The position numbers and the translations under genes were made by a program. A DNA stretch of 64,000 nt. Origin: a virus. Positions 1 through 64,000 of this stretch are shown piece after piece. The DNA is taken from positions 7,199 through 71,198 of IMG/VR virus record IMGVR_UViG_3300041409_000508, one strand, 5' to 3'. The notes under the pieces were generated by a model. That model worked only from the letters and a program-made list of their open reading frames with translations, did not search any database and had not been told where the DNA came from. Numbering within the stretch: the stretch's first letter is position 1; every line of letters starts with the position of its first letter.

Positions 1-85
1 TGCTTGGTCTGGTATGGGTACTGAGCTTGCTTGGTGGCGGCCGTGGTCGCAGCTTCTCAGGAACGTTCCAAGGCAGGATGCATTG

Positions 86-253
86 ATGACAGTAACTAAA
101 GAAGTACATATCACGTGTGATGAGATAGGTTGCCTATCTAAGCAGTCTTACTCAAATCAGACTATTTTCAATGCGCGATCTGAGGCTAAGAAGTCAGGTT
201 GGGCCTTCCAAGGCGGCCGAGATTGGTGTCCAAGTCATGCTAAAAGAAAATGA
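86..253 (+). CDS. Small Cys-rich phage protein
   Basis: CDEIGC...W...DWCPSH pattern typical of small phage zinc-binding proteins; start at ATG 86 preferred over the track start at 14. Confidence 0.5.
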   Translation: MTVTKEVHITCDEIGCLSKQSYSNQTIFNARSEAKKSGWAFQGGRDWCPSHAKRK

Positions 254-320
254 ATGACCGCTACCAAGCTCGGCTGCTGTGAGCACAGAAACGGATATCA
301 GCGACATCTAGATCAGGAGG

Positions 321-605
321 ATGATCGTGGGATGGGACAGTTGGACGAGAACGGCAACAGAGCAGAAGTATCGAGCCCGAGAGAATGCTCCGAAAGGATC
401 GCCAAGATCTGCGGTTGAGAAGGCTAAGGATCGACTCGCCGGTCACAAGAGCTGTGCTTGTGGCTGTGGCAAGAAAGGCACCGTATTCCGTAACCGCAAG
501 ATGTACGACAGCGCGTGTGCCAGAGCTCATGATCGGATGGGTGGTCCGAAGGATCGGACCCCTCCGCTAGCAAGGTCGCAGAAGCATGGCCGCTGGGATC
601 GCTGA
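321..605 (+). CDS. Hypothetical basic protein
   Basis: AGGAGG Shine-Dalgarno directly upstream; CACGCG motif. Confidence 0.55.
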   Translation: MIVGWDSWTRTATEQKYRARENAPKGSPRSAVEKAKDRLAGHKSCACGCGKKGTVFRNRKMYDSACARAHDRMGGPKDRTPPLARSQKHGRWDR

Positions 606-804
606 ACCGGGTGACGTAGTCGATACGCTACTCTCCGCAGCCATGCTAGAACTTCCTGAAGATCCATTGACCGGCAGGCTCCCTGAGTTGCTGTGGGAGA
701 CACCGATCTATGACGAGACAGTCGTCTGGTGGCTCAAAGAGCACGGCGGCCAGCCTCCCCCGCGGGAGCCGCTGGCGCTGTCCTGGTCGGGTCACCGGTC
801 TTGA
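586..804 (+). CDS. Hypothetical protein
   Basis: Overlaps the previous stop; contains an ETPIYD motif. Confidence 0.45.
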   Translation: MAAGIAEPGDVVDTLLSAAMLELPEDPLTGRLPELLWETPIYDETVVWWLKEHGGQPPPREPLALSWSGHRS

Positions 805-895
805 CACGAAGATGGGCGAAGATTTCCGGTAGCGACCCGGTGGGATGTCGTTTAAGCCTCAGCTCCCAGCAAGGACCCACCTTCGCGAAGACAGT

Positions 896-1210
896 CTAGC
901 TTCGATGTCGACCTGTAGAGACCGATCTCACCCGGCCAGGGCGCAGCACAGACAGCGCCAGCACAGTAGCCAACATCAGCACCCCGAAGCTCCGCAGCAC
1001 CGTCGCAGCGGCGAATTGGTGAGCCAGTGACGTCGCGCCGGCTGCAGCGACCAGTACAGTCAATCCGATCTTGGCTCGTACCCATCGGTAGCGCAGTAGC
1101 CGCGGTCCTGACGCCAGTACCGCTCCGCTGGCCATCGTCAGTCCTGCGGTGAACACCAGCACCGCCAGCGCCCGTGGTGGTAGCGCCGTTAACAGTGCGC
1201 AGCTGAGCAT
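896..1210 (-). CDS. Small membrane protein (DUF2269-like C-terminal part)
   Basis: Hydrophobic segments; LLRYRWVRAKIGLT and LSVLRPGR resemble an actinobacterial membrane family. Confidence 0.45.
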   Translation of the reverse strand: MLSCALLTALPPRALAVLVFTAGLTMASGAVLASGPRLLRYRWVRAKIGLTVLVAAAGATSLAHQFAAATVLRSFGVLMLATVLALSVLRPGRVRSVSTGRHRS

Positions 1211-1948
1211 CCCGAACCACAGACTCCCTGTGATCAGGTGTGTAACGAGGATGACCCGACGTGCGACGATGCGTAGCTAACGACGTGGATCACGATGAGG
1301 CTGCGCCCCACATCCAGGTGGCGTAGTCAGGCGCGATAAGTGGTTGAGGCACCCGTGCTGACCCGCAGCCACACCACACAACGTCGGCTTCAGGAGCGTG
1401 CACGAGGTAGCGCGGTCGCCGGCAGTAGTAACACTCTCCGTCATCGCAAGGATATGCTCTGTGCGGTTTGTCCGTCTCCCCAGACCCCGGAGGCTCTAGC
1501 ATGATCGCCCTTCCGCCCAGCTCAGTATTGTTGGATGAGATCACCTCAGCACACTTCAACCACCGCTGGAACGCGTGCGTCGCGCTGATCTCGACAGTGC
1601 TGAGCAAGGGCTACGCAACATGTACTCCTGAAGAGCAGGAGCGCTGGTTAGAGCGGCTGATCGAGTATCTGGAACTATCGCGCAACGCGTGGCGTAGCGC
1701 TGCCCTGGCGAGGCATTTCCCAGCCGTTGGCGATGTCGCGCCGGGGTGCGGCACCGAAGCCCAGCCAGGTCTGCAGGGAGTGCAGCAGAGCTTCGACGTT
1801 CTCACCACACAGACTGGTGGTGCAAGCCCCGACTGCGTGCGGATCGATGATCAAAGTGCTGCCGGTGTAGCGGAAGCCGAGATTGGTGAAACCCGCGATG
1901 CCATGGAGTTGGCAGGTGGCCGGTAGGACAAGTCTGTTACGCTCTGCC

Positions 1949-2087
1949 ACGACATGACTCCTCTGTGAGTTGGTAGTGCAGGTCACAGAGTAGCCATGTC
2001 GATGTTGTCTGGGCACCTGTTGACCACGATCGGTTGCCCAGACAACGACGAACCCCTACCGGCTGAGCTGTCCGGTAGGGGTTTCGT
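1949..2087 (+). promoter_or_regulatory. Structured 5' leader (three hairpins, the last terminator-like) upstream of the desulfurase
   Basis: Stems cgacatg..ctctgtga/tcacagag..catgtcg, gttgtctgggca/tgcccagacaac and acgaacccctaccgg/ccggtaggggtttcgt; TACGCT -10 at about 1938. Confidence 0.55.
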
Positions 2088-2118
2088 ATCCTTTCGTCCT
2101 ACTCGACGTTAGGAACGC

Positions 2119-3456
2119 ATGACGACTCTGCCGCTGGTCGGTGATGATGTTCTCGTGCCGCTGGTGACAGGCGGTATCTGCCGATATCGAAATTTCGACT
2201 ATGCCGCGTCCACACCCTGCCTGCTGTCGGTTCATCAAACTGTTGAGAAGTTGCTGCCCTGGTACAGCTCAGTGCATCGTGGCGCCGGCTGGAAGTCGCA
2301 AGTTACGACAAAGGCATATGAAGATGCAAGAGAAACGGTACGCAGCTTCGTCAATGCTCGTCCGGATGACTGTGTGTTGTTCACCCGCAACACTACTGAT
2401 TCGATCAACTTATTGATTTCCATGCTGCCACAGGATGCTGTTGTGGTGACTTGGGCATCGGGACATCATGCCGCACTGCTCCCACCTCGACGTCGTTATG
2501 TGATCACACTGCCGATCCCCACTAATTCTGATGAAGCTCTTAGTCGATTAGAGATAGCATTCCAAGGCATATATCCTCAAGCTTCTCTAGTGGTGGTCAC
2601 TGGTGCTAGTAACGTCACTGGCGAAATCTGGCCCTATCATAAGATCACTGAACTAGCTCACCAGTATGGCGCTCGTGTGTTACTTGACGCCGCACAGCTG
2701 GCACCACATCAGTTGATCGATCTGACTGCCAGTGATGTGGACTACATTGCGTTCAGCGGCCACAAGCTCTACGCGCCCTACGGTGCCGGCGTGCTGGTTG
2801 GACGTTGTCACTGGCTGGAGGAGGGAGAGCCGTTCCTAGCCGGTGGCGGTGCGGTGGACTTCGTCCGTGTTGAAGACGTGCTGTGGTCCGAGCTGCCGGA
2901 TCGGCAGGAAGCAGGATCACCGAATGTGCTGGGAGCGGTAGCGTTAGCTCAAGCCTGCCGAACATTGATGTCAGTTGACTTACAGAAGATAGCCACGCGA
3001 GAAGCCATGCTGATCGACGTACTGCGCACTGGCCTAGCGGCGATACCCGGCATTAAATTCTATCGAATGTGGCCAACAGATCACCCACAGGTCGGGATAC
3101 TTACGTTTAACCTGTATAACGTGCCTTACGCGAAGTTGGCTGCAATCCTGTCAGCGGAGTACGGCATCGGTGTCCGACATGGCTGTTTCTGTGCGCATCC
3201 GCTGATGATGCATCTTCTCGATATGAGCGACGATGAAGCTCTAGCTATCGCTACTGATCGACGGTTAGGACGAGCTACCCAAGTACCAGGCGCGGTACGA
3301 GCTTCAGTAGGAGTCGGGACGACAGTCGAAGATGTGCTGGCGCTGGTCACAGCAGTAGAAGAGATTGCAGTTGGGTATCGCAGGTGGGATTATCAGAGCA
3401 CGCTAGATGGTACCGACTGTGTGCCGGTGCCTGATCCACGTGAGTATCCTGTTTAG
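2119..3456 (+). CDS. PLP-dependent aminotransferase class V / SufS-like cysteine desulfurase
   Basis: Motifs NFDYAAST, VHRG, FTRNTT, SNVTG, DAAQ, SGHK (PLP lysine) and RHGCFCAHP (catalytic Cys loop). Confidence 0.9.
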   Translation: MTTLPLVGDDVLVPLVTGGICRYRNFDYAASTPCLLSVHQTVEKLLPWYSSVHRGAGWKSQVTTKAYEDARETVRSFVNARPDDCVLFTRNTTDSINLLISMLPQDAVVVTWASGHHAALLPPRRRYVITLPIPTNSDEALSRLEIAFQGIYPQASLVVVTGASNVTGEIWPYHKITELAHQYGARVLLDAAQLAPHQLIDLTASDVDYIAFSGHKLYAPYGAGVLVGRCHWLEEGEPFLAGGGAVDFVRVEDVLWSELPDRQEAGSPNVLGAVALAQACRTLMSVDLQKIATREAMLIDVLRTGLAAIPGIKFYRMWPTDHPQVGILTFNLYNVPYAKLAAILSAEYGIGVRHGCFCAHPLMMHLLDMSDDEALAIATDRRLGRATQVPGAVRASVGVGTTVEDVLALVTAVEEIAVGYRRWDYQSTLDGTDCVPVPDPREYPV

Positions 3457-3701
3457 CGCCAGTCGCGGTGGTGCCCGCCGCGGTCGTCACGGTCGCCATC
3501 GCCTTGGTGCCGGCGTGGCTCACACTGGGCATACCAGCGATGCCAACGCCAGTCATACTGCCAGTGGCAGTCATCACGGTCGCTGGTGTACGTGCTGTGT
3601 GACACTTCGCCAGTCGATGCGGCAGTCGAGGCCAGTGCGGGACTCGCGCCGGCCAGCGCCGCGGCGCCGGTCAGCGCTAGGGCTGTCAAGATTCGCTTCA
3701 T
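3453..3701 (-). CDS. Small secreted protein
   Basis: Signal peptide MKRILTALALTGAAALAGASPALA; Cys-flanked Trp-rich loop and His/Arg/Asp tail. Confidence 0.65.
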   Translation of the reverse strand: MKRILTALALTGAAALAGASPALASTAASTGEVSHSTYTSDRDDCHWQYDWRWHRWYAQCEPRRHQGDGDRDDRGGHHRDWR

Positions 3702-3759
3702 GTCGTGTCAATCGCGCTAGGGTGCACATCCGTTAGCGTCCGACGACGTTAGGTATGGC

Positions 3760-4401
3760 ATGCGCACACCTAGAGGCTTGATAGTGATCATAAGTTCTGC
3801 CCTGCTGGTCGGCTCGGGCATGAGCGTTGCTGTCGCTGCCCCAGGAGACCCCTGCGCGCCTGGCCGCACGCTGGTCGGGCTGTTCTGTCTTCCTGATCCC
3901 AATGCGGCACCAACGCCTACGCCAGCTCCTGTGTCTCCAGCACCACAGCCAGCGCCGACTAAGCCGACACCACCAGTGCATAGAGCACAGCCAGCACCAG
4001 TTGCTCCTGCTCCCCCACCACCTGCCGCACCAGCGCCTCCGCAGTCAACGACTCCTGAGTGTCCTGTGGGCAGTGTGGCTGTCGGGCTGCTCTGTCACGA
4101 ACCTTCCCCTTCAGGACTACCGACCGCTGATCAGGAGCGGCTTGCTCTGGTGCGGTTGTGCTTACAGATCCGTGCTGGTCAGATCATCGGTGCACAGACT
4201 GGCGGGCCTATCACCACACCAGACAATTCGGCTGTCAAGGCCGAGCTGGTCTGTGACATCACCAAACCATTGCCGCCTATTGTGGCACCACCGCCACCTG
4301 CAGAAACAGTGCCTGCGCCTGCTCCCGCCAGTCCTCCTCAACCCCCGACTGCGGGGCAGAACCTGCAGAACAACCCCCAGCCAGTCGAGGTGACTCACTG
4401 A
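3760..4401 (+). CDS. Secreted proline-rich protein
   Basis: Signal peptide; two C-x-x-G-x(3)-VGL-x-C repeats separated by Pro/Ala linkers. Confidence 0.65.
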   Translation: MRTPRGLIVIISSALLVGSGMSVAVAAPGDPCAPGRTLVGLFCLPDPNAAPTPTPAPVSPAPQPAPTKPTPPVHRAQPAPVAPAPPPPAAPAPPQSTTPECPVGSVAVGLLCHEPSPSGLPTADQERLALVRLCLQIRAGQIIGAQTGGPITTPDNSAVKAELVCDITKPLPPIVAPPPPAETVPAPAPASPPQPPTAGQNLQNNPQPVEVTH

Positions 4402-4446
4402 TCATGCTATTGTCGGCGCTAATCACTTCGACAAAGGGGAGAACTT

Positions 4447-4779
4447 ATGGCACTCGTACAGACACGGGTAGATGACATCGACGGGACTGAGGCGGCAGGT
4501 GAGTTTACTTTCGCGGTGAACGGCACGAGCTACGCCATCGACCTGTCAGAGGCGAACGTCAAAGAGTTTCACGCGGCTATCGGTGGCTTCATCGAGTCAG
4601 CCCGCAAGGTCGGTAAGGTGGCGTCTGCCAGCGGTAAGAGCCATGTGTCGACCTCGATGCGCCAGAGTCGTGAGCAGACCGCAGCCATCCGGGAGTGGGC
4701 TCGCAAGGCTGGCTACAACGTCAGTGACCGCGGCCGTATCCCCAGCGAGGTACAGAAGGCATTCAATGAGCAGGCTTAG
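4447..4779 (+). CDS. lsr2: Lsr2 nucleoid-associated protein
   Basis: VDDIDG, YAIDLS, IREWAR and VSDRGRIP (RGR AT-hook); AAGGGGAG SD. Confidence 0.95.
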   Translation: MALVQTRVDDIDGTEAAGEFTFAVNGTSYAIDLSEANVKEFHAAIGGFIESARKVGKVASASGKSHVSTSMRQSREQTAAIREWARKAGYNVSDRGRIPSEVQKAFNEQA

Positions 4780-4888
4780 GGGCGTGCTGGCCGCGGTGTT
4801 CGTGGCCGGTGCGCTGGCGATCGGTGCTGCAGCGCTCGTCGCTCCACAGGACCCCTGCACCGAGTTCACCTGTGGCGGGATCGTCTGA
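4766..4888 (+). CDS. Small membrane/secreted peptide
   Basis: ATG overlapping the lsr2 3' end; single hydrophobic helix. Confidence 0.4.
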   Translation: MSRLRGVLAAVFVAGALAIGAAALVAPQDPCTEFTCGGIV

Positions 4889-4932
4889 TAGGCTTCGTCA
4901 CGCGAAGCTGGAGCTGTTTACAGTTGCTAGAG

Positions 4933-4974
4933 CAAGCCCTGACCGGACCCCAGTAGCCAGTCAGGGCTTGTTTC
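4933..4974. terminator. Hairpin terminator where the plus- and minus-strand operons converge
   Basis: caagccctgac/gtcagggcttg stem followed by tttc. Confidence 0.7.
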
Positions 4975-5132
4975 TATTGGTCACCAACTCCAGCCGGTCG
5001 ACGCGGGCGGCTGGGGTCCTGGTCCGTTGGGCGTGCCATAGTCAGGCCCTCCGTAATACGGGCCTCCACTAGGTGGCACCGGGTGGCCGTCAGTAGGTAG
5101 TGGCAGTGCTGAGGTGAAGATCTCCGAGATGG

Positions 5133-5666
5133 TCACGACTGGCTCACGATCCTTCGGTAGAGGTCGTCTGGACTGACCAGGTTGGCAGCCTGAGCACCTG
5201 TGTCGATGACGATGCCAGCGTGGCGGTAGCAGTCGGCGACCAACGCTGAGCACACCCGCCAGCTGTCCTGTTGAAACACTCGATCAAGCTGCGCCTCAGT
5301 CCGCAGCTTCAGAAGTTCCAACGCGAAGCCGATATACGAAGCGTAGTCATACGGAGTGCCGACCATTGCTTGAGCTTTGGCAATGATGGCAAGACGCTGG
5401 TCATCACTGAGTGACTCGTGGATGTTCCACACCGCGTCAGGATGGCTGTCTGCGGAGACCACCCGAGCCACCAGAGTATGGCCTTCGACTATCTGGCCGT
5501 TGCCTAAGTGTAGAAAACAGTGTCCAGCCCAAGAGTCCGTGGCATGGCGCACCAGCTCCCCGACGATACCGACACCATGGCTCACCCCGTAGCAGCCAGG
5601 AGCCACCACAGAGCCGTCACGGGAGATGTAGGGCGCCAGCTCGGACAAGACGACAGGTGCGATCAC
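5133..5666 (-). CDS. Permuted papain-like NlpC/P60 amidase (YiiX/YaeF-like)
   Basis: His (AGHCF) precedes GTPYD and the catalytic Cys (VCSALVADCY). Confidence 0.7.
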   Translation of the reverse strand: MIAPVVLSELAPYISRDGSVVAPGCYGVSHGVGIVGELVRHATDSWAGHCFLHLGNGQIVEGHTLVARVVSADSHPDAVWNIHESLSDDQRLAIIAKAQAMVGTPYDYASYIGFALELLKLRTEAQLDRVFQQDSWRVCSALVADCYRHAGIVIDTGAQAANLVSPDDLYRRIVSQS

Positions 5667-5827
5667 CAGTCACCGCTGACACCCGTCGTGCCGGCGTCGG
5701 CAGGCGCGCTGGTGGTTGGTGGGTTGGGGCAGAAGCCAGGCGTATCACCACACATCGTCATGCTCCCGATCGCCAGCCCACTGGCGATCACAAACGCCAG
5801 CGCCGCCGCTATCACAGTGTGTCTCAT
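5663..5827 (-). CDS. Small secreted/membrane peptide (not in ORF track)
   Basis: MRHTVIAAALAFVIASGLAIG...; stop overlaps the next start (GTGA). Confidence 0.5.
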   Translation of the reverse strand: MRHTVIAAALAFVIASGLAIGSMTMCGDTPGFCPNPPTTSAPADAGTTGVSGDW

Positions 5828-5959
5828 GCCATCAGACTACTTCACCAGAAGTTTTGATCGAACAAACTCATAGTCTGGATCAAGGAAGTCAGCGAAGTAT
5901 CGAAGCTCATCAGCCAGCATGATCCGAACAAACCTGATGATCCGTCGCATGGCTTCAGG

Positions 5960-6499
5960 TTACGTTGTTGGCTCGTTAGGTTGGTCCGCGGCCACTGGCG
6001 GCACCAGCGGTTGGTACTTAGCTGTGTTGGGTTCTGGTGGTGCTGGGATCTGGCCACCTGTAAAGATCTTGTCTGATCGACCGGTGTCGAGTGGCACGCC
6101 AGGCGTGGCTTTCGGCACGACCGGTAATGCTCCGTGCGCGCCAGTGGTCTCAGCCATGCCTGTGATGACATATCCTGATGGTATTTTAGCGACGTTGACA
6201 ACGCCAGTAGTCAGATTTGCATAATCAGTGGTCGGCAGGTTGGTGTAAGTCGCACCGCCGATAGCAACGATATTAGAATACGTATTCGAATTCCATGACG
6301 TCATCACGCCGGTTTCTTGCGGTGGCTCTGGTGTCGGTTCGGCATTGCTCTTGAAGAACACAGCTACTGGAGTAAGCACTGCGGTAGCGATGATCGCCCA
6401 TGGTGGTGGCGCGTGTTGGAACGGGATGGCAGCCAATACGGCTGTAGCACCGGCAAGCACTGTAGCAGCAATTGCCTTATCAAAACTCGTAAAGGCCAT
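5960..6499 (-). CDS. Holin-like N-terminal TM domain with Pro/Thr-rich tail
   Basis: ATGA-coupled to the endolysin stop; two TM helices starting KAIAATVLAG. Confidence 0.55.
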   Translation of the reverse strand: MAFTSFDKAIAATVLAGATAVLAAIPFQHAPPPWAIIATAVLTPVAVFFKSNAEPTPEPPQETGVMTSWNSNTYSNIVAIGGATYTNLPTTDYANLTTGVVNVAKIPSGYVITGMAETTGAHGALPVVPKATPGVPLDTGRSDKIFTGGQIPAPPEPNTAKYQPLVPPVAADQPNEPTT

Positions 6500-7452
6500 C
6501 AGACGGTCGCTCTCGTTTCGAGACACAGCGTGGCGCCCTCTGGGCATGACGTCAGATCCCAAGTAATCACCATATGCGTAGTGCCGTCTTTGACTTCGAC
6601 CCATGCGCGTGACGTGAGGTTGTCTTTATTCGGTGTCAGCACTTTGTCATCCCAGGTCCAGGCGTTAACACCGGCAGCGTCGCTCTGTGCGTAGACATCG
6701 ATCTGACCAGGACCGGTCATCGCTACTGTGGATGCCGACAGCCAAGCGAGTCGCCGGTCGGCTGAGGCTGATCCAGTAGGGCAAATGATGACCTTACGAC
6801 CTTTACCACTGATGAAAAAGTTCTGCACGTTGTCATCCTCTTGTCGGGCTACTCGGGTATACGGATGCTGACCGAAGTCAGGGCGCATCATTGCTTCGTT
6901 GACATCACAAGGAATACCATCGACTACCACAGTCACAATATGCTGGTAGATGTGCGCACGCGGTTCGATCTGCCCACCAGACCAAGCACCGGCTTGCCAT
7001 GCCCACGTAGCCGTTCCGTTGTCGAGACAACGTTTGACTACGTAATATCCGCCATAAATGCCGACTCGATCAACACCGATTACGCTCGCAGCACCACGTA
7101 GATAGCTGTCGATAGCTACTTGATCCGACTCCGTTGCATCCCAATCCGCTGAAAACATAACCGGACGTTCGTCTGCCGGATAGCCGATTCCTTCCAGCGT
7201 TGCTTGAGCTGAAGTAGCATCATCAACACCAGCCGCATAACCTCGCTTCATACGGTCCGCAGTGGTTTCGTAATTGACTACGACAGCTACGTCAGCAGCG
7301 ACCAACGCATCGTATTCGGGTTTCTTCAGTAGCTTACCAGGAAGCCCTGGGCCACCATCAGTCAAATATCTAGCTACAAACCCGTATCCAGCAGCTTTGA
7401 TCGCAGCAGCACTCGGTACACCACCGGCATAGTCAAGTCCAAGCAACGGCAT
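6499..7452 (-). CDS. Endolysin, DUF1906/GH25-like glycoside hydrolase
   Basis: GLDYAGG, FVARYL, VVNYET, FSADWD, GIYGG, WQAGAWS and CDVNE motifs; lysis-cassette position. Confidence 0.85.
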   Translation of the reverse strand: MPLLGLDYAGGVPSAAAIKAAGYGFVARYLTDGGPGLPGKLLKKPEYDALVAADVAVVVNYETTADRMKRGYAAGVDDATSAQATLEGIGYPADERPVMFSADWDATESDQVAIDSYLRGAASVIGVDRVGIYGGYYVVKRCLDNGTATWAWQAGAWSGGQIEPRAHIYQHIVTVVVDGIPCDVNEAMMRPDFGQHPYTRVARQEDDNVQNFFISGKGRKVIICPTGSASADRRLAWLSASTVAMTGPGQIDVYAQSDAAGVNAWTWDDKVLTPNKDNLTSRAWVEVKDGTTHMVITWDLTSCPEGATLCLETRATV

Positions 7453-7532
7453 CTAGCCTCCTAACGAAAAATAGGCGCGGGGCTGATGCCTCACCAGGAG
7501 AGACACCAACCCCGCGCACGATACTGGTTTGA

Positions 7533-7925
7533 TCAGGAGGTAGCCGGTGCTCCTGGTGCTTGCGTACCCGTGACATCAGCCTGCGTCGTGCTCGCTGCCT
7601 CAGTGCCCGCAGCAGGAGGCGCTGCGTCCCCACCTGATGCCGCTGGCGGGTTGGCCAGCGTCTGCAGTTGGTCTGCTAGCGGCTTCAGGCGCTGCACTAC
7701 GCTGTTCTCTGTATCGGCTTTGGTTGTGAGGTCAGCCTGATGTTCAGCGGTGAGCTTTGTGATGGCGTCTTCTAGTTCGGTCACCAGGTCATCCACAGCG
7801 GACATTGTCGCCTTCCATGAGACTAGTGCGGCTTGCATTTCGATGAGTAACTCTGTGAGATTTTCGATCTGTGGTGTGATGTCGGGAGTCGGCGTCGCTG
7901 GAGTTGTTTTAGTGAACGGCCACAT
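7533..7925 (-). CDS. Coiled-coil protein of the lysis region
   Basis: Heptad-like acidic helix followed by a Pro/Ala tail. Confidence 0.5.
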   Translation of the reverse strand: MWPFTKTTPATPTPDITPQIENLTELLIEMQAALVSWKATMSAVDDLVTELEDAITKLTAEHQADLTTKADTENSVVQRLKPLADQLQTLANPPAASGGDAAPPAAGTEAASTTQADVTGTQAPGAPATS

Positions 7926-7926
7926 G

Positions 7927-8256
7927 TTAGAGGATGTTGCCGATAAGACCCTTAAGCGAGTCGATGGCATTAGCCGGTGTCTTGAGAATCGTCGTAATAG
8001 TGGATACCGGAGTTACCAGCGGAGTGGCCTGCACCGCGACAGTCTTAGCAGCGACGAACACCATCACGCCGGACACGACAGCCGGTAGCAGCTTCAGCAG
8101 GCCGACCAGTGCGCCACCCTTTGGTACGAGTGCCTTAGGGACTAGGCCGCTGCTGAGTGCTGCGGTGAGCACAGTAGTGGCGAGGCCGACGCCGATGCCT
8201 ACTACGTTGGCGATGTCATGGACAGGCTTGGCTGAGGTTAGATCAGGGGTGGTCAT
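7927..8256 (-). CDS. Holin-like membrane protein
   Basis: Two TM segments and a C-terminal VTPVS motif as in actinophage holins. Confidence 0.55.
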   Translation of the reverse strand: MTTPDLTSAKPVHDIANVVGIGVGLATTVLTAALSSGLVPKALVPKGGALVGLLKLLPAVVSGVMVFVAAKTVAVQATPLVTPVSTITTILKTPANAIDSLKGLIGNIL

Positions 8257-8936
8257 GTGGCTCTCCTCTTGGGGTTACCGATCTTGGTGTGCCGCGATAA
8301 CGGCAGTCTGTTACGGATCGTGAGATAGTCGACAATGGCGAAAGGTAGTCCGGTCAGTGCGATAAACCAGCCTACTATCAGAGTGATCTCAATAGCCAGC
8401 AATGAAGTCTCGCTATGTGCTGCGTAAAGCAGCTCTAGTGGAGCTATTACCAGTAGAGTGATCACAAGTGCGTCAAGAATGTGCAGCCACCAGATAAGCT
8501 TAATGCTGCGTACAGCGAGTTTCGGATCAATTCGGCGTTCGGTGTAATCTTTAGCATCGATCTCAGCTACGAATCCGAGTGTGCACAGTGCCAGCACCTC
8601 ATGCTCGTCTCGGACGACGATGTCCCACTCCCAGTACCGGCCGTGCTGACTGACACACTCCGCAGTCACGGTCACCACAGCACCCCGGACGGCCGGTGCA
8701 AGATGCTCCATCACCTGCTTCACACCCAGAGACACTCCCGGCATCGCCGACATGACCGCCAGTTCGCACAGCCACAGCAGCCGCGCGGTGGCGATGACGT
8801 GCGGTTTCCACCGCGAGCACCCCAGGCAGCGGTAGATCCTCGATGCGAGGTCCTTGCGCCGGATTCGGTAGCACACCGCACGCTGGATACCGACTGAGCT
8901 GCGCTGCGCTGTCGGCGCTGGGAGGTAGGTGGTCAC
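8253..8936 (-). CDS. FlK-like hotdog thioesterase fused to two C-terminal TM helices
   Basis: VIATARLLWLCELA...SLGVKQVMEHLAP retains the Thr/Glu/His triad of fluoroacetyl-CoA thioesterase. Confidence 0.65.
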   Translation of the reverse strand: MTTYLPAPTAQRSSVGIQRAVCYRIRRKDLASRIYRCLGCSRWKPHVIATARLLWLCELAVMSAMPGVSLGVKQVMEHLAPAVRGAVVTVTAECVSQHGRYWEWDIVVRDEHEVLALCTLGFVAEIDAKDYTERRIDPKLAVRSIKLIWWLHILDALVITLLVIAPLELLYAAHSETSLLAIEITLIVGWFIALTGLPFAIVDYLTIRNRLPLSRHTKIGNPKRRAT

Positions 8937-8944
8937 CGGACTAT

Positions 8945-9337
8945 CTAACGACCAACCTCAGGATCAGTCACGTCAGGGTGTGCTATGACTCGCTTGCGCA
9001 TCGCCTCGATCTGACCGTTGGCTATGACCAAGTCGGTCTGAAGCTGAGCAACCAACATTGCCAAGCGCGAGGTCTCACTGTTGGATCTGGCCAGCTGGTT
9101 GGCGAAGTCGGTCCGATCAGCGCTACGCCGGGTGTCCAGCTTCTCCAGCGCCTCAGTGAGGATCTGCACCTGCGTCTGCAGCTGAGTGACCAGCGTAGAG
9201 GCTGAGGTGACGATCGCAGCATCTGAAGTGGTATTGAGCTGGCGTAGCTGGCCGCGGCGGCTGAACAGGTAAGTCAACAAAGCTACAGCAGGTGCAGCGA
9301 GGCCAGCGACCACAACAGTCAGAGCATCGAGATTCAC
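8945..9337 (-). CDS. Membrane-anchored coiled-coil protein
   Basis: N-terminal TM helix followed by a coiled coil; GTGA coupling. Confidence 0.6.
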   Translation of the reverse strand: MNLDALTVVVAGLAAPAVALLTYLFSRRGQLRQLNTTSDAAIVTSASTLVTQLQTQVQILTEALEKLDTRRSADRTDFANQLARSNSETSRLAMLVAQLQTDLVIANGQIEAMRKRVIAHPDVTDPEVGR

Positions 9338-9738
9338 AGCAGCGAAGTCGGTTGCTTCGGAGCAGCATGTACCAGAAAAAAGACTCTCCCTAGCAAGGTT
9401 ATAGCAATGCCGGTGTATCCGATGCTGGCGATGAGCCCTTGAGTGTGCAAACCCAGCACGACTCCACCACCGAATATCGCACAACCAAGAGCGAGAAGCA
9501 CCAACCCGGATACTTCCCATAATGCAGAAGCTTTGATGACACTAGCGATCGTCAGCATAGCTCCGATGACCAACAGAGCACCCATAATGCGGATGACCAC
9601 AGCACCGCCAAGATTAGCAAAACTCTTAGACGCGCCATCACCGAGTATCAGTGCAGCAATCCCAACGATTAGGAGAGCAATCGGAAACACTACCGGAGTC
9701 TGTGTTTTCTTCCATGCTAGGTAGAGCTTTCGGAACAC
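9334..9738 (-). CDS. Four-TM membrane protein
   Basis: AGGAGG SD before GTG 9738; four hydrophobic helices. Confidence 0.65.
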   Translation of the reverse strand: MFRKLYLAWKKTQTPVVFPIALLIVGIAALILGDGASKSFANLGGAVVIRIMGALLVIGAMLTIASVIKASALWEVSGLVLLALGCAIFGGGVVLGLHTQGLIASIGYTGIAITLLGRVFFLVHAAPKQPTSLL

Positions 9739-9748
9739 TATAGCCCTC

Positions 9749-10510
9749 CTATTTATAAGCGATATAGAGTGACACAATAGTGCCGATAGCCGCAACCGCG
9801 CCAAGAATGTATACCCACAGCGCATTGATGCCGGCACCTTTGCCTTCACTTCGTGTGAGTCGATCAGCGATGTCTTGTACTTGAACGGATATGCGGTCAT
9901 ACTCAGCCATCACCACGTCACGAGGGACGAACGCCTGTAATCGAGTCGTCATCTCTTGGATACGTTCGGTATTACGGTTAGCTAACGCTTCAGCTTCTTT
10001 ACGTGTGATAAGAGATGCCATCTGCGTAGTCACTGTATTCTGTAGACTGGTGATTCCTACAAAACGCATCTCAGTAGCTACTTCAGCTTTCGCAGTCGCT
10101 TGGTTCGCCGCGATCAATGCCGCATCGATAGCCGTCCGCTGAGCGGTGATAGCAGCTTCGATTGCTTTAGTTTGTGCCTCGAACCGTTGCTGCTGACGTA
10201 ACTCCATATCAGCACTACGAGAGTTGCTTGCATCGATCTGTGCCTCGAACCGTTGTTGGTTGCGTAGCTCCATGTCAGAAATGCGGGCATTGATGTATTC
10301 CAGCAGGGTAGAAACGGTCCATCCGCCACTAACTTCTATTGGAGTTTTACGCATTACCCACGGCATTACAGAATCCTGCCCGTAATGGTTGTAATGCTCA
10401 AACAGCCGCGACCAGTGATCGCCTGCTTCAGTGGTGTCCTGGTTGATGATATGACGATAGTCGCGGCGAGACAAATAACGAATAGCGCGGCGAGAAGGAT
10501 GGTCACTCAT
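9749..10510 (-). CDS. Coiled-coil protein with C-terminal TM helix
   Basis: Internal repeat DMELR(N/Q)QQRFEAQ; hydrophobic C-terminus; start uncertain. Confidence 0.6.
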   Translation of the reverse strand: MSDHPSRRAIRYLSRRDYRHIINQDTTEAGDHWSRLFEHYNHYGQDSVMPWVMRKTPIEVSGGWTVSTLLEYINARISDMELRNQQRFEAQIDASNSRSADMELRQQQRFEAQTKAIEAAITAQRTAIDAALIAANQATAKAEVATEMRFVGITSLQNTVTTQMASLITRKEAEALANRNTERIQEMTTRLQAFVPRDVVMAEYDRISVQVQDIADRLTRSEGKGAGINALWVYILGAVAAIGTIVSLYIAYK

Positions 10511-10654
10511 TGACCTCCCGACTCATCGGAATAAACAACACACGAGGTACACCGGTCTCTACAAGCGCTCGCAACACCGATAACGCGGCTTCGTTGTAAC
10601 CGTGCGATATGTCGTAGATAGCGTCATCCGCCATGTGCTTCTCTTTGGTGTCCA

Positions 10655-13600
10655 TTAAATGATCTCCGTGTCACCTTGAGTCGTACCTGATATATCGGTG
10701 TCCCCGACTGCAGTGCCACTCAGTGATGTGTCACCTGAAGCTGAGCTACTGACGAGTACCGTGTCCTGGCTGAGCTGTGTCAGAGCTACCGCGCCTACCG
10801 CCACGGTGTAGGTCAGCGTGACCGAGCCGACTTGTGGTGGCCACGGTGGCGGGGTGTAAACGGTCGCTGCCAGGACAGCGCTGGCCAGCGTGAGGACTGA
10901 GACGTCAGCGAACTTCAGTTGCCGAGCCGTGAGCAGCGCTGAGCTGGTAGTGGTCGCTGTCAGCGCCGCGGCGTCAGCGCGGCCGGCCAGCGCAAGGACC
11001 GATGTGCTGGTCGCTGCGCTGACTGATGCACGATCGGTACGCGTCGCTGTAACCAGCGCTGCAGCGGTAGTCGAACTGGCCAGCACTGCAGTGTCGGTGC
11101 GATGCGCGGCCAGCGTGGCTGAGCTGGTAGTCGTTGCGCTGACAAGACCAACGCCGCCGACCACAGCAGAGACAGAGCTGCTGGCGGTCGTTGTGCTGGC
11201 CAATGCTGCAACATCGGTCCGTGTCGCTGTCAGGGAAGCTGTGCTAGTCGTAGCCGAGTTAACAGTGCCGGTCTGAGTCCGGGTACTGATGACCGAGCTA
11301 GCCGCGGTTGTCGTGCCGGTCAGCGCAGCGCTGTCAGAGCGAGTAGCGGTGACCAGAGCTGTGCTGGCCGCGCTGCCGGTAGCTGCGCCAGGCCCTACAG
11401 CCAGAGCGGAGACGCTGGCACCAGCTGTAGTAGTGGAGCTGGTTGAGACCGCATAACCAGCGCTGACGGCCGTCGCGCTAGTAGTCGTAGTGCTGACAGC
11501 AGCAGTGTCGGTACGAGTAGCGGTAACCGTGCTGGCTGTAGTAGTCGAACTAGTCAGTGCCGCAGTATCGGTACGGCTTGCTGTGATCGCTGCACTATCA
11601 GTTGTCGCGCTGGCCAGAGCTGCAGTGTCAGTTCGAGTCGCAACAATCGACGCATTGGCTGTTGTCGACGCAACAATGGTAGTCGTAACCGCGAGAACTT
11701 CGACTGCGACGATCGAATAAGTTTGACTCGGAGTAGTGAGGCCGACTGTCTTAGATCCTGCTGAGCCGGCATCAGCGTGGAACCCACCGTAGACAGTGTA
11801 TTTAGTGGAAAGGAAGTTGTAGGTTTCTTCAGTGAAGGCGCCGGCACCGGTACGCCACACCCGAGAAGCACCGTCAGCAGCATTGAAGTCGGCGTTAAAG
11901 ATAACTACAGCAGAATGAGCGGCTGTCGTTGTAATAGCTAGCGTCGGTGCTGCTGAAGCCCCATTGCCTATCGCGCTGTTGCCTATTCCTGTCGATGACG
12001 AGAACCGCTCGACAGTGAAACCCCACTCTTTGGTACCGCCAGCCCGAGCAATAGAGAAGGTAAATGTTTCTGCAGTGGTCGCAGTCGCTGTCCAGGCGTA
12101 GAGCGTGTTGCGACCAGTAACATTGACCATGGACTGTGGCAGAGACCAGATAAGGCTGGTGCCACCGGTCGGCGTTGAGATGGTCTCTGTCGTGAAACAG
12201 GTAGCGCACGCGACCAGCACGTCGCCGACAGCAGTAGTGACAGAGACCGTCTTAGGGCTGGTGGTGGTCGTCCACGAGCCTTCGTACTTGGCGACGAACA
12301 CCGGAGCAACAGGAGCCACCGAAAGCCCGGTGACCGTGGTGCTAGCTGTTGTCGCTGAGGTCAGTGCTGCAGTGTCGGTACGAGCTGCAGCGGTTGACAC
12401 TGCTGCAGTTGTCGAACTGGTCAGTGTGGCGCTGTCAGCCCGAGTAACGACCACACTGGCAGCCGCAGTGACTGTGCTGGCTAGAGCTGCTGTGTCAGTC
12501 CGGCTAGCCACAACGCTGGCTGCAGTCGTAGTAACCGGGCTAGTGGTTGCCGGCCCTACAGCAGCCGCTGAGATGCTGGCGCTGGCTGTTGTGGTTGTGC
12601 TGACGGCTACGGCATAGACCGCGGTAACTGCCGCTGCTGACGTTGTAACTGCGCTGACTGCCGCAGTGTCAGTGCGCGCTGCGGTGATCGAAGTAACCGC
12701 AGTGCTGGCGCTCGTCAGACTAGCTGTGTCGGTACGTGATGCCGCGGATGTGAACCCAACAGTAGTAGCGGCAGTGACGACGCCAGGATTGATGGCGCTG
12801 GCAATAATAGATATGCTGGCTGTAGTAACCGAGCTGATTGCCGCTGTGTCGGTACGAGCAGCTGTTAGTGCTGCTGCGCTAGTTGTCGCTGAACTGACGT
12901 TAACATTACTGACGACAACAGCAGACACTGATGCGCTGGCAGTAGTGGCTGAGCTAAGGCCGGCTACATCAGACCGAGTTGCGATGATGCTGGCGTTAGC
13001 AGTACCGGCAGAGCTGAGAACTGCTGTGTCAGTCCGACTAGCCGCAATACTTGTGCCAGCTGTGGTGACCGCATTGACAACGATCGTCAGCGCGATGATC
13101 TCGACAGCGACAGCCGAGTAAGGGAAACTCGGCGCCGACATTCCCAACGTTTTGGCGCCTGTTGTGCCGACGTTTTTGTAATGTGCGCCGTAAGAAGTGT
13201 AGTGCGTCGCGAAGATGACGAATGTATCCGAGACTACTGCGCCAGACGTGAGATACGTCGCAGCAGTGCTGCCACCGTTGAAGTCGTTAGCACCGAACAC
13301 GCACAAGCTGTTAGGAGCTGTTGTGGTGAGGCTGGCGGTCGGCGCCGCTGAGGATGCGTTACTGGTAGCGGTTGCCACACCAGCGCCGTTGCTGTTGCTG
13401 AACTGGTAAGCGACAATGCCGCTTGCGCCACCACCGCTGTTTACCGCCGACAGTGTGAAAGTCTGGTTAGTAGCAGACTTATTCGTCGTCCACAGATAAA
13501 TGTTGTTGGTACCTGTGACGTTGACTACCGATGCCGCCAGCGTGTATGTGAGACCCGTGCCGCCAGTCGGAGCGCTGAACGTGACCGCAGTGGACTGGCT

Positions 13601-13993
13601 GTAGGCGATGACAGCGAGAACATCACCGGCGTTGACTGTGACTGATATCGTCTTCGGCGACGCTGTCAGCGGAAAATCGGAGTCGGTCTCGTAAGCCGTG
13701 ACGAGTACCGGCGAAACAGGAGGGGTTGAGCTTGCCGAGACGGTGGCACTGGCTGTAGTAGCCGAAGTTACCACACCAGTGATCGTGACGTTAGCGGTGA
13801 CTGTCGCTGCCGATGTAATGGTCGTGGCAGTGTCGACATTGTTGGGCGCTAATGCACTGGTGACTGTCGCAGCAGCGGTGGTAACCGCAGCGACATCAGC
13901 GAAGGCATCGAACAGACGCCACGTCGGATACGAATACGGATCATAGATGAACTGCAGACGGCTGGGTTGCCCGCTGGCGCCACCGCGAGCCAT
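10655..13993 (-). CDS. Large Thr/Ala/Ser-rich virion (tail fibre-like) protein
   Basis: 1112 aa; many RTDTAA repeats; two copies of a globular domain starting SPKT(I/V)SVT..GDVL. Confidence 0.75.
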   Translation of the reverse strand: MARGGASGQPSRLQFIYDPYSYPTWRLFDAFADVAAVTTAAATVTSALAPNNVDTATTITSAATVTANVTITGVVTSATTASATVSASSTPPVSPVLVTAYETDSDFPLTASPKTISVTVNAGDVLAVIAYSQSTAVTFSAPTGGTGLTYTLAASVVNVTGTNNIYLWTTNKSATNQTFTLSAVNSGGGASGIVAYQFSNSNGAGVATATSNASSAAPTASLTTTAPNSLCVFGANDFNGGSTAATYLTSGAVVSDTFVIFATHYTSYGAHYKNVGTTGAKTLGMSAPSFPYSAVAVEIIALTIVVNAVTTAGTSIAASRTDTAVLSSAGTANASIIATRSDVAGLSSATTASASVSAVVVSNVNVSSATTSAAALTAARTDTAAISSVTTASISIIASAINPGVVTAATTVGFTSAASRTDTASLTSASTAVTSITAARTDTAAVSAVTTSAAAVTAVYAVAVSTTTTASASISAAAVGPATTSPVTTTAASVVASRTDTAALASTVTAAASVVVTRADSATLTSSTTAAVSTAAARTDTAALTSATTASTTVTGLSVAPVAPVFVAKYEGSWTTTTSPKTVSVTTAVGDVLVACATCFTTETISTPTGGTSLIWSLPQSMVNVTGRNTLYAWTATATTAETFTFSIARAGGTKEWGFTVERFSSSTGIGNSAIGNGASAAPTLAITTTAAHSAVVIFNADFNAADGASRVWRTGAGAFTEETYNFLSTKYTVYGGFHADAGSAGSKTVGLTTPSQTYSIVAVEVLAVTTTIVASTTANASIVATRTDTAALASATTDSAAITASRTDTAALTSSTTTASTVTATRTDTAAVSTTTTSATAVSAGYAVSTSSTTTAGASVSALAVGPGAATGSAASTALVTATRSDSAALTGTTTAASSVISTRTQTGTVNSATTSTASLTATRTDVAALASTTTASSSVSAVVGGVGLVSATTTSSATLAAHRTDTAVLASSTTAAALVTATRTDRASVSAATSTSVLALAGRADAAALTATTTSSALLTARQLKFADVSVLTLASAVLAATVYTPPPWPPQVGSVTLTYTVAVGAVALTQLSQDTVLVSSSASGDTSLSGTAVGDTDISGTTQGDTEII

Positions 13994-14001
13994 AAGACCG
14001 C

Positions 14002-14799
14002 CTAGCTTATGTCAGAATGAATCGCTACTGGGTTGGTAAGCCCTCCGCTTGGTGAACCGAGACCCGCACGAAACGGTGCCGGGCCTGGGTATCCCGTGGT
14101 GTTCAGCTCCCAGTTCGAGAAATAAGTATTCGGTTGGTTCGTCTGATAGATCACGTCTTCGGCGAGACTGAATATATTCGCTGTCGTGGTACCGAAGTTC
14201 TGGGAGACCACACTTTGCGACACGTTCGGCACGTCACCGTCGACATTGACGCCCATAAATACCTGCAGGTCAGCTATGCCGGCACTAGTGCCTAGGAGGA
14301 AGTGGCATTCTATTCGGTACCACGTATTAGCAGTGGCGACCAATCCGGCCTGAGTGTAGGTTGTGGCCGTGTTATGGTTGTAAAGATAAAATTGACCCTT
14401 GTTAGCTCCCGAAGTGGACAGAGCAACGCTGACACCGTGCGCGGCGTTCGCTACGGTATACGTGGAAAACAACCCGAGGTCATTGTTGGTGTTCGTTGCT
14501 GTCGACGTAAGATACACGTAGAACCGGGTCCATATCTCTGCCTGTGTCCCCATCGATGACGTCCATGCGACCGTGGGAAACGTGGTTGCTGTACCAGCGC
14601 CACTCGCAGTTTTCAGCACGTATTCTGCTGTGGGCCTGCTCAGCGCGGCCAGGTCACTGCTCGCGTATTGCAGAAGTACGCCTGTCCCACCCACCCGAGC
14701 GATATCGAAGGGACTTTGTGTTCCGCTCTGGTTCGAGTTGCCGGTTGTGACGGTAGTCCCGTCGGGGCCGCCCTCGAAGTTGTTGAATAACGTAGGCAT
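14002..14799 (-). CDS. Minor tail protein (beta-sandwich/lectin-like)
   Basis: NNFEGG start, WYRIE motif, tail-operon position. Confidence 0.6.
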   Translation of the reverse strand: MPTLFNNFEGGPDGTTVTTGNSNQSGTQSPFDIARVGGTGVLLQYASSDLAALSRPTAEYVLKTASGAGTATTFPTVAWTSSMGTQAEIWTRFYVYLTSTATNTNNDLGLFSTYTVANAAHGVSVALSTSGANKGQFYLYNHNTATTYTQAGLVATANTWYRIECHFLLGTSAGIADLQVFMGVNVDGDVPNVSQSVVSQNFGTTTANIFSLAEDVIYQTNQPNTYFSNWELNTTGYPGPAPFRAGLGSPSGGLTNPVAIHSDIS

Positions 14800-15260
14800 T
14801 ATTGCTCGATATACAGGTTAATAGCCACTGGGCTGGCCAGCGTAGAAGTTGCACGAAGACACCGAAGCACGGAGATAGGCTGATAAGTCTCCCGGCCGAA
14901 CGGATCAATAATGGAGTACATACCGGGCAATGGGATCAACAGTGTGGTAAGAATGGCCACTGAGGTAGGCTCGACAGTGTCAAGAATCTTCACAGTACCC
15001 AGTACCGCGGCGACACTCTGGTCAACACCCCATTTCAGCGGGGTATATGTAGTGCCAGTGCCGGTCACTGTATAGGTACACCAGCTCAGCGTCAGCGATC
15101 CGGCTGCCGTCGCTCCACTGGTTACCTCCATTTTGTACACCACAAAAGGCATCGTTGACGCGCTGGGGATCTCGATCAGCGTTTTGGCGGTAGCTGCCAC
15201 CATGGTAGCCGCACCAGTGGAGATGCAATACTGAACGGCCACTAGCCGACCTCCCCGCAC
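14799..15260 (-). CDS. Putative minor virion protein
   Basis: Beta-rich composition; coupled to neighbouring genes. Confidence 0.55.
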   Translation of the reverse strand: MRGGRLVAVQYCISTGAATMVAATAKTLIEIPSASTMPFVVYKMEVTSGATAAGSLTLSWCTYTVTGTGTTYTPLKWGVDQSVAAVLGTVKILDTVEPTSVAILTTLLIPLPGMYSIIDPFGRETYQPISVLRCLRATSTLASPVAINLYIEQ

Positions 15261-15462
15261 TCATGGATGATCGGTCCATCAGGAGCGGTGCCACTGCGCA
15301 TACGCAGCCCGATCACTTTCCCGTCTTCGACCGTTTCGTAGACAGCCGTACCATCGGGAATATCAGCATCGCACCCAGTACACTTATAGATGAAGCCGTT
15401 GTGCTGTACGAGTGGAACATCAGTTATATGAATCGGCACCGGAAACGACTTGAATTTAGCCA

Positions 15463-16002
15463 CTATTCTCCCGTCGCGATGCCGGCCATGGCATTCCATG
15501 AATTGTTGACTGTGTTGAACAAGTTGGTATCGGTTTCCATTTTCTGCACAGTGCCGGTCGCAGCTCCCACACCGTTGGCAGGCTGCGGAATGGAGAACGT
15601 AGTGGTGCTGAGCACTGTCGCCACCCAGGTACCGTTAGCGCTGGTGTTCACAAGATGATTCAAGATCTCCACTACATCACCTGAGGTAAGGCTGTGCGCG
15701 GCAGCCGTCGTGATCACCGAAGGGTTGGCATTCGTTGATGATGCGATGTTGACCGGATTGAACCAGTTCAGTGACGATGCCGGATCAGATGCGACTAACG
15801 CAACAAATCTAGGCAGTTGTGAATCGGGACTCATAAGAATCAAATTCGCCTGCCCCCGACGCTTAGCCCACACCGCTGATGTCTGCGCACCCTGAGCTTC
15901 AAGCTCGATCGTCACCGAAACTTTGACTATCACTGCTCGGACACGTGCGTTAAATGACACGTCAGCAACAAGCTGACCACTTTGACCTAATGTCAATGCC
16001 AT
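15463..16002 (-). CDS. Virion protein with FCCH-like beta domain
   Basis: NPSVITTAAAHSLTSGDVVEI...NGTW motif common in phage tail proteins. Confidence 0.6.
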   Translation of the reverse strand: MALTLGQSGQLVADVSFNARVRAVIVKVSVTIELEAQGAQTSAVWAKRRGQANLILMSPDSQLPRFVALVASDPASSLNWFNPVNIASSTNANPSVITTAAAHSLTSGDVVEILNHLVNTSANGTWVATVLSTTTFSIPQPANGVGAATGTVQKMETDTNLFNTVNNSWNAMAGIATGE

Positions 16003-16044
16003 TCAGCAACCTTCCTAGAATAGCTGCAAAGCTTGTTGCAAGTA

Positions 16045-16431
16045 TTAGGCAGCAATCGGCGTAAAACTCAGCGTAATTGTGGTAAAATTGAGTGTAGATC
16101 CGTTGATTACCGCCTGACTGGAAGTGAGCGCCGCACTCTGCCAGAAATTGCCTACAGTAGCTGAGTCCCAAAAACTCACATGCGTGATGGTCTCGGTAGC
16201 GGTCATTGAATAGCCAGAGATCGAGGACAGTGCCATGGAGCCACCGGACGGCGCAGCCCAGGTCACCGCGTTACGCGTAGTCACCGCACTGGTCGCGGTC
16301 GTACCGGCAGCGCCAGGGTCAGCTGTATGCAACTTCATGAACATCCCACTGGCAGGAGCGGTGATATTGGTCGCTCGATACACATTGAGAAACGCATTAG
16401 CAGCGGTAGTAGCCGCTAGCCCTACAGTCAT
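16045..16431 (-). CDS. Phage tail fibre-associated protein
   Basis: KLHTADPG...TITHVSFWDSATVGNF family motif. Confidence 0.75.
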   Translation of the reverse strand: MTVGLAATTAANAFLNVYRATNITAPASGMFMKLHTADPGAAGTTATSAVTTRNAVTWAAPSGGSMALSSISGYSMTATETITHVSFWDSATVGNFWQSAALTSSQAVINGSTLNFTTITLSFTPIAA

Positions 16432-16564
16432 GACTCATCATCCTTCGGTGGGATCGGTTTACCCTCATCATCAAATGTGGTGCCGAGAGGGTGAGTGACA
16501 GTCGCTCCCACCTCTATCTGTATTCCGGTATTAAACCCATCCGGCTCTTCAGGCATGCCGCTCC

Positions 16565-16984
16565 CTAGTCATTATCAGCATCAAAAGACACCTCGAAGAT
16601 CTCATCTATAATTCGAGCAACAAAACCTGTTACCGGGTCGATCAACTCAGCTTGTATAAGCACCAGCGGGCATCGCCAGGTCTCTGTCTGAGTCGGCGTG
16701 ATGTGTAGCTGCACCTGATCGATCGGCTGAGACGTCATGATGGTGTTAGTGCCGGCTGTCGCCACTCCGTCAGTGCCGGTCGGCGTGGTGTTCCACGTAG
16801 CGACGATAGGATCGAGCATCCGGTAGTGATAGATTCGGCGGCCGAGTACCCGACGCTGATAGCGTGCTCGTGCTACTCCAGTTACCTTGTAACCGGTGAC
16901 GTTCATTTGCAGGCCGGTGCGCACGTCGATCAGGTTGTTAGCGGTGATCCAACAGTCGGTACCTTGTCTGATGATGTCACTCAC
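16565..16984 (-). CDS. Putative tail/baseplate protein
   Basis: IRQGTD start resembling BppU-like N-termini; operon position. Confidence 0.5.
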   Translation of the reverse strand: MSDIIRQGTDCWITANNLIDVRTGLQMNVTGYKVTGVARARYQRRVLGRRIYHYRMLDPIVATWNTTPTGTDGVATAGTNTIMTSQPIDQVQLHITPTQTETWRCPLVLIQAELIDPVTGFVARIIDEIFEVSFDADND

Positions 16985-17042
16985 TTAAAAATCACCACCG
17001 ATCTCTCCGCCGTAGAAGATGGTAGGATCGGACAGTAAGAAA

Positions 17043-17095
17043 CCCCAGCGACGGCAGCAACCGCCCTGGGGTGTGGCTCAACCTGAGAGAGCAGG
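17043..17095 (+). promoter_or_regulatory. Hairpin leader of the HNH endonuclease gene
   Basis: ccccag..cgg/ccg..ctgggg stem, then cctg-agagag-cagg enclosing the SD; TGG-TAGGAT extended -10 at about 17020-17028. Confidence 0.5.
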
Positions 17096-17101
17096 CCGAA
17101 C

Positions 17102-17902
17102 GTGAGCGAGTCTACCTCTGACACCGAACAGTGGCTACCTGTTGTCGGATACGAAGGTTACTACGAAGTATCTGATCATGGCCAGGTCCGAAGTTTAGAT
17201 CGTTGGATACTGACGAAAACTGACGTACGCCGATTCTTATCAGGATGCATCTTACGGCCTGCAATCGGATCGCACGGATATTTAGCTGTCATCTTAAATA
17301 TGACTGGTAATCGACAATGTAAATGCGTGCATGACTTAGTATTACGTGCTTTTGTTGGACCGCAACCTGCGCCAAATATGGAATGCTTACATGGGCCTAA
17401 CGGTAAACTTGATAATCGTCCTGAGCATTTGTCTTGGGGAACGCGTTCTGATAACATGCTTGATACGAGTATTCATGAGACAAATCATAACCGCAATTTG
17501 ACTCACTGTCTTCGAGGCCATCTCCTCCAAGAACCAAATCTAGTGTCATGCACTAATACAAAAGGGTATCGTAACTGTTTATCGTGTAATCGCGCGATGT
17601 CAACTGAGCGCTATTACAACACAATAGGTAAGGCTTATGATATTCAGAGCGGATCAGATCAGCATTTCTCAGAAATCATGGCAGGTATTTCTCATAAGAA
17701 AGTGTCACATAAAACACACTGCCCTCGTAAGCACCTACTTCAGGCCCCTAATCTCGTATCACATAAGCTGCCGAATCGCTGTTGCTTGTCTTGTAAACGG
17801 GCACAGACTGAGCATCATTATTACACTAAAACAGGTAGAGCTTATGATGTCCAAACGCATGCTGACGCATTCTACGCCAAAATTATGAGTAACAACAAGT
17901 AG
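17102..17902 (+). mobile_element. Free-standing NUMOD4-HNH homing endonuclease
   Basis: EQWLPVVGYEGYYEVSDHGQVRS (NUMOD4); VHDLVLRAF..CLH..DNRPEHL (HNH); two THC.RxH...C.SC repeats; antisense and AT-rich. Confidence 0.9.
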
Positions 17903-17914
17903 TTGATCATGCTC

Positions 17915-18424
17915 TCAAAAATCACCTATGATCGTACTCGGACCAAGGTTCGTCACTGTGATAGCGGTCGGAACTATGGCGTTAGCATTACCGGTACCAG
18001 CGATACGCACGATAGATCCCGCGAAATAATCCAACTCCGCGGTTGTCGTCTTATAAAGAAGAGAGACATGCCCATGGTTAGGTTGTGGTGAGACGTAGAC
18101 ACCGAAGGCAGCGGCTTCACCGACGATCGTTCCCGATACACTGGTCAGCCTTACTCGCATGGTGACATCAGTCGCGGCTATTGTGACAGTGAAAGCACAG
18201 TAGAAATCAATGAGAAAAACACTGTTAGCCGCGAGTGAAAGAGTCTGTGTGTCACAGACGATCGATTCGATTGTGTTGACAGCCGAGCTGATGCCGGTAC
18301 GCCGCTTACCACCAAGGATGCCGAGGTTATCGACTGCTTGTGCTAAGTTCTGTAATGCTAACGGACCGTTCGGAGCGTCTGATAATGCCGGATAGGGCAG
18401 CGCTAATTTAGACGTATTCGGCAT
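17915..18424 (-). CDS. Minor tail protein
   Basis: LALPYP..SDAPNGP.ALQNLA.AVD N-terminal motif of actinophage tail proteins. Confidence 0.7.
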   Translation of the reverse strand: MPNTSKLALPYPALSDAPNGPLALQNLAQAVDNLGILGGKRRTGISSAVNTIESIVCDTQTLSLAANSVFLIDFYCAFTVTIAATDVTMRVRLTSVSGTIVGEAAAFGVYVSPQPNHGHVSLLYKTTTAELDYFAGSIVRIAGTGNANAIVPTAITVTNLGPSTIIGDF

Positions 18425-18458
18425 CTGCCCCTCTTAAGTTAGACAACGTAATGAGTAA

Positions 18459-19706
18459 TTACACAGCGTAAGTGACCTGCAAATAGGGACGGTATGCTGC
18501 ACTGAATCCATAGCCACGAAAGCCGGAAGCCGAGTCGCTGAAGTTGTACGATCCGCCCAGTACCGAGTTGGCATTGCTGTTGATGATGTTCGCCATCTGT
18601 GAGGAGATGTCAAAGCCGTTCCAGCTGTTGGCCTGCCACAGGTTCTTAACGTCAGCTCCACCGAACCCATTATTAGGGAACGTACCGGCGATTGTTGCGG
18701 TCGTGCTCCACTTGTACGTGAGGTCAGCTGGGATGCTGCTACCTGCGAAGCAGTACAGGAACATCTGTGCGCTGAGCACAGTGGCGCCAGCCAAATCAGC
18801 TCGCATGGTGGTTGCGTCGAACGTCCACATATGCGCTTCATTGCCGTTGCTGCGTCCCGACAGCGACCAGGTGTAGAGGTTGTTGTCGCCATCAGGCGTG
18901 CTGATCGGAGAGCCCGAGCCGTTGTAAGATCGGGAACCGGTGGCGGGATAGACCTTGACGAACGTCTGTTCACCCGATGCCGGTCCTAGCTCAGCTATCC
19001 GCATCCACGAGCCCGCCTGCAACACAGCGGCAGTCGCGTTGCTGGTGTGCTGTCCCATGCGCAACTGCAGTAGCCCACCAGTGTCCGAGGTGGAGAACCA
19101 GGCTTTGGGGTGCGCGATAGCTGAATGCCCCCAACCGAACACCTCTTGCCGGGTGGCATCACCGTAAGCAGTGACAGTGTCGAACAGCAGATGGGTGAAA
19201 CTGGTGTCCTGAGTTCCCCAGTTCGACCACTTACACGCCATGTTCGGTGGCCCATTCCACGCGAAATCCATGTGTGGCGGGCCGGCAGAGTTATACGCCA
19301 AGAAACCATCAACAGCGTACTGTGTGTTCTCATCAAGCAAGAAATTCAACGTACCGGCGTCTACCAGTGCCGTACTCGACACCGGTGTGCTGACATCACT
19401 ACGTATCGATCGATACCGAACCGGATCAATGAAGGTGATGTTTCTGGAGTTGCCGATGTTACCCATAATGATGTAGCCACCAGCAGCTTTGAGCAGCAGC
19501 ACCGTTCCCAGCGACAGGCCGTTCGGCGCACACACCGACAGATTCCGGTAGGTGACCGGCCCTACTGTGACCGTGTTGGACAGCGACGTCGCATCCCACT
19601 GCGTCAACAGCCCGCCGGCGACACCCTGCGCCAGCGTCGGATCAGGTGGTACCGAGCTGGGCGTGATGAACAGTCGAGTCAAGCCGAACGCATCGGGGAC
19701 AGTCAC
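18459..19706 (-). CDS. Minor tail protein
   Basis: Tail-operon position; C-terminal RPYLQVTY motif. Confidence 0.7.
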   Translation of the reverse strand: MTVPDAFGLTRLFITPSSVPPDPTLAQGVAGGLLTQWDATSLSNTVTVGPVTYRNLSVCAPNGLSLGTVLLLKAAGGYIIMGNIGNSRNITFIDPVRYRSIRSDVSTPVSSTALVDAGTLNFLLDENTQYAVDGFLAYNSAGPPHMDFAWNGPPNMACKWSNWGTQDTSFTHLLFDTVTAYGDATRQEVFGWGHSAIAHPKAWFSTSDTGGLLQLRMGQHTSNATAAVLQAGSWMRIAELGPASGEQTFVKVYPATGSRSYNGSGSPISTPDGDNNLYTWSLSGRSNGNEAHMWTFDATTMRADLAGATVLSAQMFLYCFAGSSIPADLTYKWSTTATIAGTFPNNGFGGADVKNLWQANSWNGFDISSQMANIINSNANSVLGGSYNFSDSASGFRGYGFSAAYRPYLQVTYAV

Positions 19707-20086
19707 TGGTCGATGACCACCGCGACAGCCAGCACCCGGTAGGTCAGCGAGCCAGTGCCGGTCACTGTCGAGGTCATCCGGGACAACTCTGTAACCGGCA
19801 GTGGAGCGTTAGCCACCGCGCTGCCGACTGCTGACATCGGTGCGATGTGGCTGCCCAGCACCGGAGTCCAAACCGTACCGTCTGGTGAAGTCTCCATCGA
19901 CACGTCCAGCGTGGCGCTACCGGTGACCGCGGTGACGCACACCCACAGTTCGATGTCGGCGATCGGCAGCTCTACGAAGCTGGCCGAGGTGTAGGTGCCG
20001 GCAGACCGGCCAGCCAGTGGCAGCAGCAGCGTGTCGAGCGGGACGTTGATGCCAGGTGGCAGCGGCACGCAAGCTCCCCTCGCCAT
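19703..20086 (-). CDS. Virion protein, paralog of 30321..30683
   Basis: AGTYTS...TLDVSMETSPDG.VWT motif shared with that gene. Confidence 0.65.
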   Translation of the reverse strand: MARGACVPLPPGINVPLDTLLLPLAGRSAGTYTSASFVELPIADIELWVCVTAVTGSATLDVSMETSPDGTVWTPVLGSHIAPMSAVGSAVANAPLPVTELSRMTSTVTGTGSLTYRVLAVAVVIDQ

Positions 20087-20088
20087 GG

Positions 20089-20109
20089 CAGTGCAGTTTG
20101 TGGTAGTAT
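20089..20109 (+). promoter_or_regulatory. Phage promoter motif, 1-unit form
   Basis: CAGTGCAGTTTGTGG-TAGTAT with ATG 7 nt downstream. Confidence 0.75.
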
Positions 20110-20116
20110 CTGAGCT

Positions 20117-20260
20117 ATGCGAACACGCTGCCCAAAATGTCAGGTGCTGATGTCACATGGAGCTTCAGCAAATGAGTGCGCCAACTGTGGAACTACCTGG
20201 CGGCATCTAGACCGAAACCAAACTAAAGAATCCCCAACCCCAGAGACAAACCCTCAGTAG
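20117..20260 (+). CDS. Leaderless 47-aa CxxC..CxxC miniprotein (not in track)
   Basis: MRTRCPKC...ECANCGTTW; antisense cassette behind the motif promoter. Confidence 0.65.
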   Translation: MRTRCPKCQVLMSHGASANECANCGTTWRHLDRNQTKESPTPETNPQ

Positions 20261-21422
20261 CAGTCGGGATGCGCGTCGTAATCGTGCCTAGCTGATTAGC
20301 CACGAGTGGGATCATGATGGTGTCCAGCATGCAGCGTTGCAGCGGGAAACCAGGGCGCACGCTGACATCGAGTGGATCGTTGCACTCCAGCGCCGGGTTG
20401 CAGATGGTCTGTATCGTGAACGTCTCCGGCAACGCGATGTAGCGCCGTAACAGCACCTCGCCGGCCAACTCGACATCAGCATCTACCTGTAGTAATGGTG
20501 AACTGTAATAAGTCGGAGACGGACCGAACTGCGGGAATGTCGTTTTGTTCCAAGCCAGTGGCGAGTTTGGATCAGCATTAAATGTGACGATGAAATCTGT
20601 GATGCTGGACGGGTCCGACCCGTATGCCGTTACTATGTTGTGCACGTCAGTACGCTTGACGACTCGTTTAACAGTGGAGATCGCGCCACCAGCGCCACCC
20701 TGCAAAGTAGCAACAGGATGGCTGAAGTCAAACTTCAGAGAATAGACGATCATCTCACCGGCGTTGTTGAACCGAATACCCGCATAATAGAACTTGATCA
20801 ACTGAGCAAGATACGCGTATGAATCGTCTTCGACTATCTGGTCACCGATGATAGTGATGACATCGGGATCATAACCTTGCCAGTAGATAGGCACCCGAGC
20901 ATTGAGATACATCCCATAGCCATCGGGTGACAAGCCAGGATAAGTGGCTTGCTGAGGTATGGCTATGCCGTTGACAAGTCGTTGAAAGACGTTGCGGTGC
21001 GAGTCTCCGTTATTGAGAGGTAAAGGGAAGACAAGTTTGTTCTGCTGGAGCTGAGCAATACGGTCCAAAGCAGTGATGACGATTGGGCCATAAGGCGCAT
21101 CGTCCTGGCTGGCTTGTTCGATCCGATGGTAGCCGAGAGGCACATACTCCCTGTCCCCATTAGCAAACTCGATGCCTCGCTCAATGTAGATCTCCTGTCC
21201 GAACGGCTGCACCTGATCCCAGTACGCTCCTGGGATCGTGATCGTCAGGGTACTCTTGATGTCGGACAGCGACTGGATCGTCACGTTACCCGAGATCACC
21301 GGCACCTCTGTACCGGTCGGGTTCGTCCCGAACTGAGGTACCGGATTACACAGGACAGCTCTCACAGCGATCTTGTGCGGTCCCTGCAGTGCGCTGAGGA
21401 ACCGAGCTGAAACCGGATGCAC
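20223..21422 (-). CDS. Minor tail protein (DUF5047-like)
   Basis: VSARFLSAL..PH, PFGQEIYIERGI and EYVPLGYHRI motifs. Confidence 0.8.
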   Translation of the reverse strand: MHPVSARFLSALQGPHKIAVRAVLCNPVPQFGTNPTGTEVPVISGNVTIQSLSDIKSTLTITIPGAYWDQVQPFGQEIYIERGIEFANGDREYVPLGYHRIEQASQDDAPYGPIVITALDRIAQLQQNKLVFPLPLNNGDSHRNVFQRLVNGIAIPQQATYPGLSPDGYGMYLNARVPIYWQGYDPDVITIIGDQIVEDDSYAYLAQLIKFYYAGIRFNNAGEMIVYSLKFDFSHPVATLQGGAGGAISTVKRVVKRTDVHNIVTAYGSDPSSITDFIVTFNADPNSPLAWNKTTFPQFGPSPTYYSSPLLQVDADVELAGEVLLRRYIALPETFTIQTICNPALECNDPLDVSVRPGFPLQRCMLDTIMIPLVANQLGTITTRIPTATEGLSLGLGIL

Positions 21423-21440
21423 TCAGCTCCCTCGCTAGAA

Positions 21441-21461
21441 CAGTGCAGTCTGTGGTATGTT
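21441..21461 (+). promoter_or_regulatory. Phage promoter motif, 1-unit form
   Basis: CAGTGCAGTCTGTGG-TATGTT with GTG 6 nt downstream. Confidence 0.75.
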
Positions 21462-21467
21462 GTGGTA

Positions 21468-22130
21468 GTGAGAAAACCTCGACTGCTCGATCTGTGTTGC
21501 TGTGCCGGTGGCAGTGCCCGCGGCTATCAACTCGCCGGCTTCCACGTGACCGGTGTCGACATCAAGAACCAGCCACGATACGCCGGCGACGAATTCCATC
21601 GAGACGATGCTATCGAGAGTTTCTGAAAGAACATCATCACGAGTTCGACGCCGTCCACGGGTCACCGCCGTGTCAGCGATTCTCCGATCTGGCCCAAACG
21701 TAACGGTAACGCATCGGCGTGGCCGGACCTGTTGACTCCGATGCGTGAGGCAATGCGAGCCACCGGACTACCTTATGTGATCGAGAATGTCGAGGGCGCT
21801 CCCCTGATCGATCCGGTATGGTTGTGCGGCACCACATTCCCAGAATTATCGGTGATCAAGCATCTGGGTTTCGAGTCGAACATCGTCATTCCCGAGCGTC
21901 CTTGTGTTCGACCACACCCGTTGGTATTCACGTATGACAAGCGCAAGAATCAATACGGCAAAGTGGATCAGAACACGTCATTCGTGTCGGTCAACGGCGG
22001 TGGTAACTGTACGGTCGCTAATGCGCGCCGTGCGATGGGCATAAACTGGATGACCAAAGACGAACTCAACGAAGCGATCCCACCTGCGTACGCTGAATAC
22101 ATCGGCCGATTCCTGATCCAACAGCTCTAG
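21468..22130 (+). pseudogene. C5 cytosine DNA methyltransferase interrupted by two frameshifts
   Basis: LLDLCCCAGG (motif I), SPPCQ (IV) and IENV (VI) lie in successive frames; extra AG at about 21615-21619 and extra C at about 21693-21695. Confidence 0.8.
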
Positions 22131-22327
22131 AGCCTCAGCCACGACGGGTCAGGGTTGCTGCAAACCGAACCGTCCTTGTGCTGTGGGTGCTGCCACTCGG
22201 TGCACTGCCGACAGCACATAGTGCTCGGAGGCTCACACCGCAGTCCATGCGTTGAGCAACACAGGCCGGCGTAGTTACCCGCTGGTAGCGACTGACGCAG
22301 CCTCTCACGTTGCCAGGAATGCATCAT
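22127..22327 (-). CDS. Small Cys/His-rich protein
   Basis: CSTHG..CEPP...CC..C..W.HP.H.DG..C; coupled to the upstream gene. Confidence 0.5.
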   Translation of the reverse strand: MMHSWQRERLRQSLPAGNYAGLCCSTHGLRCEPPSTMCCRQCTEWQHPQHKDGSVCSNPDPSWLRL

Positions 22328-22668
22328 AAAGATTGCCTCACAATATAATCACGATGTGCACGTTGTGCATTCCTTAGCTCAACATCTGGATGATTTTCGC
22401 CAACAATAGTGTCTAAAACTGTCACAGCAGCAATAATAATGATAACAGCACCAATACATCCGACTGTGATTGATGCCATAGCCCAACCCGCTGTATCTAT
22501 GTGATGCAAAGATCCCTCAAAACCTACGTAAACACCAAAAGCAATTAAAGCCAAGAAAAACAACAGAAACACAGCAAACACACGCACCCAACGCTTATAT
22601 GATTGCAACGACACTCGCGCATCCTCAAGTGCGTCAAGTAAATGCTGCTCTTCCAGTGGGTCATCCAT
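22324..22668 (-). CDS. Two-TM membrane protein (AT-rich insert)
   Basis: TAGACT -10 located 7 nt before the ATG; two TM helices. Confidence 0.6.
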   Translation of the reverse strand: MDDPLEEQHLLDALEDARVSLQSYKRWVRVFAVFLLFFLALIAFGVYVGFEGSLHHIDTAGWAMASITVGCIGAVIIIIAAVTVLDTIVGENHPDVELRNAQRAHRDYIVRQSL

Positions 22669-22691
22669 AAGAGCAGTCTATCGTACCAACG

Positions 22692-24110
22692 TTATGCCAC
22701 GCCTACCAGCGCATCAGCAGGAGTGCCTTGCAATGCAAGCACTGCTGACCATGTTGCATTAGCCACAAGCTCAGTATTCCAATCTGTGTAATTAGTGATC
22801 AAAGTCGCCCAGGTAACCGTAGCCCCTATGATTGCCAGATCAGGCATGCCGACCTCAGTCAATGGCACAGTAAGTGTGTTTCGGTGAGACAAGTGCGCCG
22901 GCTTGACATAGTTGTAGGTCCCGACTCCCGCATACATACTCTTCAGTGCTAGATTCACTGGTGTCTGCAGCAACATAATGATACCTAACGACAACACCAG
23001 ATCCACTGCTGCTACCTCGATATCATCCTGTGTGAACAGCGAAATAGTGACTGTCCGCGGCGAGTGTATGTCGGTCGATGCAATAGCGGTACGCTTGCCG
23101 ACGATCGGGAAGAATCCGAGGCGTGTAGTGCGCTCCGTCTCCTCCCAACCGATCAGCATGACTGAGCGGTTGAGGTACGGCGCACTGGGAAACTTCAGCC
23201 AAACTGCAGACATCGTCGGAGTGATCTGTGCACTTGTGCGCGTGACGAAGTCAGCGTTGCGTAATGCCACCGCAGCGCCGTAGCTGATGGCTGCAGCACC
23301 ACCTGTCACGACGAACGCCCCTGCAGCTACCGCGGCTGGTGTCGTCAGCAGTTGGTAATCCCACACCAAGCCAGCGTCCAGGCCGGCAGTACTCATTGGC
23401 TCACCGATCTCCGTAGCGCCCGAAACCGTAGCTACGCCGGTCCAGTCATCAGCCTTCCAGCCGAGGTAAAGCACCGCGGTCCAGTTCGCCTCGACACCGG
23501 CCATCGGCGGGTAGGTGATGTTCTGAGCGCTGGGGTTGAGTTGATAGGTCGTTGCGGCCGGCGTGCGCTCGCAGTTGCGGAAACACGCCATCTGAGCGAT
23601 CACGTCGCTGCCAGACGCTCCGGTGACACCGCCCGTGACACTGACAGTCGGGGTGGCTTCACTGCTCAGAGCCCGCTTACCGAACAGCCCGATGTTGTCG
23701 GTCTGCATCATGACAGTCCAGCCCGCGGGGCACACCACCGTGCCAGTGCCAGAGTTTCGGATGCTCGCCCAGATCACCAGCAGGTCGCCTTCGGCATAAC
23801 CCACCGGTACGGTCGGGGACACCGCGATACCACTGGCGCTAACCGCTGTACTCGACGCTACGAACGTCGGCAGGCCGGTGTCGACAGCGGACACCCGGTA
23901 GTAGTTGATCACACCAGGAGCGAACTCGTAGTCGATGAGACTGGCCGCGGTGCTGACGATCGGCACCGCGCTGCCACCACGCACCTGCGACCAGTGAATC
24001 TGATCTGTTGAAACCTCAAACAGTGCTACGTCAGCGGTCGCAGGCAGCGAGGTCGCCGACAGCAGGACTCTCGCTGTGGTGTCGTCGTATGTAAGAGACA
24101 GTGAGGCCAA
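22692..24110 (-). CDS. Minor tail protein (distal tail-like with inserted domain)
   Basis: First large gene after the tape measure; VRGG, DYEF.PG..NYYRV and VWLK..P.LN motifs. Confidence 0.75.
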   Translation of the reverse strand: MASLSLTYDDTTARVLLSATSLPATADVALFEVSTDQIHWSQVRGGSAVPIVSTAASLIDYEFAPGVINYYRVSAVDTGLPTFVASSTAVSASGIAVSPTVPVGYAEGDLLVIWASIRNSGTGTVVCPAGWTVMMQTDNIGLFGKRALSSEATPTVSVTGGVTGASGSDVIAQMACFRNCERTPAATTYQLNPSAQNITYPPMAGVEANWTAVLYLGWKADDWTGVATVSGATEIGEPMSTAGLDAGLVWDYQLLTTPAAVAAGAFVVTGGAAAISYGAAVALRNADFVTRTSAQITPTMSAVWLKFPSAPYLNRSVMLIGWEETERTTRLGFFPIVGKRTAIASTDIHSPRTVTISLFTQDDIEVAAVDLVLSLGIIMLLQTPVNLALKSMYAGVGTYNYVKPAHLSHRNTLTVPLTEVGMPDLAIIGATVTWATLITNYTDWNTELVANATWSAVLALQGTPADALVGVA

Positions 24111-24163
24111 GGAAAAATACTCCAGTCCTCTAGTTCACCCGTACGGAGCAACAGCTAGCTTCG

Positions 24164-24184
24164 CAGTACAGTCTGTGGTATAGT
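24164..24184 (+). promoter_or_regulatory. Phage promoter motif, 1-unit form
   Basis: CAGTACAGTCTGTGG-TATAGT with ATG 6 nt downstream. Confidence 0.75.
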
Positions 24185-24190
24185 GTAGTA

Positions 24191-24433
24191 ATGAGAGAAA
24201 ACAACATTGACGAGTTACTCGATATCACTCCGAAACTCAAAGGGCGCTACGATGATGCTCGGTATATCTATGTGATGTCTGCAGCCGGCAACGAAGTATC
24301 CATCAGAATCGGAAATCAGACGCCAGTCTTTGTTGATGCAGTAGATTTCTTACGACTAGTTTCGCACGTTGTTCTTGATATCGTTTATGGCCCATCGCCT
24401 ACTGATATAGCTAACGAAGCGCGACGCAGCTAG
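24191..24433 (+). CDS. Leaderless antisense cassette gene
   Basis: 80-aa ORF starting at the predicted +1 of the motif promoter. Confidence 0.7.
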   Translation: MRENNIDELLDITPKLKGRYDDARYIYVMSAAGNEVSIRIGNQTPVFVDAVDFLRLVSHVVLDIVYGPSPTDIANEARRS

Positions 24434-24566
24434 CCGGATCATGCTCGCGCTGGTCGACTGGCTGGTGTAGCTCGTGGCACACCGCGCCACAGTCACACGG
24501 CGTCGAACACTGCCGTGTGACCTCCCAGTGCTGGTGCCGTCGAGCGCGGCGATGTTGCGGCATCAG

Positions 24567-24644
24567 CGCATCGACCTCCAACGCTACTTGTGTTGATCAA
24601 GCGCAGTTCCAACGCGAAGCTCAGTTGCGTTGGAGGTCGATGCG
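24567..24644. repeat. Perfect 18-bp inverted repeat
   Basis: cgcatcgacctccaacgc (24567-24584) / gcgttggaggtcgatgcg (24627-24644). Confidence 0.85.
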
Positions 24645-24648
24645 TCTA

Positions 24649-25842
24649 TCAGACGATGGACCCGCGGCCCATGCGTGCGGCTACCGCGACACCTTGAGTC
24701 ATCATGCTGATCTGGTTGGTGACCATGTCTCGCAGCTCCGTCTCCCCGATTTTCACTGTGACCTGATGGAAGTGAGTACCACCCATAGCTGAGTTCGGCG
24801 TGATGAATCCACTGCCACCCATACGCAGGATCTCGGGACCATGCTCACCCACTAAGTAACTCTTACCACCCATCACCGAACCGCCCATAGCCTTGCCACC
24901 ACCGAAAATCGATGAGAAGAACGATCCGATGCCATGGAGAATGCCACTGAAGAATCCACCGATGCCGCCACCACTGCTGGTGCTGGTCGTGCCTCCACCA
25001 GTAGCACCGGCAACACCACCGATCGCTCCTGCACTGCTGGTGATGCCACCCAGACCGGCGAGGATCGGAGCTATGAAGTTCATGATGCCGGCTAGCCAAC
25101 CCATCAACACCTGCAACAACGGCAGCAGGCCGATCAGAATGTTGGCAAAACTGGTGAACAATGAGATCATCGTCGGTAGCATGGATTCGATGATCGGCAG
25201 GATCTTCGCGCCCATGCCAGAGAACGCAGTCATCCAGTTCTGTATCGCCGCCACCACCTGAGGCTGCAGCAGGAACTGCACCAGCTTCTCGCGTAGACTA
25301 CCCAGTGAAGTAGCGATACCGCCCAAGCCGGCACCAAGAACGGGGAAATACACGCGCGCTAGTTGATTGACATCACCGGCGAAACCAGCCCAGAATCCTT
25401 GCTGGATGATGCCGTACAAATTCTTTAACTGTGGCTCAAGTAACCGAACAGCCATGACAGCGTCTTTCATGGCTGGCGCCATGTTCCGTGTTGCCGCTAC
25501 AAACTGTGCCGGTGATGCCGCACTGATGGCCGTCGAGAAGTTGGCCATCGCCATCTGTGCGATGTTGATCGGATTTACCAACGCAATCAAAAAACCAGGG
25601 ATGATAAGAAATATCTTGGCTATCTTGCCCAACGCATTGAACACGCCGTTGACCAGTGGTTTGATATTACCGGTCAGCGCAGCCCCGAACATCTTGCCGA
25701 CGTTGACGACGGCGTCGCCCATCTTACCGAGGACAGCAGTCGCCTGTTTGGTGGACGCAATAAGGTTGCTGACAGATCCCTTGAAGTTGATGAAGACAGT
25801 TCGTTGAGTGGCCATCGCACCACTGGCAGAGGCGGCAGTCAC
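24649..25842 (-). CDS. Tape measure protein (short)
   Basis: Ala/Gly-rich amphipathic helices; C-terminal A.GG.V..GKSYLVGEHGPE motif; follows the chaperone genes. Confidence 0.8.
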   Translation of the reverse strand: MTAASASGAMATQRTVFINFKGSVSNLIASTKQATAVLGKMGDAVVNVGKMFGAALTGNIKPLVNGVFNALGKIAKIFLIIPGFLIALVNPINIAQMAMANFSTAISAASPAQFVAATRNMAPAMKDAVMAVRLLEPQLKNLYGIIQQGFWAGFAGDVNQLARVYFPVLGAGLGGIATSLGSLREKLVQFLLQPQVVAAIQNWMTAFSGMGAKILPIIESMLPTMISLFTSFANILIGLLPLLQVLMGWLAGIMNFIAPILAGLGGITSSAGAIGGVAGATGGGTTSTSSGGGIGGFFSGILHGIGSFFSSIFGGGKAMGGSVMGGKSYLVGEHGPEILRMGGSGFITPNSAMGGTHFHQVTVKIGETELRDMVTNQISMMTQGVAVAARMGRGSIV

Positions 25843-25857
25843 TTACTGCGCCTCCTT

Positions 25858-26787
25858 TTAGCCTGAGTAAACTTTAGCCATCCATGACGGATTCGAGCTG
25901 TATAAGTCGCCAGGTTTGATCAAGTTTGATCCTGCCAGTTCGTCATAGCCACGGGACTCAGGCCCTGACGTCGGCATATAAGCGGTGTTTCCTTCCCAAC
26001 TGCCGCCCTCAGACCCACCTAACGAGTTGAAACCAGGACCAGGCGTATTGATGCCGCTAGCGTCGTCTTGCGCAACCGTTGTCCAGCCGCCTAAGTTACT
26101 CCAGTTTCCCTCAGTGTCGCCCGCAGCTTCGTCCTGGCCTACCGTACTGATTCCTGGCCCCAGGTCTGACCACACCGAATCATTGAACCCAGAGCCGTAG
26201 TCAACCTCTTGCTGAGTTGGAAAATCGGACGGCTTGGTCAGCGCGTCGCCAGTGTCTCCGCTGTTATCTCTACTGCCCCAACCGGACAGCGACTTGTCCA
26301 TCGCCTGTTGAGTGGCCACCTGTGCGGGGTCGTCAGAGGGCGGTGAGCCGCTCATAGCCATCGACGTGCTCTGAGTCCATGGAGTGAAAGAAGACGGAAA
26401 ACCACTGGACGATGACGAACTGGCACCGAAAGGCCCATCAGAGTCCGACGGAGGTATCGGTGGCACAGTCGATCCTACGTCGCTACCGGGTGGGGCGTTA
26501 TCGGATATCGCTGACTTCATGTTGTTGAGCATGTCTCCAGGCAGCGAGTTATTGGCTCCGAACATGCCCGACAAGCTATTAGGATCGAAGTTAGTGCTGT
26601 ACGCATCAGAGTAGGTGTTAGCGCCTTCGATCGGCTGCTCCGGCCCCACCGTGGCGCCGGCAACACCTGTGTTCAGTCCCGCGTCACCAGGGTCAGGTGA
26701 GTCGAACTGATATGCCTGACTGTCTGACGCGGCTTGTGATCCCCCGAAAGCATCACCACCATCCGCATCACCGATCGGATCACTCAT
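25858..26787 (-). CDS. Acidic low-complexity (D/S/G/P) protein
   Basis: 309-aa open frame, ATGA-coupled to the upstream gene; very few basic residues. Confidence 0.65.
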   Translation of the reverse strand: MSDPIGDADGGDAFGGSQAASDSQAYQFDSPDPGDAGLNTGVAGATVGPEQPIEGANTYSDAYSTNFDPNSLSGMFGANNSLPGDMLNNMKSAISDNAPPGSDVGSTVPPIPPSDSDGPFGASSSSSSGFPSSFTPWTQSTSMAMSGSPPSDDPAQVATQQAMDKSLSGWGSRDNSGDTGDALTKPSDFPTQQEVDYGSGFNDSVWSDLGPGISTVGQDEAAGDTEGNWSNLGGWTTVAQDDASGINTPGPGFNSLGGSEGGSWEGNTAYMPTSGPESRGYDELAGSNLIKPGDLYSSNPSWMAKVYSG

Positions 26788-26936
26788 CCTGACATCTGCC
26801 GTCCTTCTGGATCTTCTTTTTCGTTCTGTTTGTTCAATACCTCAATAGCAGTCTTAATGCCTCGCCATCCTTGATCCGCCCAAATATCAGGTGAAATTCC
26901 GGTAGCAACCGCAAGCTCTATGGTAAGCCGAGTCAC
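26784..26936 (-). CDS. Tail assembly chaperone, second (-1 frame) part (not in track)
   Basis: VTRLTIELAVATGISPDIW...; lies in the -1 frame overlapping the chaperone end at GGATCCTAC. Confidence 0.65.
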   Translation of the reverse strand: MTRLTIELAVATGISPDIWADQGWRGIKTAIEVLNKQNEKEDPEGRQMSG

Positions 26937-27328
26937 CGACCCGGCTTCGTAGGATCCATAGATTTACTGTGTATGTCTTCTAGCATGGACATCACAGCGT
27001 CCGCAATATCTGTCGAGCTACCTTCAGCTTCTGTCACTCTCTCGATAACCACCAGCAGTTCGTCATAATTCAGTGGACCGGATACCGCGTCAGGTTGAGG
27101 TAGAACATCATAGTTGTCTACAAACTCGTCAAACGAAGGAACTTCGTGCTCGCCCTGTTCTTTGAGCGCAAGATAAGCCAATGAATAGCAGAAATCCATC
27201 GACGGATTCTCTGCCATGTTTCGCAATGTATTGCGTGAACTACGTTTCTCCCATTTCTTGACATCACGCGCGCGTGCTGTCAGCATGAACGGCTTACCAC
27301 CATCAGGAGTAATCAAGAATGACTGCAT
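26933..27328 (-). CDS. Tail assembly chaperone
   Basis: Lies between the major tail and tape measure genes; RDVKKWE motif; ends DPT. Confidence 0.7.
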   Translation of the reverse strand: MQSFLITPDGGKPFMLTARARDVKKWEKRSSRNTLRNMAENPSMDFCYSLAYLALKEQGEHEVPSFDEFVDNYDVLPQPDAVSGPLNYDELLVVIERVTEAEGSSTDIADAVMSMLEDIHSKSMDPTKPGR

Positions 27329-27846
27329 TACACTGATGTTCCTATCACTGTGATTTCATAAGATACAGATGTGCCTGCAGCCGAATTAGCAATCTGCAGG
27401 AGGTCAGTCGAGCTGGCGGTCACCGGATACGCCGTAGCATCAGCGGGACCGGCTACCCACATCGCGGTAGCGCCTGGTCGCAGGATCGTGGTGTGCGTCG
27501 TCGCACCGAACAGGCCGGTGAACGTGGTAGTGCCACCGCCTATCACTACGTTGTTGGTGTTAGCTGCCAACGCTGAAATGATCAGAGCCTTGATCCTGGC
27601 GAACGTCAGCGTCGCTCCCGAGCTGGGGTCTGCCAGCGCACCGGCGAAGTCGATGTTCTCCGTGGCACTGGCTGTCAGTGTCCGAGACGACCACCACGCG
27701 GTGTCGGCCGCACCAGCGACCGTGCCGCTGATCAGCGACGCACCGTAGGACCGCTGTAAGTTAGCACTGGACGTCCCTAGCGCCGGAGTGTTAGCGATCG
27801 TTGCCGCTACCGACAGGCTGATCACTGTGGAGAGTGCCACAGACAC
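27328..27846 (-). CDS. Putative tail-associated virion protein
   Basis: GGAGG SD; Thr/Ala-rich beta protein. Confidence 0.6.
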   Translation of the reverse strand: MSVALSTVISLSVAATIANTPALGTSSANLQRSYGASLISGTVAGAADTAWWSSRTLTASATENIDFAGALADPSSGATLTFARIKALIISALAANTNNVVIGGGTTTFTGLFGATTHTTILRPGATAMWVAGPADATAYPVTASSTDLLQIANSAAGTSVSYEITVIGTSV

Positions 27847-27858
27847 CTCCTAGCGTGA

Positions 27859-27879
27859 CAGGTCAGTATGTAGTAATAT
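27859..27879 (+). promoter_or_regulatory. Phage promoter motif, 1-unit form (variant)
   Basis: CAGGTCAGTATGTAG-TAATAT with ATG 6 nt downstream. Confidence 0.65.
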
Positions 27880-27885
27880 CTAGCT

Positions 27886-28038
27886 ATGACTGAAACAAAG
27901 ATTATCAAAGAATTAAAATTGCTATCTGTTCAGCTAGTCGATGATTACGTAATCACCACGATTCGTGGACGAACTGACGAAGATGGCTGGAGAATTTACG
28001 GATTATCAAACGAACATATGACTAACCAACCCGAGTGA
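27886..28038 (+). CDS. Leaderless 50-aa antisense miniprotein (not in track)
   Basis: MTETKIIKELKLLSVQLVDDYV...; AT-rich. Confidence 0.6.
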   Translation: MTETKIIKELKLLSVQLVDDYVITTIRGRTDEDGWRIYGLSNEHMTNQPE

Positions 28039-28486
28039 ACGTCGGTACACCAAGAATGAGCATCGTGATTGACGTCTCTTCGATCGTTCGCAGGTCGCCA
28101 CCTACAGTCGGTGCCTTGATGACACAAGTTCCCGACCATCGCACGTGCTCACCGACGACATCAGGCATGTGGTCGAGGATGAAGCCGGCATAAGCACGAC
28201 TGTTGTTCCACAGGTAGTCAGAGATTCCACCGGCCCGCCAGTCAGCAAAAAATTTCACTTGCAAAGCGTAATCGTTGTCAGTTTCCGTGCGAAACTCACT
28301 AAGATTCCCTCCGTAGCTCCAGGTCTTAGTCCCGTCTACTGTGTTATTGAGAATGCTCCAGTTATTGAGCTGCATCGACTGATCTACGCCATTTAAAGTA
28401 AACACAACGATCTTGAGCCTGCGCGTGTGAACTAGCTGGCCACTGGGAGCAGTCAGAGGACCGCCATAATAGATAGGTGCAGTCAT
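28022..28486 (-). CDS. Major tail protein
   Basis: Size and position; DWRAGGISDYLW and W.G...IKAP.VGG motifs. Confidence 0.75.
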   Translation of the reverse strand: MTAPIYYGGPLTAPSGQLVHTRRLKIVVFTLNGVDQSMQLNNWSILNNTVDGTKTWSYGGNLSEFRTETDNDYALQVKFFADWRAGGISDYLWNNSRAYAGFILDHMPDVVGEHVRWSGTCVIKAPTVGGDLRTIEETSITMLILGVPTFTRVG

Positions 28487-28869
28487 CGGGCGGCAACCTC
28501 CATCTGAACCACGGTGATATAACAGGGCAGCGCGCCACTAGGGCTCGGATACGTTCCTGGCGCTGACGACAGCACTACCCCCGGTGTGTAGCGCTCCACA
28601 GACTCAGCTATCGCCCCTACCAGTGTCAGCAGCTGATCGAGTGCGTACTGCGACACACCAGTCACCAGATACAGGCTCCACTGCACCGTGAGCGGCTGAC
28701 CACCCACGCTGGCCTCACCGACGTAGCCCAACCGCGGCGGCCCGATCACCACTGCCGGTGGGCTGATCGGAGTAGCGATGTTGGTACTGATCCTGATGCC
28801 AGGGATGATGATCAACGCAGCGGCGAGCCGCTGGGTAGCGTCAGCGATCGGTGTCAGCGCAGCAGCCAC
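28483..28869 (-). CDS. Tail terminator / head-tail completion protein
   Basis: PPAVVIGPPRL and LPCY motifs; position. Confidence 0.7.
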   Translation of the reverse strand: MAAALTPIADATQRLAAALIIIPGIRISTNIATPISPPAVVIGPPRLGYVGEASVGGQPLTVQWSLYLVTGVSQYALDQLLTLVGAIAESVERYTPGVVLSSAPGTYPSPSGALPCYITVVQMEVAAR

Positions 28870-28891
28870 CTAATACCTCCTGCTGGACTGA

Positions 28892-28912
28892 CAGTACAGT
28901 CTGTGATAGGGT
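28892..28912 (+). promoter_or_regulatory. Phage promoter motif, 1-unit form
   Basis: CAGTACAGTCTGTGA-TAGGGT with ATG 7 nt downstream. Confidence 0.75.
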
Positions 28913-28919
28913 CTAATCC

Positions 28920-29090
28920 ATGACTAATGTATGGGCTCCTTGGAATCGTGGCCCTAGAGTTCATCGTGCACATGACCAGCAGCAAACACCCGCATGTCGT
29001 TCTCTCATGTCTGTTGATGTAAACAAATATGAGACCACTGACCAACCCATCACATGCAAACGATGCAGCCATACTGAAAGAGTAAAATAA
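28920..29090 (+). CDS. Leaderless 56-aa H..C..CxxC miniprotein (not in track)
   Basis: VHRA...PACR...TDQPITCKRC. Confidence 0.65.
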   Translation: MTNVWAPWNRGPRVHRAHDQQQTPACRSLMSVDVNKYETTDQPITCKRCSHTERVK

Positions 29091-29092
29091 TC

Positions 29093-29260
29093 ATGTCTAA
29101 TAACAGCCATCAGTGCCCATGCCATCTGCATACAAATGGACGACTCGATCTAAAATTAGCTGCATGGATTGAGCAAGATGAAATACGCCAAATACATCCA
29201 GACTATGACGCATGGCTGTACAATCATGGGTTAAATCAAACTAAGCAAGCCCACCCATGA
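29093..29260 (+). CDS. 55-aa antisense miniprotein (not in track)
   Basis: Starts 2 nt after the previous stop; MSNNSHQCPCHLH... Confidence 0.55.
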   Translation: MSNNSHQCPCHLHTNGRLDLKLAAWIEQDEIRQIHPDYDAWLYNHGLNQTKQAHP

Positions 29261-29573
29261 TTCCGAGCTGCATGTAGATGTCGGGATCGACACGCATTAC
29301 CATGCCACTGCCGACGTCTCCTAACCCCACCAGACCATCCGGTGAGATCCGGCGTACGAACCATCGGGCAGCGAGCCGGATAGTGCCGAGCTGCACATCG
29401 AGCGGCACCGTCCAAGGTCCGTTGTAGCTCAGATCTGGCCGGTGTGCCTGGACCCAGACCATCGCTGAGTCCAGTGTCCGTTGCAGTGCTTCGTCATCAT
29501 GCGGGGTCAGCGCATTGTCCAGCGTCTGATCATTCTTCAGTGCTTCCAGCGTCACCCACTGAACTTGAGCCAC
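29241..29573 (-). CDS. Head-tail connector (gp6/gp15-like)
   Basis: VTLEALK..DDEALQR and LGTIRLAARWFVRRISPDG motifs. Confidence 0.8.
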   Translation of the reverse strand: MAQVQWVTLEALKNDQTLDNALTPHDDEALQRTLDSAMVWVQAHRPDLSYNGPWTVPLDVQLGTIRLAARWFVRRISPDGLVGLGDVGSGMVMRVDPDIYMQLGIMGGLA

Positions 29574-29814
29574 TCTCACCTCCGAATATCGAATACCAGA
29601 GAGCAACTATTCGACGAGCGTCTAATAATCGATCTATGTCGGGATGATCGATTCGTTGGTGAGACAGATCTTCAAGATTAGCGTCAATCACTGCAATAGT
29701 GCCTGCATTATACCAAACGTCACAATAACCAACTAGAATAAACGCAGATTCTGCAGGACTGCCTTTGACCCCTGGACGAAGATAGTCAGCTCTCATATCT
29801 CTGTCTGACGTCAT
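29530..29814 (-). CDS. Small protein, paralog of 37884..38081
   Basis: YNAGTIAVIDANL...HPDIDRLLDAR. Confidence 0.6.
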   Translation of the reverse strand: MTSDRDMRADYLRPGVKGSPAESAFILVGYCDVWYNAGTIAVIDANLEDLSHQRIDHPDIDRLLDARRIVALWYSIFGGESGSSSVGDAGSTEE

Positions 29815-29833
29815 ACCTCAGCAACTGTCCGGG

Positions 29834-30328
29834 CTAGCGCTTAGATGCGTCCGGCTTCGATGACGCTGTGGGTGTCGACGTCGAGTACCGAGTAACGCTA
29901 GGCCCAGCGTCTTTCGCTGCCAGCGCATCAGTTTTGACTGCCTTGCTCTCCCGAGTCTGCCGGCCGCGGGGTGTCTTGCCGTCGTCTTCGGTGGTCTCGT
30001 CGTCCACCTCAGGATCACCCTCGAAACCGAGTGCGGCAAGATTCTTCTTAGCAGCCTTCACCCGCTCATCGTTACCGTGGCGCGTGGCGTTGCGGTGCTC
30101 CTGCATGGCTTGGCGGATCTGACCGGCACGCTGGTAATTCACGCCCATCTCCTGTGCCTTGACGATGCCAGGGTCAGGGTTTCCCTGCTGGTCCAAGGTG
30201 TTTTCCTTCGCTGCTTCTAGATCAACATTCTCCAGATCAGGGATGTCAGTGACCGGAGCCGAGCCCGCGGTCTCTGGATCTGGCAAGACGTACTTCTCCG
30301 GCCCTGTGTCAGTGTCGTCGTCAGCCAC
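29834..30328 (-). CDS. Acidic/charged head-region protein
   Basis: Open frame between the capsid accessory genes and the connector. Confidence 0.55.
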   Translation of the reverse strand: MADDDTDTGPEKYVLPDPETAGSAPVTDIPDLENVDLEAAKENTLDQQGNPDPGIVKAQEMGVNYQRAGQIRQAMQEHRNATRHGNDERVKAAKKNLAALGFEGDPEVDDETTEDDGKTPRGRQTRESKAVKTDALAAKDAGPSVTRYSTSTPTASSKPDASKR

Positions 30329-30683
30329 CAGGCACCACCAATACTTCGACACGGAAGGTCACCGTTGGCGACCCTGTCCCACCCACGGTAGCCAACACCT
30401 GAATGTACTCAGCCGGTACATAAGCATTACTCTGCGCACTGCCTATCGCGGTCATCTGCGTGATGGCCGAGCTGGTCAGCGACGTCCAGGTAGAGCCGTC
30501 CGGGCTGGTCTGCAGCAGGACGTCCAGTGTCTGTGTGGTGCCGCCCACCGCGGAAGCGAACACCCACAGCCCGACGTTGCTGGTTGCACCGGGATTGGCG
30601 ATCGGTCCCGATGAGTACGTGCCGGCAGCTCGTAAGGTGGCTACCGGTATCGCGGTATCCACCAGCATTGGTCTTAGTGCCAT
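30321..30683 (-). CDS. Putative capsid decoration protein
   Basis: Downstream of the capsid gene; TLDVLLQTSPDGSTWT motif. Confidence 0.65.
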   Translation of the reverse strand: MALRPMLVDTAIPVATLRAAGTYSSGPIANPGATSNVGLWVFASAVGGTTQTLDVLLQTSPDGSTWTSLTSSAITQMTAIGSAQSNAYVPAEYIQVLATVGGTGSPTVTFRVEVLVVPGG

Positions 30684-30692
30684 ACCGCTCCC

Positions 30693-30899
30693 TTAAACGA
30701 GTGTTGCAGTAAAGTCGATTGGATTACTGGCTAACAATGTATTCAACGCGGTCACCGCAGCGGCCGCGTTAGCGCCCAAGTGAGCGACAAAATGATCGCG
30801 GCCGCTGTAGTACACCCAGACATCGCCGTTGGACTGAATCTCAAAATTAGTTATCTGTGCGTCATGCCAATACGAGTTACCCGCGCGTACGTACGCCAT
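30693..30899 (-). CDS. Small hypothetical protein
   Basis: GAGGA SD; co-oriented after the capsid gene. Confidence 0.55.
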   Translation of the reverse strand: MAYVRAGNSYWHDAQITNFEIQSNGDVWVYYSGRDHFVAHLGANAAAAVTALNTLLASNPIDFTATLV

Positions 30900-30939
30900 A
30901 CTTCATCCTCTCAGTCAGTAGTCAATTGACTACTCTCCG

Positions 30940-32361
30940 TTAGAATGATGGCGTGACCAAGCCGGTCCCACTGATCTTTGACATAGCGTTGGCATATCTG
31001 CGCATAGAATATGCGAAGTAACCGTACAGGACCAATAAGATCCCAAGGTTAGCGGCTGCCGGCTGTTCGCATCTTAAAAAGACCGGAGCTGCGGGGTCCT
31101 CCCATAAGTGGCACTCGTCAGTAGCGATTACATACGCTTCATCCTGGTTAGTACCTGCACCCGTGTTCGTGGCGATGTTGTTGTCCACTACAGCAACCAT
31201 GCCATTCGGCAGGATGCCTCTCGCGCCCCGGCCGTAGGAGGTGGCGTAGTTCTCGCCGCCGCGGTTGTCAGCGATGTTCGGCTGGCCGAAGAGTGGCCAC
31301 TGGGAGCTGAGTTGGCTCTGCAGCCAGTACCAGCGCCTACTGTGCATCAAGACCACGTCAGGCTGTGCGAAGCCCAGCAATGCAGCCTCAGTAGCAGCAG
31401 CGCCGGCCAGGAACTTCGGCCAGATCTCCACACCGGACGGGTTGGCATCGGTGTAGGTGATCGCTGCAGCCACTGCGGACAGCCCCGTCGTCGCCTGGTT
31501 GATCAGTGTCGAGTCCAGGTTGGTGGCGTAACGACGGAAGAGGTCATCCATGACGATCTCTTCGATGCCGGTGCCACGTTCCGCAGCCTGCCGAGAGATG
31601 GTCTGCTGACCGGCTGCTGTCTGGATGTTCTCCGTCAACAGCGTGTCATCCATGTTGGTTTCGGAAACTGACACGTTTTCTGTTGCTTGTGCGGCTACTG
31701 AGCTTGGCGTCGTGATCTGTGAGATGTTGACTGTCATACCACTAGCCGGCAGGTCGTGATGATTGCAGACATCAGCGAACGGACGCAACGCCGCCACTGC
31801 AGGCGCATACATATCGGTGAGGTATTGAGGCACCGTGAGGCCGGTGAAGGCGCCCGTGCCTACTGCACGCTCTAGATACTGGCCACGCTCGATCTGCTCT
31901 TCATGCATGTGCTTGGCAAGTCGCGTGCTGGCACCCACATCACCGAAGAGATGCTGACGGATCACATCCTGGCAAAAAGCTGCACCCTTGCGGTCGTTAC
32001 CTTTATGATAGGTACGCTCTTCACGCCCTACTCGCGTCACCTCATCATAAGCAGGTTTACGCGTGCCGGTCGGCGTGATCTCACGCGCTGTCTTCTGGTC
32101 GCTCATCTCTTCGGACTTCAGCCGAAGAATCTTCGCTAGCTTGTTATTGATACCCTCAATGTCATGCTGTACCTGTGTACCCGCGACCTCTAGTTCGGCG
32201 ACGCGGTTGTCCTCTTCAGGAGTGAGGTTAGACCGTCCCTCCTGACGTGCTTGGTTGATAATTGCTAGAATCTCCATGCGCATTTTAGTGCGACGCTTCT
32301 CAGCGGCTTCCTTCTCGAACTCGGTACCTGCTTCCAGATCCCCGATGGTAGTACTCGGCAT
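30940..32361 (-). CDS. Major capsid protein (HK97 fold) with N-terminal scaffold-like coiled coil
   Basis: GLTVPQYLTD, TAAGQQTISRQ and VVDNNI motifs; follows the protease. Confidence 0.9.
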   Translation of the reverse strand: MPSTTIGDLEAGTEFEKEAAEKRRTKMRMEILAIINQARQEGRSNLTPEEDNRVAELEVAGTQVQHDIEGINNKLAKILRLKSEEMSDQKTAREITPTGTRKPAYDEVTRVGREERTYHKGNDRKGAAFCQDVIRQHLFGDVGASTRLAKHMHEEQIERGQYLERAVGTGAFTGLTVPQYLTDMYAPAVAALRPFADVCNHHDLPASGMTVNISQITTPSSVAAQATENVSVSETNMDDTLLTENIQTAAGQQTISRQAAERGTGIEEIVMDDLFRRYATNLDSTLINQATTGLSAVAAAITYTDANPSGVEIWPKFLAGAAATEAALLGFAQPDVVLMHSRRWYWLQSQLSSQWPLFGQPNIADNRGGENYATSYGRGARGILPNGMVAVVDNNIATNTGAGTNQDEAYVIATDECHLWEDPAAPVFLRCEQPAAANLGILLVLYGYFAYSMRRYANAMSKISGTGLVTPSF

Positions 32362-32382
32362 AGCGGTCCATCCTTCCACTCA

Positions 32383-32410
32383 TTGACCGCCAGAGGCGGG
32401 GGTCTATAAT
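32383..32410 (+). promoter_or_regulatory. Near-consensus sigma70-type promoter antisense to the late operon
   Basis: TTGACC-16 nt-TATAAT with ATG 6 nt downstream. Confidence 0.75.
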
Positions 32411-32416
32411 CACTAC

Positions 32417-32578
32417 ATGACTGAAGATCGATTAACGCATATCAAGCAATCTCTTGATGATATGAAAACAGCAGAGACTGTCTACATTGAAGGATTTATA
32501 AGTTATCAAGACGTACTATGGCTGGTTGATGAATTAACTAGCCTTCGTCAGCGAGTAATGCGCTCCGAATCAGACTGA
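32417..32578 (+). CDS. Leaderless 53-aa antisense miniprotein (not in track)
   Basis: MTEDRLTHIKQSLDDMK...DVLWLVDELTSLR; AT-rich. Confidence 0.65.
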   Translation: MTEDRLTHIKQSLDDMKTAETVYIEGFISYQDVLWLVDELTSLRQRVMRSESD

Positions 32579-33521
32579 TCGACCGACCGTTAGCTCGCTT
32601 CTCTTCAGGCTTGTCAAATCTCGCCTGTAGCTGAGTTAATGCTGCTCTCGCAGCACCGGAGGGGAGCCGGTCGACTTCGTTAAGCAAGCGATGTGCTCTT
32701 GCTGAAATGCTAGTGTGCGGGTTAGCTCCGTAATTAACCGCTGATACGTCTCCGCAGTGCAAGTCGAGCTCCAGCATGGTGAAGGTCGTGTACTCATCAT
32801 CCCACTCACCTTCCTGCAGCATAGCGGCGAAACTCATCTGGTCGACACAGCCGTCTTTGATCGCCACCATGAGATCCGAGACGTCTGTGCGCAGCGGATT
32901 AAGCCATGCTTCAGTGGCCAGTCCGTCCTCACTGGAACTGAGCTTCAGTGTGGCGTTGGTGGTTCTAGCCATGGTCAGACCCTTGTGATTGACCAGGAAC
33001 GCCACATCAGGTTGTCGAGACAGTGACGCATCGAATGCTCGCCCACTGACCTTCTCGGTATAAGGGCCGAACATATCCCACATCTCATACGGCGTCTCCA
33101 CCACAGAAGCCACCCCGGACAGCCGATGCCAGAGACTGTCGCCGTCGTCCTGTGGTGCTCTGGCACACTCACACGTGGTGTCAGAGCAGCCGCGGCGGTG
33201 CAGACCGGCTGTCAGTTGTGCGGGAAACGCCAGCGTGCGGGAGGTGCCGACGTCGAGTGGCTGTGCTGAGCGTGCCAGCTTCAGCCCTGGCACGTCGGTG
33301 TTCTCGATCGCTTCCCGGCGCATACGCGCAGCACCGGCCCGCGTCACCTCTAGATCGACCACGCGGTCTCCCTTACTCTCATTAGCATAGAGCGCCGATA
33401 GCTGCGCGTTCGCTTGATCTTTGGTTTCGTGACAGCCCATTGTCGAACCATCGGCGTCTTTCAGCACTGCCCACTGCGAAGCACTGCATGTGCCACCGCT
33501 ATGCTCAACGTGATAAGGCAT
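32538..33521 (-). CDS. HK97-family prohead protease
   Basis: G.ASV, AF..SL, FLVNH, ARTTN.TL.L, DQMSFA and DVSAVNYGANP motifs. Confidence 0.9.
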   Translation of the reverse strand: MPYHVEHSGGTCSASQWAVLKDADGSTMGCHETKDQANAQLSALYANESKGDRVVDLEVTRAGAARMRREAIENTDVPGLKLARSAQPLDVGTSRTLAFPAQLTAGLHRRGCSDTTCECARAPQDDGDSLWHRLSGVASVVETPYEMWDMFGPYTEKVSGRAFDASLSRQPDVAFLVNHKGLTMARTTNATLKLSSSEDGLATEAWLNPLRTDVSDLMVAIKDGCVDQMSFAAMLQEGEWDDEYTTFTMLELDLHCGDVSAVNYGANPHTSISARAHRLLNEVDRLPSGAARAALTQLQARFDKPEEKRANGRSISLIRSALLADEG

Positions 33522-33988
33522 TAAGCGTTGCTTGGGTTTTTCACACCACTAGGGGTACTCGGCACTCCAGTGTCATTAGGTGCCGGTGTCGTCGAATTAG
33601 CGTTCGAGTCATCGTCATCAATCGTCAGATCACCATGCAGCGGCGCGAAATCGTCGGCATCACCAGCTGATTTCTGAATACCCACCGCTTCGTCAGCGTC
33701 TTTCTTGTCCTTGTCCTTCTCATCCTCGGTAGCGGCGTCCTTCTTCACCGAAATCTTATTGTCGTCCTTGTCGAACAGTGATTCTTTGTCATCTTTCTTA
33801 TCGGACTCCTTCGGCTTGCCGGTGTTACTCTTGGTGTCAGCTCGATCCAAGGTCGCAGCCCGCGTCAACTCACCCACGCGGAAGCTGCTGGCCTGGCGCT
33901 GGCTGATCGGCGTCACGTTCTGCCGGGTAGTCGGCGGCGTCGCAGCACCCGGACGGAACGTGCCGGTACGTGCGCGATTGACAGTCAC
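33521..33988 (-). CDS. Charged low-complexity protein
   Basis: AGGGAG SD before GTG 33988; D/K-rich; TAATG coupling to the protease. Confidence 0.55.
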   Translation of the reverse strand: MTVNRARTGTFRPGAATPPTTRQNVTPISQRQASSFRVGELTRAATLDRADTKSNTGKPKESDKKDDKESLFDKDDNKISVKKDAATEDEKDKDKKDADEAVGIQKSAGDADDFAPLHGDLTIDDDDSNANSTTPAPNDTGVPSTPSGVKNPSNA

Positions 33989-34009
33989 GAGAGATCTCCC
34001 TTGTGTTGA

Positions 34010-34030
34010 CAGTACAGTCTGTGGTAGGAT
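34010..34030 (+). promoter_or_regulatory. Phage promoter motif, 1-unit form
   Basis: CAGTACAGTCTGTGG-TAGGAT with ATG 7 nt downstream. Confidence 0.8.
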
Positions 34031-34037
34031 GTAGCTC

Positions 34038-34292
34038 ATGAACATTGACGAACTTAAATCTCAATGGTGCGGATCAAAAGTTCGCACCGAACGACCACTC
34101 ACCGCAGAAGAGTTTCCTGAGTGGCTCCCTATGGGGGTTCTCAGTGAAGACTGGTTTCCGGGTTTCAAGTTCGGTGGTGAAGGTGTTGTTATTAACTTCA
34201 CCGAACGATCAGGAAAGATTTGGATGCAGACTGACTGGGGCATGGAATGGGTTATTGATGATCAAACAGAAATCATGCTTGTCACTTGGTAA
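34038..34292 (+). CDS. Leaderless antisense cassette gene
   Basis: 84-aa ORF that fills the gap up to the portal stop. Confidence 0.7.
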   Translation: MNIDELKSQWCGSKVRTERPLTAEEFPEWLPMGVLSEDWFPGFKFGGEGVVINFTERSGKIWMQTDWGMEWVIDDQTEIMLVTW

Positions 34293-34293
34293 T

Positions 34294-35523
34294 CTAAGCA
34301 TCGGATTCCGCAGGTACTGGAGCAGTAGGCGACGGTGTTGGTGGTCCAGGCTGTGGGCGTGGCGGCCATAACTGGTCGAACTCAGCTCTGTCCGCAGCAG
34401 TCAGCGGCGGTAGATCGTCAAGCAAACGTGCTTCAGACGGTGTCAGTACACGACCAGCTACTTTCATGTTTATGATCTGTGCTTGCGTAAGTGGATCCAT
34501 GCGTAACAGTGCGTTGGTATTCAACTTACAAAACTGACGATTAGGAAGCAGCTTATTAAGACTATTCTCACGTCGAATAACTGTCGGACCTAAGCTCATC
34601 GTCAAGAACTGCAGGTTTCGCTGTGTCACATTTGCATAAGTCACCGATGACCCAGAGATGGCGGAGTCTATAAGGTCGCTAGGACAGTCGAAGAATCGTG
34701 CTATCTCAGTCGGTCCAAGCTTGCGAGCTTCGATCCACTCCATTCCTGTCTGCTCAGCCTGGACCATGTTGTATTCCCAGTCCTTGCCAGTGACCAATAC
34801 GTCACCAGACGCTACTGATTCTTTGACCAGTGCTTTGACGTCTCGCATCTGGTCACGAGTCGGTGTCGGGAGCATGGTGTTCTGTAGATGTCCACGCGGA
34901 ATACCGCCGTTAGTGAACCACGAGATAGCGAAGTCCTGAATACTCAGATGCTCCCCGATACTCCATGCTGCATACATAATCGGAGAAAGACCAAGATGAA
35001 AGCCTGCGACAGTGTACTGTTTCTCGTGCCAAATCTGCCGCGGTGGGTAGGGATGGCCACGGATGAAATACTCCACCAAGACATTGTCTACGATATTCAC
35101 TGACACCCAGGCGAGTGGCACCAGTTGGATAACGGCCGGCAAGCCGAAACCGTTTCGTTCAGTGATCAACCCAATGCTGTTGCCCGCTCTGTCTAAGTCA
35201 AATTGGGTGCTATACATCCACTCCATATAGTCGACGCACTCACCACCAGGGTTGATCAGGATCGGTGGCCTGCTCACCTCAACGTCAGCAATGCCGTACT
35301 GGCCCTTGCGGTAGCAGTCGATCGGGAACGTCGAGATCAGGTTGGCTCGCAACCGTAGGCATGCCCAGACAGCTGAGTGTCGCAGTGCTGAGTCATTGTT
35401 GATCATATGGCCAGGAGCGAGCTGCATACTCATGCGATGCGGGATCACATCAGACGCCATCGCACCGGGGTACTCCCCGAAGTACGGGCCTTCGATATTA
35501 GCAGTCCTGAAGAGCAAGCTCAC
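34294..35523 (-). CDS. Portal protein (HK97 family)
   Basis: ALRHSAVWACL, GLSPI, F.NGGIP.G, EIARFF.CP, TYANV and LTPSEAR motifs. Confidence 0.95.
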   Translation of the reverse strand: MSLLFRTANIEGPYFGEYPGAMASDVIPHRMSMQLAPGHMINNDSALRHSAVWACLRLRANLISTFPIDCYRKGQYGIADVEVSRPPILINPGGECVDYMEWMYSTQFDLDRAGNSIGLITERNGFGLPAVIQLVPLAWVSVNIVDNVLVEYFIRGHPYPPRQIWHEKQYTVAGFHLGLSPIMYAAWSIGEHLSIQDFAISWFTNGGIPRGHLQNTMLPTPTRDQMRDVKALVKESVASGDVLVTGKDWEYNMVQAEQTGMEWIEARKLGPTEIARFFDCPSDLIDSAISGSSVTYANVTQRNLQFLTMSLGPTVIRRENSLNKLLPNRQFCKLNTNALLRMDPLTQAQIINMKVAGRVLTPSEARLLDDLPPLTAADRAEFDQLWPPRPQPGPPTPSPTAPVPAESDA

Positions 35524-35685
35524 TGAGTGCTTGCCCCCTGCAGATGCTCTGGCCACGGCCAGGACAGCGCTACCGACAACATCCGCAGCCGGTCCAGCTC
35601 CATCTCCAGCCGCTCTACGTCTGTGCAGCTAGAGCATAGTGTGGTCTGGTCTTCGGAGCACAACATGCAGGCTCCCTTGCTCTGG

Positions 35686-35706
35686 CAGTACAGTCTGTGG
35701 TAGTAT
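35686..35706 (+). promoter_or_regulatory. Phage promoter motif, 1-unit form
   Basis: CAGTACAGTCTGTGG-TAGTAT with ATG 6 nt downstream. Confidence 0.8.
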
Positions 35707-35712
35707 CTAGTT

Positions 35713-35883
35713 ATGCAAAATATCGCCTATAGCGACAAACACATTGTTCATCGTAATGGAGATCCTGAATATCTATGGCCACTCTGTCGTATCTCACAAG
35801 AGCATCGTCCTAAAAAGTTTATTCTCACCGATCGTCTTGTTGACTGCCCACACTGTCAAGAACTACTTAACAGAAGGAGGTGA
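35713..35883 (+). CDS. Leaderless 56-aa H..C..CxxC miniprotein (not in track)
   Basis: IVHRNG..EYLWPLCR...TDRLVDCPHC. Confidence 0.65.
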   Translation: MQNIAYSDKHIVHRNGDPEYLWPLCRISQEHRPKKFILTDRLVDCPHCQELLNRRR

Positions 35884-36057
35884 CATCTCGCGCTGGCGTC
35901 GGGCGACGAGCGCAGCAGCACCCAGCAGCACGATGCCGGTCACCGCCAACCCAACCCAACCGATCCAGACAGCCGCCAAGAAGCCCAACCCAGCCGCCAC
36001 CAGCAAGATGCCCAGCACCTCTAGCGCCAGGATCACGATCTCATTGACTAATCTCAC
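35863..36057 (-). CDS. Small two-TM protein between terminase and portal
   Basis: Hydrophobic hairpin typical of this position in HK97-like phages. Confidence 0.65.
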   Translation of the reverse strand: MRLVNEIVILALEVLGILLVAAGLGFLAAVWIGWVGLAVTGIVLLGAAALVARRQREMSPPSVK

Positions 36058-36293
36058 ATCAGGAGACTAACCATGCTCGCATCAACACTACTTATCGGGG
36101 CACTCATCATGCTTACGCTCACTGCTTGTTCGTGTGTACTGATTCAATATCACACAAGACGAATCATGGAGTATCAAGAAACTCTTGTTCGTCGTCAGGA
36201 CACTGCGGTGTCGTCCGACTCATCAGTTCATAGGTCAGCGTAGCCAAACCCCACCAAGCCAGTCCCGATACACCCACGATCAGGAGTTTTCTC

Positions 36294-36476
36294 ATGAAAT
36301 GGCAAGATCGAGTAGCACTTATCGCTATCGCGGAAGTATTAGCTGAGCATCTTGAGAGTTGTGAAGACATGAAAGATAACGCGCTACTTCCTAGTGACCG
36401 AGTTCGAGGTGCGATAAAGAGTCTTACGGACAGCTATGCTGACGACTATCAGCACATCGATTCCAACACATCGTAA
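36294..36476 (+). CDS. Antisense small protein
   Basis: AGGAG SD; 60 aa; overlaps the terminase 3' end. Confidence 0.5.
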   Translation: MKWQDRVALIAIAEVLAEHLESCEDMKDNALLPSDRVRGAIKSLTDSYADDYQHIDSNTS

Positions 36477-37900
36477 GCCCGAGCTCCGTACACCGCTAAC
36501 CCATGCAGTGCCAGTGCAATGGCGAGTACCGGCGAGACGCTGTCCTCACTGCGTCGGCGGCTGAAGCTCCACAGGCCGTCACCAATATCACGCTTCTGCG
36601 CTATCCGAATGGCCTCACTGATGCAGGGCTGGTTGAGGTGACGCAGCTCGTCTATCGCGGTCGTCGCCTTGTGTAGCGCGCCACACGCCTGTCCTAGCTC
36701 ACGCACCCCGACCAGCTCAGGCTCTATCCCCGCGGCGCGTAAATCCTCCAGCAACGCTCCTGCCGGTCCCGCTGGATCGAGCACCCAGGCTGCCGGCGAC
36801 CACTGCTCCTGTAGCTCTACAGCGCGTTCCACCAGCCAGGTCACTCCCTGGCGGTGATCCAGTACGTCATCCCGACTGGTGACCTCGACATGCGGGATAC
36901 CGTCGATTCGATAGCCGGACACCGCGATACAACCGTACGACAGGTCTTCGTCTACCTCGATAGAGAAGACCATCGGGCTGGCTATTACCGACAGTGGGTC
37001 GGCCAGTAATGCCCACAGATTGAGATCGATGATCGGAGCACCCAGCGGGTCATCCCAGACACCAAGTACCTCACGAGCGAACTGATCTTCTGGCATGGAC
37101 CGCTGCGCGATCTGCAGCGTCTTCACTTTGATTCGTATCCCGAGAGCAGGATTAGCCATCGCCCAAGCAGCAGGCATATTGGCTACGTACTCAGGAGCTG
37201 CCTGATAAACCTCGCTAGGAATCGACCACTCGTAGTAAGCCAACCCTGGGTCTTTCGATATCCCACGATCACGAATCCTGCGCAACGCATCAGAATCCTT
37301 CTGGCCAGCACTGGAAATATACCAAATCTGCCAATTCTGCCGAGCGAAGAGAATCGGCATCAACGCGCCCATCTGAGTAGCCGCCAATGCGAACGCCTCA
37401 TCCATGAGGATCACATCGTATCCCGACCAGCCACGGGCACTGGTTGCGGTTCGAGCGACGAAGTCTATTCTCGCTCCTGACCGCAGAGTTATCGAGTAGT
37501 CGTTGGTACTGGCTTTGACCTTCTTCACCTCACGATCGAGATCAGGCGCGTTCTCGATCATGCGTATTGTTTCTTCATGAATCTTCTGTGTCGTCGTCAT
37601 GATGTGGCTGGTATAGATCACTCGTGACCTCATCAGAAACACCGCGTGCAGTGCGGCTACTTGCATGGTCACTGTCTTGAGGTTCTGCCTCGGCACGACC
37701 AAACCGACCTCAGGAGCTGACCACTCGCCGTCCTCTGTGTGCCCCAGCGCTCCCCACAAGATCCTCTTCTGTGCCGGGTCCATCGGCATGCCGGTCAGCG
37801 CGGCCAACTCGATCGCATCAGCACCAGAGCTGGTCACCCACGGCGGCACCGACTCGATCCGCGGTACCTGGCTGCCGATCAGTTTAGGGACAGCTATCAT
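36449..37900 (-). CDS. terL: Terminase large subunit
   Basis: VPRQNLKT (Walker A variant), ILMDEA (Walker B), YISSAG, ANPALG and FAREVLGVW motifs. Confidence 0.92.
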   Translation of the reverse strand: MIAVPKLIGSQVPRIESVPPWVTSSGADAIELAALTGMPMDPAQKRILWGALGHTEDGEWSAPEVGLVVPRQNLKTVTMQVAALHAVFLMRSRVIYTSHIMTTTQKIHEETIRMIENAPDLDREVKKVKASTNDYSITLRSGARIDFVARTATSARGWSGYDVILMDEAFALAATQMGALMPILFARQNWQIWYISSAGQKDSDALRRIRDRGISKDPGLAYYEWSIPSEVYQAAPEYVANMPAAWAMANPALGIRIKVKTLQIAQRSMPEDQFAREVLGVWDDPLGAPIIDLNLWALLADPLSVIASPMVFSIEVDEDLSYGCIAVSGYRIDGIPHVEVTSRDDVLDHRQGVTWLVERAVELQEQWSPAAWVLDPAGPAGALLEDLRAAGIEPELVGVRELGQACGALHKATTAIDELRHLNQPCISEAIRIAQKRDIGDGLWSFSRRRSEDSVSPVLAIALALHGLAVYGARAYDVLESMC

Positions 37901-38081
37901 TAGCCTTTTCACATGCTAAAGCAATCTGCCGAGCTTCCAACAGAGGATCAATATCAGGATGACCAGGCGACCATCTAGCAAGATAAGAAAGATTCGCGTC
38001 AATCACGTCAACAGTTCCCGCATTATAGCAACTTCCATAATGACCTTTTACCGTATACGTCGATTCTGGTGTATTCATCAT
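37884..38081 (-). CDS. Small protein, paralog of 29530..29814
   Basis: YNAGTVDVIDANL...HPDIDPLLEAR. Confidence 0.6.
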   Translation of the reverse strand: MMNTPESTYTVKGHYGSCYNAGTVDVIDANLSYLARWSPGHPDIDPLLEARQIALACEKANDSCP

Positions 38082-38362
38082 GCACCACCACTGCTCAGCC
38101 GCTTCTCACGCTTAGCCCTGATCCGGTCCAGATCGTTGCTCTTCGGCCGTCCCAGAGCGACTCGTTCTTTCTCCTGCGCTAGCTTGCGCAGCTCCGCCAG
38201 TACCCGCTGCAGTGCGCAGCCACTCGGCTGGTGGCCCTGGTCGAACGCCAGGGCGTGCTGGCGGCCGATCTGAATCAGGCCACACTCCCGTTCCACCAAC
38301 TCAGCAGGCAGCAGGCGCACCTGAGCGAGGTAAGAGCCCAGCGCGGTCGGTCCCGTTGCCAT
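38078..38362 (-). CDS. Terminase small subunit (putative)
   Basis: Position; helical; C-terminal DLDRIRAKREKR typical of actinophage TerS. Confidence 0.7.
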   Translation of the reverse strand: MATGPTALGSYLAQVRLLPAELVERECGLIQIGRQHALAFDQGHQPSGCALQRVLAELRKLAQEKERVALGRPKSNDLDRIRAKREKRLSSGGA

Positions 38363-38388
38363 CCCAACCTCCGATACTGTCTGCTGTC

Positions 38389-40209
38389 ATGACAAGGCCA
38401 GTCTCTACCAGAGCCGCTGACACTGCCGCGGTGCGCGCCATCGCCCAGGCGTGTGTCAACGTCGAGCTGTTCACCATCCCGCTGTACCTCGCCGCCGCTA
38501 CCTCGATCGCCGGCATGCACCAGATCACGGGGAAGAACAGCGACTTCTACACCGGACGCTGGTGGCCGGGTGCGGCGACCACAGCCAACCCGCAGACCAC
38601 TAACGAAACCGCTTACAACATCATGTTTTCAGTGCACGTCGAGGAGATGCTGCATCTCCAGCTCGCCGCTAATCTCGCCAGTGCAGTAGGAGTGACGCCG
38701 CTGTTCACGTCTCCAATACTGCAGGATGAGCAGTACGGCTGGACCTGCTACGACAGCTCTGTCATACCCCACGTCGTAGACTTAAAAGACACTGTCCACA
38801 GTGATGCCATAGTGAAGATAGATGGCCTCACTCGTGAGCAACTAGAGCTATTCTTGATTATCGAAGAGTCCGAAGTGACATCACGAAGTCATATCACCGC
38901 ACCAGAGAAATACTTTCCTACTGTCCCGTTCAATAACTGGACAGAAGAGATGACCGAAGTCGATCTGCCGATGTTCGGCACTATCGGCCATATGTATTCG
39001 TGCTATTACGAATATCTGAGCTCAGTGTACGAAGACGGCTTGACGTTATGGGATCACGTCTTCGTTCCCGACTCCCAGCAGAACGACCTGTTCAATGTCG
39101 AGAACACCGGTCATCCGAAGAAAGAATACACAGGATTTCGTACACTCATCACCACGTCAAACCCATCTAAAGCATACTCACAGGCTCTAGCGATGATGAA
39201 CGCCATCACCGATCAAGGCGAAGGTTCTGTGCTCGACCAGCGTTCTGATAACCCATCAGAGGTGGCGACTCAGTACGAAGCAGCTCAAGACGCCATGGAA
39301 GTCGACTATCCCTCTTACAGCGACACCGGAGAGCTAGCTCCTTCAGCTGACACGATGGCTCGTTATACTTACGGAGACTGGGATCACTACGACCGATTCA
39401 GTCAGCTACTGGAGATGGTCGATCAAGTGACTCTCTGGCCAGCTTGGCATAAGCAACACGGACCATGGACAGCTGACGATTTGCAGAGTATGCAAACTGA
39501 ACCCAGCTTCTACGACATCCCGAGTGCTGCTGACGTTGCTGATGCGATGAACCGCATAGCCGCAAGCCCTGATCTCATGCGACCACTGTTCAACCAGGCT
39601 GCTGTTGGTTCTCTGGCCGGCATCACAACCGTGCTCAACCAGTACTGGGCTAAACCTGACGTGATCTTCCCCTACCCGGCGATGGTGGGGTCAGGTGACC
39701 GCATGACGATGAGCTGGGCACTGTTCAGACTGCCACCAGACCTGTCAGTTGGTGCTGACACTAGCTCTGTCAGCGGGTCTGCGCACGCCTGCCAGAGCCT
39801 GAACCTGACAGAACCAGGCAACGACTGCGCTGCAATCGGGGTCTACCATTCCTGCCGCGGAGCCAACAACTGCGCCGGTCAAGGTGGCTGTGGCTTCGTG
39901 CAGAAGATCAGCGCCGCGCAGCCCAGCCAGCACGGCTTCGCCTTAGTGAAGGCCAAAGCTGCTACCAGCGGCCTGTTCAGCGCTCCCAGTGCGAACGCCT
40001 GCGCCGGCCAGGGTGGCTGTGCGGTCCCGATCTCAGCATCTCAGTTGCTCGTGCAGAGCGGGACGATGCAACTCTACGACGATGACCAGCCATTTGATGA
40101 GCTTGCATTCAGTAAGGGCGAGCCAGTGCACGAAGTAGCGATGCGCGCTGCTGGTCTAGACGAAGTACCACCCAATGATGTCCGGCTCGTGCTGCCGCCG
40201 GCAACCTGA
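38389..40209 (+). CDS. Ferritin-like di-iron domain protein (VioB/RebD C-terminal type) with Cys-rich C-terminal repeats
   Basis: VELFTIPLYL, EEMLH, DQGEG and HYDRF motifs; tail HSCRGANNCAGQGGCG and ANACAGQGGCA; TACTGT -10 shortly before ATG 38389. Confidence 0.85.
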   Translation: MTRPVSTRAADTAAVRAIAQACVNVELFTIPLYLAAATSIAGMHQITGKNSDFYTGRWWPGAATTANPQTTNETAYNIMFSVHVEEMLHLQLAANLASAVGVTPLFTSPILQDEQYGWTCYDSSVIPHVVDLKDTVHSDAIVKIDGLTREQLELFLIIEESEVTSRSHITAPEKYFPTVPFNNWTEEMTEVDLPMFGTIGHMYSCYYEYLSSVYEDGLTLWDHVFVPDSQQNDLFNVENTGHPKKEYTGFRTLITTSNPSKAYSQALAMMNAITDQGEGSVLDQRSDNPSEVATQYEAAQDAMEVDYPSYSDTGELAPSADTMARYTYGDWDHYDRFSQLLEMVDQVTLWPAWHKQHGPWTADDLQSMQTEPSFYDIPSAADVADAMNRIAASPDLMRPLFNQAAVGSLAGITTVLNQYWAKPDVIFPYPAMVGSGDRMTMSWALFRLPPDLSVGADTSSVSGSAHACQSLNLTEPGNDCAAIGVYHSCRGANNCAGQGGCGFVQKISAAQPSQHGFALVKAKAATSGLFSAPSANACAGQGGCAVPISASQLLVQSGTMQLYDDDQPFDELAFSKGEPVHEVAMRAAGLDEVPPNDVRLVLPPAT

Positions 40210-40219
40210 GCTTGCATGA

Positions 40220-40240
40220 CAGTACAGCATGTGGTAGTGT
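40220..40240 (+). promoter_or_regulatory. Phage promoter motif, 1-unit form, inside the MNIO cluster
   Basis: CAGTACAGCATGTGG-TAGTGT with ATG 7 nt downstream. Confidence 0.75.
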
Positions 40241-40247
40241 CTGAGCT

Positions 40248-40409
40248 ATGAACGAACGATGCACTTGTGAATACCCAGTCACTCCATTACGAACGAATCT
40301 TGGAGGACATTACAAATCATGCCCATTGTCTAGAGAACCTAACCGTGGATACAATTACTTTGTTCAAGCACAGTCACCACGAGAAGCAAAGCCAAAGAAA
40401 GATGAGTGA
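40248..40409 (+). CDS. Leaderless 53-aa Cys-containing miniprotein (not in track)
   Basis: MNERCTCEYP...GGHYKSCPLS; stop overlaps the DUF692 start. Confidence 0.65.
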   Translation: MNERCTCEYPVTPLRTNLGGHYKSCPLSREPNRGYNYFVQAQSPREAKPKKDE

Positions 40410-41205
40410 CTTCGGGGTCGGGTTGCGCTGGCCGCACCATCACTACCTGATGACCACACCCCCAGAGCAGTGGGATGTCGACTGGTTCGAGATCATCTCA
40501 GAGGACTTCTTCGAGGGCCTCGGCTCCCGAGTGCTGGCCAGAATCGGCACCCATAAACCGATCGCACTGCACGGTGTCTCACTGAACATCGGTGGTACCG
40601 ACCCGCTGGACTTCGACTACCTCCACAATCTTAAGATCCTCGCTGCGCAGACCGACCCGCGGTGGATCTCCGATCACTTGTGCTGGACCGGCGTTGCCGG
40701 CGTCGACACCCATGACCTGCTGCCGCTGCCACTCACCGAAGAAACGTTGGTTCATGTCGCCGGTCGGGTGCACTGCGTGCAGGAGTACCTGGACCGGCCA
40801 CTCGTACTGGAGAACCCGAGTAGCTACATCCAGTGGTCGGCATCGCAGATGACCGAGACAGAGTTTATGAAATGCCTGATCGGCCGTACCGGCTGTGGCC
40901 TGCTGCTCGACGTCAACAACGCCTACGTCACCGCGCACAACCAGGGCCGCAGCCCGATCGAGTACATCCAGAACTTCCCGATGAGTGCCGTCGCTTATCT
41001 GCACATCGCCGGCCACACCGACGACTTCAGCGGAATCCTGATCGACACCCACGATCGACCGGTGATCTCCGAAGTGTGGTCGCTGTACCGGCTTGCTCAG
41101 AACTACGCTGGCGGGCTGCCGACTTTGCTGGAGTGGGACTCGAACATCCCTGGCTTTCCTGAGCTTGTGACCGAACTGAACAAGGCTCGGGCCATCTGTG
41201 GCTGA
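40402..41205 (+). CDS. DUF692 multinuclear non-heme iron oxidative enzyme (MNIO; BufB/MbnB family)
   Basis: GVGLR, WFEIISE, HGVSL, SDHLCW, DLLPLP, LENP, LLLDVNN, HIAGH, IDTHD and LLEWD all intact. Confidence 0.95.
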   Translation: MSDFGVGLRWPHHHYLMTTPPEQWDVDWFEIISEDFFEGLGSRVLARIGTHKPIALHGVSLNIGGTDPLDFDYLHNLKILAAQTDPRWISDHLCWTGVAGVDTHDLLPLPLTEETLVHVAGRVHCVQEYLDRPLVLENPSSYIQWSASQMTETEFMKCLIGRTGCGLLLDVNNAYVTAHNQGRSPIEYIQNFPMSAVAYLHIAGHTDDFSGILIDTHDRPVISEVWSLYRLAQNYAGGLPTLLEWDSNIPGFPELVTELNKARAICG

Positions 41206-41359
41206 CTTACGAGCACTACAGCAGCATCTGCTAACGGCTATCATTACAGGCGATTCTACTGAGCACGTCACGGGTAGGCTCGATGTTTACGCGCGCAGTT
41301 ACAAGATCCGCACACTTCGCCGCGCTCTCGCCACCCTACAGCAATCCAAGATCATTTAA
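41198..41359 (+). CDS. Minimal DUF2063 (BufC/HvfC N-terminal-like) MNIO partner, 53 aa (not in track)
   Basis: LRALQQHLLTAI...RLDVYARSY..R overlapping the DUF692 stop. Confidence 0.7.
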   Translation: MADLRALQQHLLTAIITGDSTEHVTGRLDVYARSYKIRTLRRALATLQQSKII

Positions 41360-41364
41360 CTCTC

Positions 41365-41485
41365 GCTTGTTTCTCGTAAATATGTCAAAACTCGCTTCAT
41401 TATATTATTATGACCATCCTTAAAAATCAATCATCTTTTTGAATGAATATTATCTCATGAAATTTATTTTATTCATTTGAGATTG
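41365..41485. other. Very AT-rich non-coding tract; candidate packaging (cos/pac) region
   Basis: Most AT-rich stretch seen; lies between the terminase-associated HNH gene and terS. Confidence 0.4.
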
Positions 41486-41486
41486 G

Positions 41487-41517
41487 TAGTGCAGTATGAG
41501 ATAGGATGTGATAGACT
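41487..41517 (+). promoter_or_regulatory. Phage promoter motif, 2-unit form
   Basis: TAGTGCAGTATGAGA-TAGGATGTGA-TAGACT. Confidence 0.7.
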
Positions 41518-41538
41518 TGAGTTAACAACGAGGAGCTG

Positions 41539-41673
41539 ATGAAGATGACAACCAATCACCATTACACACGACGAGTTGACCTTGTTGATCTCATTCGTAG
41601 TCGTGCGTACTACTTCATGGCTGGTGCTGTTGTCTCACCAATCCTTGACATCATCTACCACATCTACTACTAG
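41539..41673 (+). CDS. 44-aa small protein (not in track)
   Basis: GAGGAG SD; hydrophobic C-terminus. Confidence 0.5.
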   Translation: MKMTTNHHYTRRVDLVDLIRSRAYYFMAGAVVSPILDIIYHIYY

Positions 41674-41705
41674 CGTGGGAGTGCAGTATGTGGTACACTA
41701 GTAAT

Positions 41706-41909
41706 ATGAGCGAGACAGAAACCACTAGCCAGCTACCCACTACCATGCGTCTGCGGTGCAACCAAGATTACATCAATGGGTGTGGTCAACTAGCTACTGT
41801 CCCTGTCACCTACACACCAATCGGCATCAACACAATATGGAAAGCCGCAGATGGTACGTGTGAGTGTGGACTACGCCTCACTCGTGTGATCACAGTTCGC
41901 ACCAGCTAA
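41706..41909 (+). CDS. Leaderless Cys-containing small protein
   Basis: GAGTGCAGTATGTGG-TACACT motif (41679-41699) 6 nt before the ATG. Confidence 0.65.
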   Translation: MSETETTSQLPTTMRLRCNQDYINGCGQLATVPVTYTPIGINTIWKAADGTCECGLRLTRVITVRTS

Positions 41910-42251
41910 CTACCATCTACGGCTGCCAGTCGCTAGCTGTGCTAGCGACTTGCGGCGTGCGCTGGCCAGCCCGCGCAGCAGGTTGGAATGCCGCGTGTTG
42001 CACCCGCGGTGCGCCACTGTCAGGTTCGCCGGATCCTCCGGCGCACCACCCTGCTCTAGACCTACGATGTGGTGCACCGTGGCCGCACGGCCATGGTTAG
42101 GTGCTACCTGAGTAAGCGCGTAGTCGATCGGTCGCCGGCACAGGTAGCACGGCCTACGGTGCATCGCAGACCAGGCCAGCGTCTCCGCCTTTAGCCGCTG
42201 CCACGTACCCGTAGTGCGACCAGGCCCAGTCTTGACCACCCGATGCTCCAT
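41910..42251 (-). CDS. Terminase-associated HNH endonuclease (HK97 gp74-like)
   Basis: CYLC..PIDY, TVHHIV...GG...DPANL..AHRGCN; ends SRRW. Confidence 0.85.
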   Translation of the reverse strand: MEHRVVKTGPGRTTGTWQRLKAETLAWSAMHRRPCYLCRRPIDYALTQVAPNHGRAATVHHIVGLEQGGAPEDPANLTVAHRGCNTRHSNLLRGLASARRKSLAQLATGSRRW

Positions 42252-42271
42252 TCGAGTGAACTGCTAGTTAG

Positions 42272-42302
42272 CAGTGCAGTATGAGGTAAAGTGTGCTATA
42301 CT
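42272..42302 (+). promoter_or_regulatory. Phage promoter motif, 2-unit form
   Basis: CAGTGCAGTATGAGG-TAAAGTGTGC-TATACT with ATG 6 nt downstream. Confidence 0.75.
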
Positions 42303-42308
42303 AAGACT

Positions 42309-42551
42309 ATGAGAAAAACAATCGGACGCAACGCCACCCGCAAGATCGCTGAAGTAAGAGCCAAGAATCTTCAGTGTAATGCATATAATCTAGGCAACAG
42401 CTTCATCGCTACTGAATGCGATCCTGAGTTTGCATGGAAGCGATTTGAGACGCGTGACTACTCCCGACTCAGTGTTGATGAAAATGGTAAATATACGATA
42501 AGGGTTCACGACAATTGCTGGTATGAGCTCACTGAGAACGATGAAAATTAA
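42309..42551 (+). CDS. Leaderless hypothetical protein
   Basis: Motif promoter; YTIRVHDNCWYEL. Confidence 0.7.
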   Translation: MRKTIGRNATRKIAEVRAKNLQCNAYNLGNSFIATECDPEFAWKRFETRDYSRLSVDENGKYTIRVHDNCWYELTENDEN

Positions 42552-42886
42552 ATCACTGAAGCATAGATGAAGCAGTAAGCTTTCGCCAGCTTCGACCAGC
42601 CCGTGGACGACAGTGACGGCACTGTCCGATCATCGACGTACTCAGACAGCTTAGCCTCACCGACGCCAAGCTCAGCAGCGAACGTACGGCGCACGTAGCT
42701 AGCCAGACCTGCTGAACCACCTATCGAGCGCATGCGAACTGCCAGCACGTCACGGATGAGATCGCCAGTCTCTCCTAGCAGTGACAAACCAGCGATCTCA
42801 CCTGGCGGCACACGACCGTACGAGCCTCGCAGCACCAGCCACGTACCAGCTGTGTCGCCGTAGAGCACTTGCCACTGATCAGACAA
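42548..42886 (-). CDS. Hypothetical protein
   Basis: 112-aa ORF with GGAG upstream. Confidence 0.45.
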   Translation of the reverse strand: MSDQWQVLYGDTAGTWLVLRGSYGRVPPGEIAGLSLLGETGDLIRDVLAVRMRSIGGSAGLASYVRRTFAAELGVGEAKLSEYVDDRTVPSLSSTGWSKLAKAYCFIYASVI

Positions 42887-42918
42887 CAGTACTCCATTCA
42901 GGTGACATCGGAAGTTGA

Positions 42919-42949
42919 CAGTGTAGTATGAGGTAGAGTGTGATAGACT
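42919..42949 (+). promoter_or_regulatory. Phage promoter motif, 2-unit form
   Basis: CAGTGTAGTATGAGG-TAGAGTGTGA-TAGACT. Confidence 0.7.
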
Positions 42950-42979
42950 AGTGTTAACACCGAAGCCAAGGAGATCAAA

Positions 42980-43186
42980 ATGAGCGAGAACTTCACCACC
43001 GGAAGCGTCGAAGACTTCGACTTCGGTTACTCAGCAGAAGAGTACGACACCAAAGACTCCCGATACACTGTCACCGCTCTCGAACTCATCAATCCGCAAC
43101 TTCGTTACGAATGCCCAGAAGTCAACTGCACCCGACGTTTCGCCGCTGGCTACTCCATCGACTGTCACATCAGAGACGACCACTAA
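42980..43186 (+). CDS. Acidic N-terminal module plus C2H2 zinc-finger-like domain
   Basis: AAGGAG SD; YECPEVNCTRRF....IDCHIRDDH. Confidence 0.7.
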   Translation: MSENFTTGSVEDFDFGYSAEEYDTKDSRYTVTALELINPQLRYECPEVNCTRRFAAGYSIDCHIRDDH

Positions 43187-43194
43187 TTTTTACT

Positions 43195-43233
43195 ACAGCC
43201 CCCTGACCTGATCCTAGGTTGGGGGTTGTTTGC
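43195..43233 (+). terminator. Intrinsic terminator (repeated at about 43925-43960)
   Basis: acagccccctgacct/aggttgggggttgt followed by tt. Confidence 0.65.
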
Positions 43234-43360
43234 GTGATCACGAGATAGCATAAAGATCTTACGCCATACAGCTGTGGTTGAACGTTCACCCACATAGCAT
43301 AAAGATCTACAGGCCGCCAGCTGCCATTGATCAGACAACAGTACTCCATTCGAGTGGTGA

Positions 43361-43391
43361 TAGTGCAGTATGAGGTAAAGTGTGCTACACT
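43361..43391 (+). promoter_or_regulatory. Phage promoter motif, 2-unit form
   Basis: TAGTGCAGTATGAGG-TAAAGTGTGC-TACACT with ATG 6 nt downstream. Confidence 0.75.
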
Positions 43392-43397
43392 AAGACT

Positions 43398-43763
43398 ATG
43401 AGCGAAAACGCAAACATCGGAAGCGTCGAAGACTTCGACTTCGGTTACTCAGCAGAAGAGTATGACAAAGGCGAAATCCGCACTGCAGATGTCATCACCG
43501 AAGCAAAACGCAACGTTGCTCGCAGGATCGAAACTCTTGAAAACGACTTCGATGTCCCGATGTGCGCCAATGACATGATCATCGCACTTCGCACGATCAG
43601 TTTCTGGGCCAAAGATGAAACCACCGTCATCGCATCAATCACCGATGCTCGGTTTTCTTACCTAGCCAGTGCTGCACTAGATGGCCTAGACAGTACTGCA
43701 GATGTCTTCGACATTGCAGAGATCAAAGATCTGTCAGCTACCACAGTCTCGCTGAGCTGGTGA
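43398..43763 (+). CDS. Leaderless protein sharing the acidic N-terminal module with 42980..43186
   Basis: GSVEDFDFGYSAEEYD is identical in both. Confidence 0.7.
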   Translation: MSENANIGSVEDFDFGYSAEEYDKGEIRTADVITEAKRNVARRIETLENDFDVPMCANDMIIALRTISFWAKDETTVIASITDARFSYLASAALDGLDSTADVFDIAEIKDLSATTVSLSW

Positions 43764-44041
43764 GTGAAGTAGTAGATCCCCCGGTGAAACCGGGGGATCG
43801 GGTGTGCGCCTACGGGCGCACTGGCCGCATTATCAAACTCAAAACAAAGTGGAAGCAAGCCGGCGCAGATGTGATCTTCGACGGCAAACAATTCACCGAA
43901 TGGTACCCACTCGATGCCTTAGAGTCCCTGGCCTGAACCTAGGTTGGGGGTTGTCTGCGTAAGCTTTCACGCGATTGCATAAAGATCTACAAGCCGCCAG
44001 GATCTAAGATCAACTTAAGATTTTACTAAGGACATAATTGG

Positions 44042-44072
44042 TAGTGCAGTATCGAGTAGTATGTAGTAGACT
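44042..44072 (+). promoter_or_regulatory. Phage promoter motif, 2-unit form
   Basis: TAGTGCAGTATCGAG-TAGTATGTAG-TAGACT with ATG 6 nt downstream. Confidence 0.75.
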
Positions 44073-44078
44073 TCAGAT

Positions 44079-45287
44079 ATGCGCCAGCTGCGAGACTACC
44101 AAGAATCAGCAGTAAACAAGATCCGTACCGAGTGGTCACGCGGGATTGTCCGCACCGTCATCGTTCATGCAACTGGACTTGGCAAGACTTCGATCATCGC
44201 GAAGCTGGCCACAGACGAAGCCACCGCTGGTGGGCGAGTGTTACTCCTGGCCCACCGCAGTGAACCACTGGATCAGATGACCGACTGCTGCCAAGAGACT
44301 GACCCGACTATCTCAGTCGGTCGTGTCCAGGCAGAACGTAACGAGGTCGATCACCGGATCATCGTCGCCTCAGTGCAGACCTTGTGCCACGACAATCGGA
44401 TGGCTCAGCTACACAAGCCAACGATGGTGATCATCGACGAAGCACACCACGGCATGGCAGCGAGCTATATCAAGATCTTAGGTTGGGCCGGCAGCTTCGA
44501 GACCACCCGCACACTTGGTGTGACCGCGACGCTGGTTCGTGGTGACGGCCGTGGCTTCGGTGAGCTGTTCCAATCCGTAGCCGACTCCAAGGGTATCGAC
44601 TGGGCGGTGCGTCACCGCTGGCTGGTACCGCCCCGTGGCAAGGCAGTCCTGCTACGCAACCTCGATCTCGCTGAGATGACCGTGCGCCACGGTGACTACG
44701 CAGACTCGGAACTCGGACCGGTCATCGACGCTGGCAGCGAGGCCATCGTCAAAGCCTGGCAGAACAACGCAGGCGACCGGATCACCGTCGCCTTTACCCC
44801 TACCATCGCCAGCGCTTGCGCCCTGCGCAATGGCTTCCTGGCTCAGGGAGTGCCTGCTGAGGTTGTTATCGGATCGACGCCACGTGATGACCGCAAAGCC
44901 GTCTACGCTCGCCTAGCAGCCGGTCATACCCGCGTGCTGGTATCCGTGATGGTCACGACCGAAGCATGGGATTGCCCGCCCGTGTCCTGTGTGCTGATGG
45001 CTCGACCCACCGCTCTGCCTGGCTTGTATCAGCAAATGATGGGACGTGGCCTGAGGCTGGCTGACGGTAAGACCGACTGCCTGGTGCTCGACGTGGTCGG
45101 AGTAAACGAGCGGCTGGGTCTAGCCGCGAAGTCATCGCGAGGACAGAAGCTCGTCACACTGGTCAACATGGTTCCCAGCGCACTCTACGACGACTCCGAG
45201 ATCAGGCCACGCAGACGTCGTACTACCGCAGTACGACCACGCATCGTGCAGCGCGTACGCGACTGGCTGTTCAGTCGAGGATATTGA
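44079..45287 (+). CDS. SF2 DEAH-box helicase (Irc3/RadD-like), copy 1
   Basis: LRDYQ, ATGLGKT, DEAHH, TAT and QMMGRGLR motifs. Confidence 0.9.
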   Translation: MRQLRDYQESAVNKIRTEWSRGIVRTVIVHATGLGKTSIIAKLATDEATAGGRVLLLAHRSEPLDQMTDCCQETDPTISVGRVQAERNEVDHRIIVASVQTLCHDNRMAQLHKPTMVIIDEAHHGMAASYIKILGWAGSFETTRTLGVTATLVRGDGRGFGELFQSVADSKGIDWAVRHRWLVPPRGKAVLLRNLDLAEMTVRHGDYADSELGPVIDAGSEAIVKAWQNNAGDRITVAFTPTIASACALRNGFLAQGVPAEVVIGSTPRDDRKAVYARLAAGHTRVLVSVMVTTEAWDCPPVSCVLMARPTALPGLYQQMMGRGLRLADGKTDCLVLDVVGVNERLGLAAKSSRGQKLVTLVNMVPSALYDDSEIRPRRRRTTAVRPRIVQRVRDWLFSRGY

Positions 45288-45324
45288 CAGTGCAGTGTGG
45301 TGGAGAGTGTAGTAGACTTCAGGA

Positions 45325-45543
45325 ATGCAAGACTTCATGGATCACTGGTTAATCACAGTCTGGCATGCGTTCTCACTGTGGATGGATCGACCTTCGTCAT
45401 GGGTGATATTATTCGGCTCCTTGATAGCGTTATGCCTACTCATGTGGTTCATCACCACACGCAAACTCTGGCACAACAAATTTCACCAATACCGCACAGT
45501 CGCAGACTGCTCAGTATGCTGGCGCTTGAAGTATCCTCGTTGA
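45325..45543 (+). CDS. Leaderless small membrane protein
   Basis: 2-unit motif at 45288-45318, 6 nt before the ATG; one TM helix and a CSVC motif. Confidence 0.6.
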   Translation: MQDFMDHWLITVWHAFSLWMDRPSSWVILFGSLIALCLLMWFITTRKLWHNKFHQYRTVADCSVCWRLKYPR

Positions 45544-45554
45544 TAGAAAGGATC

Positions 45555-45725
45555 ATGAACGTGCACAACAACTCAGAAGTAATTCACGAGCTACTCATCG
45601 AACATATCGGTGATAAATACTACGTCTCCTGCTCATGTCCAGCAGGACGTAAACCAGTAAAATTCTATCAATGGAAAAATGCTCAGAACTTCGGTGACGC
45701 ACACATGGCGTGGCACAATAAGTAA
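45555..45725 (+). CDS. Small protein
   Basis: GAAAGGA SD; CSC...H motif. Confidence 0.5.
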   Translation: MNVHNNSEVIHELLIEHIGDKYYVSCSCPAGRKPVKFYQWKNAQNFGDAHMAWHNK

Positions 45726-45733
45726 CTGAAAGT

Positions 45734-46156
45734 CTAGTTGTGGTACCAGTTCTGGAAGTTACCACCATTGCAAGGAAGAGTATAGACGCTGTTAGCCGTG
45801 TTCGAGTCAAGACAACGACCAGTAGCCACATCCACTACACGATGTGCAGAACGCTCTACTCGCCACTTCTGAAAGTTGCCGCCATTACAGGGCAGTGTGT
45901 AGACGTTGCCATTGGTGTTCGAGTCGAGGCAGAACAGTGTGGAGACATCCCGCACTGTAGTGGTCGTACCAGAGCTAATCCAGTTCTGGAAATTGCCGCC
46001 GTTGCAGCCGATCGCGTACACATTGCCTGACGTGTTCGAGTCCAGGCAGTGCAGGGTCGCTACATCACGAAACGTCGACGTAGCCGCCGAAGCGCTAGGC
46101 GCAAATAGCAGTAGCGAGACAATGCTGAACAAAGCAATCAGAACATTACGAAACAC
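45734..46156 (-). CDS. Secreted ricin-B beta-trefoil lectin, actinohivin-like
   Basis: Signal peptide followed by three CLDSNT.GNVY...CNGGNFQ.W-type repeats. Confidence 0.9.
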   Translation of the reverse strand: [140 protein letters not shown]

Positions 46157-46262
46157 AGAGATCTCCCCAGATCAGTAGCCCATTAGAGTGATGACAGTGC
46201 AGTATCAAGTAGAGTGTGGTAAGCTTCAGATAACAAAGAAAACAAACCGAGGAGTCAGCACC

Positions 46263-46658
46263 ATGGGTGATCGTGCCAACATCTACCTTCAGACGCCAAG
46301 CAACGATGAGAAGCCAGCAGGCATCTATCTCTACACTCACTGGTCTGGCTATCGCTGGCCTGAAGCACTACGCGAAGCTCTTGTCTTTGGAAAATCACAT
46401 TGGAACGACCCTGAATACCTTGGACGCATCATTGCATCTCAAGTATTCTCTGACATTCACAACGAGACCACAGGTGGCGGTTTATCACTCCGCATCGGAG
46501 ACAATAGCTATCCGATCATTGTCTGTGACATTGAAGCCCAAGAAGTGTCATTCGCAGAAGCCGGATCAGAAGCTGACGACAGTCTACGAAAGCATCACAT
46601 ATCATTTACCGAATACGTCGATCAGGAAAGAGCAGACTATCCGTCTGACATGAAATAA
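46263..46658 (+). CDS. Conserved phage hypothetical protein
   Basis: 2-unit motif at 46195-46225; GAGGAG SD; MGDRAN..IYLYTHWSG...WNDPEYLGRII. Confidence 0.75.
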   Translation: MGDRANIYLQTPSNDEKPAGIYLYTHWSGYRWPEALREALVFGKSHWNDPEYLGRIIASQVFSDIHNETTGGGLSLRIGDNSYPIIVCDIEAQEVSFAEAGSEADDSLRKHHISFTEYVDQERADYPSDMK

Positions 46659-46663
46659 ACCAC

Positions 46664-46700
46664 AGCAACCCTCGATTTGATTCTAGATCGAGGGTTGTTT
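46664..46700. terminator. Terminator at convergent genes
   Basis: caaccctcgatt/gatcgagggttg followed by ttt. Confidence 0.7.
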
Positions 46701-46765
46701 CACGTCCTGAGTGCGGAGACACGGGTAGTGCGAACCCGTACCGTAACGGATCGCTAACAACTTTG

Positions 46766-47395
46766 TCACTGTGGACCTTCAAGTTTGGCCGATGATCCTT
46801 CGAGGATCTTGCACAGCAGCGGCCACAGACTCGCGCCCCACGCGGCGGGGCAGCGCCTGCAGTAGACCGTCATCTGGGATTTGTCCAGGTAGAGGGCACT
46901 ACGCTGGACCCGCTCGCCCATCGTCGGATCCCAGACCATCGCGGTTCGCTGTGAGCAACTCGGGCACGGCTGAGCACGTGTCTCGACGGTCTGCGGGTCT
47001 GGCGTGAGGATGCCGTCCGCACGCTGGACCCACTTCCTAGCATCCTCGATCGCTGCTTCGAGGTAGTACGGCGCTCCCACCGACCAACGCGGCCCGTAGG
47101 CCGTCCAGGCCCTGATCCGCCAGCTACGCGTCTGATCCAGCCGGCCGCGGTAGCCGGACTGCCGTAGCGCTGCCGAGGTCACCAGATCGATCTCAGCCAG
47201 CAGTGCCATCACGTCGAGGTGTGCCGGTGCCCGATAGACGCTGCCGGTGCCGGTGACCCCGCTGGACGGCTCGATGGCCTGCTCCAGCTGGTCAAGCCGG
47301 GACGGGACTGTCGTTGAGAGTTGATCATTAACTTTGACCAGGCGCGGGTTCAGCAGCGCGTCGACCGCGGCGTACAGATCATCTACTGCGGCCAT
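46766..47395 (-). CDS. Phage protein with C-terminal CxxC..CxxC zinc ribbon (possible late regulator)
   Basis: PCPSC...YCRRCPAAW; function inferred only from motif and position. Confidence 0.6.
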   Translation of the reverse strand: MAAVDDLYAAVDALLNPRLVKVNDQLSTTVPSRLDQLEQAIEPSSGVTGTGSVYRAPAHLDVMALLAEIDLVTSAALRQSGYRGRLDQTRSWRIRAWTAYGPRWSVGAPYYLEAAIEDARKWVQRADGILTPDPQTVETRAQPCPSCSQRTAMVWDPTMGERVQRSALYLDKSQMTVYCRRCPAAWGASLWPLLCKILEGSSAKLEGPQ

Positions 47396-47429
47396 CGATG
47401 ACTAGACGCACCAGTATGGTCACAGGTTG

Positions 47430-47684
47430 CTACCCGTACAGCCTAACTTTTTCTTCGTCAGTAAGAACTGGGCCGCGCCACATTCCATCTCGGAAGTATG
47501 CCGCCCGTTGGCCTTGATACATCATCTCCGCTGGATCAAGACAGGCGCCGTGCTCACCGAATGCGTATCGATGTTTGTCGAACAGACCTACTCCACTGAA
47601 TGTGCGGTGACACGCACTACAGTGAGCCGCACCTAGAGCGGTCCATTGCCGGCCACACTCACTGTGGACGATCATCTCGGCCAA
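47430..47684 (-). CDS. FDXHR-type zinc-binding phage protein
   Basis: AHCSACHRTFSGVGLFDKHR....CLDP. Confidence 0.75.
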   Translation of the reverse strand: MAEMIVHSECGRQWTALGAAHCSACHRTFSGVGLFDKHRYAFGEHGACLDPAEMMYQGQRAAYFRDGMWRGPVLTDEEKVRLYG

Positions 47685-47888
47685 CTCCTATACATCAGTG
47701 CGGCCACTCCCATCAGAATCACTAGATTAATTCCATCTAACACTAATGAAGCCATCGACCATGGAATGAACACAGTCGCCAGGTAAATGATCGTCGCCAA
47801 CGACAGCAGAACGATGATCGGTATCTGCCGACGATTATCCAGTCGCCTGGCGACCTGTGCTCTCACCAACGCATCATAAAGCTCTCGG

Positions 47889-48083
47889 TCAGCTTTCACG
47901 ATCACTACACCTCTTACAGCGAGGTTGATACACCGCAGCAGCGATCCCGTCAGCACCTAATGGCCGTCCACATGCTGTTTTCATATATTGTTTACCTCGA
48001 ACAGTAAACTCGGTCTTATCAATTATTCGATGCGCAAGAGTATGATTAGTTCTACTAAGCCACCATTTATCGTCAGCTTTCAT
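47889..48083 (-). CDS. H..C..CxxC miniprotein
   Basis: LAHRI...KTACG...PRCKRC. Confidence 0.55.
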   Translation of the reverse strand: MKADDKWWLSRTNHTLAHRIIDKTEFTVRGKQYMKTACGRPLGADGIAAAVYQPRCKRCSDRES

Positions 48084-48085
48084 GA

Positions 48086-48433
48086 CTAACCAGCGTAACC
48101 ATAACTGCCGCCAGTCTGCCAAGGACGCTTATCTCTGTCGTAAGACTCTGTCATTTCTTTGAACGCCAGCACAGCTTTCAAATCGATACGAGTTCTGCCG
48201 ACCACATTATAAGAACCGGGAAGACCATATCCAGGAGGAGGGTTCTTCTTGTTCTTCTTACGGTAATTCTCGTACTTTTTACGCTGGTAGCTGATGCCCG
48301 ACACCGACATATCCAATATCTCAGCGGCCTGTTCACGCGTCAGTTTCTGCGGATAACGTTTCCGTCCCACCACGGTGTATTCGGACAACTGGACAGGATC
48401 TACGGGTTTGGTCTCTACAGGTTCGTTCGTCAT
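48086..48433 (-). CDS. Helix-turn-helix DNA-binding protein (excisionase/MerR-like)
   Basis: LTREQAAEILDMSVSGI...RIDLKAVLAF; leaderless. Confidence 0.7.
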   Translation of the reverse strand: MTNEPVETKPVDPVQLSEYTVVGRKRYPQKLTREQAAEILDMSVSGISYQRKKYENYRKKNKKNPPPGYGLPGSYNVVGRTRIDLKAVLAFKEMTESYDRDKRPWQTGGSYGYAG

Positions 48434-48440
48434 GAGCAGC

Positions 48441-48463
48441 ATCCTATCACAGGCTGCACTACC
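48441..48463 (-). promoter_or_regulatory. Phage promoter motif, 1-unit form, driving the HTH gene
   Basis: Minus strand TAGTGCAGCCTGTGA-TAGGAT with ATG 7 nt downstream. Confidence 0.7.
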
Positions 48464-48499
48464 AAAGCTACCCATGAGTAAGCGAGCGAAGCCCAGGAG

Positions 48500-48755
48500 C
48501 CGGGAGCGCTCAGCCTAAGCCGTGGGAACCGAGCGCTCCCGGACTGTGCTCGATGCCGGAGGTTGCGTCGAGCGAGGGGCGATCAGCAGTCCGCTGGGGC
48601 AACCAAGCGGCTGCGAGGCTCAGGCTAACCGAGTGACGGGGTCTCGTCGCGAGGGCTGGACGGGTGAGACGGGGTTTGCTCGCCCTCCAGCGGCGCTGAG
48701 AGCCTTCAGACCACCAGAGGGTCACTCGGGTATGGCTGAAGGGGTTCTAGGCGCT
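48500..48755 (+). ncRNA. Candidate structured RNA/ssDNA element (six adjacent stems)
   Basis: Stems at 48500/48542, 48548/48573, 48586/48614, 48633/48650, 48655/48691 and 48703/48742; G-U pairs favour the plus strand. Confidence 0.45.
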
Positions 48756-48986
48756 CCACGGCGCCAGGACACGGCTGCGCGGCCCGCTCCAGCGCCGCGG
48801 ACAAGTCCAGTCCGAGCCGTGCACAGCAGTCCCCGATCTCATCGACCGCTATGCCCGCGCGCTTGGCGTAGCGCAGCACGGTCCGCACCGCGGCGTCGTT
48901 GAGATTCGCATCGAGCTGCTCATCGACCCGACTGAGGTTCAGCGGCCAGGTCTCGCCGGCTTGTGCTCTGCCCATGAGTGCTCACG

Positions 48987-49214
48987 TTAGTAGTCCTGTG
49001 GTCGGCTGGGCATGTAGACGTAACCGACCTTGACAGCTCCCGACGTGATGGCCATCCAACAATCCCAGTTGTCCGAACCATCCGTGTGCACCTGACGATC
49101 AAGAGAACGTACGTACACTGCCTCAGTGCCGCAAACCGAGCACGGGAACATCGTCTTGTCAGTGATGGTCCCCGATCTCATGACTCGATCAAGAACGTGA
49201 GTTTTGAGTTTCAT
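48987..49214 (-). CDS. Small hypothetical protein
   Basis: AGGAGA SD; CSVCG...LDR.VH.DGS.N..CW. Confidence 0.6.
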   Translation of the reverse strand: MKLKTHVLDRVMRSGTITDKTMFPCSVCGTEAVYVRSLDRQVHTDGSDNWDCWMAITSGAVKVGYVYMPSRPQDY

Positions 49215-49254
49215 GATCGTTTATTCTCCTAGTAGTTGATCTTGTCAAAGAGTC

Positions 49255-49630
49255 GATCAACTGGTCCGATGATCTTGAAACGATAGATCGACATAATTGC
49301 TGATTTTGCTTATCTGCCCAGGTCGGGCTGGGGGTAGGCTCGGGATGATCATCCGCCGGTAGGCCTCTGGACTGATCATACCTCCCCTGTCAACCCCAAG
49401 CCCTAGACCCAAGGTGGTCCGGACCGTCCGGACCACCCCGGACCACCTAATTTCCTAATGGAGTAACTTAAATTTATTTCCGCAGGTCAGGCAGTATTTT
49501 CATAAATTTTCAACTGGTCCGCGACTGTCCATGATCATCGGACCACCTCGGACCACTACTCCATTCAGGGAGTGGTCCGGAGCGCGCGGACCACCCCGGA
49601 CCACCACTAGTCCACTCGAATGAACTAGCG
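49255..49630. repeat. Candidate replication origin: CGGACCA iterons around an AT-rich core
   Basis: About 10 CGGACCA/TGGTCCG copies in direct and inverted orientation; AT-rich 49448-49512; directly downstream of the primase-helicase. Confidence 0.65.
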
Positions 49631-49631
49631 A

Positions 49632-51554
49632 TCATGAAAACGGGTCTCCACCAATTTCTTCAGCAATGGACGGCCAGAAACCTGACTGCCCCTGATCGGC
49701 TAGTTCCTGCGTTGCTTCATCGATCTTGGCGACAGCTCCGTGGTACTCCTCGAAGATCGTTACTTTGTCCGAGTTGCCGGCCCGGTGCCCCGCGTCGCGC
49801 ACGGCTTTGAGCAACTGGTTGGCAGAACCGAACCGAAGACCGGCTTTGATCTGGTCGGCGATCCACTGTGACCGTGCCGATCGAGGCCGTGGTCCGGCCA
49901 ACGCTTCAACGACCAGCGACTCCACACATCTGGTCATGGAGATGGCCAGCGCATGGCCTGACTCTGCGATCTTCTGCCGGTCACAGACCAGTGACGCGGT
50001 TCGCTCGCCGGTCTTGGTCAGCATCATCTCGGTGTCCACGCTGGCCCGCCAGGCGCTGGCCCCACGGCCACGCTCGCCGGCGTCACCGTTCTCGTGGCCG
50101 GTGTGATGCACCAGCATCAGCGTGCCGCCACAGGACTGGCGCAGTGCATCGAGGTAGGTGAAGATCTTCGCTTGGTCGGTGTTGCTGTTCTCGTCATAGC
50201 CGGCGGTGGCTTTGGCTTGGGTGTCGATGACGACGAACCCGGATTTGGCATCGGCGACCCAACTAGCCAGCCCAGCCCAGTCGGTACTGCCGATCTGCAC
50301 TGTGCCGCGGGTCAGCATCAGCTTGCCTCGTAGCTCTTCCTGGTTGACGTTGTTGGCAGCACACCACGCCTTGACACGTCGTTTGTAGTCGGCGAGCCCT
50401 TCACCGACCACATAGAGCACGACAGTCTGTGTGGTCTGCCAGCCGTGCCATTCACGCCCCAGTGCCACACAGCAGGCCATGTCCAGCGCGACGAAGCTCT
50501 TATAGCTGCCTGGCTGGCCGACCAGACGCGCAGTGGTGTCTTGATAGAGCCAGTGTTCGATCAACGGTGCTGGATCCGGCATCTCGTCCAGATCAGCGGC
50601 GTCGATGAGCATGGACGTGAAGTCGTCAGTACTCATCTCACTGCGGACGTGTGGATCTTTTGGGAGGTCATCGATCGGTGCCGGATCTTTGGTGGCCACC
50701 CATACCGGATCCTGCGCGCCGACCTCCAACCCGGATTCGATGATCTCTACGTCATCGTCGTCCGGCTCGTGGCCGGTCGTTCTGATCGCATCAACCAGCT
50801 GGTTGTAGGCATCGGACTCGTCTAAGTAGCCGGTGCCGACGAACCCACCGAAGAATCGTGTCTTGCGCAGTAGCAGTTTGCGAAATCCTGAGTCGTTCCA
50901 GCCTCTGGTCTTGATGTGGTCGGTGATCTCAGCGAGCGAGTCGGTGAGAACCCGTTGCGCTTCACTAGGAGACCAGTCGCAGAAGATGTCTCTTGGTCGC
51001 CAGCCTGGTTCGTAGGTCAGTGGCTTGCGTTCTCGCTTGGCTGCCAACTCCAGTCCAACCCCGGACCAATCAGTCAGCGGTAGCCAGCTCTCGACGCTGT
51101 AGGCGCCGTCCAGCGACCCAGGGCCGAACACCCCACCACCGATGCCTTTGATGTCCACACCGGCCAGTCCGGAGCCGGGACAGCCCACGCCTGTGTCGTT
51201 GCGGTAGTAGTGGTGTCGGCCACCGGAGACCGTCTTGACCACCACACCGCCCGCGGGACGTCCTTCCCAGGAGGCGATGCCGTCCACGCCGTTCTTCACA
51301 TCGAGGTCGGCTACGACGATCCCGGAGGGTCCACAGGCGATGAGATAGGCATTGGCCCCGGAGTTGGCGAACGCCCGCAGCACCTGGTCTCGGGTGGCTC
51401 CGTGAGACTGCCAGTCTTCTACCAGGTTGCTCAGGATCTTCCTACCGTCTGACTGCCTGATCTCGACATGGCAGGGCTGCACCGCGACACCGTGCTCCAG
51501 CATGCGCAGCGCGCCGGCTAGCGCAGGCGTCACAGGCACGGGAGCGGCACTCAC
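49632..51554 (-). CDS. Bifunctional primase/polymerase fused to a RepA-like AAA helicase
   Basis: GIVVADLD, T.SGGRHHYY, GVDIKG, GQPGSYKS (Walker A), VVIDT, VHHTG and RGASAW motifs. Confidence 0.92.
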   Translation of the reverse strand: MSAAPVPVTPALAGALRMLEHGVAVQPCHVEIRQSDGRKILSNLVEDWQSHGATRDQVLRAFANSGANAYLIACGPSGIVVADLDVKNGVDGIASWEGRPAGGVVVKTVSGGRHHYYRNDTGVGCPGSGLAGVDIKGIGGGVFGPGSLDGAYSVESWLPLTDWSGVGLELAAKRERKPLTYEPGWRPRDIFCDWSPSEAQRVLTDSLAEITDHIKTRGWNDSGFRKLLLRKTRFFGGFVGTGYLDESDAYNQLVDAIRTTGHEPDDDDVEIIESGLEVGAQDPVWVATKDPAPIDDLPKDPHVRSEMSTDDFTSMLIDAADLDEMPDPAPLIEHWLYQDTTARLVGQPGSYKSFVALDMACCVALGREWHGWQTTQTVVLYVVGEGLADYKRRVKAWCAANNVNQEELRGKLMLTRGTVQIGSTDWAGLASWVADAKSGFVVIDTQAKATAGYDENSNTDQAKIFTYLDALRQSCGGTLMLVHHTGHENGDAGERGRGASAWRASVDTEMMLTKTGERTASLVCDRQKIAESGHALAISMTRCVESLVVEALAGPRPRSARSQWIADQIKAGLRFGSANQLLKAVRDAGHRAGNSDKVTIFEEYHGAVAKIDEATQELADQGQSGFWPSIAEEIGGDPFS

Positions 51555-52102
51555 GTCGCACCGTCTAAGACAGCGCTGCTGCAGTCGGGCTTGCGGTAGT
51601 TACGGCTCTTCAGCACCTTGCCGTCGCTGCGGTAGATGGGATGGCCGTCGTCATCAAGCTTCGAGAGGTTGGCACGGTGGACTTCAGCAACTGCAGTATC
51701 CAAGTTGATGTTTTGCGAAGCAGCCATGCCGTAGAGCCGTCGGATCACTCCAGATAGTCTTGCGGCAACGACCGCTGTATCACCGAACAGGAGTGGTCCT
51801 ACTAGTCCGACACAAGCGTTGTACAAGTCGCTGAAACCGGTGTAGTACTCCGCTGGCTTGCCAGGGTCAGTACCCAAGGCGACAGCCGTGCCAAGAACAA
51901 CGTAGGTAAGGTCTGCTAACTCATGAGCGATATTCGTAGTCTCGCCGGTTAGAAGAGCTTCGCGAAGTTCTTGGCACTCTTCAGCTATCAAGACGGCACG
52001 GAGGGCGCCGAGCTTGATAGACCATGGCTGGTTGATGGGGTGGCCGAAGACACGATGGAACTCGGCTACTTTGGCGTGGGTGCTATGCTGATCACAGCTC
52101 AT
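51551..52102 (-). CDS. MazG-like / PRA-PH nucleotide pyrophosphohydrolase
   Basis: V.EFH..F, LIAEEC.E, ELADLTYV, EVHRANLSK and DGKVLK motifs. Confidence 0.88.
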   Translation of the reverse strand: MSCDQHSTHAKVAEFHRVFGHPINQPWSIKLGALRAVLIAEECQELREALLTGETTNIAHELADLTYVVLGTAVALGTDPGKPAEYYTGFSDLYNACVGLVGPLLFGDTAVVAARLSGVIRRLYGMAASQNINLDTAVAEVHRANLSKLDDDGHPIYRSDGKVLKSRNYRKPDCSSAVLDGAT

Positions 52103-52562
52103 CGATTGGTTTCTTTCCGTGTGGCAGCGGATAGCCTCGACGCTGGTTCCAGCGGCGGGGCCGGGTTGGGTGGCAGGCCCTCAGGATTCGGCTCCCTGGG
52201 GGCTTGTCTTATGTCTTGAGTGGCTTCCAGGGCTGTGCGGTATCGATGCCGGCCAGCGGGTCGCGTCCCTCCTGCCACAGGATGTGGTGATCGTTGCCCA
52301 GCTCAGCCAGGCACATCGGGCAGTTAGACCAACGTTCGCAGCGTTCGAGGTCACGTCCGACGACCCACGCATGCTGCCTGCCGGTCAGCTCGTAGGGCGT
52401 GCTCATGTCGAGTCCTGCGCGTGGTAACTAGTCATGACCAGTCACTCTCACGTCTCATTAGATCGTCGCAGTAGTCGCATAAGCTCCACTCATCACACCT
52501 GCACTCCCAACGGACGTTGGGCTTGAGCGTGTCAAGCCACCATCGCAACCACTCAGGGAGTC

Positions 52563-52757
52563 TCACGTCGAGTCCTGCGACCGCGGCACTGGCACACAAG
52601 CTTCGTCAGCAAGTAGACGCTGGCGACTTAGGAAGTCATCAACCATCGCGCTGACAGCGTCGTTGAGCGACAGTCCAGTGCTGAGGGCATACTGCGCTAC
52701 TTGATCATATCGCCACGCTGGCGTACGCCAGGTGACGGTGTGCCGAGGTTCTGTCAT
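52563..52757 (-). CDS. Ribbon-helix-helix (Arc/CopG-like) regulator, putative
   Basis: HTVTWR strand followed by YDQVAQYA...GLSLNDAV helices; leaderless behind a TAGGCT -10. Confidence 0.6.
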   Translation of the reverse strand: MTEPRHTVTWRTPAWRYDQVAQYALSTGLSLNDAVSAMVDDFLSRQRLLADEACVPVPRSQDST

Positions 52758-52774
52758 CAGGCGAGCCTAGCACG

Positions 52775-52808
52775 CTTGCTTGCAAGCAAGTTCAGTCTGC
52801 GCTAACCT
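52775..52808 (+). promoter_or_regulatory. Perfect 16-bp palindrome overlapping divergent promoters
   Basis: CTTGCTTGCAAGCAAG (52775-52790); TTGCAA-17 nt-TAACCT. Confidence 0.7.
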
Positions 52809-52814
52809 TGGCTG

Positions 52815-53087
52815 CGTGCCGGTCAGATGCCGGGACCTCGTGAGCATTGGTTTGACAGCTAGGTAAGAGCCCGAGATAGTGCATCGGCTGGTTGGATGCG
52901 GATAGAGATGAGTGTCTTAGGTTGCTGATGCTCACGAGTGGTTGTCGCTTCAACTATCGAACGCATTTCGGTAGGGCCTGACAGCATGGCGACAGCAAGG
53001 TCATCGGCTGGTTTTAGCCGATGGGCGGAAGTGCCTGGTATGTGAGCTTACTTGATGCCAGCTCAACTCCAGGCACTTCCGTTTTTC
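52815..53087 (+). ncRNA. Candidate ~270-nt structured non-coding RNA
   Basis: Own promoter, no ORF, nested stems, terminator cggaagtgcctgg/ccaggcacttccg followed by a T-run. Confidence 0.6.
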
Positions 53088-53100
53088 TAGAGGAGTTAAC

Positions 53101-53304
53101 ATGAAAGGTCGCTGGTATCAACGTAAATGGTGGGTGAGCGATCATTTTATGCTAACTGATTCTCAGTCAACGTGGTTTGGTGAAATTAGATGTCAGTCTG
53201 CTTGTGGTGTTACAATGTCTCTTAATCAAGATTGGAAACCAGAACAAGATATCAGCACAGGTAAGAGATGTTCACGTTGTGAGCAAAAATTAAGTTTGAG
53301 CTAA
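53101..53304 (+). CDS. H..C..CxxC miniprotein
   Basis: GAGGAG SD; SDHF...SACG...KRCSRC. Confidence 0.65.
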   Translation: MKGRWYQRKWWVSDHFMLTDSQSTWFGEIRCQSACGVTMSLNQDWKPEQDISTGKRCSRCEQKLSLS

Positions 53305-54297
53305 TACAGCTAGTTTTTCTAAGATTGGTACTACTGCGTTAGGTCTACGACCTAATCCGCATGGTGTTGACACTCCCCAGCGCGGCCCCAGGATCTTCAG
53401 TATCCGGGCGCTGTCTTCTACGCTGCCGTGTTCGGTGACGATGCCGGCTATCGGTGTCACGGTCTCGGGTAGCCACATGTGTTTCAGCAGCCAGTAGTAG
53501 TCAGCGTCATTCGGTGCCGCATGTGTGCCGCTGGCGAACGGAAAGTGAACGGCGTCCAGCTCATGGTTACGCGGCCAGTGCGCTACCAGTGCGCTGGTCA
53601 GCTCGATCAGTGGATTAACAGACTTAGGTGTGATCAATGGCTGGCCGTGCGGGTCGCCGTAGCACCAGTGGACGACCCACAAGCTACCTATTGGACATGC
53701 CAGAATGAAGTCACGGATAGCGCGTGCGATCCGACCTGCTATTCTGTGCTGTAAGCGTCGGGGAGTACACGCTGTTAAGTAGGTCTCCAGCGGTACTTCC
53801 AGCTGGAACGTGATACGGTTACCCGCTAGTTCGCACAGCTTCTCGATCTCGACTATCGCCGCGGCACATTCCGTCTTGTAGTGCTGGCCGGCGAACGGTC
53901 CGAAGGTGAACGCAGCAAGGTCGAACGGTCCTGGGATGCCGACCTGCAGGCGCTGACCTGCTGTGGCCAGCTCATCGAATATCGGCAGTGCGTCGAGAGC
54001 TTTGATCGCATAGTCGAGTTTCAGTGTTTCTGTGGTGATCTCATGACCAGGACGAGTTATGGTGATGGCAGCGTGGTAAGGCTTCATCGGCACGGTGGTG
54101 TAGTTCATCGGCTTGAGTACCAACAGCTCAGGCTTCGATGCTCGCCGCGGTACGATGTCACCGGCCCACTCCAGGTCGCCTACCTCACCGGTCGGCAGGG
54201 TCTTCAACCAAGGACCGAGGGTGGCATGCATCAGTGTCATAGCCGAGCGAGTGTCCGGTGCCGGACAGCTGCCGACAAGGTGCGCTCGTCTGGTCAT
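53290..54297 (-). CDS. MetE/UROD-like TIM-barrel protein (cobalamin-independent methionine synthase-like)
   Basis: HLVGS.P, LPTGE.G, HWCYGD (HxC zinc ligands) and PCGLGR motifs. Confidence 0.7.
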   Translation of the reverse strand: MTRRAHLVGSCPAPDTRSAMTLMHATLGPWLKTLPTGEVGDLEWAGDIVPRRASKPELLVLKPMNYTTVPMKPYHAAITITRPGHEITTETLKLDYAIKALDALPIFDELATAGQRLQVGIPGPFDLAAFTFGPFAGQHYKTECAAAIVEIEKLCELAGNRITFQLEVPLETYLTACTPRRLQHRIAGRIARAIRDFILACPIGSLWVVHWCYGDPHGQPLITPKSVNPLIELTSALVAHWPRNHELDAVHFPFASGTHAAPNDADYYWLLKHMWLPETVTPIAGIVTEHGSVEDSARILKILGPRWGVSTPCGLGRRPNAVVPILEKLAVLAQT

Positions 54298-54306
54298 CGC
54301 GGTATC

Positions 54307-54897
54307 CTAGCGGGTCAGCCCGAGCTTGCTCTCTGCGGTGGTCCAGTTCGTTGCTATCGCGTTCTGCGCGTCTGCGATGGCGATATGGTGAGCGCAGACA
54401 GCTGAACGCAGATCATTCTCTACTTGGTCTTTCGAGTTATGGAAACCCTGGCCTGGCTCGTCACTGATCTCTGGCCACAAATTTTCTACTGAGTTAGCTC
54501 CACCAAGCTCAAGTGGGATGAGATGGTCGAGTTCGACAGTAGGTCTAAAACTAGTCGGCTCGCCATAAGCTTTCATCGCTGCTGTCTTGGTACGGTCGGT
54601 TTCACTGGTTGGCGGTCGTACGGTAGCCGTCCAGCCAGGATGGCAGACTGTGGCCGCCAGTGTCGCATTGGTGGGGTTGAGCATGTCTCCACGGATCGCA
54701 CCAGGAGTGCAGGAGGCCACTGGCAAGCGCACGTCATCGCCGGCTGACCGGCGACAGACAGCCCGGTAAGTGCCGGTCACATGGCTACTGGGTGCGACGA
54801 TCTGAATACCGGTGAGATGCGGTTGCGTGATCGACAGTGAGACAGGAGCGCCACACGAACTGGCAATTAACAATGCTGCTAAAGTAAATTTGATCAT
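54307..54897 (-). CDS. Secreted HNH-like nuclease-fold protein
   Basis: Signal/lipobox-like N-terminus; ELDHLIPLELGGA..VENLWPE. Confidence 0.7.
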   Translation of the reverse strand: MIKFTLAALLIASSCGAPVSLSITQPHLTGIQIVAPSSHVTGTYRAVCRRSAGDDVRLPVASCTPGAIRGDMLNPTNATLAATVCHPGWTATVRPPTSETDRTKTAAMKAYGEPTSFRPTVELDHLIPLELGGANSVENLWPEISDEPGQGFHNSKDQVENDLRSAVCAHHIAIADAQNAIATNWTTAESKLGLTR

Positions 54898-55076
54898 GCT
54901 ATTGCTTCAATGAAAGTTACGTATACTTTGCTCGCAGGAACATCGTGCGTGCTTGCGTGATGTTCTCTGGCTTTGATTTTAGCTAAATTCTGCGGTCCTT
55001 TGATGTGTTGAAACATAACAGCTCTTGTATGCCAATCAAATGTCTCGAATACGTAAACAGTGTCAGTCGACATCAA
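54894..55076 (-). CDS. Small hypothetical protein
   Basis: GAGGAG SD; overlaps both neighbours. Confidence 0.5.
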   Translation of the reverse strand: MMSTDTVYVFETFDWHTRAVMFQHIKGPQNLAKIKAREHHASTHDVPASKVYVTFIEAIA

Positions 55077-57273
55077 CTAGCTCCTCGATCTCAGCAAAGT
55101 CGAATCCAGTGTTTTCTTGAGGCATCCATGTTCTGCCTTCGATAGTGGCTTCACACTCGAATGGCATGTCGCGGTAGACAGTGGTCATTGCTTTCTCGAA
55201 CACTTCTTTCAGCTCGTCGGCACGGTCTATCGGTGCACAGCCTACTAGTTCATCGTGTACGAGCATCCGCAATGCCCAGGAATATCCCCAGTCGATGACC
55301 TGCTCGACAGCATTGTTCACCATGTCAGCGAGTGAGCCTTGAGTGTCATAGTTCAACGCGTTGCGGCTCGGCTTGTCGTGCTTGAGCAGGACTTGTCCGT
55401 CTTCTGTGACAAAATAACGATCCCACAGTGGGCAGATGCGTCCCGAGTCGAGGACGACATGCGGTTGCCAGTTGAGCTTACGTTCATATTCAGCGAGGAC
55501 ATGATACTCGGCATCCCAGCGAGCACGGGTTTCTTTGGCGAATTTCATGTCGCCGCCCAGCTTGGCGGCTAGTTTCTCATTGCCACCACCGTAACAACGA
55601 AGCAGGAAACCCATCTTGGAACCATCGCGCATCATGAAGCTGTCGGTTCCCGCTGTCTTGCCTTCTTTCACTCCCTTGTAAGCATCGCCGTAGGCAAGCA
55701 CAGCGAGTGCACTGTAGAAATCACCGGCAAGCAGGTCGTGACGTAACTTGCGGTCTCCTGAGCGAGCGGCCATCATTCGTGGCTCACCTTGGGCGACGTC
55801 GCAGGTGATGTAAACCTCACCGTCAGCAGCGCGGAATGCTGGCCGTATCCGCTTGTCACTGCGCTTCGGGAGCTGCTGCAGCGCGGGACGTTGTGCACTC
55901 TGGCGTCCGGTGATGGTGCCGATAGCGCGCATTCCGCAGTGTACCTTGCCGTCACGCGCCAGTCCGTCGAGCATGGGTTTGACGTAGGCGGCGCGGAACT
56001 TGGTGGCGCCACGGACGGCTTTGATCGTCTGGGCTAGCTCGACCGCGGCAGGAGGTGTTGCCGGATCTTTGACCAGTCCCGCTAAGACATCCTTGTCCCA
56101 GCACTCTTTGTCGCCGCTCTTGGTCTGCTTCGGGCTGTGCACACCTAGTGCGGTGAAAGTCTTGCCGATCGAGGCACCACTGGCGGTACGGTTGATACCC
56201 CGGCGTTCCAGCTCGTCGGCGTGGGTAGAGATCACTTCTGCGTAGAGGTCGTCCAGCCAGCGCGCGTACGGACCGTCCACCAGCTTGCCGCGTAGGGTCA
56301 TCAGGTCGATATGCCACTGCAGCTTCAGAGCTTGTCGCACTGCTGGCCACTGTCCACGAGCTTTGATCTCTTTGACCATGAGGTGCCACAGCCGCACCGT
56401 CATCAGCGGGTCCAGGCCTGCGTAACGCAGGTAGGTCTCGTCATCGTCGGGGATGTTGGCCCAGCCCCAGCCTTCCTTGTCCGGCCGTTGCTTGACAGCT
56501 CGTAGGGCGAGCAGCGCGTCGACTACTTCTGCTGATTCGCCGGTCAGACCAGGTCGCACCTCTTCCAGAGCAGCAGTCGTCCAGCTGTCATTGCCTTTCG
56601 GTGTCTTGCGAGGACTGACGATGCCGAGATGTGCTAGCGCACGCTTCGCGCTGGTAGGCGTGTGGGAAAGACCGAAGTATCCGATGACCGGTGTGTAGTG
56701 TTCGACTCTGGCGACCGCAGCAGGGTCTGGTGGTGCGTCTTTCAGCAGCTCAGCCATGCGAGCGTGCATCGCGGTCTCAGCTTCGATGAGGATCTTGCCC
56801 TCTGGTAACTCACGTTCTGAGGTTTCTTTCAAGCTTCGGTCGCGACTGATACGCGGGTCGATCTTCTCTCGTGAGGTGACCGTGCGCGGGTCATAGTAGG
56901 CCAGTACCGGCTGTGTGTCGGTGCAGTGTGGAGTGATCTGATCGAGTCGGAAGGTGCCGGGTGCAGCACGTTCACCGAATCGAATATCGCTCTCTGCATA
57001 GTGCGCTACCCAGTAGTCGTGGCTGCGCACACAGGTGCGCATCGCGTCCAGTATGCCTGGCCGCTCCAACTGCATGATCCATGCCTCGCGACCGTCAGAG
57101 ATCTGACACAGCCGCGCTCGGTAAGCAGGATCAAACTGGTCGACGGCGTTGCTTTCGTAGTCGATGCTGAGCACTTCGCCGCGGCGCTCTTGCAGCCAGG
57201 ACCAGAGCTGTGCAGCATCAGATCGGGTGCTCACCACCCAACCTGGTCCGACTTCGAGGTCTACGTATTTCAT
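55063..57273 (-). CDS. polA: DNA polymerase family A with 3'-5' exonuclease domain
   Basis: SIDYES (ExoI), YAGLD (ExoIII), TITGR, DVAQGEPR (motif A), R...K.......YG (B) and VHDEL (C). Confidence 0.93.
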   Translation of the reverse strand: MKYVDLEVGPGWVVSTRSDAAQLWSWLQERRGEVLSIDYESNAVDQFDPAYRARLCQISDGREAWIMQLERPGILDAMRTCVRSHDYWVAHYAESDIRFGERAAPGTFRLDQITPHCTDTQPVLAYYDPRTVTSREKIDPRISRDRSLKETSERELPEGKILIEAETAMHARMAELLKDAPPDPAAVARVEHYTPVIGYFGLSHTPTSAKRALAHLGIVSPRKTPKGNDSWTTAALEEVRPGLTGESAEVVDALLALRAVKQRPDKEGWGWANIPDDDETYLRYAGLDPLMTVRLWHLMVKEIKARGQWPAVRQALKLQWHIDLMTLRGKLVDGPYARWLDDLYAEVISTHADELERRGINRTASGASIGKTFTALGVHSPKQTKSGDKECWDKDVLAGLVKDPATPPAAVELAQTIKAVRGATKFRAAYVKPMLDGLARDGKVHCGMRAIGTITGRQSAQRPALQQLPKRSDKRIRPAFRAADGEVYITCDVAQGEPRMMAARSGDRKLRHDLLAGDFYSALAVLAYGDAYKGVKEGKTAGTDSFMMRDGSKMGFLLRCYGGGNEKLAAKLGGDMKFAKETRARWDAEYHVLAEYERKLNWQPHVVLDSGRICPLWDRYFVTEDGQVLLKHDKPSRNALNYDTQGSLADMVNNAVEQVIDWGYSWALRMLVHDELVGCAPIDRADELKEVFEKAMTTVYRDMPFECEATIEGRTWMPQENTGFDFAEIEELVDVD

Positions 57274-57668
57274 GGCAATTTGAGGCAGCGAGGGCAAGTC
57301 ACAGGATATTTTGTAGCAATGTACTGTTTTGGTTTTGATTGATATGGATCACGACACGCCGGCCAGTATTCTAGTTCTTTTCCACCTTTGTGCACAGAAC
57401 TGGTATTGACACGAAGTACGTTAGGCAACCGAGGTTGGTTTGGTGTGTCCTCACGGTGGTCTAGTTTATCAGCAGCGCAGTTAAGAAGCTCAGCATCATG
57501 CATGCAATTGCACTCTCGTGCACGGGATCGGTAAGCGGCAGCCACGATCAGTGGCGCAGCAGCGTTAACAACTCTAGTGACCAATAGCTCGTCTCTATCA
57601 GATCCAGTAGTGCAGGCATGCCAGCCAGCCGCGTAGGCAGCGTCAGGGATCTCTAGTGGGTTGTCCAT
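57270..57668 (-). CDS. Leaderless protein with a C-terminal H..C..CxxC module
   Basis: SVHKGG..EYWPACR...TKYPVTCPRC; coupled to polA. Confidence 0.65.
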   Translation of the reverse strand: MDNPLEIPDAAYAAGWHACTTGSDRDELLVTRVVNAAAPLIVAAAYRSRARECNCMHDAELLNCAADKLDHREDTPNQPRLPNVLRVNTSSVHKGGKELEYWPACRDPYQSKPKQYIATKYPVTCPRCLKLP

Positions 57669-57675
57669 GCTCTGG

Positions 57676-57718
57676 AGCCTACCACACCCTGCCACAGGTT
57701 GCCACAGACTGTCCTGTC
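57676..57718 (-). promoter_or_regulatory. Phage promoter motif, 3-unit form, driving the polA operon
   Basis: Minus strand GACAGGA-CAGTCTGTGG-CAACCTGTGG-CAGGGTGTGG-TAGGCT with ATG 7 nt downstream. Confidence 0.75.
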
Positions 57719-58503
57719 ATGGTACGCTCTTGTCGTGGCAAACCAAGAAATGCAGCACCTGCTGTTCGGTGCGCTGGCGTTCTTACGCGACATAGCCGAT
57801 CTCGCCGCAACCTCTTGGCTGACTGGCGCAGTCGTCGTTGCTATCGTGCTGGCAGCTTACGGAGAGGCAATTCGATGAGTGACGGACGTTGGAAATATGA
57901 GTCAGACGAGTATACGTTTGATGTGTACGTATCTACTCAAGATAACGGAATCAGAATGTGGGAAGATTGCATCTACACGCCTGAAGCAGCTAGAGCGTTA
58001 GCGCAAGCTTTACTCGCTGCTGCTGATTATTCAGAAGCTCAGGAGCAGAAGTGACTAATTGGACGATCGTTAACGATGGCCAGCTCTGTGATCTGTCCTA
58101 CGACAACGGCGAGGACGACCGACAGTCCTGCGGTGAGATCGCTAAAGAGCAGGTTGGTCGCTATCGAGTGTGCCGGCAGTGTGCTGACTTCCTGCGAAGT
58201 GTGAAAGGAGTAGCATCGTGACCAGCCAAGAAGTAATGGGCCGAGTTTATGCTGCAACGCATAAGGAAGTACAAGCTGCACTCAAGCAATTGCTTGAGCA
58301 ATGCGAGCGTGAGGATAATGAATATCCAACGGGTTATTTGCATACTTCTGAGATCTATCGTTTGTTGCTGAAAGGAATGACGTTGTAATGGATGATGAAG
58401 TATGCCCAATCTGTGAGCATGCGTTTGCGCGTCATCGTCGTTTACCTGAAGATTTTGTATTCGTTTGCATGATGTGCGACTGCTCTTTTGAGATCAATCA
58501 GCG

Positions 58504-60096
58504 ATGACTCAATTACGTGATTACCAACTAGCAGCTAAAGAAGCTGTCAAAGCTGACTACGCTGCCGGCCTGCGTCGAGTAGGTGTCAGCCTTCCGACTG
58601 GCACGGGTAAGACGCATGTGATGGCCAGTATGGCGGCTGATGTATTCAACAAAGGACGACGAGTGGTGTTGCTGGTACATCGGGATACTTTAGTGGATCA
58701 GACGAAGCGTCGTCTTGCCGCATTCATTCCTGAGCGAGCTATCGGTATAGTCAAAGCCGCGAAGAATGAGATCACCGCGCCAGTGATCGTAGCGAGTATC
58801 CACACATTGCGATCGGAAGTTCGACTAGCTCAACTGTTGCCACCGAATCTGACGATCGTAGATGAGGCACACGTCAGTCTTTCTGATACCTACTTGCGAT
58901 ACTTTGATCATGTCAATGCAGTGCAGGGTGGCCGCGGATATTTAGCCGGCTTCACTGCTACTTGGGTTCGTAGTGATACTCGCGGGTTAGGGGATGTATG
59001 GGAGAAGATCAGCTATAAGAAGTCGTTAGCGTGGGCAGTGCGGCAAGGTTTCTTGGTTGAACCTAGAGCTGTTCAACTTGGTGGTGATCTCGACATGTCG
59101 AGCGTACGAACTGGTATCGATGGCGACTACATGGAGAAAGATCTTGCTGAGCTGGTGATGGTTGAGGATCTGAAAGAGACTGTCATCAAGGGCTATGCGA
59201 ACCTCACGCCTGGTCGTAGTGCGGTGTTGTTTGCTCCGACGCAGGAGTCAGCGCGTTATTTCGGTGCTGCGCTGCGGGAGTCCAGTGTACGGGTGGCTGA
59301 GATCTTCGCTGGCACCAGCATCACTGAGCGTCGGTATAACTTCAGTGCGTTCGACAACGGCGCTGTTCAAGTTCTGATCACATGCACAGCGCTTGCGGAG
59401 GGCTGGGATTCACCGAAGTGCGACGTCGCGCTGATGTTGCGACCCAGTAAGCATCCTGGCTTGATCACGCAGCAAATCGGGAGGATCTTGCGCCCGTGGC
59501 CTGGTAAGCAGTTCGCCACGATCCTCGACTTCGTGGGGGTGCTCGATAACGCCGACATGCGATCGATCATCGATCTGTCGGAGACTCCTGAGCGTGTCGT
59601 ATCCGACGACACCGACAGCCAGAGTGAGCTTGAGCCGAAAGAGAGCACACCTGATCCACGGATGGTCAAGAAGATCAACGGTGTGCACACGGTCGATCTG
59701 TTCGCCGGTACGGAAGCGCGCTGGTTGACGACGAAACACGGCGTGCCGTTCGTGAACACCAGAGATCACTTGTATTTCGTCGCCCAGCTTGATGGCGATT
59801 GGGCAGTCGGTCGCTGCAGCTCCAAGAGCATCCAGGGAGGATGTTGGTTGATCAAAGGTCTGACGTCTGCTGAGGCACTGGAGTACGGATCGGAGATCGC
59901 ACTGGAGGAGGATGCCAGCATTGCCGGTCGTAAGTCGAGCTGGCGCCAAGGTAACCAGCGTCCGTCAGCAGGTCAACTACAGATGGCACAAGGGATGGGA
60001 GTCGACATAGAAGGGATGAATAAAGCACAAGTAAGCGATGCCATCAATGTTCATCGCGCTACGCAGATTCTCTCGAACATCAATGGAGGTTCATAG
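58504..60096 (+). CDS. SF2 DEAH-box helicase (Irc3/RadD-like), copy 2
   Basis: LRDYQ, LPTGTGKT, DEAH, FTAT, EGWD.P and QQIGRILR motifs. Confidence 0.92.
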   Translation: MTQLRDYQLAAKEAVKADYAAGLRRVGVSLPTGTGKTHVMASMAADVFNKGRRVVLLVHRDTLVDQTKRRLAAFIPERAIGIVKAAKNEITAPVIVASIHTLRSEVRLAQLLPPNLTIVDEAHVSLSDTYLRYFDHVNAVQGGRGYLAGFTATWVRSDTRGLGDVWEKISYKKSLAWAVRQGFLVEPRAVQLGGDLDMSSVRTGIDGDYMEKDLAELVMVEDLKETVIKGYANLTPGRSAVLFAPTQESARYFGAALRESSVRVAEIFAGTSITERRYNFSAFDNGAVQVLITCTALAEGWDSPKCDVALMLRPSKHPGLITQQIGRILRPWPGKQFATILDFVGVLDNADMRSIIDLSETPERVVSDDTDSQSELEPKESTPDPRMVKKINGVHTVDLFAGTEARWLTTKHGVPFVNTRDHLYFVAQLDGDWAVGRCSSKSIQGGCWLIKGLTSAEALEYGSEIALEEDASIAGRKSSWRQGNQRPSAGQLQMAQGMGVDIEGMNKAQVSDAINVHRATQILSNINGGS

Positions 60097-60238
60097 TGAT
60101 CGATCAAGATAAAGTTAAGAAGTCGTTAAGTGATGCTCGTCGGTATCTTCTTAATAGAATGGACGCAGATACCTGGCCTGAAGATGAAGAAGCGGCAGCT
60201 CGTATAGCAGAGATAATTACGACTATGGAGGTAACAAC

Positions 60239-61819
60239 GTGAGTATCTTTGATCAAGAAGCACCTGAGGTGACCAGTCCGCCAGTGAGTCACGGCGAGAT
60301 GCTGATGCAAGCGCATGTCAGCGCGCACCCAGGTTTCGAGGGGCCTGAGCTGCCGACGCAGGACGGCAATCGGTACACCCTGCCCGGTGCAGACGGCAAG
60401 CCGGTGACCTGGAACGGCGCCACTACGCTGGCTAAAGAGCTGGACAACCCATACGCCATCACCCAGTGGCAGCTACGCCAGGCTGTGCATGGCGTCGGGA
60501 TACGACCTGACTTGGCGAAGCTGGCGGGTGCAGCGAAACCGGATGACAAGGAAACGCTGCGCAAAGTTGTCAAGGATGCGCTGGCCGCCGCGGCGACGGA
60601 AGCCGGTGCGAACGAGGGCACCGCGTGGCACATGGCGTTCGAGCGGGTGGACCGCGGTGAGTCGATCGAGGCATTGCCTGAGTTCTTTCATGCGGGTATC
60701 CGCAATCGGCAAACTGAGCTTGAGCGACACGGCATCCAGATCTTGCCGGAGTACATCGAGCGTGCGGTGCGTTGTCTGATGTTCAAGGTCTCAGGCAAGC
60801 TGGATCGGATCGGACTCTACGAAGGTCAGTTCGTCATCATCGATGACAAGTCTGAGAAAGACCCGTTGAGCTACCCAAAGGCCAAGACCATCCAGATGGC
60901 TATCTACGCTTATGCCGGCGAGCTGTTCGATTCGGCGACGTTTACCATCGAGCCGATGCCGGACGTCCGCAAAGACATCGCCATCATGTTGCACTTCGAC
61001 AAGATCACGCACGAGTGCAAGGCGTATCGGGTACCGATCGACATCGGCTGGTGGGGCGCTCGGCTCGCTCGTGAAGTCCGGGAGTGGCGCAAGATGGACT
61101 GCCTCATCGCTCCGCTGGTGTCATTAGGTTCGTGGACGCCGAAGCCTGTTACTGCTGAAGGTTCGCAAGCTTTGCGTGATGTTTATTACGGTAATGAGGT
61201 ACCCAGTGATAACGGACATCTTACGACTGATAGTGTGGCGACTGAAGCGTTACGAGATGACAGTAGCTCGGATGATAGCGTGGTTATCGAGACAGTGCCG
61301 AGACTTGCTAATGGCGAGCCGGCGATCGATCCCACGGCTGAGGCAATGGAGCTGTCTGAGACGTGGCTGTCGACACACAAGACGAAGCCAGAGCTGCAGC
61401 AACTGTGTCTGTCAGTCGGGATCACTGACGTAGCGCATCATCGTGCATGGTTGGCGCGAGAGTACATTGCGGCTCGTAATGCTCAGAGCGTATCACCGTT
61501 AGCTGCAGTCGCTGATCAGATGGCTGCTGAGCAACGTGAAGCGTCAATGACTGTGCTGAAAGCTGCTGGATTTGTAGAAGAGCCTGAGCCTGGTAGTGAT
61601 GAAGAGCAACAAGAGATCGTGAGAGATCCAACTGTAGCGATCTTCAATGCTATTGAGTTAGCGGAGAGCAAGCAGGATCTGCAGCGGATCTGGTCTGAGG
61701 CTACTGAAGCTGGCCAGTACCCGGAGCGGTGGACGGACGAGCTAACGAAGGCAGGGCTAGGCCGTATGCGGGTGATTGATAACATACGTCCGGTAGGTGC
61801 TGATAGCCCTTTTGCTTGA
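60239..61819 (+). CDS. PD-(D/E)XK exonuclease (Cas4/RecB-like) with C-terminal extension
   Basis: GTAWH, E, GKLDR, DDK and QMAIYA motifs. Confidence 0.8.
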   Translation: MSIFDQEAPEVTSPPVSHGEMLMQAHVSAHPGFEGPELPTQDGNRYTLPGADGKPVTWNGATTLAKELDNPYAITQWQLRQAVHGVGIRPDLAKLAGAAKPDDKETLRKVVKDALAAAATEAGANEGTAWHMAFERVDRGESIEALPEFFHAGIRNRQTELERHGIQILPEYIERAVRCLMFKVSGKLDRIGLYEGQFVIIDDKSEKDPLSYPKAKTIQMAIYAYAGELFDSATFTIEPMPDVRKDIAIMLHFDKITHECKAYRVPIDIGWWGARLAREVREWRKMDCLIAPLVSLGSWTPKPVTAEGSQALRDVYYGNEVPSDNGHLTTDSVATEALRDDSSSDDSVVIETVPRLANGEPAIDPTAEAMELSETWLSTHKTKPELQQLCLSVGITDVAHHRAWLAREYIAARNAQSVSPLAAVADQMAAEQREASMTVLKAAGFVEEPEPGSDEEQQEIVRDPTVAIFNAIELAESKQDLQRIWSEATEAGQYPERWTDELTKAGLGRMRVIDNIRPVGADSPFA

Positions 61820-62166
61820 GGGTCTTGGTTACTGGCTCACGAAACTGGACTGATCGAGCTGCAGTAGCTCAAGCATTGAGTAGCTACTGCGGCTTGATTG
61901 ATGATGTGATTGTGGTTCATGGTGATGCGCGCGGTGCTGATTCGTGGGCTGACGCAGTAGCGCGAGAGAGAGGATGGATTGTAGAGAGACATCCAGCTGA
62001 ATGGGATCTTTATGGCAAGTCTGCCGGCCATCGGCGTAACGCACATATGGTGTCTCTTGGTGCTGATGTGTGTCTGGCGTTTCCGTTGGGTGAGTCACGC
62101 GGCACGCGAGGGTGTATGAAGTTAGCAAAAATTGCTGGGATACCTGTGATCAACTGTGGAAATTAG
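61816..62166 (+). CDS. SLOG-family DUF2493/YspA-like protein
   Basis: VLVTGSRNW, VHGDARGAD, AG..RN..M and SRGT motifs. Confidence 0.88.
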   Translation: MRVLVTGSRNWTDRAAVAQALSSYCGLIDDVIVVHGDARGADSWADAVARERGWIVERHPAEWDLYGKSAGHRRNAHMVSLGADVCLAFPLGESRGTRGCMKLAKIAGIPVINCGN

Positions 62167-62169
62167 GGT

Positions 62170-62199
62170 GTTGCAGGATGTGGTAGGATGTGGTAGTGT
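62170..62199 (+). promoter_or_regulatory. Phage promoter motif, 2-unit form
   Basis: CAGGATGTGG-TAGGATGTGG-TAGTGT. Confidence 0.7.
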
Positions 62200-62309
62200 T
62201 CATGTTGTTGGCAGGGGTCAGAGTCGCATCTAGGTCTTAAACGACACCACGCTTAAATTGCGCCTGCCAGCGTACAACAACATCAGTCACGCCCAAGGGA
62301 GCGCCGGTT

Positions 62310-63068
62310 ATGGCAGATAATGGGTTTTTCGGTACCGTACGCCCGCCCGCAGTGTTCAATAAGCGGTCTCCGCTGAACACGTTTCTGGGTGGGAAGATCA
62401 TCAAGATCGAAGGTCTCGACGGTGATCTGTATGCCAACAAGTTCCGAGCTGACACCAGCTCACCGCTAGAGGTCAAGCGGTGGCCGTCACCGGGTAAAGA
62501 TGCTAACGGTATCGATATCCCTGGTGACCCGATTCCGCAGATCATCATCCACGTACAGACGAACATGAAAGATCAAGACAATCCTGCTGACGCTGGTGTG
62601 CGTTGCTTCTATCTTGAGAAAAAGTCGCTGAGTAGGGTTGAAGGTAACACTCGGGTGCCGGCGTTTGATACCGACTACGGGTCGTTCATCAAGGCTCTGG
62701 AAGATGCGGGTACGCCGAAGAATCCTCAGGTAGGTGGCGAGCTGTACCAGGCCAAACTAGGGACTGCTCCTGGTGCTGGTGGCAAGGACCGCAACCTTTG
62801 GGACGCGAAGTACACCCCTCCTGGCTCTGCGGTGTTTACTGAAGAGGTAAGTAATGGCAGCAGCGAGCCTAGTCCGTTCGATCAGCCAGTAGCGAACCCT
62901 GATGAGACGCTGCGGGCAGCAGCCCGACTGGAGATCACTGACGCTACTGATGTTGAGGCTCTCAAGCGAATTCACAGCAAGTACAAGGCTGTGTGGACCG
63001 ACGAGCTAACGGAGTTGGGTAAGAAGCAGCTTGCGCGGCCGAAGATTGCTGCTAGTCCGTTCGACTAA
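62310..63068 (+). CDS. Putative single-stranded DNA-binding protein
   Basis: Replication-module position; beta-rich core (W.SPG..P..QIII.VQT, KYTPP); acidic linker; PFD terminus. Confidence 0.55.
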   Translation: MADNGFFGTVRPPAVFNKRSPLNTFLGGKIIKIEGLDGDLYANKFRADTSSPLEVKRWPSPGKDANGIDIPGDPIPQIIIHVQTNMKDQDNPADAGVRCFYLEKKSLSRVEGNTRVPAFDTDYGSFIKALEDAGTPKNPQVGGELYQAKLGTAPGAGGKDRNLWDAKYTPPGSAVFTEEVSNGSSEPSPFDQPVANPDETLRAAARLEITDATDVEALKRIHSKYKAVWTDELTELGKKQLARPKIAASPFD

Positions 63069-63087
63069 GCGACGAGTAAGTTTTGCT

Positions 63088-63121
63088 GGCCTGAGCGTAC
63101 TGCCTTTCGCTGCGCTCAGGC
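63088..63121 (+). terminator. Hairpin after the SSB-like gene
   Basis: gcctgagcg/cgctcaggc stem. Confidence 0.55.
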
Positions 63122-63434
63122 TGGCACTCATAAGGAGTTCTTGTGCATACTTTCGTTTTCTTGCTTGTGATCTATCTTGCTATTCATTTGTTGTTCAGTA
63201 GCCATCATTACCGACGCAATAGTCACCGGTCGTTTTTCTCACGTGTTTGGGTTAGCGTGCCTGGCCCTTTCCATACTCGTATCTCTCGGAGACTGTGATG
63301 CCTTGTACCTGTAAAGAAGATGACTCGACTGTCTGTGAAGGTTGCCATCAGCGGTATGTCGAGACTGTGCTGGCTGAAGTGCAGGACGCATCACTAGCTG
63401 ACGCGATCCGCTGGCCGTGGCTTGAGGAGGTTGC

Positions 63435-63668
63435 GTGATTACTAAAGCAGTGGTGATGATAGTAAATCCAGAGACCGCGGAAGCAGTGACCGCAGCGATC
63501 GGATACCTGCGTCGCCGGGCGACGATCTACCGGGCGAGCGCTACCGAGTACCGATCGAGAGGGTGCGTCAAGGAAGCCGAGCTAGCTACCGACCATGAGC
63601 GAGGGAGCCTAGCCGCGGCGAAACTGATCGAGAAGATGATCGCTGATGCCAGTCCACCTCTGCATTAA
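63435..63668 (+). CDS. Hypothetical protein
   Basis: GAGGAGG SD. Confidence 0.5.
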   Translation: MITKAVVMIVNPETAEAVTAAIGYLRRRATIYRASATEYRSRGCVKEAELATDHERGSLAAAKLIEKMIADASPPLH

Positions 63669-64000
63669 CTGTGCCGCACTGCCGGTAGATCAGCAGCCTA
63701 AGAAGCCGCGGCCAGCGCCGTACGGCGGTCCGAGATCGAAACGGTGTAAGACGCACGAGTTAGAGCGTAAACGAGCTAAGAAAGTCGGTTCTCACACTGC
63801 GTACGTGACTAGGGTTTATGGGTTGACACGAGCTGAGCAAACAGCTCTGTGGGAGTACCAAGGTAGGAAGTGCCCATGTGGTCGGCAGCCGACACGAATG
63901 CCGGACACTGACCATGATCACCGATGCTGTCCAGGTCCGACGTCTTGTGGAAAATGTGTCCGAATGCTCGCATGCCGCGCGTGTAATACGTACTTGATGG
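63646..64000 (+). CDS. Recombination endonuclease VII-like protein (truncated by the window edge; not in track)
   Basis: YGLT......L..YQG.KC.C, DHDH.CC....SCGKCVR.L.C..CN. Confidence 0.85.
   Translation, partial: MPVHLCINCAALPVDQQPKKPRPAPYGGPRSKRCKTHELERKRAKKVGSHTAYVTRVYGLTRAEQTALWEYQGRKCPCGRQPTRMPDTDHDHRCCPGPTSCGKCVRMLACRACNTYLM

Follow-up and report, generated by a model that had tools for sequence, protein, structure and literature searches.

Several described systems bear on the phage locus discussed here. Morons were reportedly set out for the lambdoid phages by Juhala and colleagues in 2000, and the bor gene of phage lambda provides an example of a moron in antisense orientation. Stoperators are found in the cluster A mycobacteriophages such as L5. 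The promoter-early stem-loops (PeSLs) of T4-type phages are the subject of two reports (Arbiol et al. 2010, PMC2839356; Comeau et al. 2014, PMC4122927), and an antisense gene that has its own promoter and is nested within an operon has been termed part of a "noncontiguous operon", as with ith in the cI/tha operon of phage 80alpha (PMC11087260). A literature search, within the terms and the collection covered, turned up no description of antisense leaderless cassettes tiling the virion operon of an actinophage. Virion operons are usually regarded as compact, co-directional, and conserved; in the clade described below, about a third of the virion-gene junctions (an approximate count) hold backwards, promoter-bearing slots.

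Antisense cassettes in the virion module

The window, which is the whole 64,000-nucleotide stretch of DNA that was analyzed, belongs to a circularly assembled, actinophage-like genome of 71,198 bp. Records from Streptomyces, Micromonospora, Pseudonocardiaceae, and Mycobacterium contain capsid homologues (60-68% identity); the virus carrying the cassettes is probably an actinobacterial, siphophage-like one, with soil actinomycetes as candidate hosts. Megablast of positions 20000-36500 against the phage collection, from which records close to the window may be missing, gave no match, and the best portal matches in that collection fall below 30% identity. Comparison of 57 ORFs and gene fragments with Pfam or PHROGs revealed no integrase. 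A motif scan of genome contigs yielded 23 isolated matches scattered over unrelated taxa, with no prophage of the clade among them and no pointer to a host.

A sequence-only reading of this DNA had proposed that antisense promoter-plus-ORF units occupy the boundaries of virion genes, seven of them sharing one promoter with the start codon 6-7 nt after the -10 box, and both points hold. All eight promoter units lie between minus-strand virion genes (Table 1). Seven plus-strand copies of CAGTRCAGTnTGTGG-TAnnnT stand at these junctions, and the eighth unit, at ORF 32417, has a canonical TTGACC-16-TATAAT promoter. The distance from TAnnnT to the ATG or GTG start is 6-7 nt in all eight units (7 nt for the motif copies at 20089, 28892, and 34010; 6 nt for those at 21441, where the start is GTG, and at 24164, 27859, and 35686).

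Some details of that reading needed revision. The units had all been taken for mini-genes, but 21468 is the start of a DNA methyltransferase gene of 221 codons that has apparently been broken by frameshifts, with an in-frame stop and an out-of-frame stretch. This gene resembles gp6 (224 aa) of Streptomyces phage Annadreamy (45% identity over 218 aa, E 1.6e-53 by tblastn), and its pieces, scanned separately with Pfam, gave nothing significant. ORF 29093, which had been listed along with 28920, begins 2 nt after the end of that motif-headed ORF and lacks a convincing promoter of its own, with a TAAAAT just 4 nt before its ATG. The last two ORFs of cassette 8, the first of them membrane-like, are also without a motif promoter and are led by Shine-Dalgarno sequences, and the backbone gene 35863-36057 lies antisense between them and ORF 35713-35883.

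As had been claimed, most of the plus-strand ORFs, 7 of 11, overlap or abut the converging stop codon (by 38, 4, 17, 20, 41, -1, and 28 nt). The 38-nt overlap is that of the cassette 1 ORF with the 3' end of gene 20223-21422, and the cassette 4 ORF runs with its last codons into gene 28022-28486, antisense to that gene's 3' end. The reported scarcity of terminators also proved correct: within 19500-38500, where 12 terminator-like sites were found and 10.8 expected, not one follows a cassette stop, and for five cassette stops the folding of the next 75 nt is no more stable than that of shuffled sequence (z -0.71 to +0.95). The description of the cassettes as AT-rich is borne out by a GC content of 44.1% versus 56.7% for the backbone, and GC3 is 0.31-0.46 in the cassettes versus mostly 0.57-0.78.

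Table 1. Positions of the cassettes, the virion genes around them, and other members of the promoter family with associated terminators
Feature	Position	Strand	Description
Cassette 1	20089-20260	+	Motif promoter 20089-20109; leaderless ORF 20117-20260, 47 aa, CxxC...CxxC
Cassette 2	21441-22130	+	Motif promoter 21441-21461; GTG 21468 opens 221-codon DNA methyltransferase gene
Cassette 3	24164-24433	+	Motif promoter 24164-24184; leaderless ORF 24191-24433, 80 aa
Cassette 4	27859-28038	+	Diverged motif promoter 27859-27879 (3 mismatches to the 15-mer); leaderless ORF 27886-28038, 50 aa
Cassette 5	28892-29260	+	Motif promoter 28892-28912; leaderless ORF 28920-29090, 56 aa; then ORF 29093-29260, 55 aa
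Cassette 6	32383-32578	+	Canonical TTGACC-16-TATAAT 32383-32410 (11/12); 6 nt; leaderless ATG ORF 32417-32578, 53 aa
Cassette 7	34010-34292	+	Motif promoter 34010-34030; leaderless ORF 34038-34292, 84 aa
Cassette 8	35686-36476	+	Motif promoter 35686-35706; leaderless ORF 35713-35883, 56 aa; then ORFs 36073-36243 (56 aa) and 36294-36476 (60 aa)
DUF5047 gene	20223-21422	-	Virion module
Tape-measure-like gene	24649-25842	-	Virion module
Major head protein gene	30940-32379	-	Virion module
S78 protease gene	32538-33521	-	Virion module
Portal gene	34294-35556	-	Virion module
Terminase gene	36449-37912	-	Virion module
Promoter family, early region	40220-46215	+	Class 1 at 40220 and 41679; class 2 at seven sites
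Class 2 copies	41487, 42272, 42919, 43361, 44042 (helicase), 45288, 46195	+	Second TAnACT box
Motif copy	48433-48481 (start 48461)	-	ATG 48433, 115-aa ORF; replication module
Class-2-like copy	57668-57716 (start 57716)	-	ATG 57668; upstream of DNA polymerase A gene 55063-57297
Hairpin terminator	43200-43235	+	Early region; -22.6 kcal/mol, z -3.5
Related terminator copies	43926-43960, 46670-46704		Early region; 46670 copy -22.7, z -6.0

A repeated promoter with a predicted leaderless start

With up to two mismatches, the motif has 14 matches, 13 of them on the plus strand, against 1.47 expected, and that number was reached in none of 100 shuffles. An independent repeat finder recovered the same families (D3-D6, D8, and D9). 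Genome-wide, about 18 copies score at least 19 bits, amounting to a conserved sigma-70-like promoter repeated through the genome. The position of the start codon is conserved well beyond the virion module: among 64 non-identical copies from this genome and 14 loci, 48 have ATG or GTG at 6-7 nt (background 7.6%, p 2.7e-40), and the spacing is kept in 38 of the 47 copies from relatives alone. Upstream, a -35-like TTG at a spacing of 16-18 nt is present in 32 of 48 class-1 copies, versus a background of 4.2%.

From these features the conserved motif is predicted to be the spacer of a sigma-A-type promoter. Such a promoter would consist of a weak -35-like T(T/A)GC.. hexamer, a spacer of 17-18 nt containing the near-invariant CAGTRCAGTnTGTGG, a TGn element, and the -10 box TAnnnT. 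A TTGACA that overlaps the motif was rejected as the -35 element, since it would leave a spacer of just 12-13 nt in place of the 16-18 nt given by the T(T/A)GC-type hexamer. A role for the motif as an RNA hairpin was ruled out as well, because the palindrome ACAGTCTGT, present in one motif subfamily, is only 9 nt long and is not conserved across copies. Transcription from such a -10 box would start on the start codon itself, 6-7 nt downstream, giving a leaderless mRNA. In mycobacteria, leaderless RTG starts are common and suffice for initiation (PMC4633059). The promoters may depend on a phage factor, given their weak -35 element and an invariant spacer to which no role has been assigned.

The same family heads genes in the early and replication regions, including the helicase gene at 44079. 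Class 2 copies have the conserved block 10 nt (one turn of the helix) farther away from the active -10 box, and in four of these copies an ATG follows the TAnACT box by 6 nt. Given the use of this promoter class at helicase and DNA-replication genes, transcription of the cassettes is most likely early, and the enzyme would be the unmodified host RNA polymerase. Motif copies run parallel to local transcription in the early and replication modules and antiparallel to it in the virion module, where the virion-gene strand carries none. Nearly every copy is followed by an ORF of at least 25 codons, and the one exception noticed (L017) is truncated by the end of its locus. In the early region, the hairpin terminators at 43200 and 43926 stand upstream of class 2 promoters, forming terminator-repeat-promoter composites; no hairpin of the 43200 kind follows the antisense cassettes.

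Gain, loss, and replacement among relatives

Backbone DNA is 78-92% identical between the window and its IMG/VR relatives, and the alignments break at the cassettes. The phages with differing slot content have virion proteins that are mostly 75-99% identical, and a given junction holds different ORFs in different relatives. In seven phages the junction 28022/27328 contains six different ORFs and one empty site, the latter a 6-nt gap without the motif (L003). The junction of cassette 3 is filled by other ORFs in three relatives (L001, L014, and L020), while cassette 1 is missing from two (L019 and L009), in which both backbone genes are 5 nt apart. One family, that of ORF 34038 in cassette 7, occupies another boundary in two relatives, its homologues lying upstream of terminase in L021 and L022, and a homologue of cassette 6 in L002 has 70% amino acid identity with a dN/dS of 0.42. 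The cassette ORFs number 75 in 52 families (redundant loci included), and both their number and their positions vary among close relatives. Antisense orientation prevails, with 36 of 38 virion-module cassettes in relatives, and 43 of 45 when the seven of the window are added, facing the virion genes. The motif is absent, and there are no cassettes across the virion genes, in L023 and L024; relatives at 71-76% portal identity have a compact operon without the motif. A scan for antisense ORFs in the distant, high-GC relatives L027-L036 returned spurious ORFs.

At the six junctions examined, the homology breakpoints fall at or just past the ATG. Homology between relatives ends at the shared promoter or ATG on one side and at the stop codon of the backbone gene on the other. 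The sequence-only reading had looked to relatives for the presence or swapping of cassettes, and the same boundaries do indeed gain, lose, and replace them, which supports the view that the units are discrete promoter-plus-ORF cassettes at fixed gene boundaries. It also suggested that the motif might serve as a handle for exchange. Recombination confined to the flanking virion genes, with no special role for the promoter, could also account for the exchange.

Encoded mini-proteins

The cassette products have a median length of 64 aa, and about a fifth are Cys-rich and zinc-ribbon-like. The cassette ORFs appear to encode proteins, because dN/dS is 0.01-0.15 in three ORF families (0.01 for 35713, 0.04-0.14 for 36294, and 0.10-0.15 for 34038); for ORF 36073 the value is 0.24-0.75. 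ORFs 20117, 24191, 27886, 28920, and 29093 had no tblastn match among the related loci, and their coding status is judged from architecture alone. Comparison of 10 mini-proteins with Pfam and PHROGs gave nothing above threshold; below threshold there were weak matches to a zinc ribbon (20117) and to FtsL (36073). The only homologues of 34038 in a large protein database were the protein itself and one 90-aa member of the clade, with none from outside the clade. An ESM Atlas lead for 34038 as DUF4314 (0.88, all leads being below 0.9) is not confirmed by Pfam and was set aside. That the mini-proteins are effectors, as the sequence-only reading had it, or act in host takeover or counter-defense is a guess, and the Cys-rich pool would be a place to seek such functions.

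Function of the cassettes and alternative explanations

The cassettes are probably, if by no means certainly, moron-like early accessory genes that form a multi-insert "noncontiguous operon" and undergo PeSL-like exchange. Each would be an autonomous unit, a sigma-A-type promoter joined straight to a small ORF, inserted backwards, with its promoter side next to the ribosome-binding site of the following virion gene and its ORF running over the stop of the preceding one. By analogy with noncontiguous operons, this orientation together with the lack of a terminator may insulate in two ways: a strong early promoter could be accommodated without sense reading into the virion genes, and the cassettes should be silenced when late transcription passes through them. 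Content would be exchanged among related phages by recombination in which the flanking virion genes and the conserved promoter provide the homology, which would account for a different ORFan at each junction in each phage.

The orientation could also be a packing effect with no regulatory meaning, an account that we consider improbable, though it is compatible with the moron-like reading rather than exclusive of it. On this account, only a backwards cassette can both double its edge as a ribosome-binding site of the next virion gene and overlap the previous stop, and such insertions would be the ones to survive in a compact operon. In 37 of 48 class-1 copies, the -35-like element is directly preceded by CTCC or CCTC, the complement of the Shine-Dalgarno sequence. 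At the empty junction of L003, moreover, translation of the downstream gene begins at another codon, with the ribosome-binding site inside the upstream gene, and the overlaps with converging stops point the same way. However, co-oriented small inserts that have their own Shine-Dalgarno sequence and no motif (29530-29814 and 37884-38081) fit the same operon, and packing leaves the missing terminators unexplained in a phage that has terminators elsewhere.

Repression of late genes by antisense transcription, as proposed in the sequence-only reading, is not required by the data. The corresponding alternative takes tiling of the virion operon as the main selected function, with late genes held down early by polymerase collision or antisense RNA and the ORFs as secondary passengers. 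All seven motif promoters of the module face the late operon with no terminator after them, and ORFs 36073 and 36294 appear to need read-through from 35686 across gene 35863-36057 antisense. Mutual silencing in antisense noncontiguous operons is described for staphylococcal phage 80alpha (PMC11087260). Yet an ORF follows nearly every motif copy, three ORF families are under strong purifying selection, and the cassettes differ in number and position among close relatives. Because junctions can be empty in close relatives and the operon of more distant ones is compact and motif-free, antisense control is not an essential, conserved function, and we think it unlikely that tiling is what was mainly selected.

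A doubtful possibility is that a single phage switch uses the invariant 15-nt spacer as its operator and that one regulator, made after early transcription, would bind all ~18 copies at once, end early expression, silence the eight head-on promoters, and license late transcription. If that were true, the backwards cassettes would be a device for late-gene timing as well as a slot system, and any ORF could be placed at the leaderless ATG with no ribosome-binding site carried along.

It is very unlikely that the invariant 15-mer serves mainly to bind a protein, as an operator or roadblock comparable to the L5 stoperators to which a phage regulator binds genome-wide, with the promoter incidental. 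The conserved block does lie in the spacer, a region with which sigma-70-type polymerases have few base contacts, it is shifted by one helical turn in class 2, and one subfamily contains the palindrome. But the orientation of the motif relative to local transcription is inconstant, its close coupling to TAnnnT and to a start codon at 6-7 nt is expected of a promoter, the palindrome is unconserved, and no candidate regulator was identified.

Comparison with known systems

On the moron-like reading, accessory genes are carried and swapped here in a manner unusual for a virus. The clade offers a clean natural system for the acquisition and shuffling of small ORFans by phage, and a natural test case for whether convergent transcription serves early/late timing. 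The promoter, at about 45 nt, leaderless, and with no need for a ribosome-binding site, may serve as an expression part for actinobacteria.

The motif resembles the L5-type stoperators as a short asymmetric site present in about 20 copies in the short intergenic gaps of an actinophage genome. Unlike them, it has no uniform orientation with respect to transcription, every copy belongs to a predicted promoter with a start codon 6-7 nt past the -10 box, and no repressor is known. As with morons, an extra gene of deviant base composition lies between genes that are adjacent in relatives (the 5-nt and 6-nt empty sites above), with its own promoter at the level of sequence, the motif being absent from empty junctions. 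The cassettes differ from morons in being without terminators, antisense in 43 of 45 cases, leaderless, and headed by one common promoter.

The likeness to PeSLs lies in a short, highly conserved, sigma-70-like early promoter (early timing here being inferred) that heads small ORFans in many copies, in breakpoints of insertion, deletion, and replacement at the motif between close relatives, and in terminator-repeat-promoter composites, here in the early region. In contrast to PeSLs, which form arrays in hyperplastic regions, the virion-module cassettes are single units scattered through a conserved core module, lack a stem-loop terminator joined to the promoter, and are leaderless, antisense to their neighbors, and set in a phage of a probably actinobacterial host. 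The noncontiguous operon of 80alpha shares with this locus, at the level of sequence, a gene that has its own promoter and lies antisense inside an operon, and overlapping convergent transcription is expected here as well. Where 80alpha has one such unit, however, this virion operon has eight, and they combine one stereotyped promoter with hypervariable content.

Genome Organization and Probable Host

The source of the window is a single 71,198-bp contig of 55.6% GC, of which the window covers bases 7199-71198. Because about 69 bp are repeated at both contig ends, the assembly is circular and represents a complete phage genome. The virion genes occupy the minus strand between about 38.4 kb and about 10 kb (see table). 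To their right are plus-strand genes until about 46.6 kb, including those for a ferritin-like protein, an MbnB/TglH/ChrH enzyme and a helicase, and then a minus-strand replication module with a primase-polymerase and DNA polymerase A. The host is very probably an actinobacterium, since capsid homologues of 60-68% identity occur in records named Streptomyces, Micromonospora, Streptosporangium, Pseudonocardiaceae and Mycobacterium, and an endolysin-like protein has an Rv2525c-like domain. No near match was found in the phage collection, no prophage of this kind in a motif scan of genome contigs, and no integrase among the proteins scanned. A match to phrog_733 (annotated excisionase) adjoins an FtsK/SpoIIIE-like protein at genome positions 2738-5091 (+; likewise 2738-5091 in locus L037).

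Some features stand apart from the cassettes. The ferritin-like protein (PF12902) adjoins the RiPP-modifying enzyme of MbnB/TglH/ChrH type (PF05114, E 8e-95), with a variable, Cys-containing leaderless ORF of 53 aa (40248-40409) between them; together they are a possible peptide-modification module. A 1112-aa ORF contains many diverged repeat copies at spacings that are mostly multiples of 60 nt (D1, D2, D10); neither Pfam nor PHROG gives a match for it, and its product may be a repetitive protein of tail-fibre or tape-measure-like type. A 117-nt unit occurs three times in tandem (45746-46069, 68-72% identical) inside a minus-strand ORF.

Coordinates of genes and other features in the window
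Feature	Position	Strand	Remark
1112-aa ORF	10655-13993	-	
HNH endonuclease gene	17102-17902	+	phrog_1492, E 6.5e-67
DUF5047 minor tail protein	20223-21422	-	
DNA methyltransferase gene, interrupted	21468-22130	+	45% identical to Annadreamy gp6
Cassette-like gene on backbone strand	22324-22668	-	GC 0.43, GC3 0.32
Tape-measure-like protein	24649-25842	-	
Accessory gene	29530-29814	-	
Major head protein	30940-32379	-	
S78 prohead protease	32538-33521	-	
Portal	34294-35556	-	
Small conserved membrane protein	35863-36057		
Terminase large subunit	36449-37912	-	
Accessory gene	37884-38081	-	
Ferritin-like protein and MbnB/TglH/ChrH enzyme	38212-41205	+	
ORF with tandem repeats	45734-46156	-	

Antisense Cassettes in the Virion Module

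Seven copies of a promoter motif lie on the plus strand at virion-gene junctions (20089, 21441, 24164, 27859, 28892, 34010 and 35686), and each is followed by TAnnnT and, 6 or 7 nt later, by ATG or GTG. An eighth unit, 32417, has TTGACC-16-TATAAT and then, after 6 nt, ATG. The stop of the converging virion gene is overlapped or abutted by 7 of 11 plus-strand ORFs. Cassette DNA has a GC content of 44.1%, against 56.7% for the backbone, and a GC3 of 0.31-0.46, against mostly 0.57-0.78. None of the 12 terminator-like sites in the region (10.8 expected) follows a cassette stop, and five stretches downstream of cassettes fold like shuffled sequence. An earlier sequence-only reading had described such units at gene boundaries, with a promoter common to seven of them, starts 6-7 nt past the -10, ORF ends mostly meeting the opposing stop and no evident terminator after most of them, and in these respects it was borne out. 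At the level of sequence, the cassette finding is real and statistically strong, and comparative support for cassette behaviour is good.

Some individual units needed revision. Unit 21468, taken in that reading for a mini-gene, is not one: 21480-22106 aligns over 218 residues (E 1.6e-53) with gp6, a DNA methylase of 224 aa from Streptomyces phage Annadreamy, the alignment being broken by an in-frame stop and, over a short distance, by a change of frame, which suggests either a pseudogene or assembly errors. The promoter proposed at 28920 stands; ORF 29093, paired with it, begins 2 nt behind 28920 and has no convincing promoter of its own. ORFs 36073 and 36294 are led by Shine-Dalgarno sequences and lack the motif. 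They are separated from promoter 35686 by the antisense of a small membrane-protein gene that is present also in a distant relative (L023), and they probably depend on read-through from that promoter; alternatively, a weak TAATCT box at 36049 may serve them.

Two further genes of the module deserve mention. The HNH endonuclease gene lies antisense in the tail-gene region without a motif promoter. A backbone-strand gene of cassette-like composition (22324) has TAGACT 6 nt ahead of its ATG and is conserved, with 77% aa identity, in relative L019; possibly it is an accessory gene, leaderless and co-oriented with the operon.

The Shared Promoter

With up to two mismatches, CAGTRCAGTnTGTGG occurs 14 times against 1.47 expected, 13 of the copies on the plus strand. 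A weight matrix trained on 13 of the copies that it then finds yields, at >=19 bits, 16 plus-strand and 2 minus-strand copies genome-wide, and none on the virion-gene strand inside the virion module. An independent repeat finder recovered the same motif families. The 15-mer forms the spacer of a predicted promoter of sigma-70/sigma-A type. Its final three bases form an extended -10 (TGn), and TAGTAT-like hexamers come next. TTG stands at the -35 hexamer start position (16-18 nt spacer) in 32 of 48 class-1 copies, those with one -10 box, versus a background of 4.2%; most of the remainder have TAGC or TCGC there.

Class-2 copies (42272, 43361, 44042, 45288 and others) have a second box, TAnACT, 10 nt further downstream, and at four of these sites, including that of the 402-aa helicase, ATG follows the box by 6 nt. 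On the minus strand, the family heads an ORF of 115 aa (48433) and, upstream of DNA polymerase A, one of 132 aa (57668). Because one promoter family heads the helicase and these ORFs, the cassettes appear to draw on the promoter that serves the non-virion genes in general; these genes are presumably early. Leaderless starts at a +1 RTG are described as common in mycobacteria and sufficient for initiation (in sections of PMC4633059).

The early region has three related hairpin terminators (43200-43235, 43926-43960 and 46670-46704, +), so a general lack of such signals does not explain why no terminator follows the antisense cassettes. The stem of the third is maintained despite changes on both sides. 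Two of the three are followed by a repeated element of ~27 nt (43245, 43294, 43974) and a class-2 promoter, a composite resembling the promoter-early stem-loops (PeSLs) of T4-type phages. Two neighbouring early genes have 70-nt 5' ends (42980-43049 and 43398-43467, +) that are 90% identical and the same N-terminal ~23 residues, a sign that gene starts were recently duplicated or exchanged.

Exchange of Cassettes among Relatives

The relatives compared are IMG/VR contigs, a close set with portals 83-96% identical and two more at 71-76%. Within the close set, virion-gene DNA is 78-92% identical and alignments end at cassette positions. ATG or GTG stands at 6-7 nt in 38 of 47 non-identical motif copies, the start codon being no part of the weight matrix. 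Virion-module cassettes number 36 antisense and 2 sense in the close relatives (43 of 45 antisense with the window's seven added); both sense cassettes have class-2 promoters and encode proteins of 215-222 aa.

The boundaries were found filled, empty and replaced, as cassette swapping would predict. Cassette ORFs (75, overlapping loci counted) fall into 52 families. At junction 28022/27328, six of seven phages carry ORFs unrelated to one another, and in the seventh the site is empty, with no motif and 6 nt between the two genes; junction 19703/20223 is occupied in the window and empty in relatives L019 and L009. At six junctions homology breaks at or shortly past the ATG, and the downstream virion-gene start, its Shine-Dalgarno, a -35-like element, the motif and the -10 are conserved up to the breakpoint. 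On the cassette strand, 37 of 48 copies show that Shine-Dalgarno as CTCC. The second breakpoint falls at the upstream virion gene's stop codon; because the last residues of several unrelated cassette proteins are encoded antisense to that gene's end, these proteins have them in common. The 34038 cassette of the window sits between portal and scaffold-side gene 33521, and its family members in L021 and L022 are placed upstream of terminase, so at least one cassette has moved between junctions.

In these alignments the units behave as autonomous cassettes of predicted promoter plus leaderless ORF, present or absent whole, almost always antisense in the virion module and without a terminator, their ORF content replaced between promoter/ATG and neighbouring stop codon. 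The two relatives at 71-76% portal identity lack the motif and have a compact operon, with co-oriented small genes in the few gaps examined; the architecture is therefore specific to one clade and looks derived.

Cassette Proteins and Their Probable Expression

Pairwise dN/dS is 0.10-0.15 for 34038, 0.01 for 35713, 0.04-0.14 for 36294, 0.24-0.75 for 36073 and 0.42 for 32417; for the remaining five window ORFs, the loci compared contain no homologue. A large protein search found no relative of 34038 beyond the clade, and Pfam and PHROG searches assigned no family to the window mini-proteins. Clade-wide, the 57 distinct cassette proteins of <=150 aa have a median length of 64 aa. Cysteine makes up 3.0% of cassette proteins versus 0.8% of backbone proteins, and CxxC occurs in 13 of the 57.

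Host sigma-A polymerase alone would express the cassettes early, and transcripts would run partway into the converging gene, ending by Rho or collision. Backward orientation would ensure that a strong early promoter does not drive the virion genes in sense, and late transcription would silence the cassettes owing to their antisense orientation. The antisense ith gene of phage 80alpha offers a precedent for such silencing, as parts of PMC11087260 describe it.

A pure packing effect is also compatible with the backward orientation. It is weakened by two co-oriented accessory genes without the motif in the same operon (29530 and 37884), low-GC paralogues with Shine-Dalgarno sequences that share an 80-nt repeat (73% identity, family D11) and are unaligned in every close relative compared. 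The 15-mer could possibly serve as an operator or roadblock alongside its promoter function, but it does not follow the orientation rule of stoperators. That antisense transcription is the main function, as the sequence-only reading held, accords with how the cassettes are oriented, with their lack of terminators and with probable read-through to 36073/36294, yet it is improbable, since four observations point to the proteins as what is selected: almost every motif copy examined has an ORF attached, some ORFs are strongly constrained, junctions may be empty, and more distant relatives do without any cassette.

Relation to Known Systems

Full-text literature searches found no account of an actinophage whose virion operon is tiled by leaderless antisense cassettes. 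A moron is an extra gene with its own promoter and odd composition, and the cassettes are likewise extra genes with a promoter of their own, as predicted, and deviant composition. Like noncontiguous operons they place an antisense gene within an operon, here recognized from sequence alone. T4-type PeSLs (PMC2839356, PMC4122927) have a conserved early promoter, and the breakpoints of ORFan shuffling fall there; the cassettes resemble them in a conserved, probably early promoter at such breakpoints. Because a terminator was tested for and is absent, the cassettes are not full members of the moron or PeSL class. By analogy, the system appears to work like a blend of morons, noncontiguous operons and T4-type PeSLs.

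Follow-up and report, generated by a model that had tools for sequence, protein, structure and literature searches.

A complete phage genome from soil carries a three-gene cassette that almost certainly resides in the phage and is of bacterial origin. The cassette encodes a 606-aa ferritin-like protein with a Cys/Gly-rich tail, a BufB-type multinuclear nonheme iron oxidase (MNIO, DUF692) and a 53-aa derivative of the DUF2063-type partner, and it is likely an auxiliary (moron-type) cassette derived from a widespread bacterial module that is undescribed in the literature searched. The best explanation of the locus as a whole, held with modest confidence, is a phage moron cassette in which the MNIO matures the Cys residues of the tail for metal handling. 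Throughout, the window denotes the whole stretch of DNA that was analyzed (64,000 nt).

Genomic Context and Integrity of the Locus

The record containing the cassette is 71,198 bp long, has direct terminal repeats and a CheckV completeness of 100, and encodes a portal, large terminase, protease, capsid, helicase and polymerase, with phage genes flanking the cassette on both sides. The carrier is a complete, tailed, actinophage-like phage genome of 71 kb, whose large terminase (36449-37912, minus strand) is closest to those of Rhodococcus, Mycobacterium and Gordonia phages at about 33-36% identity. A 94-aa ORF (38078..38362, minus strand) is divergent from the cassette and adjoins the large terminase gene. 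It has no Pfam or PHROG match and is a putative terS only by the naming of the first-pass annotation; it is kept in two sister contigs, L083 and L084, at 91% and 82% DNA identity, respectively, with a dN/dS of 0.18 between the window and L083. The phage also encodes an Rv2525c-like domain protein and a class-V aminotransferase of the cysteine-desulfurase type (PF00266, 266.9 bits).

The genes of the cassette are bacterial in type and absent from all cultured phage records searched, features that an assembly chimera or bacterial contamination would share. Such an origin is nevertheless extremely improbable, given a complete record with terminal repeats, a cassette GC content (0.54-0.57) within the range of the rest of the window (0.50-0.61), and phage promoter motifs both within and after the cassette. 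The junction between the packaging gene and the ferritin-like gene is common to three separately assembled viral contigs (the window, L083 and L084), and the trio is also present in the latter two. Moreover, a Logan contig of run X1, produced by a second assembler, bridges window positions 36000-38534 with 0 differences, although X1 may be the source sample, so that this contig is independent as an assembly and not as a sample. Relatives were also found across all 30 bins in run X2, from another study. A chimeric host insertion was excluded because the three viral contigs share the junction and the second-assembler contig bridges it. The initial observations that a phage carries the whole unit, contiguous with the side of the putative terS, are thereby borne out.

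A Widespread Bacterial Three-Gene Module

The fusion of a ferritin-like domain to a Cys-rich tail did not originate in the phage but belongs to a widespread bacterial family, consistently with an MNIO and a DUF2063 protein downstream. Among 8,000 scored candidates, 826 homologs of the ferritin-like gene were found at E ≤0.001, and its relatives occupy 365 loci in bacterial species genomes and 316 metagenome loci. The next gene downstream encodes an MNIO in 79 of the 80 best genome loci (of 365), the one miss ending 32 nt after the gene. Among metagenome loci, all 65 that extend at least 1.1 kb further contain the MNIO next, and all 52 that extend at least 2.1 kb contain a partner homolog. All five bacterial partners tested pass the Pfam DUF2063 model (265-304 aa). 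In a crude clustering of the flanks, any further gene family was confined to about 15 of 80 loci at most, and a literature search found no description of this bacterial trio.

The bacterial trio and the phage copy share the same protein family (41-58% identity over the full length), the same synteny and the lack of a signal peptide. They differ in that the bacterial loci have a full DUF2063 partner and no phage promoter between the genes, whereas the phage copy has a 53-aa mini-partner and phage regulatory motifs, and its large protein lacks about 16 residues near the C-terminus that bacterial homologs have. Trees of the ferritin-like protein and of the MNIO both give the topology (L085,(L086,(L083,window))), nested with Actinomycetota, L085 and L086 being the nearest nonphage relatives. 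The similarity of the large terminase to those of actinophages and the presence of an Rv2525c-like protein accord with this placement, and the cassette was probably acquired by the phage as a unit from Actinomycetota.

Ferritin-like Protein and Cys-Rich Tail

The first gene (38389-40209, plus strand) encodes 606 aa from the ATG to which homologs align. Its ferritin-like domain of the CC_0557/PF12902 type (residues 1-455; 38389..39753, plus strand) scores 77.9 bits on Pfam PF12902 over residues 20-292, against a cut-off of 22.3. The motifs VELFTIPLY (E26), EEMLH (E86, H89) and DQGEG (D275, E278) are invariant in 45 aligned homologs, as are E159, E246 and H333. AlphaFold2 pLDDT is mostly >85 over residues 1-455, and PDB entry 3hl1 matches the fold of residues 9-453 (VIA Z 24.2, rmsd 2.5, 268 aligned; Foldseek E 1e-9; profile E 1e-9). 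No N-terminal signal peptide was found in 120 homologs checked. The initial description of a ferritin-like protein with di-iron-type motifs and no signal peptide is thus confirmed. At the other end, residues 555-606 (40051..40209, plus strand) are predicted to form a beta-hairpin (strands 558-564 and 567-574) and helices (580-587 and 597-601) with pLDDT 64-81, closing with a conserved RLV-x-PP-x-T before the stop; R599 and P604 are invariant in the 45 homologs.

Between these regions lies a Cys/Gly-rich tail (residues 461-546; 39769..40026, plus strand), proposed as the MNIO substrate region from its Cys conservation and BufA2-like motifs. Its Cys residues in such motifs are C468, C480, C489, C495, C501, C538 and C544, of which six are invariant and C480 nearly so among the 45 homologs. 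AlphaFold2 gives the tail a pLDDT <50 despite this high conservation. Precursor-like repeats had been noted here, and at the level of motifs the observation stands: H-x-C-x-G-x-N-x-C-x3-G-G-C and N-x-C-x3-G-G-C-[AG]-x-P each occur in 119 of 120 homologs. Membership of the BufA2 family itself does not follow, as the tail scores 10.2 bits (E 0.66) on the NCBIfam BufA2 model with a cut-off of 60; even with E relaxed to 10, Pfam gives no match. The likeness to BufA2 is one of motifs. It is supported by a phmmer search of 1.84 billion proteins, which retrieved BufA2-like signal-peptide proteins at E 5.7e-5 to 6.7e-4, although these links are weak and concern Cys/Gly-rich, compositionally biased sequence.

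That the tail is the substrate of the adjacent MNIO is, by analogy, the somewhat favored reading. The gene order matches bufA-bufB-bufC, and in three of five bacterial genomes checked, a small BufA2-like ORF (E ≤0.01) lies directly upstream of a second MNIO, which is the slot that the ferritin-like gene occupies at its own locus and so supports the tail as substrate. One tail-less PF12902 paralog does not adjoin an MNIO (n = 1).

Alternatively, the ferritin-like protein might be a second enzyme or a scaffold whose tail, in its unmodified state, coordinates a metal or an Fe-S cluster. The MNIO would then act on another target: a small peptide encoded elsewhere, a host bufferin precursor or the variable intergenic ORF. 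The N-terminal 455 residues have a confident fold of the kind used by di-iron oxidases, with invariant candidate carboxylate and histidine ligands; a metal-dependent fold would also yield a conserved Cys/Gly segment of low pLDDT, and the class-V aminotransferase of the phage would fit Fe-S chemistry. In both phages, moreover, a Cys-containing ORF directly precedes the MNIO. However, these two ORFs are mutually unrelated, and the gap between the ferritin-like gene and the MNIO is only about 20-150 nt in most of the 79 bacterial genome loci, so no small ORF is conserved there; nor does any further flanking family recur in the clustered loci. The BufA2-like ORFs in three of five genomes have a separate MNIO beside them and hence do not need the one beside the ferritin-like gene, and the tail contains the same H-x-C-x-G-x-N-x-C-x3-G-G-C module as BufA2-like proteins. 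This alternative is accordingly considered unlikely.

In the window, the ORF preceding the MNIO is leaderless and encodes 53 aa with three Cys (40248..40409, plus strand), its stop overlapping the MNIO ATG (ATGAGTGA). It has no Pfam or NCBIfam match, and its slot holds an unrelated 143-aa ORF in L083. It had been put forward as a candidate substrate, a proposal that this lack of conservation contradicts; a variable filler or moron ORF is more probable than a precursor.

MNIO and Mini-Partner

The MNIO (267 aa from the ATG at 40402; 40402..41205, plus strand) scores 317.4 bits on Pfam PF05114 and passes the NCBIfam BufB equivalog NF050167 (316.3 bits, cut-off 310). Nine positions aligned with the iron ligands of MbnB (H57, H92, E137, D170, N173, H201, D215, H217 and E244) are invariant in 14 aligned MNIOs, in agreement with the early view of a DUF692 enzyme with intact metal-ligand motifs. 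No MNIO was found in 50,697 GenBank phage records, PHROG contains no family for a DUF692/MNIO protein, two pattern scans of 2.9 million IMG/VR contigs returned a single additional contig, from a sister of this phage, and a literature search found no paper on a phage-encoded MNIO. In line with the first-pass annotation, which named no characterized phage example, this appears to be the first MNIO found in a virus.

The third gene (41198..41359, plus strand) starts with a GTG that overlaps the MNIO stop. It had been described as a DUF2063-like partner: a derivative is indeed present, but not an intact one, as it has 53 aa versus about 265-300 aa in bacterial partners and no Pfam or NCBIfam family match. 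In a 282-position profile of 61 bacterial partners, it matches positions ~6-67 with 12-13 bits; its alignment with genuine partners is confined to the first ~40 residues and a short C-terminal helix, which corresponds to the last helix of the DUF2063 domain. From these alignments, the mini-partner appears to be an internally deleted DUF2063 domain. In L086, the partner is a 117-aa DUF2063 domain alone, and in L085 the domain is fused to the MNIO, arrangements that by sequence represent an intermediate reduction of the partner.

In the predicted complex, the mini-partner docks on the MNIO with ipSAE values of 0.90, 0.90 and 0.88 (best of 3 controls, 0.01), a partner pLDDT ≥81 and ≥88% of contacts common to the runs. 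In calibration of the tool, 58 of 80 solved complexes reached the mark, as did 2 of 110 mismatched pairs; these counts hold only roughly because custom alignments were used. Since MNIO-partner complexes have already been solved (MbnBC, 7dz9, 7fc0 and 7tcr; TglHI, 8hci), the score may reflect likeness rather than binding by this copy. With a partner lacking about 80% of its length, the phage MNIO might be inactive or might need a host partner.

Expression, Neighboring Genes, and Selection

A copy of a repeated phage promoter motif, found by motif scan, lies between the ferritin-like and MNIO genes (40206..40247, plus strand), with its core at 40221-40231 and a -10-like TAGTGT at 40235-40240; the ATG at 40248 follows after 7 nt. 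From a scan for the motif family, 15 chosen plus-strand copies were compared side by side; about 50 nt around this copy are nearly identical at the same site in L083. We infer from sequence that it acts as a phage promoter. By comparison, the ferritin-like gene has no motif promoter in the window, its ATG being 26 nt from the divergent ORF, and no sigma-70-like site was found before it, which makes its expression uncertain. In L083, a promoter and a methylase gene precede it, both absent from the window. The cassette ends in an AT-rich intergenic region (41360..41530, plus strand), with the next copy of the motif at 41488; L083 carries an extra 474-aa FMO-like gene at precisely the boundary of the mini-partner and the corresponding region. 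Neighboring morons (the methylase, the 143-aa ORF and the FMO-like gene) come and go, while the three cassette genes stay.

These features bear on whether the cassette is a decaying passenger that has lost its partner and upstream promoter and whose remaining genes no longer work. The partner is down to 53 aa without a family match, the window lacks the promoter and methylase gene of L083, and the region gains and loses genes freely; in the Buf1 system, BufB1 and BufC1 together are reported to be required and sufficient for modification (PMC11626156). Yet a comparison of the window with L083, one sequence pair at dS ~0.6-0.7, yields dN/dS values of 0.116 (ferritin-like gene), 0.085 (MNIO) and 0.27 (mini-partner, from only 38 substitutions); the large terminase has 0.047. 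All three cassette genes are under purifying selection, and low values at such dS indicate that they have persisted while the phages diverged substantially. Both phages have intact reading frames, and the mini-partner keeps a nearly constant length (53 and 51 aa; 66-69% identity) though the DNA just 3' of it differs. All MNIO ligand positions are retained, and the conserved promoter motif precedes the MNIO in both phages. In metagenomes, twelve protein clusters have 68-90% identity to the 606-aa protein, ten covering at least 98% of it and two being partial (79% and 71%). Decay is therefore rather improbable.

Proposed Mechanism

In the preferred reading, the MNIO would mature the tail. The module comprises a cytoplasmic protein of about 600-660 aa, combining a CC_0557/PF12902-type ferritin-like domain with a bufferin-2-type Cys/Gly tail, together with a BufB-type MNIO and a DUF2063 partner. 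By analogy with BufA/BufB/BufC, the partner would hold the MNIO in an active form, and the MNIO would oxidize tail Cys residues (HSCRGxNxCxGQGGC and NxCxGQGGC) to 5-thiooxazoles. The product would be an intracellular site that binds metal, probably copper, with high affinity and is attached to the ferritin-like domain. The phage version of the partner is down to 53 aa, a piece that retains the predicted MNIO-docking helices but no longer has the peptide-recognition (RRE-type) domain, and a putative phage promoter has come to stand before the MNIO. Expressed during infection, the cassette might serve in the host cytoplasm as a buffer against copper or oxidative stress, or in some other form of metal handling. 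The sequence data themselves show gene content, homology, synteny, phage residence and purifying selection, whereas the role of the tail as substrate, the reaction, the metal involved and the advantage for the phage are inferred; copper or oxidative-stress buffering as the benefit is a tentative suggestion, and the ferritin-like domain could be an enzyme in a role unrelated to metal buffering.

Comparison with Known Systems

CC_0557 of Caulobacter vibrioides (PDB 3hl1, a structural-genomics entry named "ferritin like protein") shares the fold of residues 9-453. It differs in its length of 282-317 residues, its lack of a Cys-rich tail and an identity of 17-23%.

In HvfA-HvfB-HvfC of Haemophilus influenzae, an MNIO and a DUF2063-type partner likewise modify a protein rather than a short peptide, yielding copper ligands, according to PMC11252979. 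By contrast, the phage MNIO, at 229 bits, misses the HvfB cut-off of 360, and bacterial partners score 16.6-29.6 bits on the HvfC model, whose cut-off is 142. To our knowledge, the substrate of the Hvf system is not a ferritin-like fusion.

Short partners of PME-type 2 MNIOs, too short for both domains and probably consisting of the DUF2063-related domain alone, include one example of 115 residues in Antoine et al. 2025 (PMC12452194). The 117-aa partner of L086 and the fused domain of L085 fit this pattern, whereas the phage mini-partner, at 53 aa, is less than half the shortest example named there. The same paper links partners with the DUF2063 signature to signal-peptide precursors, a rule that the bacterial ferritin-like trio breaks.

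A further parallel is the bufferin 2 system of Caulobacter vibrioides (BufA2-BufB2-BufC2, BUF_6/12Cys family). According to Leprevost et al. 2024 (PMC11626156), BufA2 is a small peptide with a 61-residue core that is exported by means of a Sec signal peptide; for Buf1, a mass shift of -4.03 Da per modified Cys is given. Unlike BufA2, the phage motif segment forms the tail of a ferritin-like protein of 606 aa with no signal peptide and stays far below the BufA2 model (10.2 vs 60 bits), the partner has 53 aa instead of about 260, and the carrier is a virus. The two systems are alike in the order of Cys-rich protein, MNIO and DUF2063 partner (PMC11626156; PMC12452194), in a phage MNIO that passes the NCBI BufB model, and in the BufA2-like H-x-C-x-G-x-N-x-C-x3-G-G-C of the phage tail.

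Phage genome and position of the cassette

The source record is 71,198 bp long (the window being its bases 7199-71198), with direct terminal repeats and a CheckV completeness of 100. A portal gene was found in the window with Pfam (PF04860), and matches to PHROGs include a large terminase, prohead protease, major head protein, helicase and DNA polymerase; a primase-polymerase/AAA protein and an Rv2525c-like domain protein are also encoded. A search with the large terminase recovered 1,805 phage records, every one below 60% identity, with the best relatives (~33-36%) in Rhodococcus, Mycobacterium and Gordonia phages. Judged from these matches, the source is a novel tailed phage of actinobacterial type.

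The cassette comprises, as ORFs on the plus strand, a 606-aa ferritin-like protein with a Cys-rich tail (38389-40209), a 267-aa multinuclear non-haem iron oxidase (MNIO, DUF692; 40402-41205) and a 53-aa mini-partner (41198-41359), with a further plus-strand ORF of 53 aa (40248-40409) between the first two. It is placed between packaging genes on the minus strand and an HNH endonuclease gene, likewise on the minus strand (41910-42251), and the GC content of this part (0.54-0.57) is unremarkable against that of the window (0.50-0.61). The features of a moron cassette were all found, namely a complete genome, phage genes on either side, a copy of a phage promoter motif at 40221, and dN/dS values of 0.09-0.27. 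An adjoining 94-aa ORF next to the large terminase gene had been named terS in the first-pass annotation, a name that its lack of any small-terminase family match does not sustain.

Several other genes of the window deserve mention. The HNH endonuclease (PF01844, phrog_338) is encoded near the terminase genes, an arrangement common in phages that need HNH for packaging. A 445-aa class-V aminotransferase (2119-3456, plus strand; PF00266, 266.9 bits) belongs to the family that includes cysteine desulfurases; its presence, besides that of the MNIO cassette, is a hint that the auxiliary genes of this phage have a sulfur/metal theme. Farther downstream, a 140-aa protein (45734-46156, minus strand) combines a signal peptide with three ricin-type beta-trefoil repeats (PF00652, 57.7 bits) and, by these domains, appears to be a secreted lectin-like phage product.

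The ferritin-like protein and its Cys-rich tail

The 606-aa protein matches PF12902 ('Ferritin-like') at 77.9 bits (cut-off 22.3) over residues 20-292, with no other Pfam model and no NCBIfam model matching. In an AlphaFold2 model based on 45 homologues (mean pLDDT 81, pTM 0.87), residues 1-455 are predicted with confidence, residues 461-546 fall below a pLDDT of 50, and a beta-hairpin and helices occupy residues 558-601. The sole clear structural relative is CC_0557, a ferritin-like protein that is itself uncharacterised (PDB entry 3hl1; Foldseek E 1e-9; VIA Z 24.2, rmsd 2.5, 268 residues aligned; profile E 1e-9), and both sequence and fold are of the PF12902/CC_0557 type. Dps, bacterioferritin and di-iron proteins give Z values of only 7-10, which for helical bundles denotes a common fold and no more. 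Residues E26, E86-x-x-H89, E159, E246, D275, E278 and H333 are invariant in the alignment of ferritin-like homologues and form a putative di-metal site; among them are the motif residues (E26; E86 and H89; D275 and E278) on which the original ferritin-like assignment was based, so that this assignment and the PF12902 match proposed as its check are both borne out.

The low-pLDDT tail is rich in Cys and Gly; six of its Cys residues (C468, C489, C495, C501, C538 and C544) never vary in the alignment, and a seventh, C480, is almost invariant. The patterns H-x-C-x-G-x-N-x-C-x3-G-G-C and N-x-C-x3-G-G-C-[AG]-x-P each occur in 119 of 120 homologues, and neither the tail alone nor the middle domain gave any Pfam match at E values up to 10. 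As the first-pass annotation had stated, the protein is signal-less: it has no hydrophobic N-terminal stretch, and a signal peptide was found neither in it nor in its homologues (n = 120). In the homologues the first helix begins after a median of 34 residues, and this amphipathic helix is itself the most hydrophobic part of the N-terminus.

The MNIO enzyme

The enzyme had been read as a DUF692 protein with intact metal-ligand motifs, and both elements of this reading agree with the results. It scores 317.4 bits against PF05114, the model suggested for its verification, and narrowly passes the NCBIfam BufB model NF050167 (316.3 bits, cut-off 310), the model of the bufferin MNIO. With the HvfB model it scores 229 bits, short of the 360 required, and with ApyH, MbnB and ChrH it stays far below the respective cut-offs. 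The iron ligands listed for MbnB in the text of PMC9060507 are His54, His90, Glu133, Asp163, Asn166, His192, Asp208, His210 and Glu239. The nine equivalent positions, H57, H92, E137, D170, N173, H201, D215, H217 and E244, matched to the MbnB numbering through motifs and not through a printed table of residues, show no variation across 14 aligned MNIOs and fall within blocks that are conserved when the enzyme is aligned to 3bww, 8hci and 7dz9.

A conserved module in bacteria

Homologues of the 606-aa protein number at least 826 at E <= 0.001 among 8,000 candidates scored; the best 120 listed share 41-90% identity with it, and 118 of these span at least 96% of its length. They come from sources that include Saccharothrix, Actinosynnema, Actinokineospora, Actinophytocola and Acidimicrobiales, as well as Caulobacter, Allosphingosinicella, Myxococcus and Spartinivicinus. 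When one genome of each species was scanned with a pattern, 365 relatives of the ferritin-like gene were recovered. Of the best 80 of these loci, 79 have a same-strand MNIO gene immediately downstream, its product sharing 50-59% identity with the phage MNIO, and at the single exception (L027) the DNA ends 32 nt past the ferritin-like gene. A scan of metagenomes added at least 316 relatives, and among the best 80 of these an MNIO follows in all 65 loci with at least 1.1 kb of room, and a partner homologue, detected by tblastn, follows next in all 52 with at least 2.1 kb. The five bacterial partners tested all pass the Pfam DUF2063 model PF09836 (57-68 bits, cut-off 27.2). No other flanking family occurred in more than ~15 of 80 bacterial loci, a weak negative from crude ORF clustering, which is noisy since overlapping antisense ORFs of high-GC DNA group together. 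These downstream counts, partner tests and neighbor clustering together define the conserved unit as the ferritin-like/Cys-tail protein, the MNIO and a DUF2063 partner.

A literature search returned no description of a ferritin-like fusion next to an MNIO. The main text of PMC12452194 contains no occurrence of ferritin, PF12902, phage or virus, although its Table S1, on domains near MNIO genes, may name PF12902.

The Cys-rich tail as a candidate MNIO substrate

The tail had been described as carrying repeats like those of BufA2, the Cys-rich precursor of bufferin-2 type. The motif recurs in three BufA2-like proteins; the cut-off of the NCBIfam BufA2 model, proposed as a check, is 60 bits, and the tail reaches only 10.2 (E 0.66). 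When residues 455-606 were compared by phmmer with 1.84 billion representative sequences, 101 matches were obtained at E <= 0.001, most of them members of the same family with the tail terminal in proteins of 600-800 aa. The search also reaches three small signal-peptide proteins, P0210 (5.7e-5), P0219 (3.8e-4) and P0223 (6.7e-4), which carry two or four H-x-C-[KS]-G-x-N-x-C-K-G-x-G-G-C repeats and score 43.5, 43 and 24.3 bits, respectively, against the BufA2 model, related yet under the cut-off of 60. In an alignment of the phage tail with these three proteins, one full module is invariant (H, three Cys, Gly, Asn and GGC), as is the N-x-C-x3-GGC of a second module. The link between the tail and BufA2 is thus one of motif level, as far as sequence comparison goes.

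Genomic context bears on the same question. Each of five bacterial genomes (G001-G005, the sources of L021, L012, L041, L053 and L017) has two or three MNIO genes, one of which adjoins the ferritin-like gene in all five. In three of them (G001, G003 and G004) a small BufA2-like ORF was detected at E <= 0.01 (25-31 bits, under the NCBIfam cut-off of 60), each directly upstream of another MNIO gene; the ferritin-like gene therefore occupies the precursor slot. A PF12902 paralogue of 426 aa without the Cys tail, a single case from one genome, is encoded remote from any MNIO. Taken together, these observations favor the tail as the probable substrate of the MNIO, though by no wide measure. In the Buf1 system, as reported in the text of PMC11626156, BufB1 and BufC1 convert Cys residues to copper-binding 5-thiooxazoles, and BufC1 is required for the modification. 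By analogy, we infer that Cys-to-5-thiooxazole chemistry would take place on the phage tail.

A second candidate substrate, the 53-aa ORF between the two genes (40248-40409), had been put forward in the first-pass annotation and was rejected, as it has no family match and no homologue in L083, a sister phage contig; because the L083 counterpart is unrelated, the ORF is not a conserved precursor.

The mini-partner

The 53-aa mini-partner (41198-41359) matches no family, including PF09836, named beforehand as its test, and the HvfC model. Its description as a DUF2063-like partner therefore stands in part, in that a remnant aligns with bacterial partners. A profile was built from 61 of 80 bacterial ORFs picked downstream, keeping those of 250-345 aa (the picking misread the frame in ~19 loci), and it matches the phage mini-partner ORFs at positions ~6-67 of 282 only, with 12-13 bits. 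The N-terminal L-x2-LQ...RL-x-VYARSY-x-IR of the mini-partner aligns with the first helices of the DUF2063 domain and its final RALATLQQ with the last (ALARLERA). Since only the first helices and the last one align, an internal deletion of the DUF2063 domain together with loss of the RRE-type domain is suggested.

The nearest cassette relatives outside phages, on two metagenome contigs, show other forms of the partner: on L086 it is a free-standing, complete DUF2063 domain only (10674-11027; 117 aa, 54.1 bits), and on L085 the DUF2063 domain is fused in frame to the MNIO (3082-4662). By domain content, both appear as intermediates in partner reduction. Short DUF2063-like partners are already on record, the text of PMC12452194 giving an example of 115 residues without mention of one of 53. 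The 48-kb L086 contig may be another mobile element; PHROG and Pfam matches among its neighboring genes were limited to a T5orf172 domain, YdjM and, weakly, a HerA-like protein, and many ORFs had none.

Structure prediction of the MNIO with the mini-partner gave complex scores of 0.90, 0.90 and 0.88, whereas the highest score among three controls was 0.01; partner pLDDT was no lower than 81, and the runs had 88% or more of their contacts in common. In calibration the mark is reached by 58 of 80 solved complexes and 2 of 110 mismatched pairs, a guide that is rough here because our own alignments were used. The predicted interface joins mini-partner residues 3-42 to MNIO residues 65-66, 95-118, 142-147, 180 and 210-214. 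Considering that solved MNIO-partner complexes exist (7dz9, 7fc0, 7tcr and 8hci), the pass may reflect likeness to them only.

A repeated promoter-like motif within the cassette

The phage carries a repeated promoter-like motif with the core AGTRCAGTNTG, followed by tgGTAGnnT, whose TAGnnT resembles a -10 element, and then ~7 nt to an ATG. A scan gave 38 matches at up to 2 mismatches, a count reached by none of 100 shuffles. Fifteen plus-strand copies of ~30 nt each, hand-picked from the scan for side-by-side display, start at 20090, 21442, 24165, 28893, 34011, 35687, 40221, 41488, 41680, 42273, 42920, 43362, 44043, 45289 and 46196. Several copies lie within the minus-strand virion block, ahead of small antisense leaderless ORFs (such as 34038-34292 and 35713-35883), and early-region copies are longer, with a second unit. 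Three small early ORFs on the plus strand (42291-42551, 42980-43186 and 43380-43763) have near-identical promoters; two of them begin MCYTKTM..., two share a run ending ...GSVEDFDFGYSAEEYD, and their C-termini differ, so that they appear to be a mosaic of duplicated modules.

The copy at 40221 falls between the ferritin-like gene and the MNIO gene, and L083 has ~50 near-identical nt in the corresponding position. In both phages the motif is followed by a leaderless ORF, the stop codon of which overlaps the start of the MNIO gene; this ORF encodes 53 aa in the window and an unrelated 143 aa in L083. For the ferritin-like gene of the window, neither a motif promoter nor a consensus promoter was found, the consensus scan for promoters and terminators giving chance-level counts. 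No RNA run is listed as containing the stretch, which bears on expression neither way.

Phage relatives, rarity and origin

The 35-kb sister contig L083 carries the cassette, with 87% identity in the ferritin-like protein and 86% in the MNIO. L084, a related viral contig of 7.4 kb, carries its start and ends inside the ferritin-like gene; where the 94-aa ORF adjoins the ferritin-like gene, its junction is the one seen in the window. At the L083 junction, a gene for an N6/N4 DNA methylase (6910-8004; PF01555) with its own motif promoter is inserted, overlapping the start of the ferritin-like gene. Two further L083 genes, like the methylase gene, are missing from the window: the 143-aa ORF of no known function ahead of the MNIO (9883-10314) and, directly after the mini-partner, a 474-aa flavin monooxygenase-like protein (11309-12733; PF13738, PF00743). 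The slot thus appears to be a hot spot of gene gain and loss, and because the methylase, 143-aa ORF and flavin monooxygenase-like gene vary, the three cassette genes are its constant core. Between the window and L083 (one pair, dS ~0.6-0.7), dN/dS is 0.116 for the ferritin-like gene, 0.085 for the MNIO and 0.27 for the mini-partner, with 0.047 for the large terminase of the same pair.

Contiguity with the packaging genes, raised earlier as a point to confirm, is upheld by a Logan contig of sequencing run X1, which spans 36000-38534 across the junction with no differences, although that run could itself represent the source sample. X1 contigs cover parts of 39042-39509 and 40446-43000 thinly or not at all, and nothing is drawn from these gaps. 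Run X2, from another soil study, contains relatives across the whole stretch, with both junction types present.

No MNIO was found in 50,697 GenBank phage records, nor any match in GenBank phages to a 10-kb near-identity DNA search or to tblastn with both proteins; PHROGs has no family for either the ferritin-like protein or the MNIO, and a literature search found no phage-encoded MNIO described. Scans of IMG/VR with the patterns HDLLP[LM]P[LY] and LLDVNN[VA][YFH] or with patterns from the phage protein, which may miss more distant MNIO types, returned the sister contig only. The earlier remark that no characterised phage example was known agrees with these searches of GenBank phages, PHROGs and the literature.

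In FastTree phylogenies of the ferritin-like protein and of the MNIO alike, the window and L083 are joined by L086 and then L085, and this clade nests with Pseudonocardiaceae and Acidimicrobiia. Each tree comprises 37 rows, the window and 36 loci hand-picked for taxonomic spread from ~158 ferritin-like and 148 MNIO sequences; with SH-like supports and midpoint rooting, the trees do not prove the donor. Their concordance indicates that the genes moved together, with Actinomycetota probably the donor group.

Significance

Known MNIOs make small copper-binding peptides that are exported. The present module, with at least 365 bacterial genome loci in several phyla, suggests that they also mature a large intracellular protein. 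Its overall reading, which we regard as possible while leaning towards doubt, is that the virus encodes a working maturation system of the RiPP kind, in which a BufB-type oxidase and an activating 53-residue mini-partner would put thiooxazole metal ligands on the tail of the cytoplasmic ferritin-like protein. On this reading the mini-partner would represent the least of a DUF2063 helper that an MNIO requires, the phage would deploy in infection a new kind of metalloprotein for handling copper or iron inside the cell, and the same chemistry, undescribed so far, would operate in hundreds of bacterial species. The new points are carriage by a phage, insertion of a promoter and the 53-aa partner. 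This would be the first MNIO in a virus, adding metal-ligand biosynthesis to phage auxiliary functions. As to what partners do for MNIOs, a naturally minimised one of 53 aa, kept by selection and with predicted docking, would bear directly on whether so small a piece suffices for activity; the reduction series from ~280 aa through 117 aa or a fused domain to 53 aa provides a ready set of natural truncations.

Comparison with bufferin systems

The order of the bacterial trio is the bufA-bufB-bufC order described for bufferins in the texts of PMC11626156 and PMC12452194. According to Antoine et al., in the text of PMC12452194, partners with the DUF2063 signature accompany precursors that have a signal peptide, and signal-less precursors have partners of other types; the bacterial trio contradicts this rule, combining a DUF2063 partner with a signal-less protein at the precursor position. 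Two defining features of bufferins are absent from the phage system: the small signal-peptide precursor, in place of which a 606-aa signal-less protein is found, and the DUF2063-RRE partner, which is present in bacterial relatives (5/5 pass PF09836). The initial interpretation is partly supported, and the observation behind it partly confirmed. The phage does possess a BufB-type MNIO and the MNIO iron-ligand residues, and despite those two differences its system may, by analogy, be likened to bufferin systems in its working.
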